A DNA stretch of 64,000 nucleotides from positions 1,260 to 65,259 of the forward strand of contig DAOUGB010000089.1 in NCBI GenBank assembly GCA_034429595.1. The letters are read 5' to 3'. Both the position numbers and the translations under genes were made by a program. Below the pieces are notes generated by a model. It did no database searches and was not told the DNA's origin. It was given only the letters and a program-made list of their open reading frames with translations. Shown here in pieces: positions 1 to 64,000 of the stretch (its first letter is position 1; the number at the start of each line of letters is the position of its first letter). This DNA comes from Dehalococcoidales bacterium. GTDB lineage: Bacteria > Chloroflexota > Dehalococcoidia > Dehalococcoidales > RBG-16-60-22.

Positions 1-476
1 CGGTAGCCAATGCCGCGGCGCCGGTGGTGATGATGCCGCTGCACAAAGGCGCGGACAGCTTTATGTCCATCAAGCAGTACGAGACCTTCTACTGGCCCAC
101 CTTTAAGAAGGTAGTCATGGCGATGGTCAATGAAGGTATTTTCCCCATCCTCTTCGCGGAAGGCAGTTATAACAACCGTCTGGACATCATCGGCGATTTC
201 CCCAAAGGTTCCGTGGCCTGGTACTTCGACCAGACGGATATCTTTAAAGCTAAAGAAAAAATCGGCGACCGGTGCTGCATTATCGGCAACGTGCCCACCT
301 CGCTGGTCATGACGGGCACGCCGCAGGCAGTCAAGGAACATTGCCGGAAACTCATCGAGGTCTGCGGCAAGGGCGGCGGCTACGTCCTGGCCGGCGGCGC
401 CAATGTGGACGAAGGCAATCCGGAAAACCTGCGCGCGATGATGGCGGCGGTCCAAGAATACGGCGTATATAAATAG
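1..476 (+). CDS. URO-D (uroporphyrinogen decarboxylase) family protein, putative corrinoid-dependent methyltransferase; paralog 0, 5'-truncated by window edge
   Basis: Frame is open from base 3 (VANAAAPVVMMPLHKG...). The 150 aa align block for block with the C-termini of the 7 complete paralogs downstream (PLHKG, YWPTFKK, CCIIGNVP, CRKLIEVCGKGGGYVL, NLRAMMAA..EYG). Confidence 0.8.
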   Translation, partial: VANAAAPVVMMPLHKGADSFMSIKQYETFYWPTFKKVVMAMVNEGIFPILFAEGSYNNRLDIIGDFPKGSVAWYFDQTDIFKAKEKIGDRCCIIGNVPTSLVMTGTPQAVKEHCRKLIEVCGKGGGYVLAGGANVDEGNPENLRAMMAAVQEYGVYK

Positions 477-581
477 GATATTGGCACATTAACGGTTGGC
501 AGCGCTAACTTAGCTTTTCCCATTACCGGGAATGGCGGCGCTGCCAATTCTAATCCACTGTCTTTGAGCGGGGGGATTGAT

Positions 582-1910
582 ATGTCAAAAGAATGGTCAG
601 AGATGACCTGGCAGGAGAAACGCGAGGAACGCTTTAAAAAGTGGCTTGACACATCGAATTTTAAACTAAGCCCGGCAGCGGCTAAAAAATATCAGACCCG
701 CGCCACCCGGATGATGAAAGCCATCAAGATGGAAATACCGGACCGCGTCCCGATACACATCGCCGGGAATTCCATGATAGCGTATAACGCCGGGTATACG
801 CTTAAAGACGTAATTTACAACCCTTCAAAAATCGTTCCCGCCTGGGCAAAATGGCTCAAGGACTATGACCAGGATTCCAATGATGCCCCCATGTTCTTTT
901 CCGCTAAGGTTTATGAGCTGCTGGATTACAAGGTCAACAAGTGGCCGGGGGGCGGCCTGCCGGACAACGCGACGCTGCAGAACTTTGTGGAAAAGGAATA
1001 CATGAAGGCGGATGAATACGAGCTTTTCATGAAGGACCAGTTCGACTTCGGCCTGCGGCGTTTTATCCCGCGCGCTTACGGCGTTTTCGAGCCCTGCGCC
1101 AATCTGCCCCCGATGTCATCTTACCAGGGGCTGCCCAACCAGCTGATGGCCATGTGCCTGGACCCGGCTTTCCAGAAACTCTTTAAAGCGGTCAGCGCGG
1201 CCGCCAAAGAGCAGGTAAAGTTCCAGAAAGCCATGGGCGAATGCGCCAGGCTATCTCTGGAAGAAGGATATCCGCCGCTGATGGGCGGCGTGATGCTGGC
1301 GCCCTTCGATACCGTGGCGGATATGCTCCGCGGGACCCACGGCTCCGTCATGGATATGTACCGCCAGCCGGAAAAACTGATAGAATGTCTGGAATACCTC
1401 GCGGAGCAGAGTATGAAGGCGGCGGTGGGCATGGTCAATATGGCAAAGAGCCCCGTCATTTTCGTCCCGATGCATAAAGGCGATGACAGTTTTATGTCGG
1501 TCAAACAGTTCGAAAAGTTTTACTGGCCCACCTTCCGCAAACTGCTGCTGGGGTGTATCAACGAGGGCTGTGTGCCGATGATGGTCATCGACGGCAGCTA
1601 TAATGAAGCGCGTTTAAAGATAATCAGCGAGCTGCCGCGCAGTTCCGTTATCTGGACGATGGAAAAAACGGATATGTTCATGGCCAAGAAAATACTGGGC
1701 GATTCCGCCTGTATCTCCGGTAACGTCACCGCGGTACAGCTCTATACGCAAAAACCGGCGGCGATAAAGGAATATTGCCGCAAACTCATTGAAGGCTGCG
1801 CTCCGGGCGGCGGCTATATCCTTTCACTCGGCTCCGGTATCGATAAATGTGACCCGGCGAATCTGCACGCTATCATCGAAGCCGCTGAAGAATACGGATA
1901 TTATAAATAA
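582..1910 (+). CDS. URO-D family protein, putative substrate:corrinoid methyltransferase (MT-I/MtvB-like), paralog 1
   Basis: Long ORF. ATG at 582 gives MSKEWSEMTWQEKREERF, matching the paralog N-termini (the track ORF starts at TTG 564). Has the GN..P and GGGYIL blocks typical of the URO-D fold. Confidence 0.8.
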   Translation: MSKEWSEMTWQEKREERFKKWLDTSNFKLSPAAAKKYQTRATRMMKAIKMEIPDRVPIHIAGNSMIAYNAGYTLKDVIYNPSKIVPAWAKWLKDYDQDSNDAPMFFSAKVYELLDYKVNKWPGGGLPDNATLQNFVEKEYMKADEYELFMKDQFDFGLRRFIPRAYGVFEPCANLPPMSSYQGLPNQLMAMCLDPAFQKLFKAVSAAAKEQVKFQKAMGECARLSLEEGYPPLMGGVMLAPFDTVADMLRGTHGSVMDMYRQPEKLIECLEYLAEQSMKAAVGMVNMAKSPVIFVPMHKGDDSFMSVKQFEKFYWPTFRKLLLGCINEGCVPMMVIDGSYNEARLKIISELPRSSVIWTMEKTDMFMAKKILGDSACISGNVTAVQLYTQKPAAIKEYCRKLIEGCAPGGGYILSLGSGIDKCDPANLHAIIEAAEEYGYYK

Positions 1911-1996
1911 CGGCTATAGCTTTTAGCCGGCCCGTTTTTCATCGGCAGGACATGGAATATGGTTATTCCCGCCGGCGCGTAATTTGGGGTACGGTT

Positions 1997-3322
1997 ATGG
2001 ATAAAAAATGGTCGGAATTGACTCCGGCGGAAAAGCGGGAGAAGCGGTTTGGCGATTGGCTGAAGCCTCCTACCGGATTTAACAGCCCGGCCGCGGCAAA
2101 AGCCTACGATACCCGTATCAAGAGACTGGCGGATACGCTCCTCATGAAAAAGACGGACCGGGTGCCGGTCACGCTGCCGGTGGATAATTTCCCGGCGCTC
2201 TATTACGGCTCGTCGGTCCACGAGGTGATGTACGATTATGACGCGCTTTATAGCGTCTGGAAAAAATTCCTGAATGATTTTGAAATGGATACGGTTTCCG
2301 GCCCCGGCATGGTCTACCCGGCCAGGGTGCTGGACATCGTCGATTATAAACTGTATGCCTGGCCCGGCCACGGGCTGCCCTTAAACGCCAACGGTCACCA
2401 GTTCGTCGAAGGGGAATACATGACGGCGGACGAGTATGATGCCCTGATTACCGACCCATCCGATTATTTAATGCGGGTGTTTCTGCCCCGGGCTATGGGT
2501 TCTTTAAAAGCCTTCAGCAAACTGCCGTCCCTTACCTCCCTTCTCGGCAAGCCCCAGGCTTTATTGATGGCGGCGGGACAGCCGGACGTGCAGGCCGCTT
2601 TCCAGGCGCTGGCGGACGCCGGGCGGGAAATGAACAGGTACCAGCAGATAGTCATGAGGTTCGGTGAAGAGGCGCAGACCGCCGGTTATCCCTCCATCAG
2701 GGGCGGGGTAGCGATGGCGCCGTTCGATTCCCTGGGCGATGCGCTGCGCGGCACCAAGGGCGTTATCATGGACATGTACCGCCGCCCGGAGAAAGTCCTC
2801 AAAGCCGTGGAGGTGATTACGGATTTTGCCATCCGCAACACCATCGAGCAGATGAACCAGACGGGCGGCGTGATGGTCACTTTCCCCCTGCATAAAGGCG
2901 ATGATACCTTCATGTCCGCTACCCAGTTCGATAAATTCTACTGGCCTTCCCTAAAGAGATTCATCCTTGCCTTGATTGATGAAGGCATCATGGTTTCCCT
3001 CTTCGCCGAGGGGAAATACAACAGCCGCCTCGAACGCGTTAAAGACCTGCCTTCCGGCTGGATACTCTGGCACTTCGACCAGACGGATATGACGCGGGCC
3101 AAGCAGGCCCTCGGCAATACCCAGTGCCTGGCCGGCAACGTACCCTCCTCGCTGATGTGCACCGGCACGCCGGAAGACGTGAAGGAATACTGCCGGAAGC
3201 TCATCGAGCTTTGTGCCGAAGACGGCGGCTATATTTTAACCGGCGGCGCCAGCTGCGCGGAAGTGAAGGCGGAAAACCTGCGCGCGATGATGGCCGCCGC
3301 CAAAGAATACGGGAAGTTTTAA
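1997..3322 (+). CDS. URO-D family protein, putative corrinoid-dependent methyltransferase, paralog 2
   Basis: ATG at 1997 gives MDKKWSELTPAEKREKRF. Shares PLHKGDDTFMS, CLAGNVP and CRKLIELCAEDGGYIL with its siblings. Confidence 0.8.
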   Translation: MDKKWSELTPAEKREKRFGDWLKPPTGFNSPAAAKAYDTRIKRLADTLLMKKTDRVPVTLPVDNFPALYYGSSVHEVMYDYDALYSVWKKFLNDFEMDTVSGPGMVYPARVLDIVDYKLYAWPGHGLPLNANGHQFVEGEYMTADEYDALITDPSDYLMRVFLPRAMGSLKAFSKLPSLTSLLGKPQALLMAAGQPDVQAAFQALADAGREMNRYQQIVMRFGEEAQTAGYPSIRGGVAMAPFDSLGDALRGTKGVIMDMYRRPEKVLKAVEVITDFAIRNTIEQMNQTGGVMVTFPLHKGDDTFMSATQFDKFYWPSLKRFILALIDEGIMVSLFAEGKYNSRLERVKDLPSGWILWHFDQTDMTRAKQALGNTQCLAGNVPSSLMCTGTPEDVKEYCRKLIELCAEDGGYILTGGASCAEVKAENLRAMMAAAKEYGKF

Positions 3323-3435
3323 GGAGAAAAGGGAATAGCAGACGGTATTCCAGGTAACCTCCCTTACCCGAGCCTGTAAACTGTTAACCGAAAACGGCAA
3401 ACGTTGTTGGTCATTGAAGAAGGAGGCGTATCATC

Positions 3436-4779
3436 ATGGCTGAAACTAAAAACTGGGAAGAAATGACCTGGCAGGAAAAGCGGGAGGCGCGCTTTGAACG
3501 GTGGATGAATCCTCCGGACGTAAAATTCGTCAGCAAGGAAGCGGAACAGCTTTATAAAGCGCGTGTCAAAAGATTTATTAAAGCCATCAAGCTGGAAGAA
3601 CCGGACCGCGTGCCGGTCATGCTCCCCACCGGGAACTACCCGGCTTACTGGGGCGGCGCGTCCTTCCGCACGCTGATGTATGATTATGATAAAGGCACGG
3701 AAATCTGGAAGAAATATTTAAAAGCCTTCGGGGACATGGACACCTTTAACGGGCCATCCCTCGTCCCCTCCGGCAAAATAGCGGCGGAGCTTCCCTCCAA
3801 GCTCCAGAAGCTGCCCGGCCTCGGCCTGCCGGAAGACGCCACCATGAACCAGTTCGTCGAAGGCGAGTACATGATGGCGGATGAATATGATAAATACATG
3901 ATGGACCCGTCCGATTATAACCTCCGCACCATGCTGCCCCGCACCTCTCCCTTCTTCGAGGCGTTCAGGCGGCTGCCGCCCATCCGTTCGCTGATGGGCA
4001 CATCCTGGGTCTCCATCATGGCCGACCCGGATATCCAGAAAATCATCAAGACCCTTTCGGGCCTGGTGGATGAGCAGAATAAATGGATGAAAGCCAATTT
4101 TGAAATCAACCAGTGGATTAAAGAGCAGGGATATCCTTCACTGTTCGGCGGCGGCATCATGGCGGGCGCGCCCTTCGACCATTTTGCCGATGCGTTACGC
4201 GGCACGCAGGGCATCGCCCGGGACATGTTCCGCCAGCCCAAGAAGCTGCATGAAGCCATGGAATGCTATCTCAAACTGACCATCGAGACCACCATTAAGA
4301 ACTTCCCGATGACCGCCTGCCCCATCTGCATGATGCCGCTGCACAAAGGCGATGACTGCTTCATGTCGGACAAGCAGTTCGCGGAGTTTTACTGGCCCAC
4401 TTACCGCCGGCTGCTGCTGGCGATGGTCAATGAAGGCCTGGTGCCGATGCCGTTCGCGGAAGGGCGCTATACCAACCGGCTCAAACAGATTAACGATACA
4501 CCGCCGAGCGGCGTGGTCTGGTACTTCGACCAGACGGACATGAAGGAAGCCAAGCGGATTCTCGGCGATGTTTGCTGTATCGCCGGTAACGTGCCCACCT
4601 CCGTTGTCATCAAGGGTACCGTCCAGCAGGTGAAGGACTACTGCAAGAAATTGATTGATGACTGCGCGCCGGGCGGCGGCTTTATCCTGGCTGGCGGCGC
4701 CAGCATCGATAACGGCAAGATGGAAAACCTCAAGGCCATGATGGACGCGGCCAAAGAATACGGGGTGTACAAGAAATAA
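3436..4779 (+). CDS. URO-D family protein, putative corrinoid-dependent methyltransferase, paralog 3
   Basis: GGAGG lies upstream of the ATG. Shows the same conserved blocks as its siblings. Confidence 0.8.
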   Translation: MAETKNWEEMTWQEKREARFERWMNPPDVKFVSKEAEQLYKARVKRFIKAIKLEEPDRVPVMLPTGNYPAYWGGASFRTLMYDYDKGTEIWKKYLKAFGDMDTFNGPSLVPSGKIAAELPSKLQKLPGLGLPEDATMNQFVEGEYMMADEYDKYMMDPSDYNLRTMLPRTSPFFEAFRRLPPIRSLMGTSWVSIMADPDIQKIIKTLSGLVDEQNKWMKANFEINQWIKEQGYPSLFGGGIMAGAPFDHFADALRGTQGIARDMFRQPKKLHEAMECYLKLTIETTIKNFPMTACPICMMPLHKGDDCFMSDKQFAEFYWPTYRRLLLAMVNEGLVPMPFAEGRYTNRLKQINDTPPSGVVWYFDQTDMKEAKRILGDVCCIAGNVPTSVVIKGTVQQVKDYCKKLIDDCAPGGGFILAGGASIDNGKMENLKAMMDAAKEYGVYKK

Positions 4780-4786
4780 AGTTTGG

Positions 4787-4903
4787 TGTCATTGCGAGGA
4801 GTACAGCGACGAAGCAATCCCGTTGACTACCAGTGAGATTGCTTCGCCTCCTTCCGATGGTTCGACAAGCTCACCATGAGCGGAAGGATGGTCTCGCAGT
4901 GGC
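4787..4903. repeat. Type-A palindromic MITE-like repeat, copy 1 (TGTCATTGCGAGG..AGCGACGAAGCAATCC..GATTGCTTCGCC.. degenerate CTCGCAGTGGC end)
   Basis: Intergenic between paralogs 3 and 4. Nested inverted repeats. Shares termini and inner arms with copies at 6279, 33280, 45465 and 62829. Confidence 0.75.
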
Positions 4904-4936
4904 GGCATATATGAATTTTTAATTTTGGAGGAAGTA

Positions 4937-6271
4937 ATGTTTAAAAGACCGGAAAACTGGGATAAACTGACCTGGCAGGAGAAGCGGGAACTGCGCCTCA
5001 ATCAGTGGATAAGCGCGCCCGGGATAAAATTCGTCAGTAAAGAAGCGGAAAAGAACTATAAAGCCCGCGCCACCCGCCTGGCCCAGTCCGTAAAAATGGA
5101 AAAAGGCGACCGCGTGCCCTGCATGGTGCCTACCGGCTGGTTCCCGGCCAAGAACGCCGGCGTCACCCTTAAGGAGGTCATGTACGACCCGGAGCTGATG
5201 AAGAAGGTCTGGCTGAAATTCGTGGATGAATTCGAATCGGACACTTTTGACGGCACGCTCTTCTTCCAGGCGCCGATTAACGATTTAATGGAGGTCAAGA
5301 CCCAGAAATGGCCCGGCCACGGCCTGCCGGATAATGCCCATTCCTACCAGTACGTCGAGGGCGTTTACATGAAAGCGGACGAGTACGACCTTTTCATGAA
5401 GGACCCGTTCGATTTCCAGTTGCGCAAGCTGTTGCCCCGCACCTATGGCGTCTTCGAGCCTTTTGCAGATGTCCCCTCTTTCTCTTCCTACCAGGGGCTG
5501 CCCAACCGTCTGATGGCCATGTGCCTGGACCCCAAGTTCCAGAAACTTTTTAAAGCTATCAATGAAGCCAGCAAATACCTGCCGGCTTTCGGCAAAGCTA
5601 CCATGGAGACCAGTCAGGCCGCCCAGTCTAAAGGTTTCCCGATGTTCCGCGGCGGCATGGCGGTAGCGCCGTTTGACGTCTTCGCGGACAGCCTGCGCGG
5701 CACGCAGGGCATCGTCATGGACATGTTCCGCCAGCCGGATAAAATCCACCAGGCGATGGAGTTTGTCTTGCCCGGGCTTGTTTCCGGCGCTACCAGCATG
5801 TGTGATGCCGCCGATTGCCCGGTGGTGATGATGCCGCTGCACAAGGGCGATGATACCTTTATGTCCGATAAGCAGTTCGAGGTCTTTTACTGGCCTACCT
5901 TCCGGCGGATGCTGCTGGGCATGGTGGAAGAAGGGCTGGTGCCTTTCCCGGTGGCGGAAGGCGCTTACAACCGCCGCCTGGAGTATATTTCGGACATGCC
6001 TAAATCCGCCGTCACCTGGATGTTCGACCAGACGAATATGGCCAACGCCAAGAAAACAGTCGGCAAGGTGTCCTGCATCGCCGGGAACGTACCGGTCTCC
6101 GTGGCCTACACCGGCACGGAAAAAGATATGAAAGAGTACTGCCGCAAGCTCATCGAGACCTGCGCTCCGGGCGGCGGCTATATCCTTTCCGGCGGCGCTA
6201 CTTTTGATATGGCCAAGCCGGAAAACATCCGCGCCATGATGGCGGCGGCCAAAGAATACGGAAAATATTAA
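4937..6271 (+). CDS. URO-D family protein, putative corrinoid-dependent methyltransferase, paralog 4
   Basis: ATG at 4937 follows GGAGGA (the track ORF starts at TTG 4925). Conserved paralog blocks are present. Confidence 0.8.
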   Translation: MFKRPENWDKLTWQEKRELRLNQWISAPGIKFVSKEAEKNYKARATRLAQSVKMEKGDRVPCMVPTGWFPAKNAGVTLKEVMYDPELMKKVWLKFVDEFESDTFDGTLFFQAPINDLMEVKTQKWPGHGLPDNAHSYQYVEGVYMKADEYDLFMKDPFDFQLRKLLPRTYGVFEPFADVPSFSSYQGLPNRLMAMCLDPKFQKLFKAINEASKYLPAFGKATMETSQAAQSKGFPMFRGGMAVAPFDVFADSLRGTQGIVMDMFRQPDKIHQAMEFVLPGLVSGATSMCDAADCPVVMMPLHKGDDTFMSDKQFEVFYWPTFRRMLLGMVEEGLVPFPVAEGAYNRRLEYISDMPKSAVTWMFDQTNMANAKKTVGKVSCIAGNVPVSVAYTGTEKDMKEYCRKLIETCAPGGGYILSGGATFDMAKPENIRAMMAAAKEYGKY

Positions 6272-6278
6272 AAATAAT

Positions 6279-6368
6279 TGTCATGGCGAGGAGCGAAGCG
6301 ACGCGGCAATCCCGCCGACTAACCGTGAGATTGCTTCGCCTTCCCTTCGGGTATGGCTCGCAATGACA
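6279..6368. repeat. Type-A palindromic MITE-like repeat, copy 2
   Basis: TGTCATGGCGAGGAGCGAAGCGACGCGGCAATCC ... GAGATTGCTTCGCC ... GCTCGCAATGACA. Intergenic between paralogs 4 and 5. Confidence 0.8.
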
Positions 6369-6390
6369 GAACAAAAATAAGGAGGTTCAC

Positions 6391-7737
6391 ATGGAAGGCA
6401 TCGAAAATTGGAAAGATTTGACGCCGGAACAGAAAAGGGCCGCGCGGTTCAAGCGCTGGCTGGACGCCCCCGGCGTAAAATTCAAGGATAAAGCGGCGGA
6501 ACAGCTTTATAAGACCAGAGTAAGCCGGTTCATCAAGGCCATCAGCCTGGAAGAGGCCGACCGCGTGCCCTGCAACCTGCCGGTAGGCTATTTCCCCGCC
6601 TACTATGCCGGTTACGACCTCAAGACGGTCATGTACGATTATGAAAAGCAGCGGGATGCCTGGCTGAAGTTCATGAAGGACTTCGGGGATATGGACAGCT
6701 TCGGCGGGCCGGGGCTAATTCTGCCGGCCAAAGCGCTGGAAATCATCGACCATAAACTGCACAAGTGGCCGGGGCACGGCATCGGCGATGACGTGCCTTC
6801 CTACCAGTTCGTCGAAGGCGAGTACATGAAAAAGGACGAATACGACAAGCTTATCCGGGACCCCTCCGATTTCTGGCTGCGCACCTTTATGCCGCGCCAG
6901 GCCGGGGCCTTTAAGCCTTTAGCCAATCTGCCCCACCTCAACCCGATGATAGGCCTGCCCATTTTCTTCCTGACAAAGTTCGCCGACCCCGCGGTACAGG
7001 GAGCGTATATCAAGATATTCCAGGCGGCTGAAGAAATAATTAAATGGATGAAAATTACCGGCGAGGTAGGGCGTATAGCCATACAGTCCGGCTACCCCGG
7101 CTTCAGCAGCGGCGGTTTTTCCGGCGCGCCCTTCGATATGCTGACGGATATGCTGCGCGGCACGACAGGCATCTTTATGGATATGTACCGCCAGCCGGAG
7201 AAAATCCACGAGGCGATGGAAGCCCTGGTGCCCATCGTCATCGAGGAAGCGGTCAGCGGCGCGGACAATTCACTATCGCCGATTGTCATGATGCCGCTGC
7301 ACAAGGGTGAAAAGGGCTTCATGTCTCCCAAACAGTTCGAAACCTTCTACTGGCCCACTTTTAAGAAAGTGCTGCTGGGCATCATTAATGAAGGGCTGAT
7401 ACCCCTGCCTTTCGCCGAGGGCAACTATATCCCCCGCCTGGATATCATCCAGGATATGCCCAAAGCCTCGATGGTCTGGTACTTCGAGTACATGGACATG
7501 GCGCAGGCCAAGAAGACGGTAGGCCGGACGAACTGTATTTGCGGCAACCTGCCTATTTCCATCATGGTCACCGGCACGGTCAAGGACGTTAAAGAAGGCT
7601 GCCGCAAGCTCATCGAGGACTGTGCGCCCGGCGGCGGCTATATTCTGACATCCGCGGCCTCGATGGACCAGGGGAAAATAGAGAATCTGCACGCGATGAT
7701 GGACGCCGCCAAAGAATACGGCGTCTATAAGAAATAG
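6391..7737 (+). CDS. URO-D family protein, putative corrinoid-dependent methyltransferase, paralog 5
   Basis: AAGGAGG lies upstream. Conserved paralog blocks are present (PLHKGEKGFMS variant). Confidence 0.8.
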   Translation: MEGIENWKDLTPEQKRAARFKRWLDAPGVKFKDKAAEQLYKTRVSRFIKAISLEEADRVPCNLPVGYFPAYYAGYDLKTVMYDYEKQRDAWLKFMKDFGDMDSFGGPGLILPAKALEIIDHKLHKWPGHGIGDDVPSYQFVEGEYMKKDEYDKLIRDPSDFWLRTFMPRQAGAFKPLANLPHLNPMIGLPIFFLTKFADPAVQGAYIKIFQAAEEIIKWMKITGEVGRIAIQSGYPGFSSGGFSGAPFDMLTDMLRGTTGIFMDMYRQPEKIHEAMEALVPIVIEEAVSGADNSLSPIVMMPLHKGEKGFMSPKQFETFYWPTFKKVLLGIINEGLIPLPFAEGNYIPRLDIIQDMPKASMVWYFEYMDMAQAKKTVGRTNCICGNLPISIMVTGTVKDVKEGCRKLIEDCAPGGGYILTSAASMDQGKIENLHAMMDAAKEYGVYKK

Positions 7738-7794
7738 GAACTCTCCCCTGATTTTATCGAAGGGGTTTCCCTAAAAAATATATCGAGGTTGATT

Positions 7795-9129
7795 ATGGAA
7801 GGCGTTGCCAACTGGGAAAAACTTACCTGGCAGGAAAAGCGCGAAGAGCGCTTTAAAAAATGGCTGGAGGCTCCCGGCGTGACCTTTAACAGCCCGGCGG
7901 CGAAAAAAGCCTACCAGGAACGGGTTACCCGCTTTATTAAAGTCATCAAGCTGGAAGAACCGGACCGCGTTCCCGTGATGCTGCCGTCCGGTTATTATCC
8001 CGCCATATATGCCGGATATTCGCTTAAAGAAGTGATGTACGATTACCGGAAACTGGCGGATGCCTGGCGGAAATTCAACCGTGATTTCCCGTCGGACAGC
8101 TTTGCCAGCCCGGGGCTGGTCTACCCCGGCCGCGTTATCGAGAAAATCGGGCACAAGCTGCATAAGTGGCCCGGCCACGGCCTCCCGGATAACGCCCAGA
8201 TGTACCAGTTTATCGAGGGCGTTTACATGAAGCCGGGTGAGTATGACGACTTTATGGAGAACTTTACGGACTACTGGATGCGGGTCTTTCTGCCCCGTAC
8301 CGCCGGCGCGCTGGAGCCGTTCCAATACCTGGCGGGATTCCAGCCGGTCCTGACCAACCCCCTCGGCTGGGTAGCGTCTTTTGCTAATCCGGATGTGCAG
8401 AAAGCGTTTGAAACTTTGATTGAAGCCGGCAAAGAAATCGCGCAATGGCGTGACGCCGTCGGCGAGGTCAGCCGCGAAGCGCTGGCGGAAGGGCATGCCT
8501 CTTTCGGGGGCGGTATGGCCGGCGCGCCCTTCGATAATCTTTCCGATGTCTTGCGCGGCACCACGGGCATCGTCATGGACATGTACCGCCAGCCGGACAA
8601 GATAAAAGAAGCGATGGAAAAACTGGTCCCCGTCATCGTCAGGGGGGCGGTGCGGGGCGCTGACGCGTCTTTGAGCCCGGTCTGCTCCATGCCCCTGCAC
8701 AAAGGCGATAATTCCTTTATGTCCGGCAAGCAGTTCGAGGAATTTTACTGGCCTACTTTTAAAAAAGTACTGCTCGGCATGGTTAACGAGGGCCTGGTGC
8801 CCATGCCTTTTGCCGAGGGCAATTACGAACCGCGGCTGGATATCATCAAAGAAATGCCAAAGTCGTCCGTCGTCTGGTACTTCGAGGTGATGGATATGGC
8901 CAAGGCCAAGGAAAAGCTCGGCGGCGCGGCCTGCATCGCCGGCAACCTGCCGTCTTCTCTTATCGTCACCAGCACGCCTACAATCGTTAAGGAAGGCTGC
9001 CGCAAGCTCATCGAGACCTGCGGGAAGGGCGGCGGCTATATATTAGCCGGAGCGTCCAGTGTCAGTAAATGCAATCCGGATAATCTACGCGCCATGCAGG
9101 CAGCCGCCGAAGAGTACGGAAGATATTAG
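7795..9129 (+). CDS. URO-D family protein, putative corrinoid-dependent methyltransferase, paralog 6
   Basis: ATG at 7795 (the track ORF starts at TTG 7789). Conserved paralog blocks are present. Confidence 0.8.
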   Translation: MEGVANWEKLTWQEKREERFKKWLEAPGVTFNSPAAKKAYQERVTRFIKVIKLEEPDRVPVMLPSGYYPAIYAGYSLKEVMYDYRKLADAWRKFNRDFPSDSFASPGLVYPGRVIEKIGHKLHKWPGHGLPDNAQMYQFIEGVYMKPGEYDDFMENFTDYWMRVFLPRTAGALEPFQYLAGFQPVLTNPLGWVASFANPDVQKAFETLIEAGKEIAQWRDAVGEVSREALAEGHASFGGGMAGAPFDNLSDVLRGTTGIVMDMYRQPDKIKEAMEKLVPVIVRGAVRGADASLSPVCSMPLHKGDNSFMSGKQFEEFYWPTFKKVLLGMVNEGLVPMPFAEGNYEPRLDIIKEMPKSSVVWYFEVMDMAKAKEKLGGAACIAGNLPSSLIVTSTPTIVKEGCRKLIETCGKGGGYILAGASSVSKCNPDNLRAMQAAAEEYGRY

Positions 9130-9289
9130 GGAGAAAGTATACAGTAGACAGTTTGCAGTAAGCCCCCGCCTGCTTTTTCCCCCGACTGTTGGCTGTTAAC
9201 TGGAAACTCTTAACTATATCCCTCCCTTATTAGCATTTTAGCGGATGCAGGCAGTAAGATATTAAAGCATAATATGGGGGTGGCATAAT

Positions 9290-10627
9290 ATGGCAACAGC
9301 GAAGAAATGGGAAGAAATGACCTGGCAGGAAAAGCGCGAGGAGCGCTTTAAACGCTGGCTCAATCCAGGCATCAAATTCAATAATAAGGAAGCGGAGAAG
9401 CTTTACAAAGAAAGGACTACCCGCTTCATCAAAGCGATCAAGCTGGAAGAGCCGGACCGCGTGCCGTGTATGCTGCCCTCCGGCTTTTTCCCGGCTTATT
9501 ATGCCGGCTACGACCTCAAGACGGTCATGTACGACTATGATAAGTTAAAGCAGGCTTACCTCAAGTTCGTTGCCGAATTCGATATGGACACCTATACCGG
9601 ACCCAGCCTGGTCTTCCCCGGGCGGGCCCTGGATATTACCGACCACCGTCTGCATAAATGGCCGGGCCACGGCCTGCCGGACAAGACATCGCTTTACCAG
9701 TATGTAGAAAAGGATTATATGAAAGCGGACGAGTATCCCCTGCTGCTCGGCAACGCGGGTGATTTCTGGTGGCGTTATCTTCTCCCGCGCGCCGTGGGGT
9801 CTTTAGAGCCGTTAAGCAAACTGCCGCAGATGAACGGCATGATGGGCGTGCCTTTAAACTTCTACGCGGCGATGGCCGAGCCGGAAGTCGAGGTTGCTTT
9901 CAAGACCATGATCGAGGCCGGGAAAGAGGTCCGGAAGTGGCAGAAAGCGGTAAACGAGATAAATATGGCTACGCTGGCCGCCGGCGTTCCTAACCTGCGC
10001 GGCGGCGGCATGGGCGGCGCGCCATTCGATAACATCGCGGATATGCTGCGGGGCACGCAGGGTATGGTGATGGATATGTACCGCCAGCCGGAAAAGCTGC
10101 ATGAAGCGATGGAAAGAATCGTCCCCAATACCATCAAGGGTGCGGTGGCGGTGGCAGATGCCACTAATTGCCCGCTTTGTTTTATGCCCCTCCACAAGGG
10201 CGATGAGAGCTTTATGTCCCCCAAGCAGTTCGAGACCTTCTACTGGCCTACTTACCGCCGCGTGCTGATGGGGATGATTGAGGAAGGGCTGGTGCCTTAC
10301 CCCTTTGCGGAAGGAAGATACGGCGCACGTCTGGAATTGCTCGCGGAAATGCCGAAGAGCTCGATATTGTGGTCGTTCGAGACTATCGATATGGCGCGGG
10401 CGAAAAAGGTGCTGGGCGGCGTGGCTTGTATCGCCGGGAATGTGCCGGCTTCCGTGCTGTGCACCAAAACACCTGAAGATGTCAAAGAGGCCTGCCGGCA
10501 GTTAATCGAGACCTGCGCGCCGGGCGGCGGCTATATTTTAACCGGGGCGGCCAGCATGAACGAAGGCAATCCGGATAACCTCCGGGCCATGATGGAAGCC
10601 GCCAGAGAATACGGTGTCTATCACTAA
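9290..10627 (+). CDS. URO-D family protein, putative corrinoid-dependent methyltransferase, paralog 7
   Basis: Begins MATAKKWEEMTWQEKREERFKRWL. Conserved paralog blocks are present. Confidence 0.8.
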   Translation: MATAKKWEEMTWQEKREERFKRWLNPGIKFNNKEAEKLYKERTTRFIKAIKLEEPDRVPCMLPSGFFPAYYAGYDLKTVMYDYDKLKQAYLKFVAEFDMDTYTGPSLVFPGRALDITDHRLHKWPGHGLPDKTSLYQYVEKDYMKADEYPLLLGNAGDFWWRYLLPRAVGSLEPLSKLPQMNGMMGVPLNFYAAMAEPEVEVAFKTMIEAGKEVRKWQKAVNEINMATLAAGVPNLRGGGMGGAPFDNIADMLRGTQGMVMDMYRQPEKLHEAMERIVPNTIKGAVAVADATNCPLCFMPLHKGDESFMSPKQFETFYWPTYRRVLMGMIEEGLVPYPFAEGRYGARLELLAEMPKSSILWSFETIDMARAKKVLGGVACIAGNVPASVLCTKTPEDVKEACRQLIETCAPGGGYILTGAASMNEGNPDNLRAMMEAAREYGVYH

Positions 10628-10642
10628 ATTAGGAGAGAGAAA

Positions 10643-11500
10643 ATGGAAACAAAAGTATCGACCCCTACCAAAGAAGTCATTATTTCCTATGACCGGCCGA
10701 CGGTCATCATCGGCGAACGCATCAATCCCACCGGCAAGAAGAAGCTGCAGGAAGCCCTCAAAGCCGGCGACCTTGCCATCGTGAAGAAGGAAGCAATCGA
10801 GCAGGTTGCCGCCGGAGCGACCATCCTCGACTGTAATGTCAATGCGCCGGGCGTCAATGACGTAAAACTGCTGCCCGAGGCAATTAAACTCATCCAGGAT
10901 ACGGTGGATGTCCCCCTCTGCATCGATAGCCCCAACGCTGATGCCCTGGAAGCGGGACTTAAAGTCTACAAGGGCAAGCCGCTGGTCAATTCCATCAGCG
11001 GTGAGAAGGCCCGGCTGGAGCGCGTCCTGCCTTTAATTAAGCACTACGGGGCTGCGGTCATCGGCCTGGCCCAGGACGATGCCGGTATCCCCAAGAGCAC
11101 GGAACGCCGCGTGGATATCACCAAGCGTATCGTTGAAGCCTGCGAGAAGGCGGGCGTGCCCAGGGAAGACCTCGTTATCGATGTGATGACCTATTCCATC
11201 GGCGCCGAGCCCAAGGCCGCCAAAGACGTTCTTAATGCCCTGCGCCAGATACGCCTGGAAATCGGCCTGAACATGACGATGGGCGCTTCTAACATTTCCT
11301 TCGGCATGCCGGACCGTCAGATATTAAACAACGCCTGGATGGCGATGGTCATCGAAGCCGGCGGCACCGCCCTCATCGCCGATGCGGCTAAAGTGATGCC
11401 CGCCGTCCTTTCCGCCGACCTCGTGCTTGGCCGCGACAGGTTTGCCCGGCGCTATCTGGAAGGCTACCGCAAACGTTCCGCGGAACAGCCCCCGAAATAG
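10643..11500 (+). CDS. Pterin-binding (DHPS/MeTr-like) methyltransferase, putative methyl-corrinoid:tetrahydrofolate methyltransferase (MtvA/AcsE-like)
   Basis: 285 aa. Motifs IIGERINPTG, DCNV, LCIDS, LVNSIS and GASNISFG are typical of the pterin-binding TIM barrel of MetH/AcsE-type enzymes. Starts 15 nt after paralog 7, with GGAGAGAG as RBS. Confidence 0.8.
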   Translation: METKVSTPTKEVIISYDRPTVIIGERINPTGKKKLQEALKAGDLAIVKKEAIEQVAAGATILDCNVNAPGVNDVKLLPEAIKLIQDTVDVPLCIDSPNADALEAGLKVYKGKPLVNSISGEKARLERVLPLIKHYGAAVIGLAQDDAGIPKSTERRVDITKRIVEACEKAGVPREDLVIDVMTYSIGAEPKAAKDVLNALRQIRLEIGLNMTMGASNISFGMPDRQILNNAWMAMVIEAGGTALIADAAKVMPAVLSADLVLGRDRFARRYLEGYRKRSAEQPPK

Positions 11501-11537
11501 GCTATAAGCGAAAGGACTAACCGACCTCTCCTCCTGA

Positions 11538-11617
11538 CCCCCTCTCCGCGTACGGAGAGGGGGAGAATGATAACCCCCCCCATAATCCCCCCTTTCCCAC
11601 AAGGGGAGAGAGGGGGT
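11538..11617. repeat. Degenerate relatives of the type-B hairpin element (CCCCCTCTCCG-CGTA-CGGAGAGGGGG, then CCCCCCTTTCCC-ACAA-GGGGAGAGAGGGGG)
   Basis: Two G/C-rich hairpins followed by GAATGATAA, resembling the GGGAGAG..GATGAT core of the type-B copies. Confidence 0.5.
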
Positions 11618-11695
11618 TGATACACACCCCCCACGCTTGACACATTCACCTCTAAAAGCATATACTTAAAATTGCGCCTTGAGAGTGCGCGGCGG

Positions 11696-11770
11696 CGCGG
11701 GGTAGAGCAGTGGTAGCTCGTCGGGCTCATAACCCGGAGGCCGTTGGTTCGAATCCAACCCCCGCTACCA
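11696..11770 (+). tRNA. Initiator tRNA-fMet (anticodon CAT at 11728-11730), CCA encoded
   Basis: CGCGGGG acceptor arm with a C1:U72 mismatch. The GGG/CCC run in the anticodon stem (TCGGGCTCATAACCCGA-like) is present. Near-identical in layout to E. coli tRNA-fMet, with a GGTTCGAATCC T-arm. Confidence 0.9.
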
Positions 11771-11921
11771 ATGAATTTGGGTAACTAGATTACCACAGGT
11801 TAAATCCCCCAAAATAAACCACCTTAAAATGCACCTTCTTCACTTGTTTATGGCAATAGTGTTACCCTAACCATCATCTACGACTAAAATACTGGCATCG
11901 CCTGGGATATTTCCCTTTTCG

Positions 11922-14600
11922 TTACCATTTACCCCATGAGAAGAGCCTGGGGAAAAGATATTTGCGTACTTCTTCCAGCAAAAACAGGCTTAGCCCCGCG
12001 CCGAAAATGATTCCCCAGTCTCTCAACCCTATCGGGGCGGTATGGAACGCTGTTTGGAGGAACGGCACGTAGACAATGGCTACCTGCAATAAAGCTACCA
12101 GGGCAATCGAGAATATGAGTATCTTGTTTTTGAAAAATCCCAGCTTGAAAACGGAGTGTTCATCCGAGCGGGCGTTGAACGCCATACACCAGACGAACGT
12201 ATTCAGCGCACAGAAGGTCATGGTTTCAGCCGCTTCAAGACTCATGCGAGGTTCCGCCCAGCGGAATATGAGGAATGTTCCTATACCAATGAAAAGCGAT
12301 ATCACGACAATTCTCATTATCAAGCCCGGGTAGAGCAGGCCTGAACCCGGCCGGCGCGGGGGTTTATTTAATTCGTCACCTACCTTGGGTTCAAAACCCA
12401 GGGGTATATCGCCGGCTGTATCCGTCGCCAGGTTCACCCATAAAATCTGCACCGCTACCAACGGGGATTGCCCCATGAAAAGGACGCTTAAAATCAGTAC
12501 CATCAGCTCGCCGATGTTGGTACTAAGCATGTAAAAAAGCACGTTCCGCAGGCGGTTGAAAATAGCCCGGCCTTCGTCTACAGCCGCCACCACCGATGCG
12601 AAATTATCGTCCGCCAGGACCATATTACTGGCCTCTTTGGCGACATCCGTGCCTGTAATTCCCATGGCTATACCGATATCGGCTGATTTCAGGGCCGGGG
12701 CATCATTAACGCCGTCCCCGGTCATGGCGACTACATGCCCCCGTTGCTTGAAAGCATTGACGATTCTTAATTTGTGCAGCGGCTCGATGCGGGCGAATAC
12801 CGAGACGTCTTCAATTGTTCCGGTTAAATCGCCATCACTCATTTGCTCCAGTTCCGCCCCGGTGACGGATTTACCCGGAGGCAACTCCAGCTGGCGGGCA
12901 ATCGATTCTGCCGTCGCCTTATTATCACCGGTAATCATGACCACTTTAATGCCGGCCTGTTTGCATTGCCTGATGGCGGCTTTGGCTTCCTCCCGGGGGG
13001 GGTCTTCCATCCCCGCCAGCCCCGCAAAAACCAGCCCGTTTTGTAAAACATCTTGGTTCAACCTGCCGGCACCAGGCGGTAATTCCATGTAGGCCAGGGC
13101 GATGACGCGTAAAGCATCATTTGCCATCTCATTAGCCGCCGACACTATCTTTTGGAAATCAGCCGGTTGGAGAGGGACTGTTTGCCCGTCGTTGCGCCAA
13201 TACTTACTTAAGCGCAGGATTTTTTCGACTGACCCTTTCATACAGGCTAAATGCTTCCCGTTTTCATTGTGCAGCGTTACCATGTACTGGTTTTCGCTTT
13301 CAAACGGGATTTCATCTATCCTGGGGGAGGTGTTCTCAAGCTGGTCTTTGGTGATATCGGCCTTACCGGCGACTACTACCAGGGCGCCCTCGGTGGGGTC
13401 GCCGATAATACCCTCTCCGTTCGCAGACGTTAAGCGGGAATCATTGCATAGCGCCCCGATTTTCAGGATAAGCGTTAGTTGCTCCATATCTTCCCGTGTT
13501 AAAGGCTGGTTATCCTTAAGGAATTTACCTCTGGGTTCATAGCCTTCTCCGGTTACTTGGATAAAACCGCTTCCGTTAAAGAGCCGCCGTACTGTCATCT
13601 GGTTAAGGGTTAAAGTACCGGTTTTATCGGAACATATCACCGTTGCCGATCCCAGGGTCTCTACGGCGAGCAACTTCCGCACGATGGCATTGCGGCGCGC
13701 CATCGCCCGCATGCCGATGGAGAGCACCACCGTCAATACGGCCGGCAGCCCCTCCGGTATGGCGGAAACCGCCGCCGCTATCCCTACCATGAAGATATCC
13801 ATCCACGTCATTCCCTTGAGAAGGCCGATGATGACAAGGAGCGCGACAGCCCCCAGGAAGATAAATACCAGGTAACGGCTTAGCTGGCTGACGTTTTTCT
13901 GCAGAGGCGTGGCTTCCGGTTTAACCTCCTGAATACCCCTGGCAATCTTTCCCATCTCCGTGGACATTCCGGTTTTGACCACCAGCGAGATAGCACGGCC
14001 ATTGGTAACGGTAGTCCCCATGAAAACCATGTTTGCGCGGTCGGCAATCGGCGCGTCACCGGCGATTGCCGAAACATCCTTCTCCACCGGCATGGATTCA
14101 CCGGTAAGGGTAGATTCGTTTATTTTCAAATTAGAGGCTTCTATTAGCCTGGCGTCGGCGGGGATTTTGTCGCCGGCCTCCAGCTGGATGATATCTCCGG
14201 GCACCAGTTCGCCGGCCGGTTTGACCTTGATACCGTTATCGCGCTTTACCTTAGCTTTAGGTGAAGCCAGTTCCAGCAACGCCTGCATGGATTTTTCAGC
14301 CTGGGTTTCCTGGAAATAACCTATCGCGGCATTGAGTATCAGGATACCCAAAATCACCAAGGCATCCGTGTAATGCCCGACCAGAAAGGATATTATCGCG
14401 GCAATCGCCAAAACGTAAATCAGGGGACTCATGAATTGTTTGAGGAACACGATGACAGGGGAAGCTTTCTTTTTAGTCTCTAATTCATTGCGCCCATATT
14501 CCATAAGCCTCCGGTTGGCTGCCTCTTCGGTCAAACCGGAGGGTTTTGACTCCAGTCCTTGCAAGGCTTCATCAATACCAAGGCTATGAAAATTATCCAT
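11922..14600 (-). CDS. Cation-translocating P-type ATPase (P2-type, Ca2+-ATPase-like)
   Basis: 892 aa. Has TGES, the DKTGTLT phosphorylation site and MTGDGVNDAPAL, with multiple TM segments at both ends. Confidence 0.9.
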   Translation of the reverse strand: MDNFHSLGIDEALQGLESKPSGLTEEAANRRLMEYGRNELETKKKASPVIVFLKQFMSPLIYVLAIAAIISFLVGHYTDALVILGILILNAAIGYFQETQAEKSMQALLELASPKAKVKRDNGIKVKPAGELVPGDIIQLEAGDKIPADARLIEASNLKINESTLTGESMPVEKDVSAIAGDAPIADRANMVFMGTTVTNGRAISLVVKTGMSTEMGKIARGIQEVKPEATPLQKNVSQLSRYLVFIFLGAVALLVIIGLLKGMTWMDIFMVGIAAAVSAIPEGLPAVLTVVLSIGMRAMARRNAIVRKLLAVETLGSATVICSDKTGTLTLNQMTVRRLFNGSGFIQVTGEGYEPRGKFLKDNQPLTREDMEQLTLILKIGALCNDSRLTSANGEGIIGDPTEGALVVVAGKADITKDQLENTSPRIDEIPFESENQYMVTLHNENGKHLACMKGSVEKILRLSKYWRNDGQTVPLQPADFQKIVSAANEMANDALRVIALAYMELPPGAGRLNQDVLQNGLVFAGLAGMEDPPREEAKAAIRQCKQAGIKVVMITGDNKATAESIARQLELPPGKSVTGAELEQMSDGDLTGTIEDVSVFARIEPLHKLRIVNAFKQRGHVVAMTGDGVNDAPALKSADIGIAMGITGTDVAKEASNMVLADDNFASVVAAVDEGRAIFNRLRNVLFYMLSTNIGELMVLILSVLFMGQSPLVAVQILWVNLATDTAGDIPLGFEPKVGDELNKPPRRPGSGLLYPGLIMRIVVISLFIGIGTFLIFRWAEPRMSLEAAETMTFCALNTFVWCMAFNARSDEHSVFKLGFFKNKILIFSIALVALLQVAIVYVPFLQTAFHTAPIGLRDWGIIFGAGLSLFLLEEVRKYLFPRLFSWGKW

Positions 14601-14697
14601 TAGCTTATTTCCTTTTTAAAACCGGCTGTAAGCCATAACAGCGTGGTTATCTATCTGTTATATTTAGTCTATTTTACACCGGCATAATTCCATAAAA

Positions 14698-15810
14698 TCA
14701 AATTTCCCCGCTTGCCTTTGGTTTTTCAGTTTGCTTTACGAACAGTAGTATCACGGAAGCGATTAAGGCCAGCGCCAGGCCGTAGATGAATGTCGCTTCC
14801 GGGCTTATCTTGTCCCAGAGCAATCCGGCTATATAGCCGCCGGGTAAGGCCACCAGCCCTATGGCGGTATGGAACGTTCCGATGGCGGTCGCCTTTAAAT
14901 CTTTCGGGGCGAAATCAGCCACGAAAGCCCTTTGCACGCCGTCGAACATGGCGAAAGATATGCCGTAGATGGCGAAAAACGGCAGGATGCCGGCAAGGTC
15001 CGAGGTGTATACCAGTCCCAGAGAGACGATAGCGAATATCAGGTAGCTGGCCATTAAAACCGGTTTTCTGCCGAGCTTATCCGAGAGCATTCCCGCCGGG
15101 ATGGAGGCGATAACATAGACGGCATAGAAAAACACGTAAAGGAGAATGGCCTGTTCGTCCGCCAGCCCGATATTTTTAGCGCGCAGCAGCATGAAGGCGT
15201 AGCCGAAATGCCCCAGGTAAAAGACCGAGGCGGCGGCAATCAGCAGTTTTAAATTATGGGGCAGCGCCCGGAAGCTTATCCGGATGGATGCCTTCTGCCC
15301 CGGCTGTTCAGGTTCTATGGTCTTTTTCTCCCTGACGAATAAGATGCATAATACCGCGATAACGCCGGGAACCGCCGAGAGGAGAAAAATATTTGTGTAA
15401 CCTATCAGCGGCAACAGGGCAAATCCCAGCAGTGCCCCGATGACCGAGCCGATGCCGTCCATCGCCCGGTGGAATCCATAGGCCTTGCCGCGGTAACATC
15501 CCTCTACAGATTCAGCGACGATGGCATCTTTAGGGGCGGTTCTCAACCCTTTGCCGATTCTCTCTACCGAACGGAACAGCACCACCAGCGGCCAGGTATT
15601 GGCCAGGGCGAACAGCGGCTTGGTCACCGTGGAAAAGCCGTAGCCCAGCAGGACGAAAGGTTTCCGTTTCCTGGTTTTATCCGACAGATACCCGGATACG
15701 ACTTTTAACAGGGATGAGACTGTTTCGGCAAAGCCCTCGCAAATGCCGACCGCCGAGGCTCCGGAGTTCAGAACGGTAACCATGTACAGGGGAATCAGGG
15801 GGAAGACCAT
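14698..15810 (-). CDS. MFS transporter
   Basis: About 12 hydrophobic segments and MFS-like loop motifs. The ATG at 15810 probably falls inside TM1: the frame stays open to 15885 but holds no ATG/GTG/TTG, so the real start is uncertain. Confidence 0.75.
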   Translation of the reverse strand: MVFPLIPLYMVTVLNSGASAVGICEGFAETVSSLLKVVSGYLSDKTRKRKPFVLLGYGFSTVTKPLFALANTWPLVVLFRSVERIGKGLRTAPKDAIVAESVEGCYRGKAYGFHRAMDGIGSVIGALLGFALLPLIGYTNIFLLSAVPGVIAVLCILFVREKKTIEPEQPGQKASIRISFRALPHNLKLLIAAASVFYLGHFGYAFMLLRAKNIGLADEQAILLYVFFYAVYVIASIPAGMLSDKLGRKPVLMASYLIFAIVSLGLVYTSDLAGILPFFAIYGISFAMFDGVQRAFVADFAPKDLKATAIGTFHTAIGLVALPGGYIAGLLWDKISPEATFIYGLALALIASVILLFVKQTEKPKASGEI

Positions 15811-15953
15811 CTGGGCGCCGACATCGGTAAACAGGCTGACCAGCCCTAAAACGAATACATTTCTCGTAATCCCTTTAAAAATAGCGGTTTTAGTGTCTTG
15901 CTTAATCGCCGTATCCCCCCGTATTTACTTTGTATTTTTCTTGTTCCGCTAGA

Positions 15954-16817
15954 TTATTTCCCGTTGTAGAAAGCCACGCCAACCAACCCGGGGCCGGTAT
16001 GAGCCCCCATGACCGGCGTGAACTCGGTAACCATTAGCTCGGCGCAGTCGAATGAGGAGGAAATCCGGTTTTTAAGTTCTGCGGCTTTCTCCGGCTCGGC
16101 GGCGTGCATCACTGCCACGTGCAGAGGTAACCCCTTGTCCACCCTGTTTTTCATCATTTCCATCATACGCTTCATAGCGCCCAGATAGGTCCGGGCCCTG
16201 CTCGCCGGATAGGCCTCGCCGTCTTTCAATGTAATGATAGGCTTGATATTAAGCAGCGACCCCGCCCAGGCAACTACCTTAGGGACGCGCCCGCCTCTGG
16301 CCAGGTATTGTAACGTGTCTACTATCGCCAGAAGATGAACGTGCCCCATTACATTTTTGGCGGCGTTTATTACTTCCGTTATCCCTTTGCCCATAGCAGT
16401 AACTTTAGCAGCGGCCAGAACGACGAATCCCTGCGCCGCCGCCGCTGTCTGGCTATCCAGCACCTCTACGGCGACATTTGGAAGCACATCCCCGGCCATT
16501 TTAGCGGCCAGCTTGGCTGAGTTGAAGGTACTGCTGAGCTTGCTGGAGAGGGTGATACACAGAATGCTCGTTGCTTCCCGGCTCATTTCGCGGAAGGCAT
16601 TGAGAAAATGCTCCGGGGATGGGGCCGCGGTGGTAGGGAGTTGTTTGGCTTCTTTAAGCAGGGAATAGAATTCCTCGGCTTTTAAATCTACCCTGTCTTG
16701 ATAAACTTTGTCTCCGAAGATAATCCTTATCGGCACTTCGCGTATGTTATATCTGTTTATCTCTTCTTCGGGGATACAGCCGATGGTGTCAGTAACGATA
16801 GCGACCTTTCTTTTCAT
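15954..16817 (-). CDS. DegV family fatty-acid-binding protein (FakB-like), paralog 1
   Basis: MKRKVAIVTDT..., PTTAAPSP and GRVPK motifs are typical of DegV. Start chosen at ATG 16817 rather than the track start 16871. Confidence 0.85.
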   Translation of the reverse strand: MKRKVAIVTDTIGCIPEEEINRYNIREVPIRIIFGDKVYQDRVDLKAEEFYSLLKEAKQLPTTAAPSPEHFLNAFREMSREATSILCITLSSKLSSTFNSAKLAAKMAGDVLPNVAVEVLDSQTAAAAQGFVVLAAAKVTAMGKGITEVINAAKNVMGHVHLLAIVDTLQYLARGGRVPKVVAWAGSLLNIKPIITLKDGEAYPASRARTYLGAMKRMMEMMKNRVDKGLPLHVAVMHAAEPEKAAELKNRISSSFDCAELMVTEFTPVMGAHTGPGLVGVAFYNGK

Positions 16818-16909
16818 AAATTGCGAAGCCTCCATGATTTTATGAGAACCCAAATGGCACCTGCAAGTCATCAGCGATTGCTCTTCAGCTATTTCACGCT
16901 GCTGAATCC

Positions 16910-17095
16910 TTAAACTTCAATTGAAACATCATATAACCATGATGCTTCGGCTTCTTTTACGGTTTTTACTTCATCCAATGGGACTGTGTAGCCGCAGAGG
17001 AAACAGTGCTCGCACCAGCCTGCCGGGTCATCATAATCAAGATAGACATTTTTACCGCCGCATTTCCGGCAAAATTTCCCTTTGATTATATCCAT
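16910..17095 (-). CDS. Small zinc-ribbon protein (CxxC...CxxC)
   Basis: 61 aa, with CRKCGG ... CEHCFLCG. GGAGG lies upstream. Confidence 0.55.
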   Translation of the reverse strand: MDIIKGKFCRKCGGKNVYLDYDDPAGWCEHCFLCGYTVPLDEVKTVKEAEASWLYDVSIEV

Positions 17096-17199
17096 AGCTA
17101 CCTCCGATATGACTTAAATCTACAGAGTCATTCAGCCTTTTTGCTATATAGTATTTATTGTTCTAATCATTTCCTTGCCAGAAATATTCTACATCATAT

Positions 17200-17227
17200 T
17201 TGATTATGTTACAACATATGTTATAAT
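17200..17227 (+). promoter_or_regulatory. Sigma-70-like promoter (TTGATT-N16-TATAAT) with embedded TATGTT-AC-AACATA palindrome
   Basis: Hexamers at 17200-17205 and 17222-17227, about 33 nt upstream of GTG 17260. Confidence 0.45.
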
Positions 17228-17259
17228 AACAACAGTTGCTATGAAAGGAGAGGTAGAAC

Positions 17260-18054
17260 GTGACGGCTGAAGATAAACGAAGCTGGTTCATCATCATCTA
17301 CAAAATATCGGCCAAGCCATCCACCGCCAGGGTTACTGCCTGGAAAAAAGTAAGGGAATTGGGCTCTCTGCCACTGCAACAATCGGTCTATATTCTTCCT
17401 AAATTGCCAAAATTGAAGGTTGCCTTGAATCGTCTCCAGGAACAAATCCAGCAATTAGGAGGCGAATGCAAGGTCCTTGAGATTGAAGCCTTTGAAGCTA
17501 TTCAGGAAAAGGAAACTATTGCTGAATTCAACAGTTTAAGAAACCAGGAATACAAAGAGATTGCCGAGGAAAGTGCGAAGCTTGTCCTGGAGATAGACCG
17601 TGAAGCTAAAGCCGGTAAGTATAACTTCGCCGAGTCGGAAGATACTGAAAAAAGATTCCTGAAGCTTAAAGAATGGTTTGAGGCGACCAATGGGCGGGAC
17701 TTTTTTGGAGCAGACTTTAAGGGTGAAGCTAATAAAGCCATTAAAGAGTGTAAAAGTGTCGTTGATGCTTTTAACCGGGAGGTTTTTTCCCGTGAGCAAG
17801 CCTCTGAAAAAGATAAGACTCTCGGTATCTCCTTGGTTGTGCCGTTAAAACCGAGCCAAACGGAGATTGAAAAGCAGTTTTATACCAAGGAAGAGCTATT
17901 AGCCAGGTTTAAGGATTTTGTCTCAAATCTGGAGAATAATATCTTGAAGATTGGCAATGAGGAAATAAGTATTATTCCGGAATCTACCATTATGGAACTG
18001 AAATACAAAACTCGCCGGGGTAAAAATTCTATCATTATTGAAATAGAGTATTAG
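17260..18054 (+). CDS. ChrB N-terminal-domain-like protein
   Basis: N-terminus SWFIIIYKISAKPSTARVTAWKKVRELGSLPLQQSVYILP matches the ChrB_N pattern (W..L.Y.LP.EPS.ARV..WR.L...GA). GTG start after AAAGGAGAGG. The gene is AT-rich. Confidence 0.55.
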   Translation: MTAEDKRSWFIIIYKISAKPSTARVTAWKKVRELGSLPLQQSVYILPKLPKLKVALNRLQEQIQQLGGECKVLEIEAFEAIQEKETIAEFNSLRNQEYKEIAEESAKLVLEIDREAKAGKYNFAESEDTEKRFLKLKEWFEATNGRDFFGADFKGEANKAIKECKSVVDAFNREVFSREQASEKDKTLGISLVVPLKPSQTEIEKQFYTKEELLARFKDFVSNLENNILKIGNEEISIIPESTIMELKYKTRRGKNSIIIEIEY

Positions 18055-18089
18055 TGCTCCCAGTCAGTTTGCTGCCGAGGTGATAAACT

Positions 18090-18947
18090 ATGCAAAAAGT
18101 AGCAGTGGTTGTCAGCAGTGCCGTTTCCCTGCCGGAAGAGCTAATCAAGACTTACGGCATCCGTTTGGTGCCGGAGAAAATTATTATTGAAAATAAGGTC
18201 TATCAGGACCGCGTTGATATTACTCCCCGCGAATTTTATCCCATCCTTGAAAAGTCTGAAAATATTCCCACCACTTCCGCTCCCACCACTCATGATTTCG
18301 CCGATGCCTTCACGGAAACCGCCGAAACAGCCAGCGCCATTGTATGTATCACCGTGACCAAAGGATTCAGTCAGATGGAATTTCAGTCGGCGCTCGCGGC
18401 CAGTAAAGATTTTTCCAAGATTCCCACGGTTGTCATCGATTCGCGGGCGGCTCCCGGAGCCTACGGCTTCGTTGCCTTAGCGGCGGCCAAAGCCGCCGCC
18501 GCCGGTGGCGACATCGACGAAGTGAGAGCCGCGGCGGAAGATATGCAACAGCGTGTTACCATGCTGTTTACGCTGGATACCCTGAAATATCTGGCTAAGG
18601 GAGGGCGTATCGGCAAGGCCGCTTTGTGGGCGAGCAGCCTGCTTAGTATCAAACCGATAATGGAAATTCCCACTACTACCGGGGCTATCGAGCCGTTGGA
18701 AAGGGTCAGAACCAGGGAAAAATCCCTGACACGGCTCCTGGAAATCATGAAGGCGAAAACAGCTAAGAATGGCTCCGTGCACGTCATCATCGACCAGGCG
18801 AATGTCCCGGGTGAGGCTCATGAGTTTCAAAAGCGTTTGGCCTCCCGCTTCGACTGCGCGGAAATTTATGTGAATGACTGGCCGCTGGTAGCCGCGGTCC
18901 ACTGCGGGCCGGGTGCTATGGGCGTTTCCTTTTACACCGGGGAATAG
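18090..18947 (+). CDS. DegV family fatty-acid-binding protein (FakB-like), paralog 2
   Basis: 285 aa, with typical DegV blocks (PTTSAPT, LAKGGRIGKA). Confidence 0.85.
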   Translation: MQKVAVVVSSAVSLPEELIKTYGIRLVPEKIIIENKVYQDRVDITPREFYPILEKSENIPTTSAPTTHDFADAFTETAETASAIVCITVTKGFSQMEFQSALAASKDFSKIPTVVIDSRAAPGAYGFVALAAAKAAAAGGDIDEVRAAAEDMQQRVTMLFTLDTLKYLAKGGRIGKAALWASSLLSIKPIMEIPTTTGAIEPLERVRTREKSLTRLLEIMKAKTAKNGSVHVIIDQANVPGEAHEFQKRLASRFDCAEIYVNDWPLVAAVHCGPGAMGVSFYTGE

Positions 18948-18972
18948 TCAATAATATTACGGATATCCGGGG

Positions 18973-19596
18973 GTGACCATGGAAATTCAGTCTTTGTTGG
19001 TGATATTACTGGGTTATTTATTAGGTTCCGTATCCTGGGCTTATATCATCGGGCGCCTGTTCGGTAAATTCGATGTCAGGGAAGCCGGTGACGGCCATAT
19101 CAGCGCTGCCTCCCTGCATAAACGGCTAGGCCTCCCAGCGACTATGTTGTCAGGCTGTCTGGATTTTTGCATGGGAGTCCTGGCAGTTGTCATCGCCAGA
19201 GCGCTGAATGAATCTCAAATGGTAGTCATGCTTGCCGGATTTGCTGCCATGCTCGGTCACAACTGGTCGCTCTTCCTGAAATTCCAGGGAGGCCAGGGAG
19301 CCTCGATAATCCAGGGGGTGCTTGCCGTCATGGTATTGCGGCCGTTCATCATCGGCGGTCTCTTAGCACTGGTATCACAACGCTTTATAAAGAAAACCGG
19401 CGTCAGCACCATAGTCTGGGTTGCCAGCGTCACCCTCATTCTGCTGATACAAAATCTCCTTGGACATGAAAGCTATTCAATGCTTTTCATTGTCTATCCG
19501 CTCCTTCTCCTCCTGCCGATGGGACTGAAACGCTTCCAGATAAGTCATATGTCCCTGAACAGTTACGTGACATCGCACCTCCAGCACCCTTCCTAA
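18973..19596 (+). CDS. PlsY (glycerol-3-phosphate acyltransferase) family membrane protein, divergent
   Basis: Aligns along its length with PlsY (LLGYLLGS, REAGDGHISAAS vs GSGN.GATN, GHNWSLFLKFQGGQGAS vs GH.FP.F..FKGGKG.AT). Several signature residues are replaced. The start could instead be ATG 18979. Confidence 0.6.
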   Translation: MTMEIQSLLVILLGYLLGSVSWAYIIGRLFGKFDVREAGDGHISAASLHKRLGLPATMLSGCLDFCMGVLAVVIARALNESQMVVMLAGFAAMLGHNWSLFLKFQGGQGASIIQGVLAVMVLRPFIIGGLLALVSQRFIKKTGVSTIVWVASVTLILLIQNLLGHESYSMLFIVYPLLLLLPMGLKRFQISHMSLNSYVTSHLQHPS

Positions 19597-19649
19597 AATT
19601 AAACCCGTCAGGCGCGTAGCATCGCCCGGCACCGCGGAGGACACCGGAT

Positions 19650-20384
19650 TTGAAACAAATCGAAGAAGACGCGCTCCGAAAGGAGCGCTGGCCGCATCGC
19701 CTGTACCGTAAGATTATCAATGATACCGGAGAGCGCGTCGAGCACATGGCGGAATCCCCGGCGAAACCGGTCCATTGGTATGACCGTAAAATCCTGCTGG
19801 GTGTTCTGGCACTCCTGCTCACCATAGCTATATGTATCGCGGCGCTTTACTACCAGGACACCTTAACGAACACCAAGTATGTTCAAAATCTGGGTTTATT
19901 CGGCATCTTTGTCATTTCCTTCGTCGCTACGATTACCAGTGTAGCTTTTGTTCCGGTGCCTTACTGGGCGTTCGTGATAACCGTGCCGGTCTTGCTCGCC
20001 AAGCAATGGGGTATCTTATCTCCTATCCTGGTTGGAGGTGCCGCCGCCATTGGCGCCACCTTAGGGTGTTTCCCTATCTTTATGGTCGGCTACGGCGGGC
20101 GGGAAGTATTTCAGAAGATGATGGAAAAACGTGATTCTCCACCGGGTAAAAGAGAATATCGCATCTTCGCCTGGGCAAAACGCCATATGACGTGGGCAGT
20201 CTTCCTCCAGTCTGCCATCCCCAACCCCCTGTACGTACCCATAACTGTCGCCATCGGCACCACGCGCTACCCGCCGCTTAAGTTCGTCCTTGTGTCATTA
20301 ATCGGCAATGTGGTTAAGGGTTGCTTTCTGGCCTTCAGTGGATATTTCGGCCTGGAATTCGTGAGAAACTGGCTCGGTGTTTAA
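19650..20384 (+). CDS. DedA/VTT-domain-like membrane protein
   Basis: Polytopic membrane protein whose pattern resembles YqaA/DedA (FVATITSVAFVPVPYW). The start is uncertain (TTG 19650 or ATG 19746). Confidence 0.45.
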   Translation: MKQIEEDALRKERWPHRLYRKIINDTGERVEHMAESPAKPVHWYDRKILLGVLALLLTIAICIAALYYQDTLTNTKYVQNLGLFGIFVISFVATITSVAFVPVPYWAFVITVPVLLAKQWGILSPILVGGAAAIGATLGCFPIFMVGYGGREVFQKMMEKRDSPPGKREYRIFAWAKRHMTWAVFLQSAIPNPLYVPITVAIGTTRYPPLKFVLVSLIGNVVKGCFLAFSGYFGLEFVRNWLGV

Positions 20385-20412
20385 GCCTAACTTCCGGTAC
20401 CCGTTTTTCAAA

Positions 20413-20525
20413 AAAGGATGTTATCTCAAATTTGGGAAATACTATCTTAAAGATCGGCAATGAAGAAACAAGCATTATATCGTAATCTACATACATCAAT
20501 CACAGGTATCATTGAAACTCACTTC
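20413..20525 (+). pseudogene. Remnant of the 3' end of a second ChrB_N-like gene
   Basis: About 110 nt align by eye with 17910-18030, the 3' end of CDS 17260..18054 (AAGGATGTTATCTCAAATTTGGGAAATACTATCTTAAAGATCGGCAATGAAGAAACAAGCATTAT vs AAGGATTTTGTCTCAAATCTGGAGAATAATATCTTGAAGATTGGCAATGAGGAAATAAGTATTAT). Translation ILKIGNEETSIIS* is interrupted by stops. Confidence 0.6.
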
Positions 20526-20715
20526 TCTGGAACTACAAGGCCGGCTGTTAACAATTGGTGTTCCTTTCATTACTATATTCTGGATAATTAGACCACATCA
20601 GTCAGTAGGCCCGCACAGGACTAAGGTAGATGAACATAACCAAGATTCTTGCATATCATTGAGTATGAAAAGTATGTTATATTATATATAACACACATTT
20701 CAGAAGGAGATTGCG

Positions 20716-20979
20716 ATGACGTTCGGAATTACGGAAAACGCTCCAAAGTTCTATGGTTCGGTAACGGTGGGTGAACGCGGTCAGGTGGTTGTTCCGGCAA
20801 AAGCCCGGCATGAACTCGATATTATACCTTCAACAAATCTGTTGGTTTTTAGTATCCCTAATGCCAAGGGTATTGCTATGGTGAAGGTTGAAGTTATGTC
20901 CGAATTCCTGAAAGTATTTGGCAATGCGGTACATAATCTGGAGCAGGTATTAAAAGAGGGTTCCACGGAAGGAACCTAA
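20716..20979 (+). CDS. AbrB/MazE/SpoVT-family DNA-binding protein
   Basis: GSVTVGERGQVVVPAKARHEL is a SpoVT-AbrB swapped-hairpin motif. GAAGGAG RBS. Confidence 0.7.
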   Translation: MTFGITENAPKFYGSVTVGERGQVVVPAKARHELDIIPSTNLLVFSIPNAKGIAMVKVEVMSEFLKVFGNAVHNLEQVLKEGSTEGT

Positions 20980-21196
20980 ACCAAACAATAGTCATTCTGA
21001 AGCGGGAGTTGACTTCGGTATAGTTCTGCTGCTTATCAGATGGGAATGGTTTTCTGAAGCGCCATCCGAAACGGTTCTTTGATACAACGAACCAAAAACT
21101 GCTTAGTTTATCCTGCACAGTCAGGCTGTGTATGTTGAAGAATCGCCCCAAGACTATGGCCGGGACATAATCAAAAATATCCAGAGGTGATAATTA

Positions 21197-21601
21197 ATGA
21201 GAGAGCGATTAATCAGAATGATGTACGGGCGTAACGGTATGGATGAACTCTCGCGGTTTCTATGCATTGCCGCCTTCATTCTTCTTCTCATAGCAATATT
21301 TGTGCCGGGAACTTTTAGTCTGATAATCTGGTTGCTGGCACTCGGCTTACTTATCTGGGCATATATACGGATATTCTCCAGGAATATTTATAAACGGCAG
21401 GCGGAAAACGCGAAGTATATAGAAACAAAGAGTCATATCATAAACGTTTTGCGCAATAAAACGCAGCAATTCAAAATGCGGAAGGAGTACCGCTTCTTCA
21501 AATGCCCCGGCTGTAAAGTCACGGTCCGGATACCGAAGGGCAAAGGCAAAATAATTATTACTTGCCCCCGGTGCCGAACAAGTTTCAATGGGGAGAGTTG
21601 A
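21197..21601 (+). CDS. Membrane protein with C-terminal zinc ribbon
   Basis: Two TM helices, then CPGCKV...CPRCRTSF. AGAGGTG RBS. First gene of the Hsp70 module. Confidence 0.65.
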   Translation: MRERLIRMMYGRNGMDELSRFLCIAAFILLLIAIFVPGTFSLIIWLLALGLLIWAYIRIFSRNIYKRQAENAKYIETKSHIINVLRNKTQQFKMRKEYRFFKCPGCKVTVRIPKGKGKIIITCPRCRTSFNGES

Positions 21602-21609
21602 GCGAATCA

Positions 21610-22449
21610 ATGTTCGGTTTTATCGTAGCTAACAAAGAAGCTCTGACGGAGCAGCAGCTGGAGCGCTACAGGGGATGCTACTGCGGTCTGTGCAAGGCAT
21701 TGGATCAGCGTCATGGTTTGATAGGAAAGATGACGCTGAATTACGATATGACCTTTCTGGTGCTGCTGCTATCCTCGCTGTACGAACCGCAGGACAGCAG
21801 CGGCCGGGGCCGGTGCGCTATTCACCCTAAACAACGGCTTGGTTTTTGGCAGAACAAATTCACTGATTACGCCGCGGATATGAACATCGCTTTGAGCTAT
21901 TACAAGTGCATCGATGACTGGCGTGACGAACGCCGGCTGCTCCGGCTGGGCTACGCCAGGCTGCTCAAGCCCCGCTATAAAAAGGCTATGTTACAATACC
22001 CCCGCCAGTGCCGGTGTATCGAGGAATGTTTTACAAAGATAGCCGAGATTGAGAAAAACGGGTGCACGCTCCCGGATGCGGCGCCGAACTGTTTCGGTCA
22101 ATTGATGGGGTGCCTGCTTGCGTACTACGAGGATGATCACTGGACAGAAACACTGGAGCGTACCGGCATGGCCCTGGGAAAATTCATTTATGCTATGGAT
22201 GCCTGTCTTGACCTGAAATCGGACAAAAAGCACGGGCGGTATAATCCGCTTTTTTCCTATACAGCGGCTGATAGGGACAGCGACTTTTATGAGTTACTGA
22301 CCATGCTGGCCGGTGACTGCACCCTTGAATTTGAAAAGCTGCCCCTGGTGCAGGATATAGATATCATGCGTAACATCCTGTATTCCGGCGTGTGGCAAAA
22401 ATACCAGATAGCAGCCCGAAAAACCGCTAAAAGTGGTGATAAAAAATGA
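21610..22449 (+). CDS. Cys-rich hypothetical protein (possibly DUF5685-like)
   Basis: MFGFIVANKEALTEQQLERYRGCYCGLCKAL resembles, from memory, proteins found next to accessory Hsp70/J-protein pairs in Firmicutes. Needs an HMM check. The track ORF starts earlier, at 21562. Confidence 0.5.
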   Translation: MFGFIVANKEALTEQQLERYRGCYCGLCKALDQRHGLIGKMTLNYDMTFLVLLLSSLYEPQDSSGRGRCAIHPKQRLGFWQNKFTDYAADMNIALSYYKCIDDWRDERRLLRLGYARLLKPRYKKAMLQYPRQCRCIEECFTKIAEIEKNGCTLPDAAPNCFGQLMGCLLAYYEDDHWTETLERTGMALGKFIYAMDACLDLKSDKKHGRYNPLFSYTAADRDSDFYELLTMLAGDCTLEFEKLPLVQDIDIMRNILYSGVWQKYQIAARKTAKSGDKK

Positions 22450-23129
22450 TTGATGATCCATACAAAGTACTTGGGGTTCCACCCAATGCGTCCGATGCTG
22501 AAATCAAAGCGGCCTACCGGCGGCTGGTAAAAAAGTATCATCCGGATTTAAACCCCGGTAATGTTGAAGCTGCCGAAAAGATGAAGGAGTTAAATGCTGC
22601 CTATGACCAGATAAAAAACCCGCAGAAGAACTCCGGCCAAGCAGGGACCGGCCAGAGCCAGGGCTATCAGGATTACCAGGGCCGCGCCAACGGTTATGAC
22701 GACCCGTTCGGATTCGGCGGGTTCGGCGGATACCAGCGGCAGCAACAATCACGGTATTCCGGGCAGGAAGCAGCGGAATTTCTGGCGGCAGAGCATTTTA
22801 TACAGGCAAACCAGTTCCAGAGCGCCTTGCATGTGCTGTCGGAAGTGGCTGAAGGAAAACGCAACGGAAGATGGTATTACCTTAGTGCGCTGGCAAATTA
22901 CGGCGAAGGCAATACTATCCTTGCTTCCGACCATATCCGGCACGCCATCCGGCTGGAGCCGAATAACCTTGAATACCAGCAGTCTTTTAATATGATGCAA
23001 AACGGGGGACGCGTTTACCAGCAGACCGGCAGCGGCTTTCCCCCGGTATCCATAAGCCCGTCGCTGATTTGCCTGGGCTGTTGCCTGTCACAGCTATTAT
23101 GCCAATTCTGCCCATTTTTATCACATTAA
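22446..23129 (+). CDS. J-domain protein with TPR-like middle region and Cys-rich hydrophobic tail
   Basis: DPYKVLGV...YRRLVKKYHPDLNPGN (the HPD motif). Overlaps the upstream stop by 4 nt. C-terminus is LICLGCCLSQLLCQFCPF. Confidence 0.85.
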   Translation: MIDDPYKVLGVPPNASDAEIKAAYRRLVKKYHPDLNPGNVEAAEKMKELNAAYDQIKNPQKNSGQAGTGQSQGYQDYQGRANGYDDPFGFGGFGGYQRQQQSRYSGQEAAEFLAAEHFIQANQFQSALHVLSEVAEGKRNGRWYYLSALANYGEGNTILASDHIRHAIRLEPNNLEYQQSFNMMQNGGRVYQQTGSGFPPVSISPSLICLGCCLSQLLCQFCPFLSH

Positions 23130-23175
23130 AAGGCTGAATATCTGAAAATATTCTGTAATTGGAGGGAATTGTACG

Positions 23176-24918
23176 ATGTCAAGAATCATCGGGATAGATT
23201 TAGGGACAACTTATTCCTGCGTCGCTGTCGTCGAGTTCGGTAAAGCAGTGGTCATTCCCAACGCCGAGGGCGAAAAAACAACGCCGTCCGTCGTTGCCTT
23301 TACTAAAAACGGGGAGCGACTGGTAGGCCAGATGGCCAAGCGGCAAGCTGTTATCAATCCTGACCGTACCATCATCTCTATTAAGCGTGAAATGGGTACG
23401 GATTACAAGAAGAAAATAGACGGCAAGCAATATTCTCCGCAGGAGATATCCGCCATGATATTGCAAAAGCTGAAGACCGATGCCGAAAACTATCTGGGCG
23501 AGGCTGTCACTTCTGCCGTGATTACCGTTCCCGCCTACTTTACCGATGCCCAGCGCCAGGCCACCAAGGATGCCGGGATAATTGCCGGGCTGGATGTGCA
23601 ACGTATCATCAATGAGCCTACCGCAGCCGCTTTAGCTTACGGGATAGGCAGTGAACAGGCGCAAAAGATTATGGTCTATGACCTTGGCGGCGGGACCTTC
23701 GATGTTTCGATTCTCGATATAAACAGCGGTGTCATCGAAGTCCTGGCCACCGCCGGGAACAACCGTTTGGGCGGTGATGATTTTGACCAGTGCATCGCGG
23801 ATTATCTGGTAAAGGAATTTAAGAGGGAGACGCGCATTGACCTTACCAACAATGCCGCGGCCATGCAGAGAGTCCGGGAGGCGGCGGAAAAGGCCAAGAT
23901 TGAGCTATCCGGCGTTACCTCGGCCAACATAAATCTGACCTTTATCGCCGGCGATAAGGACGGCCCGAAGCATATGGATATCACGCTTACCAGGGCCAAA
24001 TTCAACGAGCTTACCCGCCACCTTGTGGAAAAAACCATGGCACCGGTGCGCCAGGCAATAAGCGATTCCGGCCTTGCCGTATCTGATATTTCAAAGGTGC
24101 TCCTGGTTGGCGGCTCCAGCCGTATTCCGGCGGTGCAGGAGTCAGTGAAGCAAATTACCGGGAGAGAGCCATTTAAGGGAATAAACCCCGACGAGTGTGT
24201 AGCTATGGGAGCTTCTTTGCAGGGGGGTGTGCTGGCTGGCGGTGTTAAAAGCCTGGTGCTTCTGGATGTGACACCCTTATCGCTGGGTATCGAGACCATG
24301 GGGGGTATCTTTACCAAGATGATTGACCGCAACTCCACACTGCCTATTATGAAAAGCCAGATATACACGACGGCGGCTCACTTCCAATCATCAGTGGATG
24401 TACACGTCCTCCAGGGCGAGCGTGAAATAGCCGCATACAATAAAACTCTCGGGAAATTCCGGCTTGGCGGCATACGCCGCGCCCCGCGGGGCGTGCCGCA
24501 AATTGAAGTGACGTTTTCAATAGATGTAAACGGTATCGTGAATGTCTCGGCCAAGGATTTAGGGACTGGCAAGCAGCAGCAAATCACCATTACCGCATCA
24601 TCCAATATGAGCCAGGAAGATATTAACAAGGCTGTTCGAGAGGCACAGCAATACGCTGCCGAGGACATGCGGCAAAAGAAAGAGACCACCGCTAAAGATA
24701 ACCTTGAGAGGCTTATTTATCAAGCCGAGAGTATAAAGAAAAAACTGGCGAAAGACGATAAAAGCAAACTTGAAGAAGTCCTGTCCAGGGCTAAAAAAGC
24801 GTTAAAAAGCAAGGACAGCCAGGCTATTCTAGCTGTATCCGATGATTTGGAACTCTTATTGTCATCCGTGGGGCAATACGATTCGCAGAATGACGCTTCC
24901 GGTTCCGGCTCTAAATAA
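23176..24918 (+). CDS. Hsp70-family chaperone, short (580 aa) non-canonical DnaK paralog
   Basis: Has [35 protein letters not shown] and a full substrate-binding domain. There is no grpE or canonical dnaJ nearby. Confidence 0.9.
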
Positions 24919-25164
24919 AAAATTTGATAACGCCGTTCATGGCATCCGGCATAGCCAGAAGCAGCTTTCCCTCACTGAAGGTTTGCTCAAAGGTTCTGGT
25001 TCTGCGTATGGTAAAGTATCGCCCTCTTTACAGGAATCGAGCCAAGACAAATATCCCATATCATAGAGGGGATGCAAGAATTTGGTGCAACGCCGGGATA
25101 AGCTCTTTTTTCTCGAATAAAAGTTCGGAATCCTTCCAATGCGGGCTACCAATTTTAGAAGCTA

Positions 25165-25210
25165 AAATCCCTCGAAATCATAAAACGGTTTCGGGGGATT
25201 TTTCATTTTT
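25165..25210 (+). terminator. Rho-independent terminator
   Basis: 13-bp stem AAATCCCTCGAAA / TTTCGGGGGATTT with an 11-nt loop, followed by TTTCATTTTT. Confidence 0.6.
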
Positions 25211-25278
25211 GCTAACAAATTGCTAACCAAATAATGAAGGTAACTATCCCCTCAGAACACGTAGGAGGCTAGAGTAGA

Positions 25279-25476
25279 ATGAGCAATAGAGACAAGGTAA
25301 TATTGGATTTATGTGAAGGCACCGGAGCGTGGTCACAAGATTACGCCGCAGCAGGATATGACCGACGTATTATCACATTACCTAAATTTGATGTGAGAGA
25401 CTACTCACCACCGGCGAATGTTTATGGAATATTGGCCGCACCGCCCTGTACAGAATTTACTGCGTATTGCCTATGA
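25279..25476 (+). pseudogene. N-terminal fragment of a DNA (cytosine-5) methyltransferase-like gene
   Basis: ILDLCEGTGAWS resembles motif I (DLF.G.GG) and ILAAPPCTEFT resembles motif IV (GPPCQ.FS). The ORF stops after 65 aa, so the remaining motifs are missing. Confidence 0.5.
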
Positions 25477-25542
25477 AGGCGCAAAAGGGAAATTAGTCTT
25501 TATCCCAGATGATTAGAATTTGTCCCACTCGGACAAAAACTC

Positions 25543-25572
25543 TTGACAAACACGAATGGATGTGCTGATAAT
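25543..25572 (+). promoter_or_regulatory. Sigma-70-like promoter (TTGACA-N18-GATAAT)
   Basis: Hexamers at 25543-25548 and 25567-25572. Followed by hairpin CCCGCCG-ATATAAA-CGGCGGG plus T6 (25591-25617), directly before the tRNA-like gene. Confidence 0.4.
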
Positions 25573-25622
25573 CATGGGTAATAGAGTGTGCCCGCCGATA
25601 TAAACGGCGGGTTTTTTATTGG

Positions 25623-25698
25623 CGCAGGGAGGACAAGTGCTAAGTCTGCCGGTCTCATAAGCCGTGCGAAGCGGGTTCGATTCCCGCCCCTGCTACCA
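25623..25698 (+). tRNA. Atypical tRNA-like gene with CAU anticodon (Met/Ile2-type), possibly a pseudo-tRNA
   Basis: 76 nt with a good T-arm (GCGGGTTCGATTCCCGC), an acceptor stem with a C1:U72 mismatch, a CTCATAA anticodon loop and an encoded CCA. However, the D-arm is irregular (GGAC/GTCT stem shifted by 1 nt, no GG in the D-loop) and 27:43 is a C-U mismatch. Confidence 0.55.
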
Positions 25699-25752
25699 CG
25701 TTAATTAGCTCTCGGAAGTGGGGGACGAACGTAGGATAGTTCCCAATTTAAA

Positions 25753-25792
25753 GGGGTAAATTCGCGTATATTCGCGAATTTACCCCTTTTTT
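25753..25792 (+). terminator. Rho-independent terminator
   Basis: Perfect 14-bp stem GGGGTAAATTCGCG / CGCGAATTTACCCC with loop TATATT, followed by T6. Confidence 0.75.
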
Positions 25793-25869
25793 GTACCCAA
25801 ATTCAGGGCAGTATCTGGTTCATTTTCAGGTCTGCCCTTTTTTATATCCTGATTTTTAAGAGGTGAAGT

Positions 25870-26190
25870 ATGAGACGAGGTAGAAAAAAGTACAACAATT
25901 TTTGGAGCTTAGTTTTTAGTATGGTGTTTTATCTAGTAATAAGTATTATCTTATATATATTCGTGAAAGAGTTTGGTCTATGGGCAGCTTTATCCATTAC
26001 GGTAATTAGCTATCCGCACATGGTTCTTTTTCTCGCAACAATTCTACGCATGCGCGGTGATATTACAGAAAGAAGTTTCATCAACTTGGTTTTAGAAGGA
26101 TTAAAAATTATCAAACTACTACAAAAAACCCAAACTGGTCTAACAAACATCAAGCTAAATATCTCTTCAAACAAATTCAAGAAATCATAA
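25870..26190 (+). CDS. Hypothetical small membrane protein (AT-rich)
   Basis: 106-aa ORF with AGAGGTG RBS and 2-3 hydrophobic helices. I recognise no family. Confidence 0.35.
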   Translation: MRRGRKKYNNFWSLVFSMVFYLVISIILYIFVKEFGLWAALSITVISYPHMVLFLATILRMRGDITERSFINLVLEGLKIIKLLQKTQTGLTNIKLNISSNKFKKS

Positions 26191-26206
26191 CTATAGCAAC
26201 ACAATG

Positions 26207-26320
26207 CTATTTCCTCGCTAGTTCCTTCTTACTAAACCCTCCCACAATCATTTCGTCAAACCCTTTCGCAGCTGCTTCTTGAAGTCCTGGGGTTACATGG
26301 CTGTAGGTGTCAAGAGTTAT
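26207..26320 (-). pseudogene. 3'-terminal remnant of a tyrosine recombinase (phage-type integrase) gene
   Basis: The minus-strand frame reads ITLDTYSHVTPGLQEAAAKGFDEMIVGGFSKKELARK*. This is the classic integrase C-terminus containing the catalytic Tyr (..TLDTYSHV.PG.QE.AA..). Everything N-terminal of it is missing. Confidence 0.65.
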
Positions 26321-26330
26321 CTCTTTTCCC

Positions 26331-27806
26331 CTAAAGCGCATTAACCAGATAACCGAACCCCACCGCCAGCACCAGGTAGGCCGCGCTGCCGCAGAGGCTG
26401 GTGAGGAGGAAAGCCCTTAACGCTTTGCCGCGGCTGGCGCCCAGCCTTTTGCTGTGAATCAGCATAAAGATGCCGATGGAAATGCCCGCGCCCAGCAGGA
26501 ACTGGATAGCCAGCGCCGGGGCCGGCGCGCCGAGGAGGAAGACCAGATACAGTACGGAACCGGGGAAGACGATGAAGACGAGGTTGATGCCCGGGTAAAT
26601 CAAACCTTCATACCAGGCCGGTATGGCATACTCGGCTTTGTTACCCAGGAAGACGGGAATCAGAAAGCGCCAGGCGAATACCCATATCAATATCCCGATG
26701 ATGATAGCAAAAACGATGGAATAACCCAGCGCCCCATCTTCCAGTCCGGCGAGGAATTTACTGAACGCCGATTGTGTTTTGACCGTGACAACAACGTTAT
26801 CCGTGGGGTTGCTCTGGGTATAAGTCGCCCGCCAGACGTGCCCGAAAGCGCCCCTGGCTTCATCCACGGCGTAAGAAGGTATGGCGATAAACTCCTGAAT
26901 CTTCGACCCTTCAATAATATCGAAGCCGGACTGGTCCGTCCCCAGTGCCGGATACTGCACGTCAAAGTCCAGTCCTTCCGGCGAACTGATATAAACGCGC
27001 GTCAACTCGATGGGCTTAGACCAGGCGGCCCCGGTGCCCAGGGGATAAGTTACGGTCTTGCCGGCACCCGATGAGATTAGCTCCGTGCTCCACGAGAGGT
27101 GCAGCCCAGGCTCGGTGGGTTCCGGCTCCCAGTACGAATCACTTTCTTCCGGTTCGGCGATGGCGGCTTTTGTCTGCAGTTTGACGATGGCCACCTGCTG
27201 TCCCTTGAGCGTAGCCAGCGTATCGGCGACCGAAGCGGGCAGGCCGGTGGTCTGAATTAAAGCATTAATATCGGTATTATCATCAATGCCGTAGATGCTT
27301 ATCTCGGAGCTTTCCGTCGTGACGACTGATTCCGGCTGGGGTGTCGCGCTCGCGCACCCGGTCAGTAAGACCGGCGTCCAGAACGGGATGAGAATAGCGC
27401 CGTTGGTCAGCAACGCGCCGGCGAACAGCGCCTGAACGGCGTACTGCCGGCGATTAGCGCCGTCGCGGATAATCTTATCGAGTCCGCCGGTCGTCGATTT
27501 ATCGAAGGTAAACAGGTCTTCCTCGACCGCGTTGAAATAGGAGGTGTTGGTACCGATAGGTACGAAGAAGGTGATTTCATGGGACTCTCCGGTGCTATCC
27601 AGGATTGAGATAAAAAGATCCATCCTCGCCGTGTTCTCATCGATGATGGTCACGACGCCGATTTGATGCCCTTCTTCCAATTCCGCCCAGAGGTCATGGG
27701 GGACGATTGGCCCGCCGTCCGCAACGGCCGGGGAGGGGACGACAACCGCTAGCAGTAAAACCAGGAGGGCAGATATGGCGGCAAATTTAAGCTTGCTGGC
27801 GGACAT
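26331..27806 (-). CDS. Hypothetical secreted/membrane-anchored protein
   Basis: ATG 27806 follows GGGAGGT. Has an N-terminal signal peptide, a large extracytoplasmic part and 4-5 C-terminal TM helices. I recognise no family. Confidence 0.55.
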   Translation of the reverse strand: MSASKLKFAAISALLVLLLAVVVPSPAVADGGPIVPHDLWAELEEGHQIGVVTIIDENTARMDLFISILDSTGESHEITFFVPIGTNTSYFNAVEEDLFTFDKSTTGGLDKIIRDGANRRQYAVQALFAGALLTNGAILIPFWTPVLLTGCASATPQPESVVTTESSEISIYGIDDNTDINALIQTTGLPASVADTLATLKGQQVAIVKLQTKAAIAEPEESDSYWEPEPTEPGLHLSWSTELISSGAGKTVTYPLGTGAAWSKPIELTRVYISSPEGLDFDVQYPALGTDQSGFDIIEGSKIQEFIAIPSYAVDEARGAFGHVWRATYTQSNPTDNVVVTVKTQSAFSKFLAGLEDGALGYSIVFAIIIGILIWVFAWRFLIPVFLGNKAEYAIPAWYEGLIYPGINLVFIVFPGSVLYLVFLLGAPAPALAIQFLLGAGISIGIFMLIHSKRLGASRGKALRAFLLTSLCGSAAYLVLAVGFGYLVNAL

Positions 27807-27887
27807 GTTACCTCCCACGGCGTATATTGATTAAAGTGTAGGGATTTGGAGGCGGGAAGTCAATATGAACGAATTATTAGTAAATAT

Positions 27888-27916
27888 TTGACACAATATT
27901 AAAGTAGTAATATACT
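27888..27916 (+). promoter_or_regulatory. Sigma-70-like promoter (TTGACA-N17-TATACT) overlapped by direct repeats TAGTAATATA x2
   Basis: Hexamers at 27888-27893 and 27911-27916. The 10-mer repeats lie at 27905-27914 and 27921-27930. The leader before ATG 27934 would be very short. Confidence 0.5.
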
Positions 27917-27933
27917 ACAATAGTAATATAGTA

Positions 27934-28209
27934 ATGCCGAGTTTATTGATGATAATTGCCCGAACCGAGAATTTTAAAAAGGCCTGGCATAATTTAACGG
28001 TTGAGCTAAAATCTTTAGCTCGTAAAGCGATTAATAATCTGATGATAGATATGCACTATCCGGCTCTAAGAGTAAAAAAGATACAAGGCGTAAATAAAAT
28101 ATGGGAAGCCAGAGTCAGCCGGTCGCTCCGGATGACCTTTCAGCTTGAAGGTGATACGATCATTCTGCGGAATATAGGGCAGCATGATGAAACATTAGAG
28201 CGACCTTAG
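27934..28209 (+). CDS. RelE/ParE-superfamily type II toxin
   Basis: 91 aa. KIWEARVSRSLRMTFQLEGDTIILRNIGQHDE matches the RelE/ParE C-terminal pattern (..W.lRv....Ri.y.....i.l...g.H..). Confidence 0.7.
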   Translation: MPSLLMIIARTENFKKAWHNLTVELKSLARKAINNLMIDMHYPALRVKKIQGVNKIWEARVSRSLRMTFQLEGDTIILRNIGQHDETLERP

Positions 28210-28221
28210 GAGATAGAGGAA

Positions 28222-28494
28222 ATGGCGACATACAGCAAAGTAACAAGACACGGACAAATCACTTTACCGTCCCAGGTACGTAAAAGCTTAGATATAGAAG
28301 AGGGTGACCTGATAGAAATTAAAGTAATAGATGAACAAGCCGTACTTGTTCCTAAGAAACTGGTTGATAAAAGTCAGGCGTATTTCTGGACTAAAAAATG
28401 GCAAGAGGGCGAAAAAGCCGCGGATGAAGATATCAAAGCCGGGCGTGTTAAGTCCTTTAAATCTGCCGATGAGCTGATTGAGGATTTAGAGTAA
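28222..28494 (+). CDS. AbrB/MazE-family antitoxin
   Basis: VTRHGQITLPSQVRKSLDIEEGDLIEI is a SpoVT-AbrB domain. Starts 12 nt after the toxin stop. Confidence 0.7.
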   Translation: MATYSKVTRHGQITLPSQVRKSLDIEEGDLIEIKVIDEQAVLVPKKLVDKSQAYFWTKKWQEGEKAADEDIKAGRVKSFKSADELIEDLE

Positions 28495-28522
28495 GGCATC
28501 CCTAACACCAATTTTTGAAGAT

Positions 28523-28569
28523 ACAATCCCCCAGAATCAGTAATAGAATCCAGGGGATTGTTGTTTTTT
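28523..28569. terminator. Hairpin terminator between convergent genes
   Basis: ACAATCCCC / GGGGATTGT stem with a 21-nt loop and a following T-run. Confidence 0.5.
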
Positions 28570-29014
28570 ACTTCGTGTACTTCTTGCCCATGCCCGCGGT
28601 AAAATGGAACATCGGCCTGGTGATTTTTCTAATGTTAATGGGGCCGTGCTCCACCCCCGCCGGGATGAAGGCGATAAAGCTCCTATCGATGAAGTTCTGC
28701 TTGCCGTCAATCCAGAATTCTATTTCCCCGTTTAAGTTGTACTGGTCTTTAGGGTCGGTGCCGACCCAGGCGATGGTCTCATCGAAGTCATGAACGTGTT
28801 TCCCGATGGTGCGGGTGGGGTCGCCCTTGGTCTTATCCGGCCAGTCACCGGGGAAGAACCAGGCCGTTTCCATGTAAAAAGCGTCCTTGATGACCTCGCC
28901 ATCCAGGGAAAGCAAACGCTGCGCCTCATGAGGCGCGAAAACCGGCGACCACGGCGCCGCGCCTACCACGTCTTTAAGCTCGGTGACAAAGTATTTCTTA
29001 TCCCACTTAGCCAT
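28568..29014 (-). CDS. Cupin-like small protein, paralog A
   Basis: Has HVHDFDETIAWVGTDP..L.GEIEFWIDG...IPAGVEHGP, the same motif frame as paralogs B and C. Confidence 0.6.
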   Translation of the reverse strand: MAKWDKKYFVTELKDVVGAAPWSPVFAPHEAQRLLSLDGEVIKDAFYMETAWFFPGDWPDKTKGDPTRTIGKHVHDFDETIAWVGTDPKDQYNLNGEIEFWIDGKQNFIDRSFIAFIPAGVEHGPINIRKITRPMFHFTAGMGKKYTK

Positions 29015-29478
29015 TATTGCTTTTTCCCCTTTCTTTTTTCGTGGCCGCCGGGGTCGGCCTGGGCCAGCGTTCCGGCGCCAACCATAATCGTCAGTTCCAG
29101 ATGAGGTTTTTGGTACTTCTTCCAGGTCAGCGGCCCGTGTTTGACGCCTTTAGGCACAAAGACCGCCGATGTTTTATTGATTTTCAGCGGCTGACCGCCC
29201 ACCATGAACTCGATTTCCCCGCCCAGGTCTTCCTGGTTAGCCGGGTCCGTCCCTAGGTGGATAACGATTTCATCATAATCGTGCGCGTGCTCTTCGATAT
29301 GGGGATTGGGGTCCGGCATGGCGAAGACCCAGCCCGTCTCGATGTACATGTTGGCGCCCGGCACCAGGTTATTGCTCATCAAAGTCATCGCCGGGCGGCG
29401 GCCTTTTACCTCAAAATCCGGCGTAACCTCATAGGCGGGCTGGCTGACAAAGTATTTGTTCATGTCTTTTTTGGGCAT
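29014..29478 (-). CDS. Cupin-like small protein, paralog B
   Basis: Has HAHDYDEIVIHLGTDP..LGGEIEFMVGG...VPKGVKHGP. Its stop overlaps the start of paralog A. Confidence 0.6.
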   Translation of the reverse strand: MPKKDMNKYFVSQPAYEVTPDFEVKGRRPAMTLMSNNLVPGANMYIETGWVFAMPDPNPHIEEHAHDYDEIVIHLGTDPANQEDLGGEIEFMVGGQPLKINKTSAVFVPKGVKHGPLTWKKYQKPHLELTIMVGAGTLAQADPGGHEKRKGKKQ

Positions 29479-29494
29479 CTTAACCTCCTGCGGA

Positions 29495-29965
29495 CTATTG
29501 CTTCATGACATAGGCGCCGCTATTGGCGGACTCGAACATAAAGATAGGGGTATCGATTCTTTTTAAAATAATGGGGCAGTGCTTTACGCCCTGGGGAATA
29601 AAGATATAGCAGGTCTTGGTCAGTGTGTAAGGCTCGCCGTCCATCCAGAGCTCGATTTCCCCGCCCAGGTCGCGCGGATGGTTGCGGTTGGAACCGGCGA
29701 ACCCGATTATCTCATCGAAGTCATGGGCGTGCTCCTCTTCGATTTGCACCGGGCCGTCCCCGGTAAGCTGCCAGAGCCATTCGCACCCCGCGAAGAACGA
29801 CCCCTTGACGAAGGCGTCCTGGATGGCGAGCAGCATCGTCCGGTCCAGCGTTTTGCCCGCTTTTTCCTGGTCGTCCATCATTTTCACGTAGGCGGCGGGC
29901 CGCGGCGGCATAAGGTCTTCCGTGATAATGTTTTTGGCGTACTTTTGCGTTTTCTTTATCGCCAT
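29495..29965 (-). CDS. Cupin-like small protein, paralog C
   Basis: Has HAHDFDEIIGFAGSN..LGGEIELWMDG...IPQGVKHCP. Confidence 0.6.
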   Translation of the reverse strand: MAIKKTQKYAKNIITEDLMPPRPAAYVKMMDDQEKAGKTLDRTMLLAIQDAFVKGSFFAGCEWLWQLTGDGPVQIEEEHAHDFDEIIGFAGSNRNHPRDLGGEIELWMDGEPYTLTKTCYIFIPQGVKHCPIILKRIDTPIFMFESANSGAYVMKQ

Positions 29966-29967
29966 AT

Positions 29968-30083
29968 AAATCCCTCTCTCACTCTCCCCTTGCGAAGGGG
30001 AGAGGATGATTAGTCAAGCCATTTTATCATTGGTTATATAATAATCTTTCCCTCCTTCGTAAGGAGGGATTAAGGGAGATTTA
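29968..30083. repeat. Type-B composite double-hairpin MITE-like element, copy 1
   Basis: AAATCCCTCTCTCACTCTCCCC-TTGCGAA-GGGGAGAGGATGATTAG, an AT-rich spacer, then TTCCCTCCTT-CGTA-AGGAGGGATTAAGGGAGATTTA. It fills the gap between the reductase stop and the cupin C start. Confidence 0.8.
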
Positions 30084-30085
30084 AA

Positions 30086-32176
30086 CTAAATGTTCCTTAC
30101 CACCTGTGAAGCCGTACCGATAGCGTCCGCAATGAGTAAGGGGTCCTGGCAATCGCCGACGGAGTAGACCTCCGGAGCTTTATCTTTTAGTTTTTCGTAC
30201 AGGGCGAGGTTGGGGGATAAAGGCAGGGCGGTCACTATCGTGTCTGCCTGCAGGGCCAGCTTTTCCCCCTCTTTCGTGATAATCGTCAGGCCGTTGCTGG
30301 TTACTTCCATGTCTTTAACGCCGCTGATAAGCCGTACGCCCTTCTTATTGAACCAGGTAAACAGGTAGCCTTGGATAACGTCCACCATGCCCGTTCCCAG
30401 TTTGTCCGCTTTATCCACGATGGTCACCAGCCGGCCGCGCTTGGTAAAATATTCGCCGAGCTCGCAGCCGTGCAAACTCCCCCCGATGATGACCACCCGC
30501 TTCCCGATGGGCAGGTAGAACCTGGTCAGCCAGCGGAGGAGGTTGGGCGGTATAAAGCGTAAATAGGATTTCAGCTGTTTATGCAAAGCCGCGTTGCTGA
30601 CCACGTTTTTATTTTCAATGCCTTTGATATCCGGCGTGGCCTGTAACCCCCCCGCCGCGACGATAATGGCATCCGGCTTCAGTTTATCGGCCGTTTTCTC
30701 GTCAATCTCTTTGCCAAGGTGCATTTTAACGCCCAGGTTCTTGAGCTGGCGCTTATAATACTTAATCAGAGCGGGCAAATCTTCCAGTTCCGTGCCTTTG
30801 ACCACGGCCGCCAGGGGCAGCAGCCCGCCCGTGAAAGGCGTTTTATCGTAGAGGGTTACGTCATGGCCGCGCCGGGCGGCTACCCGGGCGGCTTCCATGC
30901 CCCCCGGCCCCGCGCCGATGACGAGCACCTTTTTCTTTTGCGCCGCCGGCTCGATGGTGTTATAGTCCTTGCCCATGAAAGCGTTGATGCGGCAGCGCCG
31001 CGAACCCAGACAATTTTCGCAGGCGGTGCAGGGCGCGATATCCTTGAGCCTTCCCGCCGCCACTTTGTTGGGGTAATCGGGGTCGGCCTGCAGTCGCCGC
31101 GTCATGGCTATAAAGTCGGCCTTGCCTTCCCGTAAAGCTTTTTCGCCGAGTTCCGCATCGAGTTTGCCCACGACCATCACCGGGATTTTGACCGCCTCTT
31201 TAATCCGGGCGGCCAGGTTCACGTTCCAGGCTTTGCCCCGCCCTTTTACGTCGTAATCTTTAGGGAAGGAACTCAAGGGGATGGGTGGCTCCGGATAGAA
31301 AAGCAGGTCCGGCAGGTACGCGCCGACATGATAGCCGAGCCAGTGGCTGCGCACGTGTATCATGTTCGCACCGGCGGCCTCCAAAAGCCTGGCGGTGGTC
31401 TGCGCGTCTTCTATAGTAATGCATTTTTCATTGGGGATGTCCGCCATCTGCCCGAACTCCGCGGCATTGATGCAGACGGAAACGGGGAAGTCCTGCCCCA
31501 GCCGTTTTTTGATTTCTTTAATGATGGAAGTGACGATGCGCGCCCGGTTTTCCGGCGACCCGCCGTAGGCGTCCTGCCGCCGGTTCCAGAACTTTGACAG
31601 GAAATTATGCAGCAGGTGGCTGCTGGCGGCGTTGATATCCACGCCATCGAACCCGGCTTGCTGCGCGCGTACCGCCGCGCTGGCGAATTTACCGATAATT
31701 ATCTCGATTTCCGGGACGGTCAGCTCCCGCGGCATCTGGTTATGGAAGTCATTTTCCGAATTTAATGTTACGCGGGAAGCGGCTATCGGCGGGCCTAAAA
31801 AGGCGGGGTTGGGGTCTTCAAAAAGCGGGGTCTGCCACGGGCCGTCATGGTTCATCTGCATGAAGGTAGGGCAGTTGTATTTATGGATAATTTCTACCAG
31901 TTCGGTCATCATGGGGATGTATTTATCGTCATCGATGCGGTAGCGGAAACGCCAGCGCGCCCCGGCCGGATAATCAATAATCGGGGATTCCACGATGAGC
32001 AACCCCACCCCGCCCCGCGCCAGCGATTCGTAAAAAGCGCGCATGGCGCCGTTCAATTGCGTCTCATCTTCGTGGGACATGAAGGTGCCGGCGCCCGTCT
32101 TGATAATCCTGTTCCGAGTCTTGACCGGCCCGATATAACCCGGCTCCAGCAGCTTTTGGAATTTCGTATTGCCCAT
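30086..32176 (-). CDS. Old-yellow-enzyme family NADH:flavin oxidoreductase fused to an FAD/NAD(P)-binding domain (2-enoate reductase / 2,4-dienoyl-CoA reductase-like)
   Basis: 696 aa. N-terminal OYE TIM barrel, a Cys cluster (CTACENCLGSRRC), then GAGPGG dinucleotide-binding motifs. Confidence 0.85.
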   Translation of the reverse strand: MGNTKFQKLLEPGYIGPVKTRNRIIKTGAGTFMSHEDETQLNGAMRAFYESLARGGVGLLIVESPIIDYPAGARWRFRYRIDDDKYIPMMTELVEIIHKYNCPTFMQMNHDGPWQTPLFEDPNPAFLGPPIAASRVTLNSENDFHNQMPRELTVPEIEIIIGKFASAAVRAQQAGFDGVDINAASSHLLHNFLSKFWNRRQDAYGGSPENRARIVTSIIKEIKKRLGQDFPVSVCINAAEFGQMADIPNEKCITIEDAQTTARLLEAAGANMIHVRSHWLGYHVGAYLPDLLFYPEPPIPLSSFPKDYDVKGRGKAWNVNLAARIKEAVKIPVMVVGKLDAELGEKALREGKADFIAMTRRLQADPDYPNKVAAGRLKDIAPCTACENCLGSRRCRINAFMGKDYNTIEPAAQKKKVLVIGAGPGGMEAARVAARRGHDVTLYDKTPFTGGLLPLAAVVKGTELEDLPALIKYYKRQLKNLGVKMHLGKEIDEKTADKLKPDAIIVAAGGLQATPDIKGIENKNVVSNAALHKQLKSYLRFIPPNLLRWLTRFYLPIGKRVVIIGGSLHGCELGEYFTKRGRLVTIVDKADKLGTGMVDVIQGYLFTWFNKKGVRLISGVKDMEVTSNGLTIITKEGEKLALQADTIVTALPLSPNLALYEKLKDKAPEVYSVGDCQDPLLIADAIGTASQVVRNI

Positions 32177-32280
32177 AGCTCTTTACACTCCCGCTGGTAA
32201 AACTTGCTGATATTATACAACTTTAACCTTTTAAGTTCATGTGTCACTGCCTGCCCGGCAAAATAACCACTAATCTTTGG

Positions 32281-32309
32281 TTGACATCATTAAATAGAAT
32301 GTGTATACT
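32281..32309 (+). promoter_or_regulatory. Sigma-70-like promoter (TTGACA-N17-TATACT)
   Basis: Hexamers at 32281-32286 and 32304-32309, upstream of the CopG-like gene. Confidence 0.5.
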
Positions 32310-32337
32310 TATGTGTAATAAATATGTGGAGTATAAT

Positions 32338-32589
32338 GTGGTAAGGAAAGTGATACAGGTTCCTTTTGATGAGGAGCTTTTAAAAAACCTGAACAATCTT
32401 TCAAAAAAACGGGGCAGTGCCAGAGCGGAGATAATCCGTCAAGCTTGCTCGCGTTATATACGCCAGGCTGAAAATGAGGATTTGGACAGGATTTATCAAC
32501 AGGGGTATGGAAGATTCCCCGAGCAGTCGGAAGAGGGTGAAGGACAAATAGCCATATCCGGAGAGATTTTATCCAGGGAGCCGTGGTAA
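32338..32589 (+). CDS. CopG/ribbon-helix-helix antitoxin
   Basis: VIQVPFDEELLKNLNNLSKKRGSARAEIIRQACSRYI is an RHH fold pattern. The start is uncertain (GTG 32326, 32338 or 32350); the track start at 32239 lies upstream of the promoter. Confidence 0.65.
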   Translation: MVRKVIQVPFDEELLKNLNNLSKKRGSARAEIIRQACSRYIRQAENEDLDRIYQQGYGRFPEQSEEGEGQIAISGEILSREPW

Positions 32590-32907
32590 TTGCGTCGCGG
32601 GGAAATATGGTGGGCTGAATTGCCACCGCCCGTTGGCAGACGCCCGGCTCTTTTATTATCGAGAAATTCCGCTTACGGTGTCAGGACATCGGTAACCATA
32701 GCCATGGTCACCCGCACCATCCGCGAAATTCCTGTTGAGGTGCTTCTTGATCAGAAAGACGGGATGCCGGTAAAATGTGTGGTTAACCTGGATGAAATCC
32801 TCACTATCCCCAAGTCCAGATTAATAGAACGAATCGCCGTGTTGTCTCCGGAAAAGATGGTTGCGGTAACTAAGGCTATTGTTTTTGCGCTTGACCTGGG
32901 CGTCTAA
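32590..32907 (+). CDS. MazF/PemK-family toxin (mRNA interferase)
   Basis: RRGEIWWAELPPPVGRRPALLLS...VNLDEILTIPKSRL is the PemK/MazF pattern. TTG start directly after the antitoxin stop. Confidence 0.75.
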   Translation: MRRGEIWWAELPPPVGRRPALLLSRNSAYGVRTSVTIAMVTRTIREIPVEVLLDQKDGMPVKCVVNLDEILTIPKSRLIERIAVLSPEKMVAVTKAIVFALDLGV

Positions 32908-32924
32908 CTGATTCTATCTCACTG

Positions 32925-33284
32925 TCAACCACTGATCTTCTCCAGCCCCTCCCGGCACTCTTTCTTTTCCGGCCCCGGCTGCCAGTTGGCGCAGCAGGCG
33001 GGTTTGACGGCATGAATGGCGCAGGCAGAAAGCCCCCCGTCATACTTGAGAAAGGCGCAGGCGCCGTCGACGTGGCGTATGAGACGGTATTCCGAATACT
33101 GCCAGCGCGAATCGTCATAAAGCTCTTCCCAGTCGTTGACCGTTATCCCCAGGTATTGCACGATACGGTCGATATCCGTAGGGGTAACGAAGGCCTGGTG
33201 CCGGGTGCAGCAGACGCCGCAACGCCGGCATTCCATCGGTTTTGTTTCAGATGATTTCATATCTTGATCATAACTATCTTTCAT
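32925..33284 (-). CDS. YkgJ-family (UPF0153) cysteine-cluster protein
   Basis: Has a CRRCGVCC motif plus downstream Cys residues. Confidence 0.65.
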   Translation of the reverse strand: MKDSYDQDMKSSETKPMECRRCGVCCTRHQAFVTPTDIDRIVQYLGITVNDWEELYDDSRWQYSEYRLIRHVDGACAFLKYDGGLSACAIHAVKPACCANWQPGPEKKECREGLEKISG

Positions 33285-33375
33285 TGCGAAACCACGGCTT
33301 GTCGGGGCGAAGTAATCTCATGGAGTATTTAGTCGATTCATAGGATTGCTTCGTCGTTTCACTCCTCGCAATGAC
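33280..33375. repeat. Type-A palindromic MITE-like repeat, copy 3 (inverted orientation)
   Basis: TTCATTGCGAA ... GGATTGCTTCGTCGTTTCACTCCTCGCAATGAC. Its left terminus overlaps the ATG of the YkgJ-like gene. Confidence 0.7.
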
Positions 33376-33383
33376 GCCGGAAT

Positions 33384-33935
33384 CTATTTCACGATAGCGC
33401 TTATCTGCTTGAACTGGTCGCCTTTGGCTACTTTCAACAGCTCGAACAGCGCCATTTCGGTGGTGGTGGGGCTGATGCCCCCGGCCCCCAGCTTGAAAAG
33501 CGTCACCAGCTTATTCTCCGGATCGCGGGAAGCAACGCCGTCGCCGACCACTGCCACCTGGTAGCCCGCCCGCGCTAATGCCACGGCCGTCTGGTAGACG
33601 CAGATATGCGCCTCGATGCCGGCCACGAGCACCTGCTGGCGTTTTAATGATGCCAGCGCTTCCGCGAAAGCAGGTTCGTCACAGCAGCTAAAGCACACCT
33701 TTTCAACCGCCTTAAAGTTCGGGATAAGGCTTTTTACCTCCGGGATGGTGGGGCCCAGTCCCTTGGGGTACTGCTCGGTAACGATGATGGGTATTTCCAG
33801 GGCCAAAGCTCCTTTGACGAGTTTCAACACATTATTCAGGAGCTTTTCCCTGTCATGCATTACCGGGAACAGCCTTTCCTGGAAATCGATGAGCAGCAGG
33901 ACGGTGTTACCGGTGGTAAAAGGTTTTAATTCCAT
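33384..33935 (-). CDS. Isochorismatase-family cysteine hydrolase
   Basis: Has LLLIDFQ, a conserved Lys region and GIEAHICV (the nucleophile Cys). Confidence 0.85.
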   Translation of the reverse strand: MELKPFTTGNTVLLLIDFQERLFPVMHDREKLLNNVLKLVKGALALEIPIIVTEQYPKGLGPTIPEVKSLIPNFKAVEKVCFSCCDEPAFAEALASLKRQQVLVAGIEAHICVYQTAVALARAGYQVAVVGDGVASRDPENKLVTLFKLGAGGISPTTTEMALFELLKVAKGDQFKQISAIVK

Positions 33936-34050
33936 AAAAAAATACCTCGGCTTGTTTGGATTTGCAGCTGGATTCAGCTTGATGATTTAAGTATATAAAC
34001 TCAATCGATATGTGTCAAAAATTTGGGGGTACCGAATCCGGTATTTTTTA

Positions 34051-34572
34051 TCACTTGAACAAAGCCGCCCAGACAATGGCATCCAGGACAACGGTATGAA
34101 GCGCGAAATAACCGGCCCCGGCTACGGCCAGCCAGTAAGCAATGCCGCGGGTATCTACCTGGAGAGAAAGCAGCGCCCATACCAAGGCAATCGAACCGAG
34201 GCCCACTAAAGCCAGCACGCTGCGCACACCTATCCACAGGCCGGTGCCGGGGTTATTCACATACATATTCGTCAGCGGCATCCAGAAAGCGGAAGCGACA
34301 AGAATCACCAGGAAAATGGCATAAAAGAGACTGTATTCCAGGTTCGATGCGGCAGGATCGATGCGGAAAAGAATGTAATAGATGAACGCAAAATATCCCA
34401 GGGCGGAGATAATCATCGAAACCGAGTAAAGCGGCCTGACGTTCTCCGCGACATTGCCCCACAGAACATTCGCGCCGCCCGTCTGGGCTTTCAACCCGTA
34501 GATATAACTTAAGATAACCGCCGCCCCGCCGAGGATGTTGATAATGAGCAATATTATTTGCTGGGTTCCCAT
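34051..34572 (-). CDS. Hypothetical polytopic membrane protein
   Basis: About 5 TM helices. ATG 34572 follows AAGGAG, and I prefer it to the track's TTG 34605. I recognise no family. Confidence 0.55.
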   Translation of the reverse strand: MGTQQIILLIINILGGAAVILSYIYGLKAQTGGANVLWGNVAENVRPLYSVSMIISALGYFAFIYYILFRIDPAASNLEYSLFYAIFLVILVASAFWMPLTNMYVNNPGTGLWIGVRSVLALVGLGSIALVWALLSLQVDTRGIAYWLAVAGAGYFALHTVVLDAIVWAALFK

Positions 34573-34601
34573 AGGTCTACTCCTTTGCATCAAATCATTC
34601 C

Positions 34602-35438
34602 TCAACTTTCACGGAGAGCTACCAATAAGACACCCGGCCCACCGTGCACGCCCAGCCCGGCACCCATTTTCATAATGTTTATCTGATTTTCCGGGAAGAA
34701 ATCACCCAGCCGTTGCTTGAGTTTTTCCGCCTGCTCCGGGATGGCGCTGTGAACGATAATCATCTCCGCGATATTGTGTTTTCCCTGAACGAATTTATAA
34801 AGCCTATCCATACCGCGGGAAATACTGCGTACCAGTCCCGCCCGGACAATATCTCCTTCATGGAAAGTGAGCAGCGGCTTGACATTGAGAATATTGGCCG
34901 CCGCAACGATAGTTTTACTAACGCGGCCGCTCCGGGCCAGATACTTCATGGTGTTGAAAAAGCCGAACATATCTACCCGGCGGATGGTTCCCCGGATTTC
35001 TTCCGTAAGCGCCGCCAGACTTTTGGGGGTCTTGGATATTCTGGCGGCGGCCATCGTTACCAGGGCAAGTCCTGCCGAATTGAACCGGGAATCGATTATT
35101 TCAATGGGACATTTACTGCCGAGCATCTTTTTGGCGATCATGGCCGAGTTATAGGTCCCGCTTATTTTGGATGAGATATGGATGGATATTATGCCTTCAG
35201 CTTTCTGGCAGTATTCCTTATAAACACTCTCGAAATCTTCCGGGGTGGGCTGCGATGTGGCGGGATGGACCGGTGAATTTGCCAGCGTCTTATAGAAAGT
35301 ATCGCTATCCATGTCCACCCCGTCGCGGTAGACCTTAGCCCCGAAGCGGACGTATATCGGCACGACGCGGATACCGAGTTTCTCCGCTGTATCCGGAGGG
35401 ATATCGGAGGTGCTATCGGTAATAACCTGGATACTCAT
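34602..35438 (-). CDS. DegV family fatty-acid-binding protein (FakB-like), paralog 3
   Basis: Has MSIQVITDSTSD, PATSQPTP and LARSGRVSK, which are DegV blocks. Confidence 0.85.
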   Translation of the reverse strand: MSIQVITDSTSDIPPDTAEKLGIRVVPIYVRFGAKVYRDGVDMDSDTFYKTLANSPVHPATSQPTPEDFESVYKEYCQKAEGIISIHISSKISGTYNSAMIAKKMLGSKCPIEIIDSRFNSAGLALVTMAAARISKTPKSLAALTEEIRGTIRRVDMFGFFNTMKYLARSGRVSKTIVAAANILNVKPLLTFHEGDIVRAGLVRSISRGMDRLYKFVQGKHNIAEMIIVHSAIPEQAEKLKQRLGDFFPENQINIMKMGAGLGVHGGPGVLLVALRES

Positions 35439-35503
35439 GGTCTTCCCTTTACAATTACTGCCTGGATAAAGTCAAATCCGCTAGCGATAGCCGATTAAAA
35501 CCA

Positions 35504-36268
35504 TTACAAAACCAGCACGTTCGCGAATACCTGCCAGGCAAGTAGAGCTTTAGCTGTGAGACTTAGAATAATGTATACTTTTTCACCGAACAGGTAATCG
35601 CGCCAGGGTCCCACTTTCTTGTACTGTAATACCATGTTGACGGCAAAGCAGTTAAAGAAAACAAAGAGAGAAACAATGATGCCGTAGACAAACCCGGGCG
35701 GGGATGTGCTTACCCCGGGCGCAATAACATAGATAACTATGGCAATCCAAGGGATGATACCGGCGAAACTACCAAACCAGAATGGAAGCCAGCTTGGCTT
35801 ACCGGGTCGCTCATACTTTTCCTGTAACGCGCCGAAGAGTATCATGCAGGCGTTAATACCGAAGATGGGCAGTAGAGCGGCAATATCACTGATACCGCAT
35901 ATCTGGGAAATCAGCACGATCATAATCGAAGAGCTGAAGAAATACTCGATCCAGCGCCCGTAATTCCGGCTTTCAAGCAGATTGCGCTTGTACCAGGGGA
36001 AGACCCAGGGAGACGCAATCAGCAGGAGCGCTAAGGCTGATATTGCCATAAAGGCGAAAACACCCCAGCCGGTCTGAATATCCCATATATTGTGAAGTGT
36101 TGCAGGACTGCCGGGAGGCCCTTGCATGAAGGTGGCTGTTACCGGAAGGGAGAAGTTATTGGTAAGTACAGCCATGAGTACTGCCTGTACCGCAAGTACA
36201 AGCCCGACAACAAGGTTCCAGATTCTAAGGTTATTGAGCTTCCGTTCAATGGCCTGGTCAAGAGTCAT
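35504..36268 (-). CDS. Heliorhodopsin
   Basis: 254 aa with 7 TM helices. Collinear with heliorhodopsin 48C12 as I remember it (LPVTATFMQGPPG, RWIEYFFSSSIMIVLISQICGISDIAALL, LQEKY, LPFWFG..AGIIPWIAIVIYVIAPG, PGFVYGIIVSLFVFFN, YIILSLTAKALLAWQVF with the Schiff-base Lys). Strong AAGGAGG RBS. Confidence 0.85.
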   Translation of the reverse strand: MTLDQAIERKLNNLRIWNLVVGLVLAVQAVLMAVLTNNFSLPVTATFMQGPPGSPATLHNIWDIQTGWGVFAFMAISALALLLIASPWVFPWYKRNLLESRNYGRWIEYFFSSSIMIVLISQICGISDIAALLPIFGINACMILFGALQEKYERPGKPSWLPFWFGSFAGIIPWIAIVIYVIAPGVSTSPPGFVYGIIVSLFVFFNCFAVNMVLQYKKVGPWRDYLFGEKVYIILSLTAKALLAWQVFANVLVL

Positions 36269-36424
36269 AATATCCTCCTTTTCATAGCCATAGTCCCTTG
36301 GGGTAAAGAATACGGGAATATTATAAGAACGGGCAATGAGCTTGGATGTAACTTTTGTCTCATCCGGGGAAATATAAGGCAGGCAACGAGGAATACCAGC
36401 TATAAAAAATTACTTTCATACCTA

Positions 36425-36453
36425 TTGCAAAAAGAAAAACGCCATTATATAAT
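36425..36453 (+). promoter_or_regulatory. Sigma-70-like promoter (TTGCAA-N17-TATAAT)
   Basis: Hexamers at 36425-36430 and 36448-36453. Implies a leader of about 110 nt before GTG 36568. Confidence 0.5.
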
Positions 36454-36567
36454 ATCCAACGGTGGTTTTCTGTCTAGGTTATCGCAAATGATAGTACATT
36501 ACTTAAACCTGACCCAGTTACGGATGACCTTAGCTCTAACCAACTAACTGAAGAAAGGAGGTCATCC

Positions 36568-36864
36568 GTGGCTTTTCAGGATAAGACGTTGACATGTTCC
36601 GATTGCGGCACCCAGTTCACGTTCTCCGCTGCGGAACAAGAGTTCTTCCAATCCAAGGGTTATACCAACGAACCCAAACGCTGCCCCACCTGCCGTCAGG
36701 CTAGGAAAGCTGAGCGCGCTGGCACCGGCGGTATGAAGACCCGGCAGATGTATCCTGCTGTCTGCGCCGAATGCGGCAAGGATACGGAAGTACCTTTCGA
36801 GCCTCGCGAGGGCAGACCCGTTTATTGCTCTGACTGCTTTAGCAAAATGCGGACTAACCGCTAA
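36568..36864 (+). CDS. Zinc-ribbon domain protein (two CxxC...CxxC units)
   Basis: Has CSDCG..CPTC and CAECG..CSDC. GTG start after GAAAGGAGG. Confidence 0.65.
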   Translation: MAFQDKTLTCSDCGTQFTFSAAEQEFFQSKGYTNEPKRCPTCRQARKAERAGTGGMKTRQMYPAVCAECGKDTEVPFEPREGRPVYCSDCFSKMRTNR

Positions 36865-36892
36865 ATAGTCCTCTAAAATTGCTGGCACAAAG

Positions 36893-36932
36893 ATAGACCG
36901 GTGAGATTTAGTTTTCACCGGTCTATTTTTTT
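36893..36932 (+). terminator. Rho-independent terminator
   Basis: 11-bp stem ATAGACCGGTG / CACCGGTCTAT followed by T7. Confidence 0.8.
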
Positions 36933-36976
36933 ACAATGGCGCCCGGATAATTTTCACGCTTGCATATTCAAAATGC

Positions 36977-37912
36977 GTGGATTACAATAATCGGAAAAAA
37001 GGCAGAAAATTGGACACGGCTGAATTAGTAATTTCCATCGCCTTTGGCATATTAGGAATCACCGGGATTACCGCGGGTGCTATTTTAACCCGTATTAAAC
37101 GGCGTATGCGTAAAGATGTTACAGTCAGGAGAATCGAGAAAAACACCGATAATGACTTTGATGATTTTTGCGACCTGTTTAAACAGCGGATACGTTATGA
37201 ATTACGCGAGAATCCAGATGACGTCGGTAAATGGCTCGATGATTACCATGAAAGCAAAAAGAACCACCAGCTTACGTTGTATGAATATCTAACGGTTGCC
37301 AAACGTGAAGGCGCTGTTATTGGCTTTATGTTTTTTGAATATTCTGTTCGTACTAAATTTTTATACATCGATTTTCTTGGCGCAAAAGATAATGACGGCG
37401 AGCCGTGTTATCGCAGGGTTACACCTCCTTTGGTAAAAGACTGTTATAAGAGAATGTTGAAAGAAATGCCTGAATGTAAGCTGATAATATTTGAACTGGA
37501 TGATGAGAATGACTCAAGCCTGACCAAGAAACAGCGGCATGATGCTGAAGTCAAAAAGGACTTATTCGGGCTTCAGCTTCAAAGAAACAAAGAGTTAAGA
37601 GCGCGCGGGGCTAAAGCCTATGAAATTTGTATTGACTATCATCAGCCGCCTTTACATAGAAATCAGCAGCAGGGCATAAAGCAGGATTTGGTGATTGTGC
37701 CTTTGGATTGGCCGATTTCAACCGGGGGCAAGACTATCACCAGGGCGCAATTTGGGGAAATATTGCGTTTCCTATTCTTTGAAAGTTATGATACCCTTTC
37801 AGAGTCTCGATACCTTGGCGTTGAATATCATTCTATATTAAATGAGTATTACGAGAAACTTCTTGAAAGCGCGCCGGATAAAATACCGTTAAAGCCGCTC
37901 GTAAGGGAATAG
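36977..37912 (+). CDS. Hypothetical protein with N-terminal TM helix (AT-rich orphan)
   Basis: 311-aa ORF with a GTG start. I recognise no family. Confidence 0.45.
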   Translation: MDYNNRKKGRKLDTAELVISIAFGILGITGITAGAILTRIKRRMRKDVTVRRIEKNTDNDFDDFCDLFKQRIRYELRENPDDVGKWLDDYHESKKNHQLTLYEYLTVAKREGAVIGFMFFEYSVRTKFLYIDFLGAKDNDGEPCYRRVTPPLVKDCYKRMLKEMPECKLIIFELDDENDSSLTKKQRHDAEVKKDLFGLQLQRNKELRARGAKAYEICIDYHQPPLHRNQQQGIKQDLVIVPLDWPISTGGKTITRAQFGEILRFLFFESYDTLSESRYLGVEYHSILNEYYEKLLESAPDKIPLKPLVRE

Positions 37913-37980
37913 TTGCAGTCTTGGATTGAGTGAATTGCCGGGGCTATTGCTTGAAAATAAATGGTGTTAATTGATGCCGG

Positions 37981-38904
37981 TTATTTCCGGTACATATACA
38001 GAGGATTATTATCCGTAATAAGTCTGGTCTGCCGGGACATTTCTTCCCGGAGGTATTTGGGCAGGTTGAACATTCCCTGGTGGGTAATGCCGTCGTAAAA
38101 CTTAAATGCTTTAAGGCTGCGGGCCTTAATCCTTTTATCTACTTCGGCGGGAATTAGTGTTGTGGGGTTTAGGTTGGATGAAGCAAGGCAAAAGCCCCAC
38201 GGCACGCCGAAGCACGGAACGTTTATCGCACATCCAACTACGATGGGAAAAACGCTTTTCAGGGTGTTAAAAACGGCAGTAAAATTCAATAATTCAGTTA
38301 ATGAAGTAGAGCCCGCCTGGACACTAATAATACCATTAGCGGTGAGGCGGTTTATGGCTATCCGGTAAAATTCCTGCGTAAAAAGCATGGCTGCCGGGCC
38401 TTCTTCCATAGGGTCCGGTAAATCAATAATAATCACATCGAATTTATCTTTAGATTGCTCTAAAAAGCCGCGGGCGTCAACATGGTGTAATTCCGTTCTC
38501 TTGTCTTCAAATGACTTGCCGGCATGTTCCGGCAGGTATTTTTTGCTTAAGTTGGTTACCTCTTCATCTATATCCACCATCACCGCTTTTTTAACGGTCT
38601 TATGGCGCAGGACTTCCCGCAACGTGGCGCCCTCGCCGCCACCTGCGATAAATACGGTTTCCGGCATTGGATGGGCGAGCATGGCCGGCTGCACCAGCGC
38701 CTCGTGATAGATAAACTCGTCCCTCTCGGTGGATTGAAGTTTATTATCCAATACCAAGCAAACACCCAGGCCGAAACAACGCACTATCCGGACAGACTGG
38801 TACTGCGTCTTTCCTTCGTAAAGTACCTCTTTAATCCGGTTGCGGTAAACTAGGTTATCGCTAACTTTTTCATTAAGCCATTGATTATCTGGGTCGTTAT
38901 CCAT
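37981..38904 (-). CDS. speE: Spermidine synthase (polyamine aminopropyltransferase)
   Basis: Has GGGEGATLREVLRH, VDIDEEV and IIIDLPDP motifs. Confidence 0.9.
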   Translation of the reverse strand: MDNDPDNQWLNEKVSDNLVYRNRIKEVLYEGKTQYQSVRIVRCFGLGVCLVLDNKLQSTERDEFIYHEALVQPAMLAHPMPETVFIAGGGEGATLREVLRHKTVKKAVMVDIDEEVTNLSKKYLPEHAGKSFEDKRTELHHVDARGFLEQSKDKFDVIIIDLPDPMEEGPAAMLFTQEFYRIAINRLTANGIISVQAGSTSLTELLNFTAVFNTLKSVFPIVVGCAINVPCFGVPWGFCLASSNLNPTTLIPAEVDKRIKARSLKAFKFYDGITHQGMFNLPKYLREEMSRQTRLITDNNPLYMYRK

Positions 38905-38919
38905 AAAAAATCCCGTTTT

Positions 38920-39276
38920 CTAGACGGTTACCAGGACTCCTCTCGGAACTTCAGTAAGAGAATGGTTTTTGGACCCGAGCCTATCGATGAGTACCTCGGC
39001 GGCTATTTCCGGGTTAACGGAGGTGCCGCAGGTAAATACATCGACCGCTGCATAGCCGTATTCCGGCCAGGTATGGATGGAAATGTGAGATTCCGCGATA
39101 ACCACCACCCCGCTCACCCCCTGCGGACTAAAACGATGAAAGGAATTACCGAGTACTACGGCGCCGCAATCGATTGCGGCCTTGACCATGACGTCACGGA
39201 TCAGGTCCAGATCGTTTAGAGCCTCCCGGTTGCAATCGTGAAGCTCTACCAGCAAGTGCCTACCCAAAGCATTCAA
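38920..39276 (-). CDS. speD: S-adenosylmethionine decarboxylase proenzyme (small class 1B type)
   Basis: Has the AESHISIHTWPEYGYAAVDVFTCG self-cleavage motif. Lies directly upstream of speE. Confidence 0.9.
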   Translation of the reverse strand: MNALGRHLLVELHDCNREALNDLDLIRDVMVKAAIDCGAVVLGNSFHRFSPQGVSGVVVIAESHISIHTWPEYGYAAVDVFTCGTSVNPEIAAEVLIDRLGSKNHSLTEVPRGVLVTV

Positions 39277-39505
39277 TCACCTGCCCCCCTTTAAAAATTT
39301 TATTCCCGTTATTTAAAAATGGCCGGGTCGCCGTAAGGTATTTTCTCATTCCTTCTTTCCCGTCTGTTGCTTTACCAAATAAAAATTCCCAGAGCAATAA
39401 AACCACCCCAGGAACCTGCCCAGCTGCCTCTTGATGAAAGCGCGGGGAAACATCATCAAACACGGATGACGGTTAGACTGGTATGTTGATAAAGCCCCTT
39501 TCTTC

Positions 39506-40432
39506 TTACCCGAATACTTTCATATCCAGGTTCTGTTTGATTATTTCACCCAGCTTAGCCAGTTTCTTTTCCTGGTTCAGGCGGGTTTTTAATAGAGAAC
39601 TTTCAATATTTTTTACGATATCTTCAATGCCTGATTCCGTGACGATGATGGGCACGCCCTTTTTTTCTGCTTTGGCGCGGACATTATAAATCGGGGGTTC
39701 GCTGCTGCCGGCCAGTACCATGCAGTTCGTCTGGGTTTCCAGCGCGGCCAGCTGCATATCCGGGCGGTTCTGCCGGATGACTGCCGCTTTACGGCTCTTC
39801 CGCCCGAAGTATTCCGTCCCGGAATCCGGCGTCATGGCGCCCAGCAGAAAGTTTTCCACCAGTTCCCCGGCATTTTCACTGTTGTTGATTATCTTGCCTT
39901 TAATGCTTTCCGCCAGCTCGGCGACAGTAATCGCCAGCAGGACACGGTTCTCCGGGATAACCCCGAGTACTTTAATATCGCCGGTTCCGGCCGTTTCTCT
40001 GGCTTGCTTCAGACGGGTTGGCGGTACTTTATTAATCACTACTCCCAGGAAACTATCGCCGAAGCCTTTATAAAGTGCGGCATATTGGGCTGGCCGTCCG
40101 GTAAAACTTTCCACGGCGATGACTTTGGCCTGCATTTCTTTGGCCGCACCGTAGGCATCTTTGCTATCAGGGTCGGTGGCTTTAGCTCCTAGCCTGGCTT
40201 CCACCAGGACGACGTCCCGCCCCTGGATAATGTCCGGCGCGTTTACGAGGTCGGTCAGGCCGAGGGTCTTCCTCATGAAAGCGATATCGCCATCCGCAAC
40301 GCCTTTTTCCGCGGCCTGCGGCTTCAAATAACCTACTTTTTTATTCGCGTTCAGGAAGTTGATGGCAATACCGGCGCAGATAGCCGTTTTGCCAGTTCCT
40401 TCTTCCGCTGAAACGATATATAAAACGCCCAA
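39506..40432 (-). CDS. BioD-like P-loop domain plus DRTGG domain protein (phosphotransacetylase N-terminal-region-like)
   Basis: Has the P-loop EEGTGKTAICAGIA. The C-terminal part (NCMVLAGSSEPP...GVPIIVTESG) resembles a DRTGG domain. TTG start. Confidence 0.6.
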   Translation of the reverse strand: MGVLYIVSAEEGTGKTAICAGIAINFLNANKKVGYLKPQAAEKGVADGDIAFMRKTLGLTDLVNAPDIIQGRDVVLVEARLGAKATDPDSKDAYGAAKEMQAKVIAVESFTGRPAQYAALYKGFGDSFLGVVINKVPPTRLKQARETAGTGDIKVLGVIPENRVLLAITVAELAESIKGKIINNSENAGELVENFLLGAMTPDSGTEYFGRKSRKAAVIRQNRPDMQLAALETQTNCMVLAGSSEPPIYNVRAKAEKKGVPIIVTESGIEDIVKNIESSLLKTRLNQEKKLAKLGEIIKQNLDMKVFG

Positions 40433-40555
40433 TTTTTGCTCCAGGGTTACTTATATGAATTAACCAATATATTATAATTCATTACGCACGTGACGTAAAG
40501 AGGTTGTACCGGCGAAAGCTTTGTCTTTAGCGGCTATAGGTACCGGGCGAACGTA

Positions 40556-40584
40556 TTGACAAAGATGCCTGATGGGGATATACT
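40556..40584 (+). promoter_or_regulatory. Sigma-70-like promoter (TTGACA-N17-TATACT)
   Basis: Hexamers at 40556-40561 and 40579-40584. Confidence 0.5.
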
Positions 40585-40629
40585 CATGCCGCACTGAAAC
40601 CTGAATAAAGTATTGAGAGGTTTCTAAAA

Positions 40630-41625
40630 ATGAAAAAGTATACTCATGCCTGGCTCGCTTTTATGGCGATTAAGCGGCTGGAGGAAAAAAAGGCAGGGCT
40701 GGCGGATGACGACCGGAAGTACGCCGAGAAGCTAATCAAGTGGTTCAAGGACCATAAAGACGGCGTCATTAACGGCGCCTGGTATCCGGACGACTTAATC
40801 AAGGATATGGCGGACAAACACGTGCTGAAATTCGCGCCTTATGATAAGGCGCCGGCGGGAACGGTCTCCATGCCCCCGGAGAAAATAAAAGCGCTGCCGA
40901 AAGAATACCTTATCTACCAGTATGGAGAGCAATCGCCGGTGCGGCAGAAGGCGTTCAACGTAACCGACCCGAATGACAACCTGCCCGACCGCTGCGAGTC
41001 CATCGCCGAGGCGGTCATCGACCAGCTGAAGGTGCAGGAGGACCAGGATAAAGGCTCGCCGGTAGCGCCGACGGATAACCAGGTGGCGCTGTGGCTTTTC
41101 ATGTTGAGTCATTACGTGGCGGATGCGCATGTGCCGGTCCACTGCGACAGCCGGCCGTTTTCCAGCGGGAAAAACATCCACGGCCTGATGGAAAAAACCT
41201 GGGATGATGAGATTAAAAAATTCTTTGAAATCGATAAGCCGAACAACCGGTTTTTCTACGATATCGGCGGCTACCCGGCCCGCGCGGTGAAAAAGAACAG
41301 CGAAAAAGCCTACGAGAAGTCGTTTTTAAGCGCGGTCGAGGAAGAATTGCAGCAGAGGGCTTACGAGTCTACGTTCGGCCCCGGCAATAAAAACGTCTGG
41401 GACTTCATGAACGCCATCTGCCACCGGTCTTATCTGGTATCGTACCGCTTCTTTCCGCCGCAATACGAGTGCGGAGATGTCACCGGAGAAAACTGGAAAA
41501 CGCTGGCCTCGCCGGAGCTATCGCTGGAGCAGCTAAGCGCCGCCGTGCTGGCGGATGCTATCGATTCCATCTCCCGCGTCTGGTTCAGAATCTGGCGCCG
41601 GTATGAGAAGTGGGTACATAGATAG
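40630..41625 (+). CDS. Putative zinc-dependent phospholipase C / S1-P1 nuclease superfamily protein
   Basis: N-terminal THAWLA and LSHYVADAHVPVHCD resemble the metal-ligand motifs of that fold. This is a weak call. Confidence 0.35.
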   Translation: MKKYTHAWLAFMAIKRLEEKKAGLADDDRKYAEKLIKWFKDHKDGVINGAWYPDDLIKDMADKHVLKFAPYDKAPAGTVSMPPEKIKALPKEYLIYQYGEQSPVRQKAFNVTDPNDNLPDRCESIAEAVIDQLKVQEDQDKGSPVAPTDNQVALWLFMLSHYVADAHVPVHCDSRPFSSGKNIHGLMEKTWDDEIKKFFEIDKPNNRFFYDIGGYPARAVKKNSEKAYEKSFLSAVEEELQQRAYESTFGPGNKNVWDFMNAICHRSYLVSYRFFPPQYECGDVTGENWKTLASPELSLEQLSAAVLADAIDSISRVWFRIWRRYEKWVHR

Positions 41626-41712
41626 CCGGGGAAGGGCAACCAATGCAACCAGCATTCCGTTAGCCGCCGGCGGATGATAGACATACGTGCGGTGAAAGTC
41701 TATAATTTCACT

Positions 41713-42240
41713 ATGAATCCTCAAACTAAACCACCGGTTTTAATCTCCGCGAAAGAAATAAAAGCAACCATCAAACGTCTGGCGGCGGAAATCACCCGGG
41801 ACTACCGGGATAAAAATCCGATTTTACTGGGTATTCTTAAAGGTTCCTGCTTTTTTATGGCGGACCTTGCCAGAGAGCTGGATTTCCCGCTGGAAATAGA
41901 GTTTGTCAGGTGCTCCAGCTACGGCAGCGGGCGGCAGAGTTCCGGCAGCGTTAAAATGGTACGCGGCCTGCGCCTGAAGGTGAAAGGCCGGCATGTGCTG
42001 GTAGTTGAAGATATTATAGACACGGGAAACACTGTCGCATTTTTGATGGACTACCTAAAAAAGAAGAAACCGGCCTCGGTTAAAATATGCGCGCTGACCG
42101 ATAAGCCTTCCCGCAGAAGGGTGCCGTTAAAAATAGATTATACGGGAATCACCGTACCGGATAAATTTATCGTCGGTTTTGGTATTGATTGTGATGAAAA
42201 ATACCGCAACCTGCCGGACATTTGCTACCTGGAGGACTGA
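41713..42240 (+). CDS. hpt: Hypoxanthine phosphoribosyltransferase
   Basis: Has LLGILKGSCFFMADL, VLVVEDIIDTGNT and DYTGI..PDKFIVGFG motifs. Confidence 0.9.
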   Translation: MNPQTKPPVLISAKEIKATIKRLAAEITRDYRDKNPILLGILKGSCFFMADLARELDFPLEIEFVRCSSYGSGRQSSGSVKMVRGLRLKVKGRHVLVVEDIIDTGNTVAFLMDYLKKKKPASVKICALTDKPSRRRVPLKIDYTGITVPDKFIVGFGIDCDEKYRNLPDICYLED

Positions 42241-43053
42241 TTGGTCGACGATACCAGCGATATCAGGCAGTTTTATGACGATAGCGTCGAAAAAGAAAGC
42301 GGTCGTCTGGACAGGCACCAGCTGGAACGCGATATGACTTGGCGCTACCTGGATAAATACCTCCCAAGGCGGGGGAAAATCCTGGAAATCGGCGCCGCCT
42401 CCGGCGCTTATACAATTCCTCTCGCCAAGCGCGGCTATACCGTTACCGCCGTCGATTTCTCCCCCGGATTGCTGGAAGCCTGTAAAAAAAGAGTCAAAGA
42501 TGAGAAGCTGGGAGAAAAGGTAACCTGCCTGGTGGCCGACGCGCGCGACCTTAGCGCGGTCATGGGAAATGACTATGACGTGGCACTCATCATGGGGCCG
42601 CTTTACCACCTGATTCTGGAAGAAGACCGGAAAGCGGTGTTGCAGCAGGCCTTTCTGCGTTTAAAAAAAGGCGGACTAATATTCTCCACCTTTATCAGCC
42701 GGTACGGCATCTGGGGAGACGTGATGAAGGACCTCCCGCAATACATCGAGTTTCAGAAAGATGTGCGGTCCGTTATTCATGAGGGAAAAGATGCCGATTT
42801 AGCATATCAGAAAGGTAACTTCCGCGGCTATTTTGCCACAGTTGAAGAAATTACACCGCTGCATGAGCAGGCGGGGTTTAAAACGCTGGCGCTGGCCGGG
42901 ATAGAAACCGGCGGCATCCGCGATGAAATGTATAATTCCCTCCAAGGTAAAAGACGGCAACTCTGGCTGGATTTGCTGTTCTCTATCAGCACGGAGAAAT
43001 CCATCATCGGAGCGTCAAATCATCTCCTTTATATTGGGGAAAAGGAGGAGTAG
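42241..43053 (+). CDS. Class I SAM-dependent methyltransferase
   Basis: ILEIGAASGAYTIPLAKRGYTVTAVDFS is SAM-binding motif I with the post-I acidic residue. Confidence 0.8.
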   Translation: MVDDTSDIRQFYDDSVEKESGRLDRHQLERDMTWRYLDKYLPRRGKILEIGAASGAYTIPLAKRGYTVTAVDFSPGLLEACKKRVKDEKLGEKVTCLVADARDLSAVMGNDYDVALIMGPLYHLILEEDRKAVLQQAFLRLKKGGLIFSTFISRYGIWGDVMKDLPQYIEFQKDVRSVIHEGKDADLAYQKGNFRGYFATVEEITPLHEQAGFKTLALAGIETGGIRDEMYNSLQGKRRQLWLDLLFSISTEKSIIGASNHLLYIGEKEE

Positions 43054-43056
43054 CGG

Positions 43057-43746
43057 GTGAAAAAGCTGCTGCTTTTTGATATCGATGGGACTTTACTCCG
43101 GGCGGAAGGCGCTACCCATAGAGCCATTAACCGGACATTTCAGGAACTATTCAATGTACGGCAAACTGTGGATGTCCGTGTTTTGATCGGGGCTACCGAC
43201 CGCGGTATTTTTAAAAATGTCGCCGGGAAGCTTCTCGGTAGGCAATTGTCAGATAAGGAACTGAAGGCCGTAGAAAAACGTTATCTTGAGCTTCTCCCCG
43301 GAGAACTGGCCGTGGTCAACTTTCACATTAAGCCGGGCGTTAAAGAGTTGCTGCCGCTGCTTTCCGCCAGGGAAGATGTTATCCTGGGACTGGAAACCGG
43401 CAACCTGGAACCGGCGGCTTTGATGAAGCTAAAACAGGGAAATATCGACGGCTATTTCAAATGCGGCGGGTTTGGCTCTGATAGCGAAAACCGTACGATA
43501 ATCATCCGCAAGGCCATCGAAAGAGCAAGCCGCCTGAACGGTGGGGCAATCAAGCCGGAAAATATTTACGTTATCGGTGATGCCCCTACCGACATCAATG
43601 CCGGGCAAGAAGCGGGCATCGTTACTATAGCTGTCGGTACCGGGCTCCTTCCTAAAGAAGAAGTGATGGCCGCAAAACCGGACTATTTCCTGAATGATTT
43701 AAGCGATATTCCGAAATTCCTAAAATGTATAGGGTGTGAACGATGA
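43057..43746 (+). CDS. HAD-superfamily hydrolase
   Basis: Has LLLFDIDGTLL (the DxDxT motif) and a C-terminal GDAPTD motif. Confidence 0.8.
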   Translation: MKKLLLFDIDGTLLRAEGATHRAINRTFQELFNVRQTVDVRVLIGATDRGIFKNVAGKLLGRQLSDKELKAVEKRYLELLPGELAVVNFHIKPGVKELLPLLSAREDVILGLETGNLEPAALMKLKQGNIDGYFKCGGFGSDSENRTIIIRKAIERASRLNGGAIKPENIYVIGDAPTDINAGQEAGIVTIAVGTGLLPKEEVMAAKPDYFLNDLSDIPKFLKCIGCER

Positions 43747-45455
43747 CAAAAATCAGTAAGGCACAAAAATTCATTTCCGTCGCCAAAGGCGAGTCTCCCG
43801 CCGACCTCATCCTGGCGAACGCCCGGGTGGTCAACACATTTAACGGCGCAGTGGAAAAAGCCAGCGTAGCCGTTTACGACGGTAAAATCGCGGGGGTGGG
43901 CGATTACCAGGAAGCCAGAAAAATAATCGACCTGAAGGGTAAATATATCGCGCCGGGGTTAATCAACGGGCATGTCCACCTGGAGAGCTCGATGCTGGAC
44001 GTGGGGCAGTATGCTCGGGCGGTGGTGCCGCACGGCACGTCAGCCATCGTGACCGACCTGCATGAGATTGCCAACGTCTGTGGGGTGGAGGGCATCAGGT
44101 ACGTGCTGGACAGCGCGCGGCGGCTGCCCTTCGACCTGTTCCTGATGGCGCCTTCCTGCGTGCCGGCCACGCACCTGGAAACCTCCGGGGCGGTTTTGGG
44201 GGCGGAAGACATCAAGAAAATACTGAAATTCAAGGAATGCATCGGGCTGGGTGAAGTGATGAATTACCCCGGCGTTTTATTCGGGGACGAGGGGATGCTG
44301 AAGAAAATAGCGTCCGCTGCCGGCAAAGCGGTGGACGGCCACGCGCCCAGCGTCAGCGGGAAGGACCTGAACGCCTATATCGGGACGGGGATACGTTCCG
44401 ACCACGAGAGCGTCACGCTGGCGGAGGCGGAGGAAAAGCTGCGGCGGGGCATGTACGTGATGATACGGGAAGGCTCCACGGAAAGGAACCTGGAGTCGTT
44501 ACTGCCCCTCGTAACGGACAAAACCTATCCCAGATGTTGCTTTGTAACGGATGACCGCCATGCCGAGGATATTTTACATGACGGGGATATCGACGCTGTG
44601 GTGCGCAAAGCCATCCGGCTGGGGCTCAACCCCGTGCGGGCAATACAGTTAGCCACCATCAATACGGCCGCTTATTTCCGGCTGGCGGGGCTGGGGGCAA
44701 TCGCGCCCGGCTATTACGCCAATCTCATCGTCCTCGATAGCCTGAAAGATTTCACCATCGATACCGTTTATTACCGCGGTAAAGCGGCGGCGCAGGGTGG
44801 CCAGCCGCTCTTCAATCTGCCGGAAGCCGCCGCTAATAAATTGAACCGCACGGTCAAGGTAAAGTCGTTTTCCGTTGACGCCTTAAAGCTAAAAGCCAAA
44901 GGTGCGGAGTCCCTGGCCATCGAGGTGGTGCCGGGGCAGATAATCACCCGCCGGAAACAGGTAAAAGCTACGGTAAAAGACGGCTGTATTGTGCCGGACA
45001 CCGGGCGGGATATTCTCAAAGCGGTGGTGGTGGAGCGGCATAACGCCACGGGAAATATCGGGGTGGGGCTGGTCAGCGGCTTCGGGCTGAAAAAAGGCGC
45101 GCTGGCGTCTTCCACTGCCCACGATTCGCACAACATCGTGGCGGTAGGCACGAGTGACGAGGATATTTACGCGGCGGTCAAAGAAATAGAGCGGATACAA
45201 GGCGGCATCGCGGTGGCGGCCGGGGGCAAGGCGCTGGACAGCCTGGCCACGCCGATAGCCGGACTGCTTTCCGATGAACCGCTGGAAACAGTGGTGGCCG
45301 GGTTGGAGCGACTGGAAAAGCAAGCCAGGGAACGGGGCTGCACGCTGCCGGCGCCTTTCGCGGCGCTGTCCTTCATGGCGCTGCCGGTGATACCGGAATT
45401 GCGGCTGACCGACCTCGGTCTGGTGGATGTTAACGAATTTAAGCTGGTAGAATAA
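43743..45455 (+). CDS. ade: Adenine deaminase
   Basis: 570 aa. GLINGHVHLESSM is an amidohydrolase metal motif, and the overall layout is typical of Ade. Confidence 0.85.
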   Translation: MTKISKAQKFISVAKGESPADLILANARVVNTFNGAVEKASVAVYDGKIAGVGDYQEARKIIDLKGKYIAPGLINGHVHLESSMLDVGQYARAVVPHGTSAIVTDLHEIANVCGVEGIRYVLDSARRLPFDLFLMAPSCVPATHLETSGAVLGAEDIKKILKFKECIGLGEVMNYPGVLFGDEGMLKKIASAAGKAVDGHAPSVSGKDLNAYIGTGIRSDHESVTLAEAEEKLRRGMYVMIREGSTERNLESLLPLVTDKTYPRCCFVTDDRHAEDILHDGDIDAVVRKAIRLGLNPVRAIQLATINTAAYFRLAGLGAIAPGYYANLIVLDSLKDFTIDTVYYRGKAAAQGGQPLFNLPEAAANKLNRTVKVKSFSVDALKLKAKGAESLAIEVVPGQIITRRKQVKATVKDGCIVPDTGRDILKAVVVERHNATGNIGVGLVSGFGLKKGALASSTAHDSHNIVAVGTSDEDIYAAVKEIERIQGGIAVAAGGKALDSLATPIAGLLSDEPLETVVAGLERLEKQARERGCTLPAPFAALSFMALPVIPELRLTDLGLVDVNEFKLVE

Positions 45456-45464
45456 TTAATAGTG

Positions 45465-45583
45465 TCATTGCGAGTCCCGATAAGTATTCCCTTTTTCCCC
45501 GCGAATCGGGACGCGGCAATCTCCTGGATAGGACTTGATAAATGATTGAGATTGCCACGTCGCTAACGCTCCCCGCAATGACG
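45465..45583. repeat. Type-A palindromic MITE-like repeat, copy 4 (with nested extra hairpin TCCCGAT..ATCGGGA)
   Basis: TGTCATTGCGAG ... GACGCGGCAATCTCC ... GAGATTGCCACGTCGC ... CCCCGCAATGAC. Confidence 0.75.
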
Positions 45584-45605
45584 GTGAAATGGGAGACTTT
45601 TTTAA

Positions 45606-46316
45606 ATGCGTCATACTTCGGAAGAACCGGTTTTTGAAAACCGCTATGACGCCGGGCGCAAGCTGGCGGAAAAATTAACGGAATTTACCGGCAGTTCAGC
45701 CATTGTGCTGGCGATACCCAACGGCGGCGTGGCGGTGGCCCTGGGGGTGGCTCTGGCAATCGGTGCGGAGTTCGACCTGGTAATATCGCGGAAAATACCG
45801 CTGCCGCTAAGTCCTGAAGGCGGCTTCGGCTCCGTCACCGACGACGGCACCATCATCCTGGACGAGAATATCGTCAAACACGCGGGCTTGACCCAACAGC
45901 AGATAAACTACCAGGTGAACCAGGTGAGGGCGAACATCAAGCAGCGGAGCCTGCTTTATCATAAAGACCGTCGGCCGCTCGTCATAACGGGTCGCACGGT
46001 GGTTATCGTGGATGACGGACTGGCTTCCGGCTATACGATGAAAGCCGCCATCACATCCATCCGCAAACGCAAACCGGACAGGGTAATCGCGGCGGTGCCG
46101 GTGGGGCCGGAACGCGTCGTTAATGATTTAAAGAAGGTGGCGGATAGAGTGGTTGCCTGCGTTATCGGCACCAACCCGGAGTTCTATGTCTCGGACTACT
46201 ACCGCTACTGGCATGATATTACTGATAGTGAAGTGCTCACCTGTCTGAAAGAGTTCAAAATGAGGCGCGGCGATGGCAGGATAAAACTGCCGGAGAAAAA
46301 AACGGGTAGGCTTTAA
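45606..46316 (+). CDS. Phosphoribosyltransferase-family protein
   Basis: Has the PRPP-binding motif VVIVDDGLASGYTM. Confidence 0.7.
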   Translation: MRHTSEEPVFENRYDAGRKLAEKLTEFTGSSAIVLAIPNGGVAVALGVALAIGAEFDLVISRKIPLPLSPEGGFGSVTDDGTIILDENIVKHAGLTQQQINYQVNQVRANIKQRSLLYHKDRRPLVITGRTVVIVDDGLASGYTMKAAITSIRKRKPDRVIAAVPVGPERVVNDLKKVADRVVACVIGTNPEFYVSDYYRYWHDITDSEVLTCLKEFKMRRGDGRIKLPEKKTGRL

Positions 46317-47062
46317 CCTAACGCCATACCGCCATCGACGGCGATGACCTGCCCGGTAACGTAACGCGCTGCATCGGAAGCTAAAAATGCCACGACTTCC
46401 GCCACATCACGCGGCGAGCCGCTGGTCCCCAGCGGTATATGCTGCAGAAAAGCCTGCTTCTGTTTCTCGTCCAATTTCTCCGTCATCTTCGTCTCGATAA
46501 AGCCGGGGGCGATAGCGTTGGCGGTAATCCCGCGTGAGCCCGCTTCTTTAGCGATGGATTTGGTCAGGCCGATAATCCCGGCCTTGGCGGAAGCGTAGTT
46601 GGCCTGCCCGGCATTGCCCATGAGACCTACCACGCTGGCAATGCTGATGATTCTGCCGGAACGTTGCTTCATCATGTGCCGCAGGACAGCGCGGGTGCAT
46701 AGAAACGCGCTCTTGAGGTCGATATTGAGAACAGTATCCCATTCCTCGTCGGACATGCGCATGATAAGCTGGTCACGCGTCACGCCGGCGTTATTGACCA
46801 GGATATCGACTTTACCCATGGTGCTGACGGCGGTTTCTATCATGCCATTTACATCCGCCGCGGAACTGACATCGGCGGTGACGGCCAGGGCTTTTCTACC
46901 CAGCGCCTTGATTTCATTAGCGGTGCCTTCCAGCGTTTCCGCCGCCGCGGCGATATCATTGACGACGATATCCGCCCCGGCCTCCGCCAGTCTTAGAGCA
47001 ATGGCTTTGCCAATGCCCCGGGCGCTGCCGGTAACGACGGCTACTTTATTCGAGAGGTCCAT
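46313..47062 (-). CDS. fabG: 3-oxoacyl-[ACP] reductase
   Basis: Has VAVVTGSARGIGKAIA, NNAG and YASAKAG (the SDR catalytic YxxxK). ATG 47062 follows AGGAGGT; the longer track ORF runs into a repeat. Confidence 0.85.
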   Translation of the reverse strand: MDLSNKVAVVTGSARGIGKAIALRLAEAGADIVVNDIAAAAETLEGTANEIKALGRKALAVTADVSSAADVNGMIETAVSTMGKVDILVNNAGVTRDQLIMRMSDEEWDTVLNIDLKSAFLCTRAVLRHMMKQRSGRIISIASVVGLMGNAGQANYASAKAGIIGLTKSIAKEAGSRGITANAIAPGFIETKMTEKLDEKQKQAFLQHIPLGTSGSPRDVAEVVAFLASDAARYVTGQVIAVDGGMALG

Positions 47063-47077
47063 GATTACCTCCTGTTT

Positions 47078-47191
47078 AAATCCTTCTCCCACTCTCCCTT
47101 GACGAAAGGAGAGGATGATGGTATTTACCCGTTTATCTCTGTGATGAGTTCATCTTCCCCTCTTTGAAAAAGAGGGGCCGGGGGAGATTTA
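47078..47191. repeat. Type-B composite double-hairpin MITE-like element, copy 2
   Basis: AAATCCTTCTCCCACTCTCCCTT-GACGAA-AGGAGAGGATGATGG, a spacer, then CCCCTCTTT-GAAAA-AGAGGGGCCGGGGGAGATTTA. Its last TTA is the complement of the fabD stop codon. Confidence 0.8.
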
Positions 47192-48109
47192 CTCCAGAGC
47201 CTTTATCGCGTTCAAATCACCGAGGTTCTGGGTGGCGATTTCTTTGTTAATGCGTTTGATAAGCCCCGCCAGCACCCTGCCCGGGCCGATTTCTATAATC
47301 GTGGTAACGTCGTGTTGGACCATATATTCGATGGTGCGAATCCACTGAACCGGGCTGGTGAGCTGTTTGGTAAGCTCGGTTTTTACCTCTTCCGGGGTGG
47401 CGAGGGGCAAAGCGGTCACGTTGCCGATGATCGGGATAGCCGGTTTGTTAAACGCGGTGGCATCCAGGTATTTTATCATGCCATCGACGGCTGGCTGCAT
47501 CAGCGGGGAATGAAAAGCGCCGCTGACCTGGAGCGGCACGGCGCGGCTGGCCCCGGCGGCGGCGGCCAGTTCCATAGCTTTTTTGATATTATCGGCGGCG
47601 CCGCTGATGACAATCTGCCCCGGGGAGTTGATGTTGGCCATAACGGTGTCCGAGGCTTTACAGACCTCGGCGAGTTTAGCTTCATCCAGTCCCATGACGG
47701 CGGACATGGCGCCGGCGCGTTTTTGACCGGCTTCATGCATCAGGCGGCCCCTTTCACGGGCGAGCCGGACGGCAGTGGGAAAATCGAAGACTCCGGCGGC
47801 CAGTAGAGCGGTGTATTCGCCAAGGCTGTGCCCGGCCACGAAAGACGGAGCGGGCAGTTTACGGCCGGAAATTTCCCGCGCGGCTTGAAGGCAGGCGTAA
47901 CCGGCGGTAACGAGGGCGGGCTGGGCGTTGATGGTCTGGCGGAGTTCTTCCTCCGGGCCTTCAAAGCATAATTTAGACAGGGGAAAGCCCAGGGCCTTAT
48001 CCGCCTGTTCAAAGGCCTCTCTGGCTGATTTTACGTTGTCATAGAGGTCGCGGCACATGCCTACGGATTGTGAACCCTGACCGGGAAATACCCAGGCTGT
48101 CTGTGTCAT
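47189..48109 (-). CDS. fabD: Malonyl-CoA:ACP transacylase
   Basis: Has AWVFPGQGSQ and the GHSLGEY active-site Ser motif. ATG 48109 follows GGAGGAGG. Confidence 0.9.
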   Translation of the reverse strand: MTQTAWVFPGQGSQSVGMCRDLYDNVKSAREAFEQADKALGFPLSKLCFEGPEEELRQTINAQPALVTAGYACLQAAREISGRKLPAPSFVAGHSLGEYTALLAAGVFDFPTAVRLARERGRLMHEAGQKRAGAMSAVMGLDEAKLAEVCKASDTVMANINSPGQIVISGAADNIKKAMELAAAAGASRAVPLQVSGAFHSPLMQPAVDGMIKYLDATAFNKPAIPIIGNVTALPLATPEEVKTELTKQLTSPVQWIRTIEYMVQHDVTTIIEIGPGRVLAGLIKRINKEIATQNLGDLNAIKALE

Positions 48110-48215
48110 CTCGGTAGCTAACCTCCTCCGTAGAATTATAAAAGTATAAAAAAACCCCTTCAGGTACGGATTCAATAGACGAATCAGTAAAGGGGTCTTT
48201 TATACTATCGCTGGG

Positions 48216-48416
48216 CTAGCCGGCGGCCTTCTTGGGCGATTTTATCTTAATGACTTCCCGGCCCTGATAAGTGCCGCAGGTAGGGCAGGCGCGGTGGGGC
48301 ATTATCGCGGTATGGCACTGGGGACATTCCACCAGCGCCGGAGGCGTTAAGGCGTTATGACTTAGCCGCTGCGCGGCACGAGACTTGCTCTTTTTGCGTT
48401 TTGGTAAAGCTCCCAT
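48216..48416 (-). CDS. rpmF: 50S ribosomal protein L32
   Basis: ALPKRKKSKSR...CPQC...CPTCG is the L32 pattern. Confidence 0.9.
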   Translation of the reverse strand: MGALPKRKKSKSRAAQRLSHNALTPPALVECPQCHTAIMPHRACPTCGTYQGREVIKIKSPKKAAG

Positions 48417-48453
48417 ATCTAACTCCGTTCTTCAGGGTCTATTATAACAGAAA

Positions 48454-48963
48454 TTACTTAAAGTCCGCCAGCTTTGACCAGCGGGGGTCGATTTTCTCGG
48501 GGGGACAAGCGCATTTGCCCTGGTTCAGGTTCTTGCCGCAGGTGACGCAGAGCCCGGCGCAGTCTTTTCTACAGAGCGGTTTCATCGGGACGGCAAGTAA
48601 AGCGTACTGGCGGACTGCCTCCGTCAGGTCGAGGATGTGCTGCTCATTGATGGTAAAGGAGCCGGACTCCTCCGGCTGGGCCACCGGCGCGCCGCTCTGC
48701 ACATCTATCGTGGGAAAAAACTCCTCGTTAAACTTTATTTTTACCGGGTGCCGGAAACTGCCCAGACACCGGCTGCAGAACAGTTCCAGTTCCGTGTTCA
48801 GCGCACACTTGACGAGGATACTGCGCTGGGTGCGGAGCATGTTGCAGTTGCCCTGAATTCTATTCTTTTTCCCCTCACCGGTAATATCAATAACCTCATC
48901 GACTTGAAAGTCACGCATGGAACCGATGGGCTCGCGCAGCAGTTGGGCTACATTAACATCCAT
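48454..48963 (-). CDS. yceD: YceD/DUF177 family protein
   Basis: Has the conserved position upstream of rpmF, and the CSRCL...C..C pattern. Confidence 0.8.
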   Translation of the reverse strand: MDVNVAQLLREPIGSMRDFQVDEVIDITGEGKKNRIQGNCNMLRTQRSILVKCALNTELELFCSRCLGSFRHPVKIKFNEEFFPTIDVQSGAPVAQPEESGSFTINEQHILDLTEAVRQYALLAVPMKPLCRKDCAGLCVTCGKNLNQGKCACPPEKIDPRWSKLADFK

Positions 48964-49063
48964 GCCGCCTCACCTCCACTCCGGGATAATCATAACAATT
49001 AAATATTATAGGGGATAGGCAGCGATTCTGGCAAGACGATATGTCAGCAGGTTTACCTCTGCA

Positions 49064-49492
49064 TCAGGCAATTTCAGCCAGGAGGATATCGAAGGTAAGG
49101 TCTTTGCCCGCCAGCGGATGGTTGGCATCCAGCGTCAGGCTTTTTTCCGAGACATCGGTGACTCTGACCATGAAGGTCGTTCCGTCATTATGGCGTACCT
49201 GCAGCATCTGGTCGACTTTAGGCTCGATGTTCGGCGGGACATTTTTACGGTCAACCACCATGACCATTTTGTCCTGGCGCGGGCCATAGGCTTGCTCCGC
49301 GGGGATTTGCACGGTCTTGGACTCGCCGGGTTCCATGCCGACGACAGCCGTGTCAAAACCTTCAATTACCTTGCCGTCCCCGACCACAAATTCCATCGGC
49401 TTGTTCTCGTCAGACGTATCGAATACCGTGCCGTCCGCCAATTTGCCGGTGTAATGGACTTTCACCGTATCTCCGTTTTTTACTTTAGCCAT
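49064..49492 (-). CDS. slyD: FKBP-type peptidyl-prolyl cis-trans isomerase (SlyD-like, with IF insert)
   Basis: Has GDTVKVHYTGKLADGTVFDTS and NHPLAGKDLTFDI. Confidence 0.8.
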   Translation of the reverse strand: MAKVKNGDTVKVHYTGKLADGTVFDTSDENKPMEFVVGDGKVIEGFDTAVVGMEPGESKTVQIPAEQAYGPRQDKMVMVVDRKNVPPNIEPKVDQMLQVRHNDGTTFMVRVTDVSEKSLTLDANHPLAGKDLTFDILLAEIA

Positions 49493-49717
49493 GACTTTCT
49501 CCTTTTGTTTTATTGCCCGTATGAAATGCCGTAAAAAGAAACAGAATATCCTAGGGAATAATGAAAACAGGGAAAACCGGAATTAATTGGAAGGGGGAAT
49601 GACCATCAGCAGATTTGGCCAAGAGGGGAGTAACGGAACACTTTTCTATTGTAGTTAAAGTCTAACACATTACAGGGGTGAGGTAAACCCCTGCATACGG
49701 GAGAGGAATTTATGGTG

Positions 49718-49776
49718 GCATAAAATACTTGCGATTCCCGGCATAAAATACTTGCGATTCCCGGCATAAAGTGCCG
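49718..49776. repeat. Tandem direct repeat, 23-nt unit GCATAAAATACTTGCGATTCCCG x2 plus a partial third
   Basis: Two exact adjacent copies at 49718-49740 and 49741-49763, then GCATAAAGTGCCG. Confidence 0.85.
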
Positions 49777-49804
49777 ATAATGGTATGAACGGGAAGGAAC
49801 GGCG

Positions 49805-49942
49805 ATGAGACGGGACAGAAACACGGGGCAGATATACAAGAGTTTCTGGGACTGGCTGTTTAATGGCGGGCACCTTATGTGGATAATACTGATATTCTTT
49901 GCCTACGGGTGGTATCTGGGGTCAACGGATGAGGTGAAATAA
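49805..49942 (+). CDS. Possible 45-aa membrane micro-protein
   Basis: MRRDRNTGQIYKSFWDWLFNGGHLMWIILIFFAYGWYLGSTDEVK. Has a GGAAGGA RBS and a possible TTGCGA-N18-GATAAT promoter (49752-49781) that overlaps the tandem repeat. Confidence 0.3.
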   Translation: MRRDRNTGQIYKSFWDWLFNGGHLMWIILIFFAYGWYLGSTDEVK

Positions 49943-49944
49943 CC

Positions 49945-51126
49945 TTACCCCTTCAGCTTTTTAATCATCATTGGGACAACCTGGAAAAGGTCGCCGACGA
50001 TGCCGTAATGCGCCACCTGGAAGATGGGGGCGTCCGGGTTATCGTTAATCGCCACGATGCAATCGGATGTCTGCATACCCGCTAAATGCTGGATAGCGCC
50101 GGAAATGCCGCAGGCGATATAAAGCTTGGGGCAGACGGTCTTGCCGGTCTGGCCCACCTGATGGCTATAGGGTATCCACCCCTCGTCCACCGCCGCGCGG
50201 GAAGAGCCTAAAGCCGCGCCCATCGTCTCCGCCAGCTCCTCTAGGAGCTTAAAGTTCTCCGCTTTGCCCAGGCCGCGCCCGCCGGAAACGATGATATCCG
50301 CGTCCTCCAGCTTAACTTTTTCCGTCAGGTCTTCCACAAAGCTTAATAATTTGGTTCTAGCGGTGACACTCTCTTTTTTAAAATCAACTTTAATGATTTG
50401 CCCCTTACGGCTGGGGTCGGAATTGGTTTGCTTAAAGACGCGGGGGCGCACCGTGGACATCTGGGGCCGCTTATTGGGGCAGAGAATGGTGGCCAGAATG
50501 TTGCCGCCGAAGGTGGGGCGGGTCTGCAGGAGAAGTCGTTTTTCTGTATCTATATCGAGGCCGGTGCAGTCGGCGGTCAGGCCGGTGTTCAGGATGGCCG
50601 CCACGCGGGGGAAGAAGGAGCGGCCTAAAGCGGTGGCGCCGGCCAGGACAACCTCCGGCTTATGTTCTTTAATCAGGTTGAGCAGGCTGTGAGTGAGATA
50701 ATCTTCCTGGTTATCCGCTAAATCCTGGTTATCGACTAAATACACCTTGTCCGCGCCCTGGGCAATCAGATTTTCCACATCGGCAATATTGTGCCCTAAA
50801 GCGACGGCGCAGAGTTCCGTCTTTAAAGTGTCCGCCAATTCCCGGCCGCGAGACAAAAGCTCGTAGCCGACCTTTTTCAGCGCGCCTTGACGGGTTTCCG
50901 CAAAGACCCAGACGCCGCGGGAGTTGTTACTATCGGGGGTAGCGGCTGCCTGGATTTTTTCCATGGTGATAGCGTCATAATTGCAGACATCCCGGCAGGC
51001 GCCGCAAAGCGTGCAGCCTTCCTTGATGTTGATTTTATTATCCGCAAATTCCAGTATGCCAAAAGGGCACGCCGGTACACAGCTGCCGCAGACGACGCAT
51101 TTTTCGGGGTCGATAATTATTCCCAT
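49945..51126 (-). CDS. Electron transfer flavoprotein alpha subunit with N-terminal 2x[4Fe-4S] ferredoxin domain (CarE/FixB-like)
   Basis: CVVCGSCVPACP and CTLCGACRDVC, followed by the ETF-alpha FAD-binding region (ACGISGAIQHLAGM). Confidence 0.85.
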   Translation of the reverse strand: MGIIIDPEKCVVCGSCVPACPFGILEFADNKINIKEGCTLCGACRDVCNYDAITMEKIQAAATPDSNNSRGVWVFAETRQGALKKVGYELLSRGRELADTLKTELCAVALGHNIADVENLIAQGADKVYLVDNQDLADNQEDYLTHSLLNLIKEHKPEVVLAGATALGRSFFPRVAAILNTGLTADCTGLDIDTEKRLLLQTRPTFGGNILATILCPNKRPQMSTVRPRVFKQTNSDPSRKGQIIKVDFKKESVTARTKLLSFVEDLTEKVKLEDADIIVSGGRGLGKAENFKLLEELAETMGAALGSSRAAVDEGWIPYSHQVGQTGKTVCPKLYIACGISGAIQHLAGMQTSDCIVAINDNPDAPIFQVAHYGIVGDLFQVVPMMIKKLKG

Positions 51127-51136
51127 AACAATTAAA

Positions 51137-51349
51137 TCAGCCTTTCTTGGGGGCCGGTTTTTCCAGCGTAATCGCTTTAAAGCTGCAAGCCTCCACGCAC
51201 TTGCCGCAGGAAATGCAGCCTTCTTTCACCGTGCTTTTCATATCCACCAGTTCCAGCACGTTCACCGGGCAGACGTAGGTGCAGGCCCCGCACCCCGTAC
51301 ATTTTAACCTGTCTATTTTTACGCCCAAGGTCTTAAATCCCTCTCTCAC
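51137..51349 (-). CDS. 4Fe-4S dicluster ferredoxin
   Basis: Has CTGCGACTYVCP and CISCGKCVEAC. The real start may be TTG 51328, because the first 7 codons of the track ORF lie inside a type-B repeat. Confidence 0.7.
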   Translation of the reverse strand: MREGFKTLGVKIDRLKCTGCGACTYVCPVNVLELVDMKSTVKEGCISCGKCVEACSFKAITLEKPAPKKG

Positions 51350-51449
51350 TCTCCCTTTTTCAAAGGGAGAAGATGATTAGCTAAACCATATTATCTTTGT
51401 TTATATTCAATCTTCCCCTCTTTAGAAAAGAGGGGCAAGGGGAGATTTA
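51335..51449. repeat. Type-B composite double-hairpin MITE-like element, copy 3
   Basis: AAATCCCTCTCTCACTCTCCCTTTTTCAAAGGGAGAAGATGATTAG, a spacer, then CCCCTCTTT-AGAAA-AGAGGGGCAAGGGGAGATTTA. Its terminal TTA is the complement of the etfB stop codon. Confidence 0.8.
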
Positions 51450-52232
51450 TATCAGCCTGGTTTCCTTCAGTTTATCGATTAAGGTATCCACCTGCTTGTC
51501 AATTTCTCCGGAGAGGATTTCCGCCTTGGTGACGCGCTGCGGGAAGAATATTTTCATGACCTGCGTTGAAGAACCGGCCAGCCCCACGGAATTGGGGTCG
51601 AGGCCGAGTTCGGCGTTCGTCCAGGTGGTAATCTTATGGCTCTTGGATTTCATGATGCCGCGCAAAGAGGGGAGGCGGGGGGTATTGATTTCTTTGGCGA
51701 CAGTAATAACGGCGGGGAGGGTAGTCTCGATGACCTCATGGCCGTCCTCCACCGCGCGGGTAACACGGATGTATTTATCCTTGATTTCCTCTATCTTGCT
51801 GACGTAAGCGATAAAAGGGACGCCGAGCATCTCCGCCATTTCCGGCCCGACCTGCCCGGTATCGCCGTCAACGGTCTGGCGGCCGCAGATGATGATATCG
51901 TACGCGCCCATCTTTTTGACAGCCCCGGCCAACGTATTGGCGGTGGCCCAGGTATCCGCAGTGGCGAAAGCGCGGTCAGAGAGCAGGATGGTATCATCCG
52001 CGCCTAAAGAAACGGCCTCTTTCAAAGCGGCATCGGCCTGCGGGGGGCCCATCGTGAGGACAGTGACCTTGCCGCCGAGTTTTTCCTTAAGGCGCACGCC
52101 TTCTTCCAGCGCGTAGGTATCGAAAGGGTTGATGATATTGGGGATACCCTGACGGATTAAACTATTCGTTTGGGGGTCTATCTTAACTTCCGTGGTGCCG
52201 GGCACCTGCTTCAGGCAGACGATGATGTTCAT
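51447..52232 (-). CDS. etfB: Electron transfer flavoprotein beta subunit
   Basis: MNIIVCLKQVPGT and the overall ETF-beta pattern. Overlaps the upstream gene by 4 nt. Confidence 0.9.
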   Translation of the reverse strand: MNIIVCLKQVPGTTEVKIDPQTNSLIRQGIPNIINPFDTYALEEGVRLKEKLGGKVTVLTMGPPQADAALKEAVSLGADDTILLSDRAFATADTWATANTLAGAVKKMGAYDIIICGRQTVDGDTGQVGPEMAEMLGVPFIAYVSKIEEIKDKYIRVTRAVEDGHEVIETTLPAVITVAKEINTPRLPSLRGIMKSKSHKITTWTNAELGLDPNSVGLAGSSTQVMKIFFPQRVTKAEILSGEIDKQVDTLIDKLKETRLI

Positions 52233-53386
52233 GCAGTTTTGCCCTTCCTCTTGCGCAGGTTCATGGCGATGGCGTTGCGGAGTATCTGGTTGGTGCCTTC
52301 GTAAATCTGGAGAATCTTGGCATCACGCATCATTTTTTCCACCGGGTAGTCCCGCATATAGCCGGCGCCGCCGCAAACCTGGACAGCATCAACCGTAATC
52401 TTCATGGCGGCGTCGGAGGCAAAAACCTTGGCCGCGGCGGAGTACTCGGTAACATCCTTGGCGCCGCTATCCACATAACGGGCGGCGGCGTAAACCAGAG
52501 CGCGGGCGGCCTCCGTCTGGATGGCCATGTCCGCCAGCATCTGCTGGACGACGGGCTGATTGATAATCGCCTGGTCGAACTGGATGCGCTGCGCGGCATA
52601 ATCCACGGCGGCTTCCAGAGCGCCCTGGCAAAGCCCTACTGCTTCAGCCCCGATGCCGGGACGGGATTTATCGAAGAGGCGCATGGCCTGGATAAAGCCG
52701 TGGCCGGGCTTGCCGATGATATTGGCTTCCGGCACGAGGCAGTTGCGGAAGACCAGTTCCCGCGTGGCGGAAGTGCGGATGCCCATCTTCTTTTCTTTTT
52801 TCCCGAAGGTAAAGCCGGGGGTATCTTTTTCCACGATAATGGCGGAAGCGCCTCTAGCGCCTTTATTTTTATCGGTCAGGGCGATAACGGTATAGATTTC
52901 CGCCTCGCCGCCGTTGGTGATAAACTGCTTGGTGCCGTTAAGCAGGTAGCCGCCTTCAACCTTTTCCGCGGTCGTTTTAATGTTGGAAGAGTCCGACCCG
53001 GCGGTGGGCTCGGTAATGGCGAAAGCGGCCAGCCGCTTGCCGCTGGCGATATCCGGCAGGTATTTTTTCTTCTGCTCTTCCGAGCCGTATTCAATCAAGG
53101 TCATACAGCCCAAAGCATTGACGGCATAAGTGGTGGCGACGCCGCAACACACGCGGCTCAACTCTTCCGTGACCAGGCACAGGTCGAGGCAGCCGCCGCC
53201 CAGGCCGTCGTATTCTTCCGGGATAAAAACGCGGAACATATCCGCGGCGGCCAGCTCTTTAACGATGTCCCAGGGGAACTCTTCACTCTCATCAAGCTGG
53301 GCGCGGACGGGTAAGACCTTTTCTTCCGCGATGCGGCGCGCCAGGTCCTTGATGGTCTTTTGCTGTTCAGTTAAAAAATAATCCAA
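52229..53386 (-). CDS. Acyl-CoA dehydrogenase (butyryl-CoA dehydrogenase / CarC-like)
   Basis: 385 aa, with typical ACAD blocks (AFAITEPTAGSD, IYEGTNQI). Confidence 0.9.
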   Translation of the reverse strand: MDYFLTEQQKTIKDLARRIAEEKVLPVRAQLDESEEFPWDIVKELAAADMFRVFIPEEYDGLGGGCLDLCLVTEELSRVCCGVATTYAVNALGCMTLIEYGSEEQKKKYLPDIASGKRLAAFAITEPTAGSDSSNIKTTAEKVEGGYLLNGTKQFITNGGEAEIYTVIALTDKNKGARGASAIIVEKDTPGFTFGKKEKKMGIRTSATRELVFRNCLVPEANIIGKPGHGFIQAMRLFDKSRPGIGAEAVGLCQGALEAAVDYAAQRIQFDQAIINQPVVQQMLADMAIQTEAARALVYAAARYVDSGAKDVTEYSAAAKVFASDAAMKITVDAVQVCGGAGYMRDYPVEKMMRDAKILQIYEGTNQILRNAIAMNLRKRKGKTA

Positions 53387-53763
53387 TGTATCTGTCCTCC
53401 TACAAAAGAGAGCGGATTTGGCTAAACAATATCACCCTCAAAGCTATTTATTGAGAAAAGGGATACCGGCGAATCTATAGATAAACTATGATAAATTATA
53501 GAGAGTGCGGGAAGGGGAGTCAAGGCGAGAGGAGAAAGCATTGTTTAGTATAATCTTAGAGACATAAGAATCTTCTTTAACAAAAAATGGGTGGTAGTAT
53601 AGTCACAATTATTTTATAATATTGTTATAATTATATATGACATAACGCTTGACAAGTGTATACTAGTAATATACACTATCTGGGTGAGTGGATAAATCCC
53701 CGGCGTTTACATTCCCTTTGGGGTTTGTAGATGCCGGGGATGTTTATTTTCAGGGGGTATGTT

Positions 53764-54327
53764 ATGTATCGTGTTGCGGTATTTATAGATGGTGGGTATT
53801 TGGATAGAGAACTTGATAATAAAAGACAAGGACATAGAATTGATTACAACAAATTAGTAAACAATATTGTTGATAAATCAGGAACGGATAGGAAAATAAT
53901 TAGGGTATATTATTATCATTGCCTACCATATCAAGCTAACCCTCCAACTGTAGAGCAAAAGGAAAAATTCGGCAGAGCCCAGGGATTTTTCAGAGCTTTA
54001 CAGCGTACATCAAGATTTGAGGTTAGGTTGGGGCGTCTTGCCTTCCGTGGAAATAGAGAAGATGGCACACCAATATATGAACAAAAGAAGGTTGATCTGA
54101 TGCTTGGGCTAGACTTAATGTCTCTTTCTGCGAAGCATATTATTGATGAGGTTTTTATTATAGCAGGTGATAGTGATTTCGTACCTGCCGTTAATGCGGT
54201 TAAAAAAGAAGGAATAGTGGTCTATTTGGTTCACGGAGATTCGCCTCATGATGACTTACTTGATGAAGTTGATGAGCGAATCCCGCTTACACAGGAATTA
54301 GTCGGCGGTTGCTTCAGATTGATTTAA
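53764..54327 (+). CDS. NYN-domain (LabA/DUF88-like) protein, predicted RNase fold
   Basis: Has MYRVAVFIDGGYL and IIAGDSDFVPAV motifs. The gene is very AT-rich. Confidence 0.7.
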   Translation: MYRVAVFIDGGYLDRELDNKRQGHRIDYNKLVNNIVDKSGTDRKIIRVYYYHCLPYQANPPTVEQKEKFGRAQGFFRALQRTSRFEVRLGRLAFRGNREDGTPIYEQKKVDLMLGLDLMSLSAKHIIDEVFIIAGDSDFVPAVNAVKKEGIVVYLVHGDSPHDDLLDEVDERIPLTQELVGGCFRLI

Positions 54328-54350
54328 GAATTCAATAGGCCAAACCACCT

Positions 54351-55349
54351 TTACCCCCAGTACTTCTTCAGCATCCGGCAGATTCTTAGCCCCAGCCAGA
54401 GCCGCGCTTCTTCGTCTTTAGGATTGATTTCTTTATCCTGTTCAATCTTCCAGATGCCGTCTTTTTCCTGGTGTTCCAGGAACCAGTCCAGTGCCTTTTT
54501 AATATCCGGGTCGGTGGCGGGAAAGCGCAAAGGACGCAGGGATTCCAGCGCGGTGAGGAGGTTGGGCCACCAGAAAGTGAACCTGGTCCAGTACGAGGGG
54601 TTTTGATAGGAAGTATAGTTATCTGGCTTGAAGAGGCTGGACTTTAACAATCGCCCCGCCGCCACGATGCCCTGAAATTTCCGGTAGACCGGGTGGACGA
54701 TGAAAGCGCGCAGGGCCATATCCGTCCAGTTATGGGAAAAGGGCTGTGACCTGTCTGTTTGCAGCGGCTCGGCGAATTCTGATGTGATTTTGTTTTGCGT
54801 TACCTTATCCAGCTTGTGGGTGAGCATGGGAATCGTCCAGCCGCCATCGGTCTGGCGCACGGAGAGTAGCCAGTTAAGGCCTTTTTCGATGCGCGGGTCG
54901 TCTTGATAGCCCGCCATGATCAGCAGGGACAGCAGGTAGCCGGTGTAATACGGGGCGTATTGGTTGCCGATGAAGCCGCGGATATCCCCCTCTGCCGTCT
55001 GGAAGGAGAAAAGAAACTCGGCGGCTTTGGCGATGGCGTCATGGTCTTTGGTGAAGGCGTATTCCTCTACCAGAATACGGAACTGCTTGAAGGCCTCCAC
55101 CAGCGCGTAATGGTTGGGGGGATAGGCCTCTTTTTTCACCGCCCTTGCCCAGGAGCCGTCCTCCTGCTGTTTTTTGAGTATCTTCTGCGGTTGTGGTAGC
55201 TCCCAGACATAGCTGATGGGTTCCACTTTTTCGCCCAGCAGCTCGCGCCGGGTGAAATAGACAATCGCTTTATTTTCCGCCGCCAGGAGGGTTGGAATGG
55301 GGTCGGTATACAATTTCTCGCGCCAGGTTGGCGTGGATTTCTCGCTCAT
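54351..55349 (-). CDS. Prenyltransferase/squalene-oxidase-repeat (alpha-alpha toroid) protein
   Basis: Repeated Q..DGSW / RQTDGGW / QEKDGIW motifs. Confidence 0.5.
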   Translation of the reverse strand: MSEKSTPTWREKLYTDPIPTLLAAENKAIVYFTRRELLGEKVEPISYVWELPQPQKILKKQQEDGSWARAVKKEAYPPNHYALVEAFKQFRILVEEYAFTKDHDAIAKAAEFLFSFQTAEGDIRGFIGNQYAPYYTGYLLSLLIMAGYQDDPRIEKGLNWLLSVRQTDGGWTIPMLTHKLDKVTQNKITSEFAEPLQTDRSQPFSHNWTDMALRAFIVHPVYRKFQGIVAAGRLLKSSLFKPDNYTSYQNPSYWTRFTFWWPNLLTALESLRPLRFPATDPDIKKALDWFLEHQEKDGIWKIEQDKEINPKDEEARLWLGLRICRMLKKYWG

Positions 55350-55353
55350 AATA

Positions 55354-56217
55354 CTAACTCATTTCCTTCAGTTTTTTCATTACCTCGTCCACGGTATCTT
55401 CCGCCGTGGAAGCCCCGGACGTAACGCCGATATGCTTTTTGCCCTTAAGCCAGTCCGGTTTGATGTCAGCAGCCGTCTCGATTAAATGCGTTTCGGTGAC
55501 CGGGAAACAAAGCTCGGCCATATTTTCAGAATTAGCGCTTTCAGACCCCCCGACTACCAGTATAAGATCGGCCCGGTGCGCCATTTCGAGGGCGGCTTCC
55601 TGTCTTTCTCTTAGCGGGTGACAGATGGTATCGATAAACCGGATTTCCGAATTCTTAGTTAAAGCGATGCCGCGAATATTTTCCACGAACCTGGCAAAAT
55701 TAGCGGGTACCTGGGTTGTCTGGGAGAGAATGCCCAGCTTCCGGGGGAAGGGGTCGAGCGCCGCCACGACCTTTTCATCCATGGTAGCCAGGCCGCGGTT
55801 CTTCGCCCAGCCGAGGATGCCCTCGACCTCGGCGTGTTTAGCGTTGCCATAGATAATCACAAAAAAGCCGGACTCCGCCAGTTTTTCCGCGGCGGACTGG
55901 GCGCGCTGCACGTTATTACAGGTACCGCTGATAATTTTAATGCCGCGGGCGCGGATTTTTTCTTCCAGGTCAGGACTGATGCCGTGCGAACTGGTGACCA
56001 CCGTATCGCCTTTAATTTCATCGATGTTTTTCACAGACTTTACGCCAATATCCGCAAGTTTTTTCAGCACCTGCCGGTTATGCACAATATCCCCCAGGGT
56101 TTCCACGCCGCCGCGCTCGCGGGCGACCTTCTCCACCAGGTTCACCGCGCGTTCAACACCGAAGCAGAAGCCGGTCTTGCCGGCTTTTTCAATGACCGGT
56201 TTTATTTTCTGTGCCAT
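55354..56217 (-). CDS. ispH: 4-hydroxy-3-methylbut-2-enyl diphosphate reductase
   Basis: Has GFCFGVERAV, the conserved Cys positions and an IspH-typical length. Confidence 0.9.
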   Translation of the reverse strand: MAQKIKPVIEKAGKTGFCFGVERAVNLVEKVARERGGVETLGDIVHNRQVLKKLADIGVKSVKNIDEIKGDTVVTSSHGISPDLEEKIRARGIKIISGTCNNVQRAQSAAEKLAESGFFVIIYGNAKHAEVEGILGWAKNRGLATMDEKVVAALDPFPRKLGILSQTTQVPANFARFVENIRGIALTKNSEIRFIDTICHPLRERQEAALEMAHRADLILVVGGSESANSENMAELCFPVTETHLIETAADIKPDWLKGKKHIGVTSGASTAEDTVDEVMKKLKEMS

Positions 56218-56863
56218 AGACTCCCTGATATTCCGGCGGCAGTATATCCGCTATTTTTCTCATCATAAGGTCCGCCATCTCGCGGCGCTGTTCGCGGGTA
56301 ATTTTACCATTATGGGGCGGGAGGTCGAAGGGCTTGCCGATGGTAACCGCTATTTTAGGGTGGTGCAGGAAGCACCATTTAAGATGACGGAGGTGTTCCG
56401 ACCCCGTAATACTCACCGGCAGGAGGGCAACGCCCATGCGGGCGGCGATCAAAACGGCGCCGGGCAGGGCTGGCGTCATTTGAGCGTTGGGGCTGCGGGC
56501 GCCTTCCGGGAACATGATGACGGAAAAGCCTTCTTTAAGGGCGCGTTCCGCGCTGCGAATGGCCTCCGTATCGATGCTGCCGCGGCGCACCGGAAATGCC
56601 CCGAAGTTGGCTACCCAAAAACGGCTCCACGCGTTATGCCAGAGGTCCTCTTTAGCCATGAACTTACATTTAAGCGGGATGCTGGCGGCGATAATCGGAG
56701 GGTCGGCGAGGTGAAGGTGATTGCAAACGATGAGTACCGGCTTATCCTTGGGGAGGTTTTCCTTGCCTTTTACCTTCCAGAAAGCAAAGAAGAACACCAG
56801 GAAGCGTATCAAACCTCTCCCGAAGTAATAAACAAAGTGCATCCGGCTTTTGGTTTGTTTCAT
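56189..56863 (-). CDS. plsC: 1-acyl-sn-glycerol-3-phosphate acyltransferase
   Basis: Has the NHLHLADP (HxxxxD) and FPEGARS motifs. Its 3' end overlaps the ispH start by 29 nt. Confidence 0.75.
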   Translation of the reverse strand: MKQTKSRMHFVYYFGRGLIRFLVFFFAFWKVKGKENLPKDKPVLIVCNHLHLADPPIIAASIPLKCKFMAKEDLWHNAWSRFWVANFGAFPVRRGSIDTEAIRSAERALKEGFSVIMFPEGARSPNAQMTPALPGAVLIAARMGVALLPVSITGSEHLRHLKWCFLHHPKIAVTIGKPFDLPPHNGKITREQRREMADLMMRKIADILPPEYQGVYGTENKTGH

Positions 56864-56919
56864 ATGACCGTATTATTTAACTATATTCTGGAGGAAGAAG
56901 ACAAGAAAAATGTATGGCT

Positions 56920-57366
56920 TTACAACCGGTTCTGGATGGATGTCCTGATTTGCCGCATCAGGTCTTTATCACGCTCGGCGTCAAACCTGGGTAAGACCAC
57001 GCGCTCGCGTTCATAGAACCAGACCGGCAACTTGCGCAGTTCTTCTGGTTCGCTCATGTAGCGGGGGATGATATGCGCATGTAAAGCCGGGTTCATATCG
57101 CCGAGGATTTCATAATTAATGCGGTAGGTGTCCGTCACTTCCAGCAGCGCGTCACCGACGATAACCATGTCGGTTAAAAACCGGTCGCGCGCCTCTTTAT
57201 CAAGATAGTTGAGGTCGGGCACTACGGGGTCGGGCAGCAGCAGGCAGTAGCCGCGGGTATACTGTACATCGCCCATCACCACCCATCCGGACGGCACCTC
57301 GCAGATAACCGCTGCATTTCTTTTTGCCCTGGCCTTCTCAACGCGCCGTTGTATCTGGGTTTTCAT
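56920..57366 (-). CDS. HIT-superfamily protein (variant histidine triad ALHAHIIPR)
   Basis: Has a C-terminal HxHxx-type motif, and its size is typical of HIT proteins. Confidence 0.5.
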   Translation of the reverse strand: MKTQIQRRVEKARAKRNAAVICEVPSGWVVMGDVQYTRGYCLLLPDPVVPDLNYLDKEARDRFLTDMVIVGDALLEVTDTYRINYEILGDMNPALHAHIIPRYMSEPEELRKLPVWFYERERVVLPRFDAERDKDLMRQIRTSIQNRL

Positions 57367-58196
57367 GAGAGTCCTAATCCTTTGATTCTTCTTTTTATTT
57401 CCGGTAAAGCTTCTTCGGCGGCCTCACGGCCGTAGTCAATGAATTCTTTAGCCAGCCTGAAATCACTGAAAGTGGTATGCCCCAGGTCCGGCTCGATAGT
57501 GATATCGGCTTCCAGCATGCAGCTGCGTGCCAGCGAGTAGGTGGTGATGTAGAAGGACTGCATCAGTATCTGGAAAATGTTGGGTTCCCTGCGGGCTTTG
57601 GCCCGCTGTGTGGAGGTCTTGCTCATACGCTGGGATACATCAGGGTTGACGTTCACGGCGATGATAAAATCGGCGCCCATATGCCGGACAACGTTAATCG
57701 GCACCGGCGTGGTTAGTCCGCCGTCGACCAGGTAGCGCCCTTCCCGCCTGACCACGGTAAAAATACCGGGGATGGAAATACTGGCGCGGACGGCATCTAT
57801 CACTGGGCCGTTATTGATAACCACTTCTTCGCCGGTATCGATATCCGTAGCCACGCAGGCAAACGGAATCTTGAGGTCGGTGAACTTTAAATCCCCGCCG
57901 ATAAAGCCGGTCAGCAGGTTCTTGATTTTCCTGCCCTTGAGAAAGCCGGATTTTTCCACGGTGGGGTCGACCATCGGGGTGAACTTCTTCCAGGCAGGGT
58001 CGAGGGCATACTCCAGCATCTTTTCCGTGTCCAGACGTGAAGCGTAGACCGCCCCCATAATCGCCCCGGCGCTGGTGCCGGCAATCAAATCTATGGGGAT
58101 ACCTGCCTGGTGCAGAACGTCCAGCACCCCGATATGCGCCAGCCCGCGCGCCCCGCCGCCGCTTAATGCCAGCCCCACCTTTTTCTTATTATTCAT
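57363..58196 (-). CDS. Patatin-like phospholipase
   Basis: Has GGGARG (oxyanion hole), GTSAGA (nucleophile) and DGG (the catalytic Asp motif). ATG 58196 follows GGAGG. Confidence 0.85.
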   Translation of the reverse strand: MNNKKKVGLALSGGGARGLAHIGVLDVLHQAGIPIDLIAGTSAGAIMGAVYASRLDTEKMLEYALDPAWKKFTPMVDPTVEKSGFLKGRKIKNLLTGFIGGDLKFTDLKIPFACVATDIDTGEEVVINNGPVIDAVRASISIPGIFTVVRREGRYLVDGGLTTPVPINVVRHMGADFIIAVNVNPDVSQRMSKTSTQRAKARREPNIFQILMQSFYITTYSLARSCMLEADITIEPDLGHTTFSDFRLAKEFIDYGREAAEEALPEIKRRIKGLGLS

Positions 58197-58462
58197 CCCA
58201 TCCTCCAGGTATTTCGCCGTCATCTATATTATACCTGATGGACGCAATGAATTGGTGCGGGTTAACCCTTATTCATACTATGGTTAAACACGCTCACCGC
58301 GATTGGATTAATTATTCCGCTCGCCCTAAGCCCCCGGCGTGGTTCCACTCGTTCCGATTCGTCAGAGTGAACTAAGTCGCCACCGCAGTGAGCCCGGTCA
58401 AAAGCTTATCTAAGGGGCGGCATCTGTAATTTGGATAAAAGCCGGTATCTATCTTGGCCTTG

Positions 58463-58521
58463 CCCCCTCTCTAAAGGGGACATGGAACCATTCATCAGCT
58501 TATTTTGAGAGGGGGATGATT
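58463..58521. repeat. Degenerate type-B-like hairpin (CCCCCTCTC ... GAGAGGGGGATGATT)
   Basis: Shares the CTCTC/GAGAG arms and the GATGATT tail with the type-B elements. Confidence 0.4.
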
Positions 58522-58600
58522 TTCTTGATAGGGGTTCACGCTCCTCTTTGATACCCTGTTGCGGGCATCGATGCCGCCCTTTTTTAAAGGGGGAAAGATG

Positions 58601-58629
58601 TTGACAAAAAAGTTTCTGCTCCATAAAAT
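58601..58629 (+). promoter_or_regulatory. Sigma-70-like promoter (TTGACA-N17-TAAAAT)
   Basis: Hexamers at 58601-58606 and 58624-58629, upstream of the MarR gene. Confidence 0.45.
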
Positions 58630-58731
58630 GTAACTATAACAGAAACAATAAGCGTGATACATACTATTAGTCTGAATGAAGAGTTTGGGGTTAGGAATGG
58701 TTGGCGCGAAAAGCTGCGAGGAGAATAAGCG

Positions 58732-59223
58732 ATGAATAAGAAGGAACTAATCCGCCAGGCCATCGGATTTCAGAAAGAAATTGACCGGTTGATTATGTAT
58801 TTCAAAATCGAAGAATGGCTATCGCTTGACCTTACCATAGCCCAGCTAAAGAGCGTTATTTATATCTATCAAAAGAGGAAGGCCAGCTATAAGGAACTTG
58901 CCGAAGCGCTTAACGTAACACCGTCAGTAGTGACTGGAATTGTCGACCGGCTGGTAATACAGGGTATGGTAAAACGTAAGGTAGGAGATAAGTCAGCCGA
59001 CCGCCGCGTTCAATGGCTCGTAGTCACCGATAAGGGTAAAGCACTTCTTGATAACATACGGCAGCAAATGCACGTAAATATGGAACAAATATTAGAGACA
59101 ATGAGTATTGAAGACCTTTCAGCTATGATAAAAGGCTTTTCCTCTCTTATTAAAGCAGCTGGGACATTCCTTAAAAACTCAAGTAAGCCAGCCGGAATAG
59201 CTGCTAACCAGGAAGAATTCTGA
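58732..59223 (+). CDS. MarR-family transcriptional regulator
   Basis: Winged-HTH pattern (LTIAQLKSVIYI...YKELAEALNVTPSVVTGIVDRLV..G.V.R..D..DRR). Confidence 0.8.
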   Translation: MNKKELIRQAIGFQKEIDRLIMYFKIEEWLSLDLTIAQLKSVIYIYQKRKASYKELAEALNVTPSVVTGIVDRLVIQGMVKRKVGDKSADRRVQWLVVTDKGKALLDNIRQQMHVNMEQILETMSIEDLSAMIKGFSSLIKAAGTFLKNSSKPAGIAANQEEF

Positions 59224-59257
59224 AAACAGCGGGCTGATATTATTCATTGGAGGTTAA

Positions 59258-59377
59258 ATGAACGAGGGAAATTATACCGGGCTAATCGTACTTGGCAGTA
59301 TTATTGTGCTTTGTATCATCGGAGTAATCGTCTACTCGATAGTAAAGCGGGTGAAAAAACACAATAAGCCGGAATAA
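59258..59377 (+). CDS. Possible 39-aa single-TM micro-protein
   Basis: MNEGNYTGLIVLGSIIVLCIIGVIVYSIVKRVKKHNKPE. GGAGG lies 5 nt upstream. Confidence 0.4.
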   Translation: MNEGNYTGLIVLGSIIVLCIIGVIVYSIVKRVKKHNKPE

Positions 59378-59501
59378 ATCATCGTCTGATTAAAAACAGC
59401 TTAATCAGGAAGGAAAGATTATAGCGATTCGTGAACCTGCACAATTTATTTCTCCCTTAGTAGGCAGAATGTGAAATTATTGTATTCAGGGTTGATGTGC
59501 G

Positions 59502-60425
59502 ATGAAAGAAACACGCATCAGGAAAAGCTATCATTCCAGACGCTGGAGGTTGCCGGTCATTCTGGTGTTCGTCCTCATTATCAATATCGTAGTGGGGCTA
59601 TCGGTAACTTCTGTAGGTGTAGCCTCGGAACTTGGTGCCGGCGGGCATCCTCTGTACGCCGGCACCGATTTATCAGCAGTGCCGGAGTCCGTAGCTGATG
59701 ACGCCGTCCAATTAGCTGGCCGGCTATTCGGTGATATTGGAGAGGAATCCCAAAATTTCATAGACGAACTGCTGTCTATGTATGTGGAATCTCAAGATAA
59801 AGACGTGCTGCTACTTTTCAATCCCGGCGGCTGGGGAAACAACCTTCCGGAAACGGATACAGGCTGGGGGAGTATCCTGAATGGAATACAAGGGCAATTG
59901 TCTGCTTCCGGCATCGATTCTCTGGTACTAACATACCAGCGTACCGCGGATAATTTCTTCGGCCATTGTGAGGAGTTTGTGGAGATGTTTCTGAACTACT
60001 CATCCAAGGCAGAAGACCTGGCTTCACGCATAGAGTTCTTGACCGTACAAAACCCCGATCTCAAGGTAGTGGTTACCGGGGAGAGCATGGGTACGCTCAT
60101 CAGCGGCGAGGTTATGGATATCCTGTCCCAAAACCCGCAGGTCTTTAGTATCCAGACCGGACCGCCCCCCTGGTACCGGGGCGAAAATACAGACCGGACA
60201 CTGGTTATCGCCGATAACGGAATTGTTCCTGACTCCTTCAGCCGGGGCGATGTATTGACGATAATCAAGGCTAACCTGACTGCCCTGTTTAACCTATCTT
60301 CGTCTGAAAAAAGCCAGGGTACGGTGCTGAAACTTTTTCAATCTCCGGGTCATGATTATTCCTGGCAATACCCGGCTGTCTCTTCACAGATAACGGGGTT
60401 CCTGAAGAATACGGTCGGTCGATAA
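59502..60425 (+). CDS. Hypothetical membrane-anchored protein, possible alpha/beta hydrolase (GESMG nucleophile-elbow-like motif)
   Basis: Has an N-terminal TM helix, and VVVTGESMGT resembles GxSxG. Confidence 0.35.
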   Translation: MKETRIRKSYHSRRWRLPVILVFVLIINIVVGLSVTSVGVASELGAGGHPLYAGTDLSAVPESVADDAVQLAGRLFGDIGEESQNFIDELLSMYVESQDKDVLLLFNPGGWGNNLPETDTGWGSILNGIQGQLSASGIDSLVLTYQRTADNFFGHCEEFVEMFLNYSSKAEDLASRIEFLTVQNPDLKVVVTGESMGTLISGEVMDILSQNPQVFSIQTGPPPWYRGENTDRTLVIADNGIVPDSFSRGDVLTIIKANLTALFNLSSSEKSQGTVLKLFQSPGHDYSWQYPAVSSQITGFLKNTVGR

Positions 60426-60472
60426 TAAAGGACTCTCTATTCCGTAAAACGGGCAAGAGCGGGATTTTTCCC

Positions 60473-62104
60473 TTATTCCCAGAGTTTTTCCAGGTCATCA
60501 TCGGGCTTTTTACCGGCAGGCGGCTGGCTCTCCGGCGTAAAGCTGCTGTAGGATTTGGCGGAGCCGTACTCGCGGGGCTGGAAAGCCACCGGCATGGGCA
60601 CGGCGTGCCCGAAGATGAGCGCCTGCTGCTTGGGGGCGAGACGGGCTAAAACGGACTTAAGCTCGTTCTTGCCGGAGACGCCCGCGAGGACGCTATCGAT
60701 ATCCTTTTCATTATCCAGGAGGCAGGTTATCTTGGTGCCGAGCTGGGACATGATGTCATCATAAATGCCGGAGGGACGCTGGTCGATGACGAGCAGGGTG
60801 ACGTTGTATTTGCGCATCTCCCGCGCGATGGTGCCGAAGATGGTCTGCCCGGCCACCTCCGGGTTGAGGAACTTGTGCGCTTCCTCGATGGTGATGACCA
60901 GCGGGTTGGGCTTGGCGCTATCTTCCGCCTCGGCTTTTTCCGTGCGTTCTTGATATTTTTGATAAATACGTCTGGCAAGCATATTGGCCACGAGAATATA
61001 GGAGGTTATATCTTGGTGGCGACCGAATTCCAGCACAACGTTTATACCCCGGTCGAGGTGGTCGATGATGCTTTTCACGGCGTCTGCTGGAGCATGGGGT
61101 TCGATAAAAGACAGCCGCCCGATGTTACTAAGGCCGCGTTTAAGGTTACCAAATGTCCCTTCATGAATAGATAAGGATTCAAGTAACTCTTTAATATCCT
61201 CTCCATTTTCGAGTTCGAGTGTCTTCTGTATCCAGCTTTTACCGAAGCGTCGCTCCAATTGATATACCGCTGCAACCGCTTGCTCGGTAAGGTTTAAAGT
61301 CTCGCGTAAAAGAGCGATATCGGCTGGTTCTATTTCATCGTAACCGATTTTTACCACAAAGTCAGGGCTGAAACCACGGCGTCTTGAACTTACTTCATCC
61401 AAAGAAAATATGGCCACTTTTGACTGTATAAACGGTAATTGCTTGAGACCTTTAACGCTGCCTCCGGTTCCTTCAAAAGTGCCTTTCCAGCCGTACTCGT
61501 TGTGCATATCGAAAATCAGGTTGACGGCCTTGCTTTTCTGCAGCATCCCGATGAGCAGGATACGCGTCAGGAAGGTCTTGCCGGTGCCGCTCTTGCCGAA
61601 GATGCCGTTGGAGCGCTTGACGAACTCCTCCAGGTTGAGGCAGAGCTTGGTCTCCATATCCAGCGGGTTACCGATGAAGAATCTTTGCTTGTCCTCCTCC
61701 CCGAAGACAAGCTCCATATCCCGTTCCGTAGCCAGGTTGACGGTGGAGAAGTGGGCGGGGATGGTCTTGACGGGCTGGGGGCCTTCCAGCGTGGCATCAA
61801 CATCGCCGCCGATGGTGAGCATGGGGGTAACGTGTATCTGCCCGAAGGTGCTGGTGCCGGAGAGAACATCTTTCATAAAGGGGTCGGCGACATCGGGCGG
61901 GGAAACGGAGAGGCGCTCGTCGGTGTACTTCAGGCTGACGTCCGTAATCATCCCGAAGAAGCGGCGCTTCTGCCCCTCGATGGTCACGTAGCGCCCCACC
62001 ACCATATCCTCCACGGAGACGGGGCTATCCAGCCGGACGTCCACGCCTTTTTCCAGCGAGGCCGAGGTAACGATACCGAGTTTTTGGTTATTTTCCGGGT
62101 TCAT
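60473..62104 (-). CDS. HerA/FtsK-superfamily ATPase (HerA-like, DUF87-type) with N-terminal HAS-barrel
   Basis: Has Walker A GKSGTGKT, Walker B LVITIEEAHKF and the HerA-typical LLVIDQRPSGI. ATG 62104 is preferred because the longer track ORF runs into a type-B repeat. Confidence 0.85.
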   Translation of the reverse strand: MNPENNQKLGIVTSASLEKGVDVRLDSPVSVEDMVVGRYVTIEGQKRRFFGMITDVSLKYTDERLSVSPPDVADPFMKDVLSGTSTFGQIHVTPMLTIGGDVDATLEGPQPVKTIPAHFSTVNLATERDMELVFGEEDKQRFFIGNPLDMETKLCLNLEEFVKRSNGIFGKSGTGKTFLTRILLIGMLQKSKAVNLIFDMHNEYGWKGTFEGTGGSVKGLKQLPFIQSKVAIFSLDEVSSRRRGFSPDFVVKIGYDEIEPADIALLRETLNLTEQAVAAVYQLERRFGKSWIQKTLELENGEDIKELLESLSIHEGTFGNLKRGLSNIGRLSFIEPHAPADAVKSIIDHLDRGINVVLEFGRHQDITSYILVANMLARRIYQKYQERTEKAEAEDSAKPNPLVITIEEAHKFLNPEVAGQTIFGTIAREMRKYNVTLLVIDQRPSGIYDDIMSQLGTKITCLLDNEKDIDSVLAGVSGKNELKSVLARLAPKQQALIFGHAVPMPVAFQPREYGSAKSYSSFTPESQPPAGKKPDDDLEKLWE

Positions 62105-62224
62105 TAAATTCTCCCTCTTATCCCTCCTTACGAAGGAGGGATGATGATTGAATATAACCAAGAGAACAATGGAATTAACCCATCATCCTCTCCCTTTGAA
62201 AAAGGGAGAGTGAGAGAGGGATTT
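62105..62224. repeat. Type-B composite double-hairpin MITE-like element, copy 4 (inverted orientation)
   Basis: The reverse complement aligns end to end with copies 1-3. It abuts the HerA ATG on one side and the stop codon of 62225..62806 on the other. Confidence 0.8.
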
Positions 62225-62806
62225 TTAAGACAGCCTCCCCAGGATGTTCTTCAGTTTAATAAAATCCGCGCTTAGTAAATTCGCCAGCTCTTTACCGGCC
62301 GCCACCAGGAAAGCGCGCGGGTCATCCTGCGCTTTACTTATCTGCCGCAGCGCCGCGGCGATGATTTCTTCCTGGGCAACCGGCAGGGCGGCGTTAAGTA
62401 AAATATTGAGGAAGCCGAAGCTCCGGCTGAATTCTGCGACTTCCTCCGGCGGGCATAAATAGACAAAACTGTGGAGTCTGGCGGGTGTGGGTGGAAGATA
62501 TTGAAAGACTTTATCCCCGTCTTTAAAGCCTACCGCCGCCGCCGTGAACGCGCTGCGCAGCAGCTTGGTGAGCTGGGGCGACGACTGGTAGACGGCCTCT
62601 TCTGTTGCTTCGTCTTTGCCCCGCGCCACCGGCTTGCGCCCGGTGTCCAGTCCGGCGGTCTCCGCGTGGCAGACGATGCCGTAAATATCACCGGCTTTCA
62701 CCAGCGCCCCGAGGGGCGGCAGCTCATAAAGCTCGTAGCTCTGGGCGGTGAACCCGCCGGTCTCCGCCGCGATAATTTCCGCGATTTTATCTTGTTTTTG
62801 AGGCAT
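62225..62806 (-). CDS. Hypothetical 193-aa protein, possible HAS-barrel-like partner of the HerA-like ATPase
   Basis: ORF with plausible coding composition. The N-terminal 60 aa follow the same beta-barrel-like hydrophobic pattern as the ATPase N-terminus. I recognise no family. Confidence 0.55.
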   Translation of the reverse strand: MPQKQDKIAEIIAAETGGFTAQSYELYELPPLGALVKAGDIYGIVCHAETAGLDTGRKPVARGKDEATEEAVYQSSPQLTKLLRSAFTAAAVGFKDGDKVFQYLPPTPARLHSFVYLCPPEEVAEFSRSFGFLNILLNAALPVAQEEIIAAALRQISKAQDDPRAFLVAAGKELANLLSADFIKLKNILGRLS

Positions 62807-62828
62807 AATTAACCTTTTTCTTTTACCA

Positions 62829-62915
62829 TGTCATTGCGAGGAGCGCAGCGACGCGGCAATCTCTATCACTGGCTTCTCCGTACACAGGGATTGCCACGCT
62901 ACGCTCGCAATGACA
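62829..62915. repeat. Type-A palindromic MITE-like repeat, copy 5
   Basis: TGTCATTGCGAGGAGCGCAGCGACGCGGCAATCTC ... GGGATTGCCACGCTACGCTCGCAATGACA. Confidence 0.8.
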
Positions 62916-62999
62916 ATGTGTTTAGTGGTTCCAGTCTACTTCTTCTTGGGTGCCGGGGCTGCTTTCTTGGCGCCACCCTTGGGTTTCTTGACGTTCTTT

Positions 63000-63831
63000 C
63001 TACCTTTGCTGCCCATTAAAGACCTCCTGTATTATAGTATCTATGTCCGCTTCTTGTTTGGTTTCTTGAGGTTGATTTTTTCTAGTAGAAACAGCTCTTT
63101 TTTTCTTGTTATCGGTCACTGATATCTTTAATTTTTCCATCTCCGCTAAAGATGCTTCATTTAATAAGCGACGTACAGAGCCGATTATTTCTTCAGGTGT
63201 GACTGTAACATCAGTGCTTCTTTTTAATTTCCGACGTAATAAGTTGATAGAATCCTCAGATAATATTGTCTTGAGTATATTCTGTGTAGTTAAAACATTA
63301 CTCTTTACCCAAAGCTTTGATAAACCACTCTTTTTTAAATTTCTATATCCCACAAGTTCAAAATATTCAGCCAGTGAAGCAGGTTCCCCGGTCATTAAGT
63401 TCCATGAATTAATCAGTTGTATTTGCGGAGGTTTCCCGAAGGCAATATGATATAATCTCCACTCTTTTCCGTTTGTAAGTAAAACCCATTCACAGCCGCA
63501 ATTAATTGCATAAGACGAGGCTTGCTTAATATGTTTTGAAGAGAGGTCAATGTTTACTCTTTTTATCTCAACTAGCATATTTGGCGCAGAGGATTCATCC
63601 TCACCTATTTGCACAGCAAAGTCGCAATATTCTGTATCTCCAACACCATGAACTGCATGTTCTCTTGAAATGTGTGTTAATACATCATATCCCATAAGAG
63701 ACTCAAAAAATGCGTTCAATCCGCCTGCGGGTTTCTGCTTCATTGCCGTCTGCTTTCGCTACGGTCTCGATCATGTTCCTGGCATTAATAATAGCCTTTC
63801 TGATATCCTTGTCCAATTTTTGTCTAACCAT
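63000..63831 (-). pseudogene. PD-(D/E)xK nuclease, HsdR-N-terminal-domain-like, interrupted by a +1 frameshift in an A6/T6 run (63705-63710)
   Basis: The upstream frame from ATG 63831 (GGAG RBS) reads MVRQKLDKDIRKAIINARNMIETVAKADGNEAETRRRIERIF*. Removing one T restores ...RIERIFESLMGYDVLTHISRE..., which continues into the 247-aa track ORF. Motifs: NEAETR, CDFAV, LVEIKR, QASSYA. Confidence 0.7.
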
Positions 63832-63911
63832 GATTCATTCTCCTTTGCCCCTTTTATATTTTTAGGGTGTCAGGTCGTACAATCATGTTACACCCACCGC
63901 TTCCTCAACTA

Positions 63912-64000
63912 TTACTTCTTCGTCACCTTCATGCCCACCGGGCACATCCTCATGCACGCCCCGATTAATGTGCACCCGAACGATGCTTTACCATCTTTAA
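63912..64000 (-). CDS. 3' end of an unidentified Cys-containing protein (partial, runs off window)
   Basis: The minus frame reads ...KDGKASFGCTLIGACMRMCPVGMKVTKK*. Only 29 codons are visible. Confidence 0.25.
   Translation of the reverse strand, partial: KDGKASFGCTLIGACMRMCPVGMKVTKK

Follow-up and report, generated by a model that had tools for sequence, protein, structure and literature searches.

The window, the whole 64,000-nucleotide stretch analyzed here, begins with a tandem array of URO-D-fold genes on the plus strand, of which one is truncated and seven are complete, each encoding a protein of about 445 aa; a gene for a pterin-binding methyltransferase follows 15 nt on. The original prediction, made from the letters alone, had placed one edge-truncated and seven complete ORFs on one strand with gaps of about 15 to 160 nt. 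All were recovered at those positions, and the measured intergenic gaps were, 5' to 3', 105, 86, 113, 157, 119, 57, 160, and 15 nt. With ATG starts assumed, the complete U proteins are 441 to 448 aa long, and Shine-Dalgarno-like sequences lie 5' of most genes in the array. The array is near-identical in independent metagenome assemblies, with 5 mismatches in 14,779 nt relative to one of them, contig L001. From its gene layout, the region is predicted to be the main body of one operon, forming a single transcription unit. Promoter and terminator scans of the operon did no better than scans of shuffled sequence.

Features of the array in the window, with predicted products
Feature	Position	Strand	Predicted product	Other details
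U1	1..476 (ORF 3..476)	+	MT-I (URO-D fold), C-terminal 157 aa only; gene cut by window edge	Pfam URO-D 5.4e-18; complete gene (443 aa) at L001 405..1736, sequence recovered from L001/L002/L003
U2	582..1910	+	MT-I paralog, 442 aa	Other possible start TTG 564; orthologs 62-83% identical (45 related genes)
U3	1997..3322	+	MT-I paralog, 441 aa	Other possible start ATG 1952; Pfam URO-D 1.5e-24; rare orthogroup, only 3 orthologs found
U4	3436..4779	+	MT-I paralog, 447 aa	Pfam URO-D 5.8e-23; product matched exactly on contigs of several metagenomes; orthologs 65-82% identical
U5	4937..6271	+	MT-I paralog, 444 aa	Other possible start TTG 4925; orthologs 74-88% identical
U6	6391..7737	+	MT-I paralog, 448 aa	Orthologs 68-81% identical
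U7	7795..9129	+	MT-I paralog, 444 aa	Other possible start TTG 7789; orthologs 69-85% identical
U8	9290..10627	+	MT-I paralog, 445 aa	Pfam URO-D 1.1e-25; chosen for structure model
P	10643..11500	+	MT-II, methyl-corrinoid:tetrahydrofolate methyltransferase, pterin-binding TIM barrel, 285 aa	15-nt gap to U8
tRNA-Met(CAT)	11696..11770	+	tRNA	Conserved right-hand cassette boundary; Rfam 66 bits and ARAGORN

The pterin-binding identity proposed earlier for P was borne out by Pfam Pterin_bind PF00809 (103 bits, cutoff 25.5; E 2.5e-29) and by NCBIfam NF005719, the methyl-THF:corrinoid/Fe-S protein methyltransferase model (291.7 bits, cutoff 259). Its PDB matches include MeTr (2yci, 4e-42) and the MT-II of a Desulfitobacterium hafniense O-demethylase (4o0q, 9e-41), and it is 37% identical to MtvA, 35% to CdmA, and 32% to AcsE. 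No corrinoid protein gene was found inside the window, as originally noted. The suggestion to look upstream of base 1 for a B12-binding protein with a DxHxxG motif proved productive: on L001, the end of a corrinoid protein gene (L001 2..403) lies directly upstream of U1, just left of window base 1, and carries the motifs GDIHDIG (DxHxxG), SGFL, and GGG. The complete protein in related metagenome-assembled genomes (MAGs) has about 210 aa and contains B12-binding_2 (PF02607) and B12-binding (PF02310) domains; these full-length relatives are 38 to 43% identical to CdmC.

The original prediction also saw no reductive activase in the window. A tblastn search with the N-terminal ~400 aa of the Acetobacterium dehalogenans AE found no RACo-type activase in the window, within +/-10 kb of 74 related loci, or in any of the 79 loci searched; other organisms often carry the activase gene at a separate locus. 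No cobalamin riboswitch was found in the window or the related loci, and no Wood-Ljungdahl genes were seen near the operon.

Family and fold of the U proteins

The proposed hmmscan search matched Pfam URO-D (PF01208) in all eight U proteins (E 5e-18 to 1e-25), but only over profile positions ~140-346, its C-terminal half, as well as Pterin_bind in P. The shared motifs quoted in the original prediction hold up apart from small deviations, for example HKGA in the first paralog. Among characterized MT-I enzymes, MtvB was the best blastp match to U1-U8, with 28 to 35% identity over ~410 aa and E-values down to 4e-73 (34% and 3.8e-73 for U8). MtoB (25 to 32% identity) and then CdmB (22 to 28%) were next nearest, and the short-type OdmB/VdmB, CmuA, MecE/C, and UroD gave marginal matches only. 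A profile of the U family matched the sequence of the CdmB crystal structure over its full length (1.9e-54); among solved structures, CdmB alone shows clear sequence homology to the family from end to end.

Structure prediction, also proposed earlier, gave an AF2 model of U8 (pLDDT 93.9) with the UroD/MtaA TIM-barrel fold. In Foldseek, the top matches of this model were UroD structures; the library searched is older than the CdmB release. The paralogs nevertheless stood apart from HemE, in keeping with the original prediction, and identity with that enzyme was rejected: the hemE model TIGR01464 scored 18.5 to 25.7 bits against a cutoff of 302.95, and the U profile reached UroD structures at only 1.5e-3.

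His302, in the PLHKG motif, is common to the U proteins, MtvB, MtoB, and four of five aligned long A. dehalogenans paralogs, whereas CdmB has Trp at this position. From that difference and the 22 to 28% identity, we rejected a putative membership of the U proteins in the CdmB-type haloalkane MT-I clade, the close homologs of CdmB being defined by at least 40% identity (PMC13222342). The U proteins add an N-terminal extension of ~35 aa (W..T.EKRE.RF..W) and an insertion of ~20 aa. They form a new clade within a known kind of system, of which the array is a large new example.

The MtaA/MtbA-type methylcobamide:CoM methyltransferases were rejected as well (NF040654, 37 to 40 bits, cutoff 400; TIGR01463, 28 to 46 bits, cutoff 235). 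These enzymes bear on the direction of methyl flow. Corrinoid methyl-transfer half-reactions are in principle reversible, and P might load the corrinoid protein from methyl-THF while the U proteins act as MtaA-like methylcobamide:acceptor methyltransferases for thiols or phenols. NCBIfam models of the MtaA/MtbA/CmuA type are indeed the weak best matches of the U proteins (35 to 61 bits), but these scores fall far under cutoffs of 235 to 600 bits. The MtaA zinc site is absent, since in the alignment the U proteins have PFAEG where MtaA has LHICG, leaving no His-x-Cys ligands. The profile E-value to MtaA is 0.015 as against 1.9e-54 to the MT-I CdmB, and the best characterized relatives are all substrate:corrinoid MT-I enzymes. 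We therefore regard reverse flow as very unlikely.

Conservation of the cassette and age of the paralogs

Related Dehalococcoidales MAGs have a common layout of tRNA-Gly, corrinoid protein, two to eight MT-I genes, MT-II, and tRNA-Met. The order of corrinoid protein, two to eight U genes, and P was found again in most longer (at least 12 kb) related loci of GTDB genomes, and these are almost all titled Dehalococcoidales or Dehalococcoidia. In nine related loci scanned, tRNA-Gly(CCC) and tRNA-Met(CAT) bracket the cassette wherever the flank is present; tRNA-Met(CAT) follows P at the same position in seven of the nine, and the other two loci end before it. An Opp/Dpp-type ABC transporter lies directly after P in some relatives (L015, L052). 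U-like singletons also occur apart from corrinoid protein and MT-II genes, in clusters with DUF6282, UGSC, DHDPS-like, carboxylesterase, and MarR genes.

Such singletons would suit URO-D-fold enzymes of a different chemistry, HemE-like or other decarboxylases, with coincidental corrinoid protein and MT-II neighbors. The same can be said of the UroD structures that lead the Foldseek matches and of the name 'uroporphyrinogen-III decarboxylase' given to U-type proteins in databases. Coincidence sits poorly with a gene order that is kept even in relatives whose U genes are just ~50 to 66% identical to those of the window, and the age of the Foldseek library tempers the structural matches. Given also the low hemE scores and a homology to MtvB, MtoB, and CdmB far above that to UroD, this reading is extremely improbable.

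The U1-U8 proteins are 40 to 59% identical in pairs, and 88 of the 451 alignment columns are invariant. Their genes are 64 to 73% identical at the DNA level, with a longest exact common run of ~30 nt. These values argue against recent duplication or gene conversion and agree with the earlier description of the paralogs as old, diverged duplicates identical at about half of their positions. Each window paralog has positional orthologs in other MAGs at 65 to 88% identity, whereas identity to the remaining paralogs does not exceed ~60%; the genes also stand in the same order. Sixteen orthogroup-specific positions cluster within region 86-164 and beside two invariant motifs, APFD and AEG. On these comparisons, the eight predicted MT-I genes are ancient paralogs that are individually conserved. 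The separate orthogroup of each paralog across MAGs and the orthogroup-specific residues by the barrel motifs fit the battery of substrate-specific MT-I enzymes with one THF-side enzyme that the original prediction proposed, and lend it support.

Proposed methyl transfer, substrates, and relation to known systems

The locus is very probably one three-component, corrinoid-dependent methyl-transfer operon of the Mtv/Mto/Cdm type in an uncultured Dehalococcoidales bacterium. The analysis shows which genes are present, their homology and fold, and the layout, conservation, and orthogroups of the operon; the direction of methyl flow, the class of substrate, a separate substrate range for each paralog, and what becomes of methyl-THF are inferred. 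The ~210-aa corrinoid protein would carry the cobamide, and in its Co(I) state would attack the methyl group of a substrate bound by one of U1-U8, acting as MtvB-type MT-I enzymes, leaving the corrinoid protein as methyl-Co(III) and the substrate demethylated. P, the single MT-II, would then move the methyl group to tetrahydrofolate, regenerating Co(I), and methyl-THF would enter C1 metabolism. Most likely, each of the eight MT-I enzymes recognizes a different methyl donor.

For the substrate class, we lean toward methoxylated aromatics, such as phenyl methyl ethers of lignin or humic material. Identity of the U proteins to any characterized MT-I is at most 35%, and the CdmB study showed that close O-demethylase relatives can take very different substrates, in that case haloalkanes (PMC13222342). 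In a less likely alternative that overlaps with the ether reading, the machinery would be the same but some or all paralogs would use non-ether donors, such as halomethanes, sulfur compounds with methyl groups, or further small methylated molecules. Dehalococcoidales are known for organohalide metabolism, which would fit these donors, as would the transporter found after P, which suggests import of polar substrates. CdmB itself, a clear full-length homolog, uses chloromethane and not methoxy aromatics, though its nearest characterized relative is an O-demethylase (PMC13222342). Yet every paralog is clearly nearer to MtvB than to CdmB, and all eight keep the His302 of MtvB and MtoB. Among other potential donors, quaternary amines and methylamines are served by MT-I enzymes that belong to other folds, which also weighs against a non-ether battery.

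Peat, aquifers, sediments, and anaerobic reactors are rich in non-organohalide-respiring Dehalococcoidales, whose livelihood is poorly known. With methoxylated aromatics as the favored donors, the retention of up to eight MT-I orthogroups on one corrinoid protein and one THF methyltransferase, in a conserved and strongly expanded operon, suggests that these bacteria draw on methyl groups, probably the methoxy substituents of lignin-derived aromatics, as a central resource. This would be relevant to how lignin and humic material are turned over in anaerobic settings and to how these bacteria compete with methoxydotrophic methanogens and acetogens. Eight related enzymes that presumably differ in specificity form a compact natural panel for the study of substrate choice in MtvB/MtoB/CdmB-type enzymes. 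The current annotation of all members, as 'uroporphyrinogen decarboxylase family' only, hides this function in metagenome surveys. More speculatively, and in our view rather doubtfully, tRNA-Gly, the corrinoid protein, up to eight or more MT-I orthogroups, MT-II, and tRNA-Met might constitute a lineage-defining catabolic module of non-organohalide-respiring Dehalococcoidales for chemically diverse donors, namely, aryl methyl ethers together with halomethanes or methyl-sulfur compounds. In that case the hosts would scavenge methyl groups generally in peat, sediment, and digesters, and would add a second, corrinoid-based and reductive-dehalogenase-independent dehalogenation route to an order known for organohalide respiration.

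MtvABC, the vanillate/dicamba O-demethylase of Moorella thermoacetica (MtvB, MT-I; MtvC, corrinoid protein; MtvA, MT-II), likewise has three protein types per locus, and MtvB shares the LH(K/R)G, APFD, FAEG, and C-terminal EYG(V)Y motifs with the U proteins. It has one MT-I, as opposed to eight per corrinoid protein and MT-II here, and MtvB is without the N-terminal extension and the insertion; the present host phylum is Chloroflexota, and the substrates are those predicted above. MtoABCD, which serves methoxydotrophy in Methermicoccus shengliensis and Archaeoglobus fulgidus, resembles the present operon in its long-type UroD-superfamily MT-I with a PLH motif and in having several MtoB paralogs per genome. 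Its MT-II, MtoA, matches P weakly (29% over 214 aa, E 1e-8), P being THF-type and MeTr-like. CdmBCA, the chloromethane dehalogenase/methyltransferase of A. dehalogenans (PDB 9rui), follows the same B, C, A component logic, but CdmB, which is less similar to the U proteins than MtvB and has Trp for His302, takes haloalkanes rather than methoxy aromatics as substrates (PMC13222342). OdmABCD and VdmABCD, O-demethylases of A. dehalogenans and D. hafniense, also comprise three components with a pterin-binding MT-II (that of 4o0q), include an activase, and have many MT-I paralogs per genome. Paralogs of the OdmB/VdmB type may be distributed among numerous operons that each encode a separate corrinoid protein. 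OdmB and VdmB form a short (~330 aa) branch of the superfamily that barely matches U1-U8 (E 1e-7 to above 0.1).

Gene content and divergence of the array

The array consists of eight tandem URO-D-fold paralogs (U1 to U8) and a pterin-binding ORF (P); its gene content, homology and operon structure are established here. The original prediction had placed one truncated ORF, seven complete ORFs and one 285-aa ORF on a single strand within positions 1 to 11500, and these positions were correct; all nine lie on the plus strand. The seven complete paralogs are 441 to 448 aa long when ATG starts are used. Gaps between the genes are 105, 86, 113, 157, 119, 57 and 160 nt, with 15 nt preceding P, and a Shine-Dalgarno-like sequence lies 5' of most genes.

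All eight paralogs matched the Pfam URO-D profile (E 5e-18 to 1e-25), and the motifs quoted in the prediction were confirmed by alignment, with minor exceptions. In every case the match was confined to the C-terminal half of the profile; the first ~240 residues of the proteins have diverged beyond what the HMM can detect. Pairwise protein identity among U1 to U8 is 40 to 59%, and 88 of 451 alignment columns are invariant. The view that these are old duplicates held at the DNA level: paralogs share 64 to 73% identity and no exact run longer than ~30 nt, so the duplication is ancient and there has been no recent gene conversion.

Long antisense ORFs within U genes (one example is tabulated) were rejected as artefacts, as they lie wholly inside conserved plus-strand genes; the U and corrinoid genes of related loci are likewise overlain by them. 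Promoter and terminator scans gave no excess over shuffled expectation, and neither the window nor any of four related loci had an Rfam match to a cobalamin riboswitch. The sole plus-strand terminator-like site wholly within an intergenic gap of the array, between U2 and U3, could attenuate transcription, with such sites not enriched overall relative to shuffled sequence.

Coordinates of features in the window and in related metagenome or MAG loci (L numbers)
Feature	Sequence	Position	Strand	Remark
U1	window	3-476	+	Edge-truncated, frame 3
Hairpin, U2-U3 gap	window	1911-1929	+	GC-rich, then T-run
Antisense ORF	window	7771-8700	-	Treated as artefact
U8	window	9290-10627	+	
P	window	10643-11500	+	285 aa
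tRNA-Met(CAT)	window	11696-11770	+	Downstream cassette boundary
Weak Rfam tRNA match	window	25623-25695	+	36 bits, E 0.0014; no ARAGORN call
Small unannotated ORF	window	27934-28209		Just 5' of antitoxin gene
MazE-type antitoxin gene	window	28222-28494	+	Separate
Three tandem paralogous ORFs	window	28568-29965	-	~150 aa each
Old-Yellow-Enzyme-type flavoprotein	window	30086-32176	-	696 aa; Oxidored_FMN, Pyr_redox_2
Toxin-antitoxin pair	window	32338-32907	+	RHH_1, PemK
Heliorhodopsin (PF18761) match	window	35504-36268	-	254 aa; adjoins DegV gene
Corrinoid gene at contig end	L001	1-403		
tRNA-Gly	L011	7624-7698	-	Cassette-flanking
tRNA-Met	L011	19770-19844	+	Cassette-flanking
Two 270- to 274-aa ORFs	L023	5663-7311	-	Just outside tRNA-Gly
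IclR-family regulator	L023	5663-6487	-	One of the two ORFs, scanned
Opp/Dpp-type ABC importer	L015	7658-13503		Directly after MT-II
Opp/Dpp-type ABC importer	L052	13033-18673		Directly after MT-II
Cluster with U-like singleton	L014	1885-4154		
Cluster with U-like singleton	L018	3456-11326		
Cluster with U-like singleton	L045	5859-11332		
MT-I domain	protein P0138	260-691		692 aa

Affinities of the U proteins and of P

The only strong match of the U proteins among PDB sequences was CdmB, the chloromethane:corrinoid methyltransferase of Acetobacterium dehalogenans (2.8e-30 with a single sequence). A profile of the U family matched CdmB over its full length at 1.9e-54, versus 1.5e-3 for UroD and 0.015 for MtaA. 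CdmB, MtvB, OdmB, VdmB and MtoB have been grouped in a UroD superfamily of substrate:corrinoid methyltransferases (MT-I), within which CdmB accepts haloalkanes and not methoxy aromatics (PMC13222342). We compared U1 to U8 by blastp with reference enzymes taken from Supplementary Data 3 of that study. Moorella MtvB was the top match for every paralog (28 to 35% identity over ~410 aa, E to 4e-73), followed by MtoB of Archaeoglobus fulgidus (26 to 32%), MtoB of Methermicoccus shengliensis (25 to 30%) and CdmB (22 to 28%); matches to short-type OdmB/VdmB, CmuA, MecE/C and UroD were marginal.

Grouping with genuine HemE decarboxylases was ruled out, the hemE equivalog model scoring far under its cutoff. 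MtaA/MtbA identity was likewise rejected on equivalog models far under their cutoffs. The U proteins have PFAEG where MtaA has its zinc motif LHICG and therefore lack the zinc site; His302 and Cys380 were considered as a leftover MtaA-type zinc site and rejected, because the MtaA HxC aligns elsewhere. An AlphaFold2 model of U8 (pLDDT 93.9, pTM 0.92) matched UroD and MtaA barrels in Foldseek with TM scores of 0.64 to 0.69, normalised to the target. Foldseek returned these and not CdmB because its PDB library, which ends in April 2026, predates CdmB; the Foldseek result therefore supports the fold only, not the subfamily. A neighbor-joining (NJ) tree set a group of long proteins (MtvB, MtoB, CdmB and the Dehalococcoidales proteins) apart from OdmB/VdmB/CmuA/Mec/UroD and paired the window paralogs with their orthologs. 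Distances in this NJ-only tree are saturated and its deep branching is thus unreliable, so we claim no sister group.

Multiple alignment identified two features of the Dehalococcoidales proteins that MtvB, MtoB and CdmB lack, namely the W..T.EKRE.RF..W box of the original prediction, an N-terminal extension of ~35 aa, and a ~20-aa insertion near residues 175 to 195. When 1.84 billion cluster representatives were searched exhaustively with the profile, 804 reached E <= 1e-30 and 6,639 reached E <= 1e-3. Within the best 150, coverage of the extension was limited to the few dozen full-length matches with the highest scores, and the remainder begin near profile position 32 to 39, as MtvB does. One family representative, P0138, carries a 260-aa part N-terminal to its MT-I domain and may be a fusion protein, a CmuA-like corrinoid domain being one candidate for the added part. 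His302 (PLHKG) is common to the U proteins, MtvB (TLHRG) and MtoB (PLHL), and of the five long A. dehalogenans paralogs aligned, four have its equivalent (PLHM), whereas CdmB has PVWY in its place. Cys380 is also present in MtvB, MtoB1 and CdmB; Cys402 and Cys409 are clade-specific. Sixteen positions are constant inside orthogroups and differ among them, clustering at 86-122, 160-164, 243-250 and 343-365. The third of these ranges flanks the invariant APFD and the fourth follows the invariant AEG, a pattern that would be expected of specificity determinants.

P was confirmed as pterin-binding by its Pfam Pterin_bind match. It scored above the cutoff of the NCBIfam model for methyl-THF:corrinoid/Fe-S protein methyltransferases (291.7 bits versus 259) and well under that of the CODH/ACS-specific model (142.7 versus 370), which makes it a generic THF-side methyltransferase (MT-II) rather than AcsE proper. 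Its best solved relatives are C. hydrogenoformans MeTr (4e-42) and the MT-II of D. hafniense O-demethylase (9e-41). Identity is 31 to 38% to bacterial methanol-system MtaA enzymes, 37% to MtvA, 35% to CdmA, 32% to AcsE and 26 to 29% to OdmD/VdmD.

The corrinoid protein and a tRNA-bracketed cassette

The original prediction had proposed looking upstream of the window for a B12-binding protein, and one was found. Contigs from several metagenomes were retrieved via the exact product of U4, the third complete paralog. One of them, L001, differs from the window by 5 mismatches over 14,779 nt and reaches 1,260 nt further left, where it completes U1 (443 aa) and encodes, directly 5' of it, the last 133 residues of a corrinoid protein with GDIHDIG (DxHxxG), SGFL and GGG. 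In relatives the full-length protein is ~210 aa, with Pfam B12-binding_2 and B12-binding domains, and is 38 to 43% identical to CdmC. Every array-bearing contig (L001, L002, L003 and the 69-kb contig of L078) ends inside or beside the corrinoid gene, which suggests that assemblies are interrupted there by strain variation or by a repeat, perhaps several corrinoid genes of nearly the same sequence.

Almost all named homologs, and almost all of 74 loci drawn from genomes of GTDB species, belong to MAGs of Dehalococcoidales or Dehalococcoidia recovered from sources such as peat, aquifer sediment, fen and sludge. Most of the longer loci (>=12 kb) have a corrinoid protein, 2 to 8 URO-D-type genes and a pterin-binding gene, in that layout. 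ARAGORN scans of nine related loci identified a minus-strand tRNA-Gly(CCC) 5' of the corrinoid gene in all nine and a plus-strand tRNA-Met(CAT) after P in all seven that extend past P. This bracketing was found in L011, L043, L022, L008, L023, L026 and L059, and the loci scanned include the distant RBG_16_60_22 locus; beyond the two tRNAs, gene content varies among MAGs. The cassette resembles a conserved chromosomal slot or else a module transferred as one unit.

Positional orthologs of each window paralog share 65 to 88% identity, versus at most ~60% to any other paralog, and gene order is maintained (U1, U2, U3 or another type, U4, U5, U6, U7, U8) with lineage-specific losses. The duplications are therefore older than the divergence of these lineages. 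Orthogroups U1 to U8 had 34, 45, 3, 31, 30, 17, 11 and 25 members in the sampled loci, and each copy has been retained under selection.

Several neighboring genes were also recorded. In some relatives an ABC importer (an SBP_bac_5 lipoprotein, two permeases and two ATPases) hints at substrate uptake. The two ORFs of L023, a close relative from a SPRUCE peat MAG, have similar N-termini; IclR regulators are frequent responders to aromatic compounds. Single U-like genes, ~48 to 50% identical to U8 and placed by the NJ tree closest to the U2 group, occur in clusters that lack corrinoid protein and MT-II genes (L014, L018, L045, L029 and L040) beside DUF6282, UGSC-family, DHDPS-like, carboxylesterase, SDR and MarR genes; they may use both partners in trans or have a different role. 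Within the window, the PF18761 gene is predicted to encode a rhodopsin of the light-sensing type, although this Dehalococcoidales bacterium is presumably an anaerobe. The flavoprotein gene, directly 5' of the three ~150-aa ORFs, which had only sub-threshold Cupin_2 matches, may form with them an uncharacterised small operon; L052 has a similar 146-aa ORF. The weak tRNA match may be spurious or may mark a degenerate tRNA.

Proposed methyl transfer and comparison with known systems

The Co(I) corrinoid protein would dock on one of the eight MT-I enzymes and take a methyl group from its substrate; the methyl-Co(III) form would next dock on P, which would methylate THF. We infer both this direction of methyl flow and the fate of methyl-THF, which could be oxidised or used to make acetyl-CoA via Wood-Ljungdahl enzymes. 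Such enzymes have been reported for some Dehalococcoidia. The annotated parts of the window (about 20 to 55 kb) contain housekeeping and unrelated genes and no C1-pathway genes. With the A. dehalogenans AE as query, tblastn gave no match to a RACo-type activase in the window or in any of 79 loci, and ~600-aa ORFs upstream in relatives, considered as candidates, were instead CotH-like or FAD flavoproteins.

Judged from sequence, aryl methyl ethers are the most likely substrate class, because of the affinity to MtvB and MtoB and the retained His302. The example of CdmB indicates that clade membership alone cannot give substrate class, so some paralogs may use non-ether donors. The array is relevant mainly to ecology and enzyme specificity. 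A full-text literature search of incomplete coverage found no description of this Dehalococcoidales array.

The kind of system is already known from Mtv, Odm/Vdm, Mto and Cdm. What is new is a separate MT-I clade, which has an N-terminal extension of its own and does not exceed 35% identity to any characterised protein; Dehalococcoidales as the host order; the extreme layout of eight MT-I genes per one corrinoid protein and one MT-II; and the conserved tRNA-bracketed cassette.

Follow-up and report, generated by a model that had tools for sequence, protein, structure and literature searches.

The window analysed here, a stretch of 64,000 nucleotides from an uncultured Dehalococcoidales bacterium, harbours a compact module of four open reading frames, all on the forward strand, which encode a zinc-ribbon membrane protein (21197-21601), a cysteine-rich protein of the DUF5685 family (21610-22449), a J-domain protein (22446-23129) and an Hsp70 (23176-24918). 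All four frames of the ORF listing are real at these coordinates and their junctions are compact, in keeping with the tightly packed, same-strand arrangement described in the initial annotation. Specifically, 8 nt separate the zinc-ribbon gene from the DUF5685 gene, the DUF5685 stop codon and the J gene start codon overlap in an ATGA, and the Hsp70 gene follows the J gene after 46 nt, with a GGAGGG Shine-Dalgarno sequence. Given the ATGA overlap, the DUF5685 and J genes appear to be translationally coupled. A profile search found neither grpE nor a DnaJ_C-type gene among the genes of the module, as had been claimed; in the host genome the sole GrpE gene adjoins the canonical dnaK on contig C20, and two DnaJ_C-bearing DnaJ genes are located on C53 and C139. 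An AbrB/SpoVT-like small protein of 87 aa, encoded at 20716-20979 on the forward strand with a good Shine-Dalgarno sequence (TIGR01439, 27.2 bits against a cut-off of 28.3), is a possible regulator whose membership of the module is uncertain; in five Oscillospiraceae-type loci a MazE/AbrB-like relative is encoded upstream of the module, in divergent orientation. About 250 nt past the Hsp70 stop codon, a consensus scan detected a terminator-like hairpin of 16 pairs followed by a T-run (25164-25202, forward strand).

The module resides in a variable island of 14.5 kb (11771-26330), delimited by ORF-level synteny with a genome of the same genus (G001). In particular, positions 1-11497 and 26334-40450 of the window are syntenic with 950.7-960.2 kb and 965.0-981.6 kb of that genome, respectively, in which unrelated DNA of only about 3.9 kb occupies the island site. 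Synteny breaks exactly at an initiator-type tRNA-Met gene with anticodon CAT (11696-11770, forward strand; ARAGORN; Rfam, 66 bits), characterized by a C1:U72 mismatch and a GGG/CCC anticodon stem and orthologous to a tRNA-fMet gene at the equivalent syntenic site of G001; this gene is the left border of the island. A candidate right border is a degenerate tRNA-fMet-like gene with the same anticodon (25623-25695, forward strand; RF00005, 36.2 bits, gathering score 29), which was not called by ARAGORN, has no counterpart in G001, carries C1:U72 and a CCA directly after it, and aligns to the tRNA at 11696 with about 70% identity. The initial annotation had placed the insert at 20385-25210; the unit missing from relatives extends instead over 14.5 kb, from the tRNA-fMet gene to the gene at 26331-27818, and the tRNA-like region that it mentioned does exist, at a corrected position.

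According to Pfam, the island also encodes a P-type ATPase, an MFS transporter, two DegV proteins, a ChrB_N protein, a PlsY-like protein and a DedA/VTT protein, along with mobile-element debris. A second ChrB_N-like gene survives as a fossil 3′ end (20410-20500, forward strand) directly 3′ of the DedA-like gene, where an AT-rich stretch has its left edge; this remnant aligns to 17910-18030 with a mean column identity of 77% across the full 189-column alignment. A fragment of 65 codons (25279-25476, forward strand), without a Pfam match, resembles by eye the N-terminus of a C5 DNA methyltransferase, with motif I and the PPC motif, and is by its sequence such debris. Toxin-antitoxin genes also occur near the module. 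As for base composition, GC windows range from 0.40 to 0.44 across 20100-21600 and from 0.39 to 0.45 across 24600-26400, and GC is 0.44-0.45 in the two small genes, for the AbrB-like and the zinc-ribbon protein. The DUF5685, J and Hsp70 genes (GC 0.51-0.52, GC3 0.58-0.62) resemble the neighbouring island genes and are slightly below the core flank genes (0.57, GC3 0.70-0.72). The earlier description of an AT-rich insert thus applies to the edges and not to the three large genes; overall, its gene content stands, and the extent of the AT-richness, the borders and the tRNA-like position are revised.

DUF5685 was found in none of the 40 relatives searched, 17 of them of the same genus, and in only 6 of 400 other genomes of the phylum, which all belong to a single distant genus and have it in another, fused form. 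Among 300 sampled Clostridia, 169 (56%) possess it; there, DUF5685 and the J gene form a single-copy set in ordinary chromosomal contexts, nearly absent from plasmids (2 weak matches in 72,556 records). This scarcity in relatives and phylum and this frequency in Clostridia, together with the Firmicutes-type Hsp70 described below, support the horizontal acquisition that had been proposed, with Clostridia as the putative source. The acquisition was not recent: L008, an independent metagenome contig, shares both the module and the linked DedA gene with the window at 68-87% protein identity, and the large genes show amelioration in their composition. The Clostridial loci also confirm the DUF5685 neighbourhoods in Firmicutes that the initial annotation had mentioned.

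The four genes are not equally linked in these loci. The J gene lies immediately 3′ of DUF5685 in 85 of 85 loci and, in a second sample, in 27 of 30. The two samples, which cover distant Clostridia, together give 112 of 115 loci, and the stop codon of DUF5685 often overlaps the start codon of the J gene. The zinc-ribbon gene adjoins DUF5685 in 63/85 and 3/30 loci, not being beside the pair in the other 22 and 27, and an Hsp70 gene does so in about 13/85 and 1/30. No other recurring neighbour of the pair was found in the loci surveyed, and no Fe-S assembly genes near the module or the DUF5685 loci. In other words, DUF5685 and the J-protein are the invariant core pair, the zinc-ribbon protein is accessory and the Hsp70 even more so, with co-conservation graded across the four genes. 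Anaerofilum and Dehalobacter, in which the pair has no adjacent Hsp70 gene, possess a single DnaK each. Gene adjacency is the basis of all interactions considered here.

The zinc-ribbon membrane protein (134 aa, forward strand) matches nothing in Pfam or NCBIfam above the cut-offs and belongs to an unnamed family, represented here by a 32-sequence alignment. The two transmembrane helices previously noted (hydrophobic stretch, residues 14-61) and the C-terminal CPGC...CPRC ribbon are both seen in the sequence. The protein also has an M-x-GR-x-G-x-D motif at its N-terminus and a basic segment, FSRN..KR..EN, and its ribbon has the form CPxC...CxxC; G11, R12, G14, D16, R58, S61, R67, E70, N71, G117, C123 and C126 are invariant in the alignment, and C103, P104 and C106 are conserved in at least 90% of it.

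The second gene (forward strand) encodes a soluble protein of 279 aa with 13 cysteines, whose suggested assignment to DUF5685 is borne out by PF18937 (318.8 bits, E 3.9e-95). It carries an invariant C25-G-x-C28 (CGxC) and the aspartate motifs D102xxxD106 and D197xxxD201xxxD205-N212, invariant in an alignment including two relatives only 20-21% identical. A distant branch keeps mostly the aspartates of the DxxxD arrays and not the cysteines, C69 and H72 not being clearly kept. Six genomes, all from a single genus of Chloroflexota, encode a fusion of DUF5685 with a P/Q-rich linker and a tail that contains 24-28 cysteines. The all-alpha AF2 model (pLDDT 90, pTM 0.88) matches over its full length enzymes of the trans-isoprenyl diphosphate synthase fold, including MoeN5, a prenyltransferase, and ComQ: all 50 Foldseek matches listed are prenyl-synthase or prenyltransferase families, with best TM scores of 0.50-0.57 and weak E-values (2e-3 to 3e-2). 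In this fold, Asp-rich motifs bind Mg2+-diphosphate, and in the model the two invariant Asp-rich motifs are placed at the C-terminal ends of helices 83-107 and 179-200. However, a profile-profile comparison revealed no homology to the sequences of polyprenyl synthases (probability 0.1). In place of two DDxxD motifs, DUF5685 has DxxxD and DxxxDxxxD, with a spacing of only about 95 residues, and the CGxC motif and a beta-hairpin are additional. The fold is predicted to resemble that of trans-isoprenyl diphosphate synthases, and DUF5685 is probably a Mg2+-dependent enzyme.

The J-protein (227 aa, forward strand; PF00226, E 3e-21) is of class C. As the initial annotation had it, a TPR-like region and a Cys-rich hydrophobic tail follow the J domain: the AF2 model comprises a J domain with HPD (1-63), a disordered G/F-rich linker (65-106), a TPR-like domain (110-195) and a C-terminal Cys-rich hydrophobic helix (205-220), with cysteines at 209, 212, 213, 219 and 222. 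Foldseek matched it to J domains and to proteins with TPRs, among them MamA and SPAG1, and a profile search found none of the DnaJ_C client-binding domains of general DnaJ. All 82 complete J-proteins carry 4-10 cysteines within the last 30 residues (21% Cys in the tails versus 0.35% elsewhere); 61 end in Cys and 36 in CC, whereas the tail in the window ends in CPFLSH. Membrane anchoring is not assured, because the tail hydropathy is borderline for a transmembrane helix (median 1.43; 1.87 in the window) and the tail of Lachnospiraceae-type homologues is acidic and not hydrophobic. The top structural match of the J domain is that of DNAJC5 (49% identity, rmsd 1.3 Å), with Ydj1 close behind. DNAJC5/CSP-alpha and farnesylated Ydj1/DNAJA1 are J-proteins targeted to membranes via a lipidated Cys-bearing segment, lipidation being hypothetical here, but they are eukaryotic; DHHC enzymes palmitoylate the CSP string, which is central, and Ydj1 is of class A with a CaaX box, whereas the module protein has a TPR-like domain and a C-terminal string. 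Beyond the J domain no homology is demonstrated, and the likeness is one of analogy.

The 580-aa Hsp70 (forward strand), recognised as such from the outset, is of DnaK type: it has the NBD-linker-SBD-lid architecture of canonical bacterial DnaK, exceeds the DnaK equivalog cut-offs of NCBIfam (NF001413, 853.9 bits, cut-off 648; TIGR02350, 837.3, cut-off 822.55) and falls below that of HscA (551 versus 708.55). Unlike canonical DnaK, it is not beside grpE or dnaJ, forms part of a separate clade and lacks, in the alignment, the acidic motif of the C-terminal tail; close to the substrate-binding arch, NTTIPTKKSQIFSTAxxNQ of Clostridial canonical DnaKs becomes NTTLPIKKSQIFTTAxxFQ. Its N-terminal domain has a deletion of the Firmicutes type, about 25-29 aa long, which is common to Clostridial DnaKs and not found in the host DnaK. 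The protein scores 850-913 bits against Clostridial module Hsp70s and 660 bits against the host DnaK. In a tree, ten DUF5685-adjacent Hsp70s form one clade (100/100), distinct from the host DnaK and from the canonical DnaKs that those genomes also encode; its members always lie beside the DUF5685/J pair, in two gene orders. E. coli HscA and HscC, whose branches are very long (2.78 and 6.89 changes per column), fall outside this clade. These sequence relationships, and the canonical grpE-dnaK locus, support the view that this is a second, non-housekeeping Hsp70, in agreement with the specialised Hsp70 and dedicated J-protein originally suggested.

On balance, and by a modest margin over an even chance, we favour the reading that the module is a Clostridia-derived, membrane-proximal dedicated J-protein/Hsp70 system in a tRNA-fMet-linked island, with DUF5685 as its obligate partner. 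Its membrane association is one that we infer from sequence. The J-protein would be held at the cytoplasmic face of the membrane by its Cys-rich tail, possibly with the zinc-ribbon protein; its TPR-like domain would bind a specific partner, most likely DUF5685 or the product of DUF5685, and its J domain would activate the ATPase of an Hsp70. The latter would be the housekeeping DnaK in most Clostridia and a module-specific paralogue in a minority and here; the Dehalococcoidales host would need the paralogue, given how far its own DnaK stands from the Firmicutes type. The constant linkage of DUF5685 to a Cys-rich tail suggests that it acts on or with that tail. ComQ, a peptide prenyltransferase, illustrates that the synthase fold is able to modify a peptide. 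DUF5685 might lipidate the tail.

Among known systems, HscA-HscB and HscC-DjlC/DjlB of E. coli similarly place an Hsp70 paralogue beside its own class C J-protein, apart from grpE-dnaK-dnaJ, presumably for one narrow task. They differ in that the module Hsp70 is of DnaK type, with HscA and HscC outside its clade, HscB has a C-domain that the TPR-like, Cys-tailed J-protein lacks, the partner of HscA-HscB is IscU rather than DUF5685, and in most genomes the pair discussed here uses no dedicated Hsp70. HscB/HscA is a dedicated J/Hsp70 pair built around one client, and such a precedent, with the 13 cysteines of DUF5685, its invariant CGxC and the Cys motifs in all three non-Hsp70 proteins, makes it conceivable, though rather unlikely, that DUF5685 is itself a metal- or cluster-binding client or scaffold, delivered by the TPR-like domain to the Hsp70 for loading or release in the manner of HscB, HscA and IscU, with the Cys tail and the zinc ribbon joining in metal or cluster handling. 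Against this, the distant branch retains mostly aspartates rather than cysteines, the fold is like that of diphosphate-using enzymes and not Fe-S scaffolds, the Hsp70 is below the HscA cut-off and Fe-S assembly genes are absent nearby.

Less probable still is that the Hsp70 and J-protein are an extra stress-chaperone copy that arrived with the island, DUF5685 and the zinc-ribbon gene being unrelated passengers. The DnaK-level scores and the preserved linker and domain layout are compatible with it, and DnaK duplication is reported to be common in Chloroflexi (PMC11019930). However, the DUF5685-J adjacency, often with overlapping codons, and the monophyly of the module Hsp70s beside the pair speak against it; moreover, the J-protein lacks DnaJ_C domains and the window contains no CIRCE heat-shock operator. 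An anti-phage defence system or other selfish cargo, which the tRNA-linked island, the methyltransferase debris and the nearby toxin-antitoxin genes could evoke, is very improbable, since none of five proteins matches PADLOC and the pair is a chromosomal single-copy set virtually missing from plasmids. Contamination or a chimeric contig hardly deserves credence even for a 163-contig MAG with an estimated contamination of 5.06%, as both contig flanks are syntenic with a same-genus genome (50-90% protein identity), the independent contig L008 links the same DedA gene to the same module, and the large genes have island-typical GC.

In the literature, no published function or experiment was found for DUF5685, nor, as far as could be found, any study of its pairing with the J-protein; this apparently unstudied pairing of DUF5685 with a Cys-tailed J-protein is present in over half of the sampled Clostridia.

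Five close-packed genes occupy positions 20716-24918 of the window, all on the + strand, according to the ORF calls of this wholly computational analysis. The first, an 87-aa AbrB-like ORF (20716-20979), reaches 27.2 bits with the TIGR01439 model, just under the cut-off of 28.3. It is followed by a 134-aa zinc-ribbon membrane protein (21197-21601), with hydrophobic residues 14-61 and a C-terminal CPGC...CPRC ribbon, a 279-aa DUF5685 protein (21610-22449, Pfam PF18937), a 227-aa J-domain protein (22446-23129, PF00226, 75.6 bits) and a 580-aa Hsp70 (23176-24918, matched by the NCBIfam DnaK models). The junctions are compact: 8 nt separate the ribbon gene from the DUF5685 gene, the DUF5685 and J genes overlap by the sequence ATGA, and 46 nt with a GGAGGG Shine-Dalgarno lead from the J gene to the Hsp70 gene. 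A terminator-like hairpin is located downstream of the module (25164-25202), and an operator search detected no CIRCE element within the window. ORFs, junctions and domain matches thus agree with the gene calls and the four-gene layout of the initial annotation, which had also correctly named DUF5685 as the family of the Cys-rich protein: the PF18937 match (318.8 bits against a gathering threshold of 26.7) extends over the entire protein and covers profile positions 1-271 of 272.

The composition of this neighborhood varies considerably among genomes. A first sample, of 85 loci with DUF5685 homologues, was ordered by similarity to the query and leans to Oscillospiraceae; a second one comes from 30 Clostridia genomes, for which flanks of ±1.5 kb only were considered. 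The J-protein gene lies immediately downstream of DUF5685 in 85/85 loci of the first sample and in 27/30 of the second. The zinc-ribbon membrane protein is adjacent in 63/85 and 3/30, respectively, mostly upstream of DUF5685 and after the J gene in Clostridium-type loci, while an adjacent Hsp70 occurs in about 13/85 and 1/30, either in the order of the window (ribbon-DUF-J-Hsp70) or as Hsp70-DUF-J-ribbon. Clustering of all flanking ORFs of the 85 loci returned no further recurrent neighbor beyond the four genes. Moreover, Anaerofilum hominis and a Dehalobacter carry the pair with no adjacent Hsp70 and have a single DnaK each, and genomes with a DUF5685-adjacent Hsp70 retain a canonical Hsp70 too. 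Co-conservation of the four genes is hence uneven: on these adjacency counts, and given the single DnaK of pair-bearing genomes, the conserved unit is DUF5685 plus J-protein, to which some lineages have added a dedicated Hsp70 paralogue. Judging from gene neighborhoods, this unit would normally work with the housekeeping DnaK.

The Hsp70 of the window belongs to such an added paralogue group. It exceeds both DnaK cut-offs (NF001413, 853.9 against 648; TIGR02350, 837.3 against 822.55) and has a full NBD-linker-SBD architecture, with the ten-residue linker and the SBD both visible in the alignment. In a maximum-likelihood tree, ten DUF5685-linked Hsp70s, including the window copy, form one clade with support of 100/100, sister to the canonical DnaKs of Oscillospiraceae with weaker support (93/64), and this clade excludes the DnaK of the host, the canonical DnaKs of Clostridia and three E. 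coli proteins (DnaK, HscA and HscC). The window Hsp70 scores 660 bits against the host DnaK, 850-913 against Clostridial DUF5685-adjacent Hsp70s and 1083 against its counterpart in L008, an independent metagenome contig with the module. A housekeeping role is rejected on the position of the window copy in this clade, away from the host DnaK, and on the presence elsewhere in the host genome (a MAG of 163 contigs, 94% complete) of grpE and dnaK, adjoining each other on contig C20. Two dnaJ genes encoding a DnaJ_C domain are found on contigs C53 and C139, so that grpE and classical dnaJ, which the initial annotation had noted as missing from the module, are present in the genome and the window Hsp70 is a second, non-housekeeping copy. 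Identity with HscA is rejected as well, the TIGR01991 score (551) being below its cut-off of 708.55 and isc genes being absent nearby, and so is identity with HscC, as E. coli HscC forms a separate, very long branch that does not belong to the DnaK-type group.

The window Hsp70 is short because its N-terminal domain has the Firmicutes-type deletion, of about 25-29 residues, and because the protein lacks the acidic C-terminal tail motif, as most clade members do. The host DnaK (C20, 7835-9634) has the long form of this domain; its N-terminal insert is unusually long and exceeds that of E. coli, which sets it sharply apart from the Firmicutes-type module Hsp70. In addition, the alignment reveals differences between the module clade and canonical DnaKs beside the substrate-binding arch.

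The constant partner of DUF5685 is an unusual J-protein. In an AlphaFold model built from an alignment of 65 sequences, the J domain (residues 1-63, pLDDT >90) is followed by a disordered, G/F-rich linker (65-106), a helical-repeat domain (110-195, pLDDT 96-98) and a last helix (205-220). Foldseek matches the N-terminal part to J domains and the middle domain to the TPR proteins MamA, SPAG1 and FKBP5, the Pfam TPR_15 score of this domain being 18.2 against a cut-off of 26.2. Matches to DnaJ models are confined to the J domain and the G/F-rich linker. A class A/B protein of the DnaJ/CbpA kind is rejected, since the window J-protein has no DnaJ_C domain, the DnaJ_C domains of the genome being restricted to C53 and C139. 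All five Cys of the window protein fall within its last 19 residues. In the family at large, 82/82 complete homologues keep the HPD motif and have 4-10 Cys in their last 30 residues, where Cys content is 21% as compared with 0.35% elsewhere in the protein, and the C-terminus is Cys in 61/82, CC in 36/82 and CxC in 19/82. By these sequence features the protein is a cysteine-string J-protein, and no description or functional study of bacterial cysteine-string or TPR J-proteins was found in the literature searched. Loci L147-L171, from the second Clostridia sample, show a strongly conserved acidic type of tail (...C-E-C-x-GGDLI-x-CC, median of 8 Cys), usually with no zinc-ribbon gene alongside; given these two features, the family seems to comprise two or more types of tail.

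The DUF5685 protein contains 13 Cys and lacks TM segments. Its AlphaFold model (93 sequences; pLDDT 90, pTM 0.88) is all-alpha with one beta-hairpin, and the 50 Foldseek matches listed from the PDB are all trans-isoprenyl diphosphate synthases or related prenyltransferases, including solanesyl- and octaprenyl-diphosphate synthases, FPPS, CrtE, MoeN5 and one UbiA-type enzyme. The predicted fold is therefore of the trans-isoprenyl diphosphate synthase superfamily type, with full-length alignments, best TM scores of 0.50-0.57 and a probability of about 1, although E-values are weak (2e-3 or weaker). By sequence, a Pfam scan of the protein matched DUF5685 and no other family, PF00348 being among those without a match, and a PDB sequence search with the DUF5685 profile yielded nothing meaningful. 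Alignment by hhalign against 22 polyprenyl synthases gave a probability of 0.1 in local mode and a meaningless 10-column match in global mode; membership of the polyprenyl-synthase family by sequence is thereby rejected, leaving the resemblance of fold alone. Invariant positions, in an alignment that takes in two members only 20-21% identical, are C25-G-x-C28, D46, D102xxxD106, D197xxxD201xxxD205 and N212. The isoprenyl-synthase fold binds Mg2+-diphosphate through aspartate arrays at helix ends. No functional study of DUF5685 was found in the literature searched.

A second link of DUF5685 to a cysteine-rich tail, by fusion and not by adjacency, comes from six genomes of about 6 Mb of one Chloroflexota genus (L112:426-2925 and L113-L117), in which DUF5685 is joined through a P/Q-rich linker to an extreme Cys/Asp/Glu-rich tail, the final 80 residues containing 24-28 Cys. 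As the six genomes are kin, they count as a single observation. No J-protein accompanies the fused form at these loci, and an Lgt gene lies directly upstream in 6/6. Among the best 150 matches of the profile in a representative library, nearly all are stand-alone proteins of about 265-300 aa and, leaving out a few of up to 400 aa, no new fusion was identified.

The distribution of DUF5685 bears on the origin of the module. The family is large (>7,700 clusters at 90% identity and about 6,000 at 50%, from separate searches), and its named matches are overwhelmingly from Oscillospiraceae and other Clostridia. It occurs in 169/300 genomes of the class of Anaerofilum (Clostridia), mostly in single copy, in 6/400 other genomes of the phylum, all of one distant genus, with about 100 bits and a different architecture, and in none of 40 relatives of the host (17 of the same genus, 7 of the same family and 16 of the same order). 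This distribution and the Firmicutes-type Hsp70 support the proposed horizontal acquisition, specifically a transfer of the module from Clostridia into this Dehalococcoidales lineage. A plasmid search returned two weak matches, on large Oscillospiraceae replicons; the pair is almost absent from plasmids and there is thus no evidence for a plasmid vector.

As for the genomic setting, the nearly closed same-genus genome G001 is collinear at the ORF level on both sides of the module, window 1-11497 corresponding to 950.7-960.2 kb and 26334-40450 to 965.0-981.6 kb. Synteny ends exactly at an initiator-type tRNA-Met (11696-11770), shared by G001, and restarts at 26334; between the two break points there are 14.5 kb in the window and about 3.9 kb of unrelated DNA in G001. 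The module region, tRNA-adjacent and missing from G001, is thus a putative tRNA-linked genomic island. Besides the module it carries a P-type ATPase, an MFS transporter, two DegV, a ChrB_N, a PlsY-like and a DedA/VTT protein (Pfam). Immediately upstream of the module, the same-strand genes of 17260-20384 (ChrB_N, DegV, a PlsY-like acyltransferase and DedA/VTT) all have to do with lipids or membranes. Just past the DedA-like gene, 20410-20500 is a fossil remnant of another ChrB_N-like gene, namely of its 3' end (mean column identity of 77% with 17910-18030 over the full 189 columns). The orthologous DedA-like gene (76% identity) and the four-gene module (68-87%) recur in L008:1-9052 (JGI 3300005254), which is related to the island of the window, with an ABC transporter/FtsX/MarR block separating the two where the window has the AbrB-like gene; the zinc-ribbon gene of this contig had been overlooked by the original gene caller. 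A DedA gene as part of the transferred block is rejected, being module-linked in L008 only and absent from Clostridial loci.

At the right end of the island, a cut-short ORF of 65 codons (25279-25476), whose product looks like the N-terminal part of a C5 DNA methyltransferase, is probably a mobile-element remnant. A tRNA-like sequence at 25623-25695 (Rfam 36.2 against a gathering score of 29; not called by ARAGORN) has anticodon CAT, the C1:U72 mismatch of the tRNA at 11696, an odd D-arm and a following CCA; its identity with that tRNA-fMet is about 70%. What stands at the far end is a full-length degenerate tRNA-fMet-like copy and not a short repeat, with no counterpart in G001. A strong promoter-like site (25543-25572) and a hairpin with a T-run directly precede it. 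A direct-repeat search across the island returned nothing but short repeats at chance level, none of them a clean att-type one, and no integrase ORF was seen in the island by ORF calls and Pfam. A 106-codon ORF (25870-26190), whose small, hydrophobic product matches no Pfam family, is by far the most AT-rich gene-like stretch of the area (GC 0.32). Strong AT-richness is limited to such edges and to small genes, whereas the DUF5685, J and Hsp70 genes have a GC of 0.51-0.52, close to that of other island genes and slightly below that of the core flanks. The AT-richer insert described initially therefore holds for edges and small genes only: by composition and synteny it belongs to a more extensive mosaic island linked to a tRNA gene, and the module did not arrive recently.

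With regard to function, the tail of the J-protein, perhaps together with the zinc-ribbon protein, may place the J-protein at the membrane, where it would activate DnaK or the module Hsp70, while its TPR-like domain would bind a specific partner. DUF5685 could be this partner, or else an enzyme preparing the tail. A more specific version of the latter, to which we give a rather low probability, is that DUF5685 would be a new isoprenoid-synthase-fold bacterial protein lipid-transferase, S-prenylating or otherwise lipidating the C-terminal cysteine string of its partner J-protein. Such an activity is in keeping with the fold, with the Asp motifs, with the fusion and with the CC/CxC endings of the tails. 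Its product would be a lipid-anchored Hsp70 co-chaperone, and in the fused Chloroflexota protein the substrate would be the protein's own tail. The strongest rival reading sees DUF5685, with its invariant C25-G-x-C28, as a client protein with a Cys-ligated metal or cluster, by analogy with IscU, the client handled by HscB/HscA. The view that the module provides a plain extra chaperone is unlikely. A defence system is also unlikely and is set aside, since none of the five proteins matched the PADLOC-DB 2.0 defence models. Contamination is an unlikely source of the module, given the synteny of both flanks with G001. The canonical DnaK on C20 is 88-94% identical to proteins named "Dehalococcoidales bacterium", which fixes the host lineage.

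Dedicated Hsp70/J-protein pairs show how a general chaperone gets aimed at a single task and, to our knowledge, few are known in bacteria (HscA/HscB, HscC/DjlC). The DUF5685-J pair is very widespread, being found in more than half of the Clostridia sampled, and many of its carriers are gut Oscillospiraceae and Lachnospiraceae. Its anatomy is clear and testable: a cysteine-string-tailed J-protein encoded 3' of an enzyme-like protein with a predicted prenyl-synthase-like fold. If the enzyme did lipidate the tail, the J-protein would correspond, as an endogenous bacterial protein, to farnesylated Ydj1 and to the palmitoylated cysteine-string protein, and a bacterium would then be lipidating cysteines of one of its own cytosolic proteins outside the lipoprotein pathway, of which we know no described case so far. 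The Dehalococcoidales copy is informative in this context, as the module and its own Hsp70 have moved between phyla together, which suggests that the J-protein needs a Firmicutes-type DnaK.

Follow-up and report, generated by a model that had tools for sequence, protein, structure and literature searches.

We found that the type B element, a repeat located at gene junctions in the window (the whole stretch of 64 kb that was analysed), is an inverted pair of two triplex-motif units around a spacer of ~30 nt, and that the same sequences as its ends are found immediately before the start and immediately after the stop of small nuclease genes of the DUF559 family (Vsr fold). The sequence comparisons favour, with some reservation, a reading in which type B would be the gene-less form of, or a non-autonomous partner to, a promoter-less DUF559 cassette residing inside operons.

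Type B copies in the window

A preliminary description of the window had proposed four full copies, and all four were observed. They align end to end with a mean column identity of 79% and 66 invariant columns, and the layout described for them, two hairpins separated by an AT-rich spacer, was correct. The copies and their neighbouring features are:

29968–30083, + strand: copy 1, CT-rich strand on the + strand, antisense to the operon
29968–29978 and 29982–30004: unit U1 of copy 1, head and hairpin
30011–30046: spacer of copy 1
30049–30069 and 30073–30083: unit U2 of copy 1, hairpin, loop TTA and mirror tail
30086–30088, − strand: TAG, the native stop of the OYE-type reductase gene, 2 nt from copy 1, at the position of the stop in relatives
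29963–29965, − strand: ATG of a 156-aa gene, 2 nt past the end of copy 1
47078–47191, + strand: copy 2, antisense to the operon, second loop CCG like that of type B motifs in E. coli
47060–47077, − strand: fabG ATG (47060–47062) and 15 nt of native spacer with AGGAGG, a Shine–Dalgarno (SD) sequence that does not come from copy 2
51335–51449, + strand: copy 3, antisense to the operon
51326–51328, − strand: TTG start of the ferredoxin gene (63 aa, 2x[4Fe-4S]), 6 nt past copy 3
62105–62224, − strand: copy 4, in the minority sense orientation, CT-rich strand identical to the mRNA strand
11524–11617: a distinct unit family, related to type B and not type B itself (CCCCCTCTCCG..CGGAGAGGGGG plus purine tail), which flanks DUF559 clade II genes

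Copies 2 and 3 carry the TAA of the upstream gene as their terminal 3 nt, as had been noted: the fabD stop (47189–47191) ends copy 2, where the fabD C-terminus is shorter than in relatives and reads ..IKALE*, and the etfB stop (51447–51449) ends copy 3, the native stop position being kept. The TAA of the 193-aa gene (62225–62227) adjoins the head of copy 4. Toward the downstream genes, copies 1 and 4 provide GAGGGA/GGGAG 5–6 nt upstream of the start, as reported, and this observation extends to copy 3, so that for copies 1, 3 and 4 of the window the purine end of the element is the sole SD of the next gene. For the 156-aa gene the native SD of relatives is absent and only GAGAGAGGGA from copy 1 is found; for the ferredoxin gene, which in relatives has an ATG or GTG start with its own GGGG-type SD, the only SD-like sequence is the copy 3 end GAGAGGGA; and copy 4 adjoins the HerA ATG (62102–62104) with GGGAG of its tail 6 nt ahead of it. 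The statement that each copy fills the whole gap between its genes fails for copy 2, given the native spacer before fabG.

Searches against Pfam bore out the names given to the neighbouring genes (OYE-type reductase, acyltransferase, SDR, ETF, 2x[4Fe-4S] ferredoxin and HerA) with the exception of 'cupin', for which there was no Pfam hit. Rfam detected two tRNAs only in the window and no family matching the element, the best score being at chance level (25.7 bits versus a gathering score of 100). Two further segments had been listed as degenerate relatives: 58463–58521 gave no significant match, and for 11538–11617 the match to the type B profile reached no better than E = 3.5, while 11524–11564 matches the unit type found beside another DUF559 clade (E = 1e-4).

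Triplex-motif architecture

Within each unit, a loop joins the pyrimidine arm to a purine arm, and a second loop of 3 nt leads to a further block that repeats the arm in mirror form. Standard pairs occupy 98.7% of the cells in hairpin 1 and 99.0% in hairpin 2, each with three doubly-changed (covarying) pairs. For 53 copies we evaluated the mirror rule of triplexes (G.G:C, A.A:T, T.A:T) and observed 96.8% valid positions in U1 and 85.5% in U2 (9/9 triplets in U2 of copy 3), compared to only 20–65% when the partner was slid by 1–3 columns as a control. The second loops are TTA or CCG, like those of the E. coli TMECO types A and B. The short inverted repeat reported at the ends is more aptly viewed as the pair of mirror-repeat 'third strands' that belong to the flanking hairpins. 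A mirror strand accompanies 111 Y/R hairpins of the genome, and ~37 doublets combine an H1-type with an H2-type hairpin. Mismatches in the stems are equally rare for the G.U type (15) and the A.C type (21) among ~1720 cells; as the former are no commoner than the latter, the strict Watson–Crick stems match DNA-level palindromes rather than an RNA-selected helix. The preliminary description contained neither the triplex-motif architecture nor the link to a DUF559 nuclease gene.

Family size and insertion polymorphism

With an nhmmer profile made from the four window copies (self-scores E = 1e-29 to 4e-33) we detected ~37 full-length type B copies plus partial matches in the 2.6-Mb Dehalococcoidia genome, which holds 190 units overall and ~120 solo half-units. 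This genome-wide census, which had been suggested beforehand, gave dozens of additional copies of a dispersed non-coding family. Of 17 congeneric genomes 14 had repeat matches, as did 7/7 other genera of the family, and public genomes contain more than 110 loci with type B matches, mainly in Dehalococcoidia MAGs; one type B unit was also found in Patescibacteria. Type B is one member of a large, mosaic family of repeats in Dehalococcoidia.

A comparison of orthologous junctions had likewise been proposed. Junction 1 (reductase/156-aa gene) is empty in all eight comparable relatives, junction 2 (fabD/fabG) in seven, junction 3 (etfB/ferredoxin) in three and junction 4 (193-aa gene/HerA) in at least five. 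The copies are therefore insertions, which supports the view that type B is a dispersed non-coding family behaving like a mobile element. Census and junctions both speak against the refuting conditions set in the preliminary description. The flanking genes are housekeeping genes that are syntenic in all relatives, and some relatives hold unrelated insertions at these same junctions. Copies within the genome are mostly 75–85% alike (best pair 91%); they are old and without sign of current movement.

Position and orientation in operons

Insertion next to stop codons, as suspected earlier, is real: of the 23 antisense copies in this genome, 18 have a distance of −3 to +11 nt from stop to element. 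The CT-rich strand is antisense to the operon in ~80–90% of copies; in co-directional contexts we counted 23 antisense versus 2 sense copies in this genome and 33 versus 12 in other genomes. This bias bears no relation to GC skew. Stop adjacency was seen for either end of the element and therefore has no power to explain the orientation bias.

Linkage to DUF559 nuclease genes

The ends of type B bracket DUF559 genes in this genome, in sister genomes and in Patescibacteria. Read in the sense of the operon, the start codon of DUF559 directly follows ...hairpin-GAGAGGGATTTT, and AAATCTCCCTTAA-hairpin... directly follows its stop, with conserved junctions of GAGAGGG(A/T)TTTT directly before ATG or GTG and of ..AAT CTC CCT TAA directly before TCCCTCC... 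The genes are free-standing ORFs of 115–135 aa between operon genes (7–10 per genome), and the closest solved structure is 3hrl (E = 4.5e-22). DUF559, Vsr and DUF2726 have been placed in one fold group (PMC3424549), and EDxHD homing endonucleases are related to DUF559 (PMC3424549; PMC9403480).

A profile-detected unit lies within 80 nt of five of the eight DUF559 genes in this genome and of 144 among the 2501 remaining genes (odds ratio 27, p = 3e-5); the other three DUF559 genes are accompanied by diverged units recognised by eye. In relatives, 20 of 28 DUF559 loci have units within 120 nt, mostly on both sides, and four Patescibacteria-size genomes show the same unit-DUF559-unit layout. We observed that each DUF559 clade has its own unit type, even where clades share one genome, in a quick tree that has many weak forks and support of 95–100 for the main clades only; every clade's unit type is also dispersed without the gene. 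Among 41 genomes, 18 contain both repeat and DUF559, eight the repeat only, one DUF559 only and 14 neither, a count inflated by kinship among the genomes, and several of the eight genomes without detected DUF559 are only 61–83% complete. Copy numbers of repeat and DUF559 rise together across genomes, with at least 20 gene-less units per DUF559 gene. At the fumarase alpha/beta junction this genome carries a DUF559 relic plus a unit, one relative a solo doublet and seven relatives nothing. In E. coli, the end of ycjD (DUF559) lies inside a TMECO-like hairpin, and a canonical TMECO is found 170 nt downstream.

Origin and maintenance of the element

According to the reading that we favour, the DUF559 cassette would insert directly behind a stop codon, and read-through from the host operon would supply its transcript. 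The purine block downstream in the cassette would act as SD, for DUF559 in the full form and for restarting translation of the next host gene in the gene-less form. This scheme would explain both the tolerance of insertions in intercistronic gaps of 10–20 nt and the shared orientation of most copies relative to transcription; read-through and SD use are predictions for the living cell. Type B may thus have originated from a DUF559 element, or may be moved or maintained by one, with the hairpins as putative recognition sites. Speaking against a simple origin, the units of the doublet face inward round the spacer, whereas those of the unit-ORF-unit arrangement face outward. The doublet is therefore not a simple deletion product of unit-ORF-unit, and a B-ORF-B intermediate or independent spread would be needed.

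As gene-less units outnumber the genes by at least 20:1, the nuclease could also be a passenger homing into the repeats. The repeats would then be an independent family, selfish or structure-driven, spread by some host or transposase activity, and DUF559 genes would be free-standing homing-type nucleases that insert there; the palindromic tail-head junction GAGGGATTTT/AAAATCCCTC is one candidate site. We regard this as rather unlikely. In its favour, besides the excess of gene-less units and the eight repeat-bearing genomes in which no DUF559 was detected, the place of the ORF is constant, with a tail-type end on one side and a head-type end on the other, as for site-specific insertion, the tail-head arrangement is present without ORF in one genome (G008) and in Patescibacteria, and the kinship with EDxHD homing endonucleases fits as well (PMC3424549; PMC9403480). 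However, the clade-specific pairing and the joint occurrence across phyla suit co-travel at least as well. Furthermore, start and stop of DUF559 employ the SD and the TAA of the units, so that the gene depends on them for its predicted expression, and we saw no association with any other mobility gene, Y1 transposases being without link.

The interpretation given in the preliminary description is partly supported as a whole; its proposal that type B was domesticated as an intercistronic RNA structure is unproven. In the version weighed here the hairpins would stabilise or process the operon mRNA, and the outer stem would provide translational coupling: UCUCCC after the stop would pair with the downstream GAGGGA SD, and a ribosome terminating upstream would unmask the next SD. 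Both strands do fold better than shuffled sequences, with a closing stem and three hairpins (z = −2.3 to −5.0), the SD lies inside the closing stem in copy 1, orientation tracks transcription instead of GC skew, divergent promoter regions seldom hold copies, and the SD provision by three window copies fits too. Nevertheless, we consider it improbable that type B is kept mainly for this purpose: the outer helix is just 81% paired with zero doubly-changed pairs, G.U pairs are tolerated no more than A.C mismatches, neither promoter-like nor terminator-like sites were found in the element, and the same junctions work element-free in sister species and with unrelated insertions in others.

That type B is a REP/REPIN family moved by a RAYT or IS200-type Y1 (HUH) transposase is effectively refuted, since, despite the REPIN-like doublet of inverted hairpins and three Y1 proteins encoded in the genome (including a RAYT-like gene), another palindrome, tagged with GTAG, surrounds the RAYT-like gene, the ends of IS200/IS605 copies are unrelated, 30 Y1 loci in relatives have zero units at their ends, Y1 genes occur in 11 of 41 genomes versus 26 for the repeat (no Y1 was seen in a genome that has 23 repeat matches), and orientation follows neither GC skew nor the IS200 strand switch in genome G012.

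Comparison with known repeat systems

Several classes were examined for membership. The GTAG or CGTC tag that stands beside the hairpin in the REP/REPIN-RAYT class is absent, the element ends being AAATC.../...GATTT, and the R''/R' cores of integron attC sites (RYYYAAC ... GTTRRRY) are missing from these ends, with syntenic housekeeping genes as flanks. Type B resembles a MITE in being short and non-coding and in its presence/absence variation, with empty sites at all four orthologous junctions. However, the flanks of 81 copies contain no direct repeat, so a target-site duplication flanking terminal inverted repeats is not observed; in the same copies the A-run and T-run at the termini change in concert and belong to the element. 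The earlier assignment to a TA/TAA-targeting MITE is not supported, the TA ends of the window copies also being missing in the AAAA...TTTT subfamily. No transposase with the same ends was found that could indicate a parent insertion sequence; only DUF559 shares the ends, in the outward-facing arrangement, and a search between heads and tails in the proper order gave no recurrent ORF family.

The closest known system is the class of bacterial intrastrand triplex motif repeats (BoxC/PIT/TMECO of E. coli), defined by a pyrimidine stem of ~9 nt, a loop of 3–6 nt, a purine stem, a 3-nt loop (TTA/CCG) and a mirror purine block, the origin and mechanism of which were left unanswered by Holder et al. 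2015 (PMC4666352). Type B shares the block plan (pyrimidine stem, complementary purine stem, mirror purine block), the multi-copy and intergenic occurrence, the inverted pairs of two subtypes, the presence/absence variation and the lack of a transposase nearby. The strict TMECO consensus CCCTCNCCC-N3-6-GGGNGAGGG-N3-GGGNGAGGG has 0 matches in the whole genome, so that type B would, by its sequence, be a member of the broad triplex-motif class only and not TMECO proper. In contrast to TMECO, type B is more A/T-mixed with A/T-run ends, has a very high density (111 motifs or more per 2.6 Mb, compared to 23 in E. coli K-12), shows a strong orientation and stop-codon bias where no strand bias was reported for TMECO, and has ends that supply stop and SD sequences within operons. 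Dehalococcoidia and Patescibacteria are new lineages for the class, and the DUF559 link is absent from Holder et al. 2015 (PMC4666352).

With REP/REPIN-RAYT, type B has in common the hairpin singlets and inverted doublets of ~100 nt, the small nuclease-type gene bracketed by inverted units and the match of gene clades to repeat types. Unlike there, the enzyme is a DUF559 protein of the Vsr/PD-(D/E)XK fold and not a Y1 HUH transposase, it is multi-copy where RAYT is typically single-copy, no GTAG/CGTC tag is present, and the units have a mirror third strand. MITEs of operons (Correia/NEMIS, ERIC, RUP) are likewise non-coding, 100–150 bp long and located in transcribed intergenic gaps, and mycobacterial MIRUs similarly overlap the flanking stop and start codons in operons; type B differs from operon MITEs in having no target-site duplication, no matching DDE transposon and mirror-repeat termini in place of plain TIRs. 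The EDxHD/Vsr-like homing endonucleases of the I-Bth0305I family belong to the same fold group as DUF559 (PMC3424549), whereas the DUF559 genes lie outside introns and inteins.

Tentatively, DUF559 nucleases could be the missing enzyme partners of BoxC/PIT-type triplex repeats. They would form a REP/RAYT-like system run by a Vsr-fold enzyme, with each nuclease clade recognising the folded unit, hairpin and mirror strand together, around its own gene, and with multiplication or maintenance of gene-less doublets and transfer between Chloroflexota and Patescibacteria. If so, the pair of DUF559 and repeat would survive in operons because the units bring along a stop-compatible end and an SD, and the link would point to an enzyme partner for a class of repeats that previously had none.

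Type B elements form a large repeat family

The preliminary description had proposed four copies of type B, a double-hairpin element of ~115-120 bp. All four were confirmed and align end to end (79% mean column identity), and a profile made from them rescored its own copies with E = 1e-29 to 4e-33:

29968-30083, copy 1, at junction 1 (reductase/156-aa gene)
47078-47191, copy 2, at junction 2 (fabD/fabG)
51335-51449, copy 3, at junction 3 (etfB/ferredoxin)
62105-62224, copy 4, inverted, at junction 4 (193-aa gene/HerA)

A profile search of the window's genome (a fragmented MAG of 2.6 Mb in 163 contigs, 52% G+C) showed that the element is dispersed genome-wide: ~37 full-length copies (105-120 nt), mostly 75-85% alike, and many partial matches were found. 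Two half-profiles returned 190 non-overlapping half-units, 119 of them outside full copies. The repeat is present in 14/17 congeneric genomes, 7/7 other genera of the family and 4/16 other families of the order, and a 20-mer from its left end occurs at >110 loci in public genomes, labelled almost without exception as Dehalococcoidia or Dehalococcoidales MAGs. Matches in Patescibacteria are real, but consist of single units rather than doublets. A lone full copy in a 5.6-Mb Acidobacteriaceae-labelled MAG (L198, G041:C6:569247-569360) lies in the terminal 550 nt of a contig of 570 kb, whose end is probably chimeric, and a Lachnospiraceae match, being a bare 20-mer, was rejected as a cross-phylum copy. 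The viral contigs searched gave 0 matches. We found no description of a MITE from Dehalococcoidia or Patescibacteria in the literature. Elsewhere in the window, 25623-25695 gives a weak tRNA match (36 bits, compared to 66 for the tRNA at 11696-11767).

Type B copies are insertions at operon junctions

We searched each of the four junctions in 17 congeneric genomes, with genes called by a longest-ORF heuristic. Pfam matches of the flanking genes were an OYE-type reductase, an acyltransferase (fabD-like), an SDR (fabG-like), an ETF subunit, a 2x[4Fe-4S] ferredoxin and HerA. In all four cases the orthologous junction is empty in relatives, which identifies the type B copies as insertions and not as conserved spacers.

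States of the four junctions in congeneric genomes
Junction 1, reductase/156-aa gene: empty in 8/8 comparable genomes; empty spacer ~12-21 nt with its own Shine-Dalgarno (SD) sequence
Junction 2, fabD/fabG: empty in 7 genomes, spacer 14-57 nt; an unrelated inverted-repeat element (TGTCATTCTGAG...CTCAGAATGACA) in 4 genomes; other hairpin units in 2
Junction 3, etfB/ferredoxin: empty in 3 genomes, spacer 21-23 nt; in others single units, permuted unit pairs or the TGTCATTCTGAG...CTCAGAATGACA element
Junction 4, 193-aa gene/HerA: empty in at least 5 genomes, stop and start 3-4 nt apart; in others larger insertions

The TGTCATTCTGAG...CTCAGAATGACA element (~90-150 nt), found at the fabG/fabD junction of the congeners G009, G017, G012 and G010 (loci L012-L015), shares operon junctions with type B in sister species (also at L166, L167 and L173) and adjoins DUF559 genes as well, for example 3' of DUF559 on contig C156 of the window's genome.

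The insertions alter the edges of their host genes. The proposed supply of stop codons was upheld at fabD, which ends ..IKALE* on the element's TAA, while its relatives end ..ALSA*, ..ALGS* or ..ALITQI*. The native SD that relatives have at junctions 1 and 3 is missing, and the element's GAGAGGGA stands 5-9 nt 5' of the start codon; the ferredoxin start is the TTG at 51328-51326, 6 nt from copy 3. Copy 4 directly abuts the ATG of HerA, with GGGAG 6 nt upstream. An SD is provided by copies 1, 3 and 4. The claim that each copy fills the whole gap does not apply to copy 2, which leaves a native spacer of 15 nt with AGGAGG. HerA carries an N-terminal extension of 7 codons (MNPENNQ; window 62084-62104) only where junction 4 holds insertions (compared to L183, L188-L190 and L193). 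For annotation it matters that gene callers over-extend starts into type B elements: HerA was called from a TTG within copy 4, and the ferredoxin gene was mis-started.

Orientation follows transcription

The suggested target-site duplication of TA/TAA did not hold, nor did one of TTTA: the flanks of 81 copies show no direct repeat, and the terminal A-run and T-run vary in length together, as part of type B. Where the two flanking genes are co-directional, 23/25 copies in the window's genome and 33/45 elsewhere have their CT-rich strand antisense to transcription. Most antisense copies in the window's genome (18/23) begin -3 to +11 nt from the upstream stop codon, and the distance from antisense copies to the next start is up to 377 nt. 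Sense copies, such as copy 4, abut a stop via their other end. Since stop adjacency is true of either element end, it cannot alone explain the orientation bias. The element strand is unrelated to GC skew (the gene strand itself follows skew only 57:43), and in the five contigs of G012 the repeats keep their strand where 32 IS200 copies switch. We therefore rejected a replication-strand cause and tie the bias to transcription. G012 has a genome twice as large as those of its congeners; its IS200-type Y1 transposase copies are near-identical, lie on contigs C2-C5 (L204, L214-L230) and change strand with their place on the chromosome, the pattern that replication-coupled insertion would give.

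Type B is an inverted pair of triplex-type units

We evaluated base pairing in 53 copies from many genomes, the outside copies having been gathered with a 20-mer that fixes part of unit 1, so that the conservation of this unit is partly by construction. Standard pairs make up 98.7% of cells in hairpin 1 and 99.0% in hairpin 2, compared to 45-69% in slid controls, and each hairpin contains three doubly changed pairs. The central hairpin (64% paired) and the outer closing stem (81%, without double changes) are weak. The predicted RNA fold, a closing stem plus three hairpins (z = -2.3 to -5.0), covers the SD in the closing stem of copy 1 and would allow translational coupling, but covariation gives this outer stem no support. 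Mismatches of G.U type are equally rare for both strands (15 versus 21 of ~1720 cells), with no asymmetry that would point to RNA-specific selection; the stems behave as DNA palindromes rather than as a one-strand-selected RNA helix. The element matched no known RNA family in Rfam, and no promoter or terminator was found inside it.

Beside each hairpin lies a third, mirror-repeat block: the head (AAATCCCTCTC) mirrors the neighbouring pyrimidine arm and the tail (GGGAGATTT) the neighbouring purine arm. Under purine-motif triplet rules 96.8% of cells are valid in unit 1 and 85.5% in unit 2, compared to 20-65% with a slid partner. Copy 1 has TTA and copy 2 CCG as the 3-nt loop ahead of the mirror block. 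The E. coli BoxC/PIT/TMECO repeats have this block plan: a Y stem and an R stem of 9 nt each, separated by a loop of 3-6 nt, then a TTA or CCG loop followed by a 9-nt mirror R stem. They, too, are found as inverted pairs of two subtypes (PMC4666352). Catalogues of such intrastrand-triplex repeats go back to the 1990s and cover hundreds of bacterial genomes, with no function assigned to them; according to Holder et al., mobility genes were never found near them, and their origin and mechanism remain unanswered (PMC4666352). The strict TMECO pattern is absent from the window's genome, which nonetheless contains 111 or more pyrimidine/purine hairpins that have a third, mirrored block. Type B is thus an inverted pair of two triplex-type units, one per strand, around a spacer.

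DUF559 genes are flanked by type B termini

The partner gene searched for was DUF559 (PF04480), a small putative nuclease of the Vsr fold. The window's genome has seven intact DUF559 genes and one relic, and all 8 loci are flanked by hairpin-plus-mirror units at most ~45 nt from the gene, most at 0-10 nt. With the type B half-profiles alone, a unit lies within 80 nt of 5/8 DUF559 genes compared to 144/2501 other genes (odds ratio 27, p = 3e-5), and four of the ~37 type B copies border directly on a DUF559 gene or relic. In relatives, units were found no more than 120 nt away at 20/28 DUF559 loci and, as a rule, to either side of the gene; nearly every unit within these 3.3-kb loci adjoins the gene. 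Upstream, in gene sense, the hairpin runs through GAGAGGG(A/T)TTTT straight into ATG/GTG (N-termini MHPYN.. or VLPYD..), and downstream the DUF559 stop continues into (T)AA(A/T)TCTCCCTTAA-hairpin; in three genomes the final codons and the stop are the unit itself (AAT CTC CCT TAA = N L P *). The sequences bordering the DUF559 start and stop are the two type B termini. Often a short-spacer doublet is complete on both sides of the gene (B-DUF559-B). The fumarase alpha/beta junction holds a DUF559 relic plus unit in the window's genome and a solo doublet in the relative G011; seven relatives have an empty junction of 9-33 nt. Among 41 genomes 18 have both repeat and DUF559, 8 the repeat only, 1 DUF559 only and 14 neither, and the counts rise together, although this is not an independent test, as the genomes are kin. 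No ORF family enclosed between head and tail in type B order was found.

In a quick tree of 42 domains the DUF559 clades (I, II and III in the window's genome) are separated with support of 95-100; each has its own downstream unit type, and several clades share one genome. Gene-less units of the clade I and clade II types lie scattered at 10 and 9 places. A degenerate type B relative had been described at 11538-11617; a unit is indeed present at 11524-11564, but it is of the type associated with clade II.

The same unit layout surrounds DUF559 genes in four genomes of 0.8-1.0 Mb from the 20-mer scan. Three carry the label Patescibacteria, or that of a phylum belonging to it, and the fourth is labelled Gammaproteobacteria; one of these genes shares the junction GAGAAAGGGATTT followed by ATG CTT CCT TAT. 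In the Patescibacteria genome G042 (L203:1440-2700) the same hairpin units, in sense orientation and with GGGAGAG 8 nt 5' of each ATG, stand between tandemly arranged genes whose products are small membrane proteins of a pilin-like or TrbC-like kind.

The DUF559 protein (family match 1e-38) resembles the Neisseria structure 3hrl (4.5e-22) and the model of E. coli YcjD. The ycjD gene of E. coli K-12 terminates within CCCTCTCCC-TGAAA-GAGCGAGGG, with a canonical TMECO 170 nt downstream. About 45 nt of its 3' end (GGAGACGGTGCTGGAGAATATTC..CTGAACCG; L292:2800-2960) are repeated past the stop, ahead of this TMECO, and resemble the remnant of a second cassette end. Immediately upstream of ycjD, a hairpin (CTCATTCTGACAA/TTGTCAGAATGAG, L292:3262-3298) has a CATTCTGA core in common with the TGTCATTCTGAG...CTCAGAATGACA element.

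A proposed link of type B to a DUF559 cassette

We think that type B is the gene-less form or a non-autonomous partner of a promoter-less, operon-dwelling DUF559 cassette. The full cassette would have to be read in sense from a host promoter, from which the orientation bias would follow. The built-in SD and the stop-compatible end would reflect the expression need of the cassette itself, and would render insertions into very short gaps harmless. Solo doublets could arise when the gene is lost from B-DUF559-B through recombination between direct B copies, or doublets could be moved in trans, as REPINs are by RAYTs; both routes are compatible with the data, neither being favoured. Alternatively, DUF559 may be a homing-type passenger that targets the tail/head palindrome. 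A Y1/RAYT or IS200 partner for type B was rejected on the examined Y1 loci, and an integron attC reading by sequence and synteny. The window's genome also contains a RAYT-like Y1 gene (contig C23:1966-2510, L143) bracketed by its own GTAG-tagged palindrome (GTAGGGTGGGTG...CACCCACCCTAC), which would be a separate REP-type system.

The repeat class, intrastrand triplex motifs of the BoxC/PIT/TMECO kind, is already known. What is new is where the repeats occur (Dehalococcoidia, Patescibacteria), how dense they are, how strictly they are placed behind stop codons, that their orientation is linked to transcription, that they donate an SD, and that they are linked to DUF559 clade by clade; our literature search found no paper on a DUF559-repeat partnership. 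The window's genome offers a natural experiment, with three coexisting DUF559 clades, each with its own repeat type that also occurs gene-less, dated empty sites in sister species and one unit common to an unrelated phylum. A possible action of DUF559 on the repeats is therefore directly testable with three proteins and three substrates. Type B further provides an example of how a selfish element can settle in the 10-20-nt gaps between cistrons of housekeeping operons (fatty-acid synthesis, ETF, HerA) and cause no polar damage: it brings its own stop-compatible end and ribosome-binding site.
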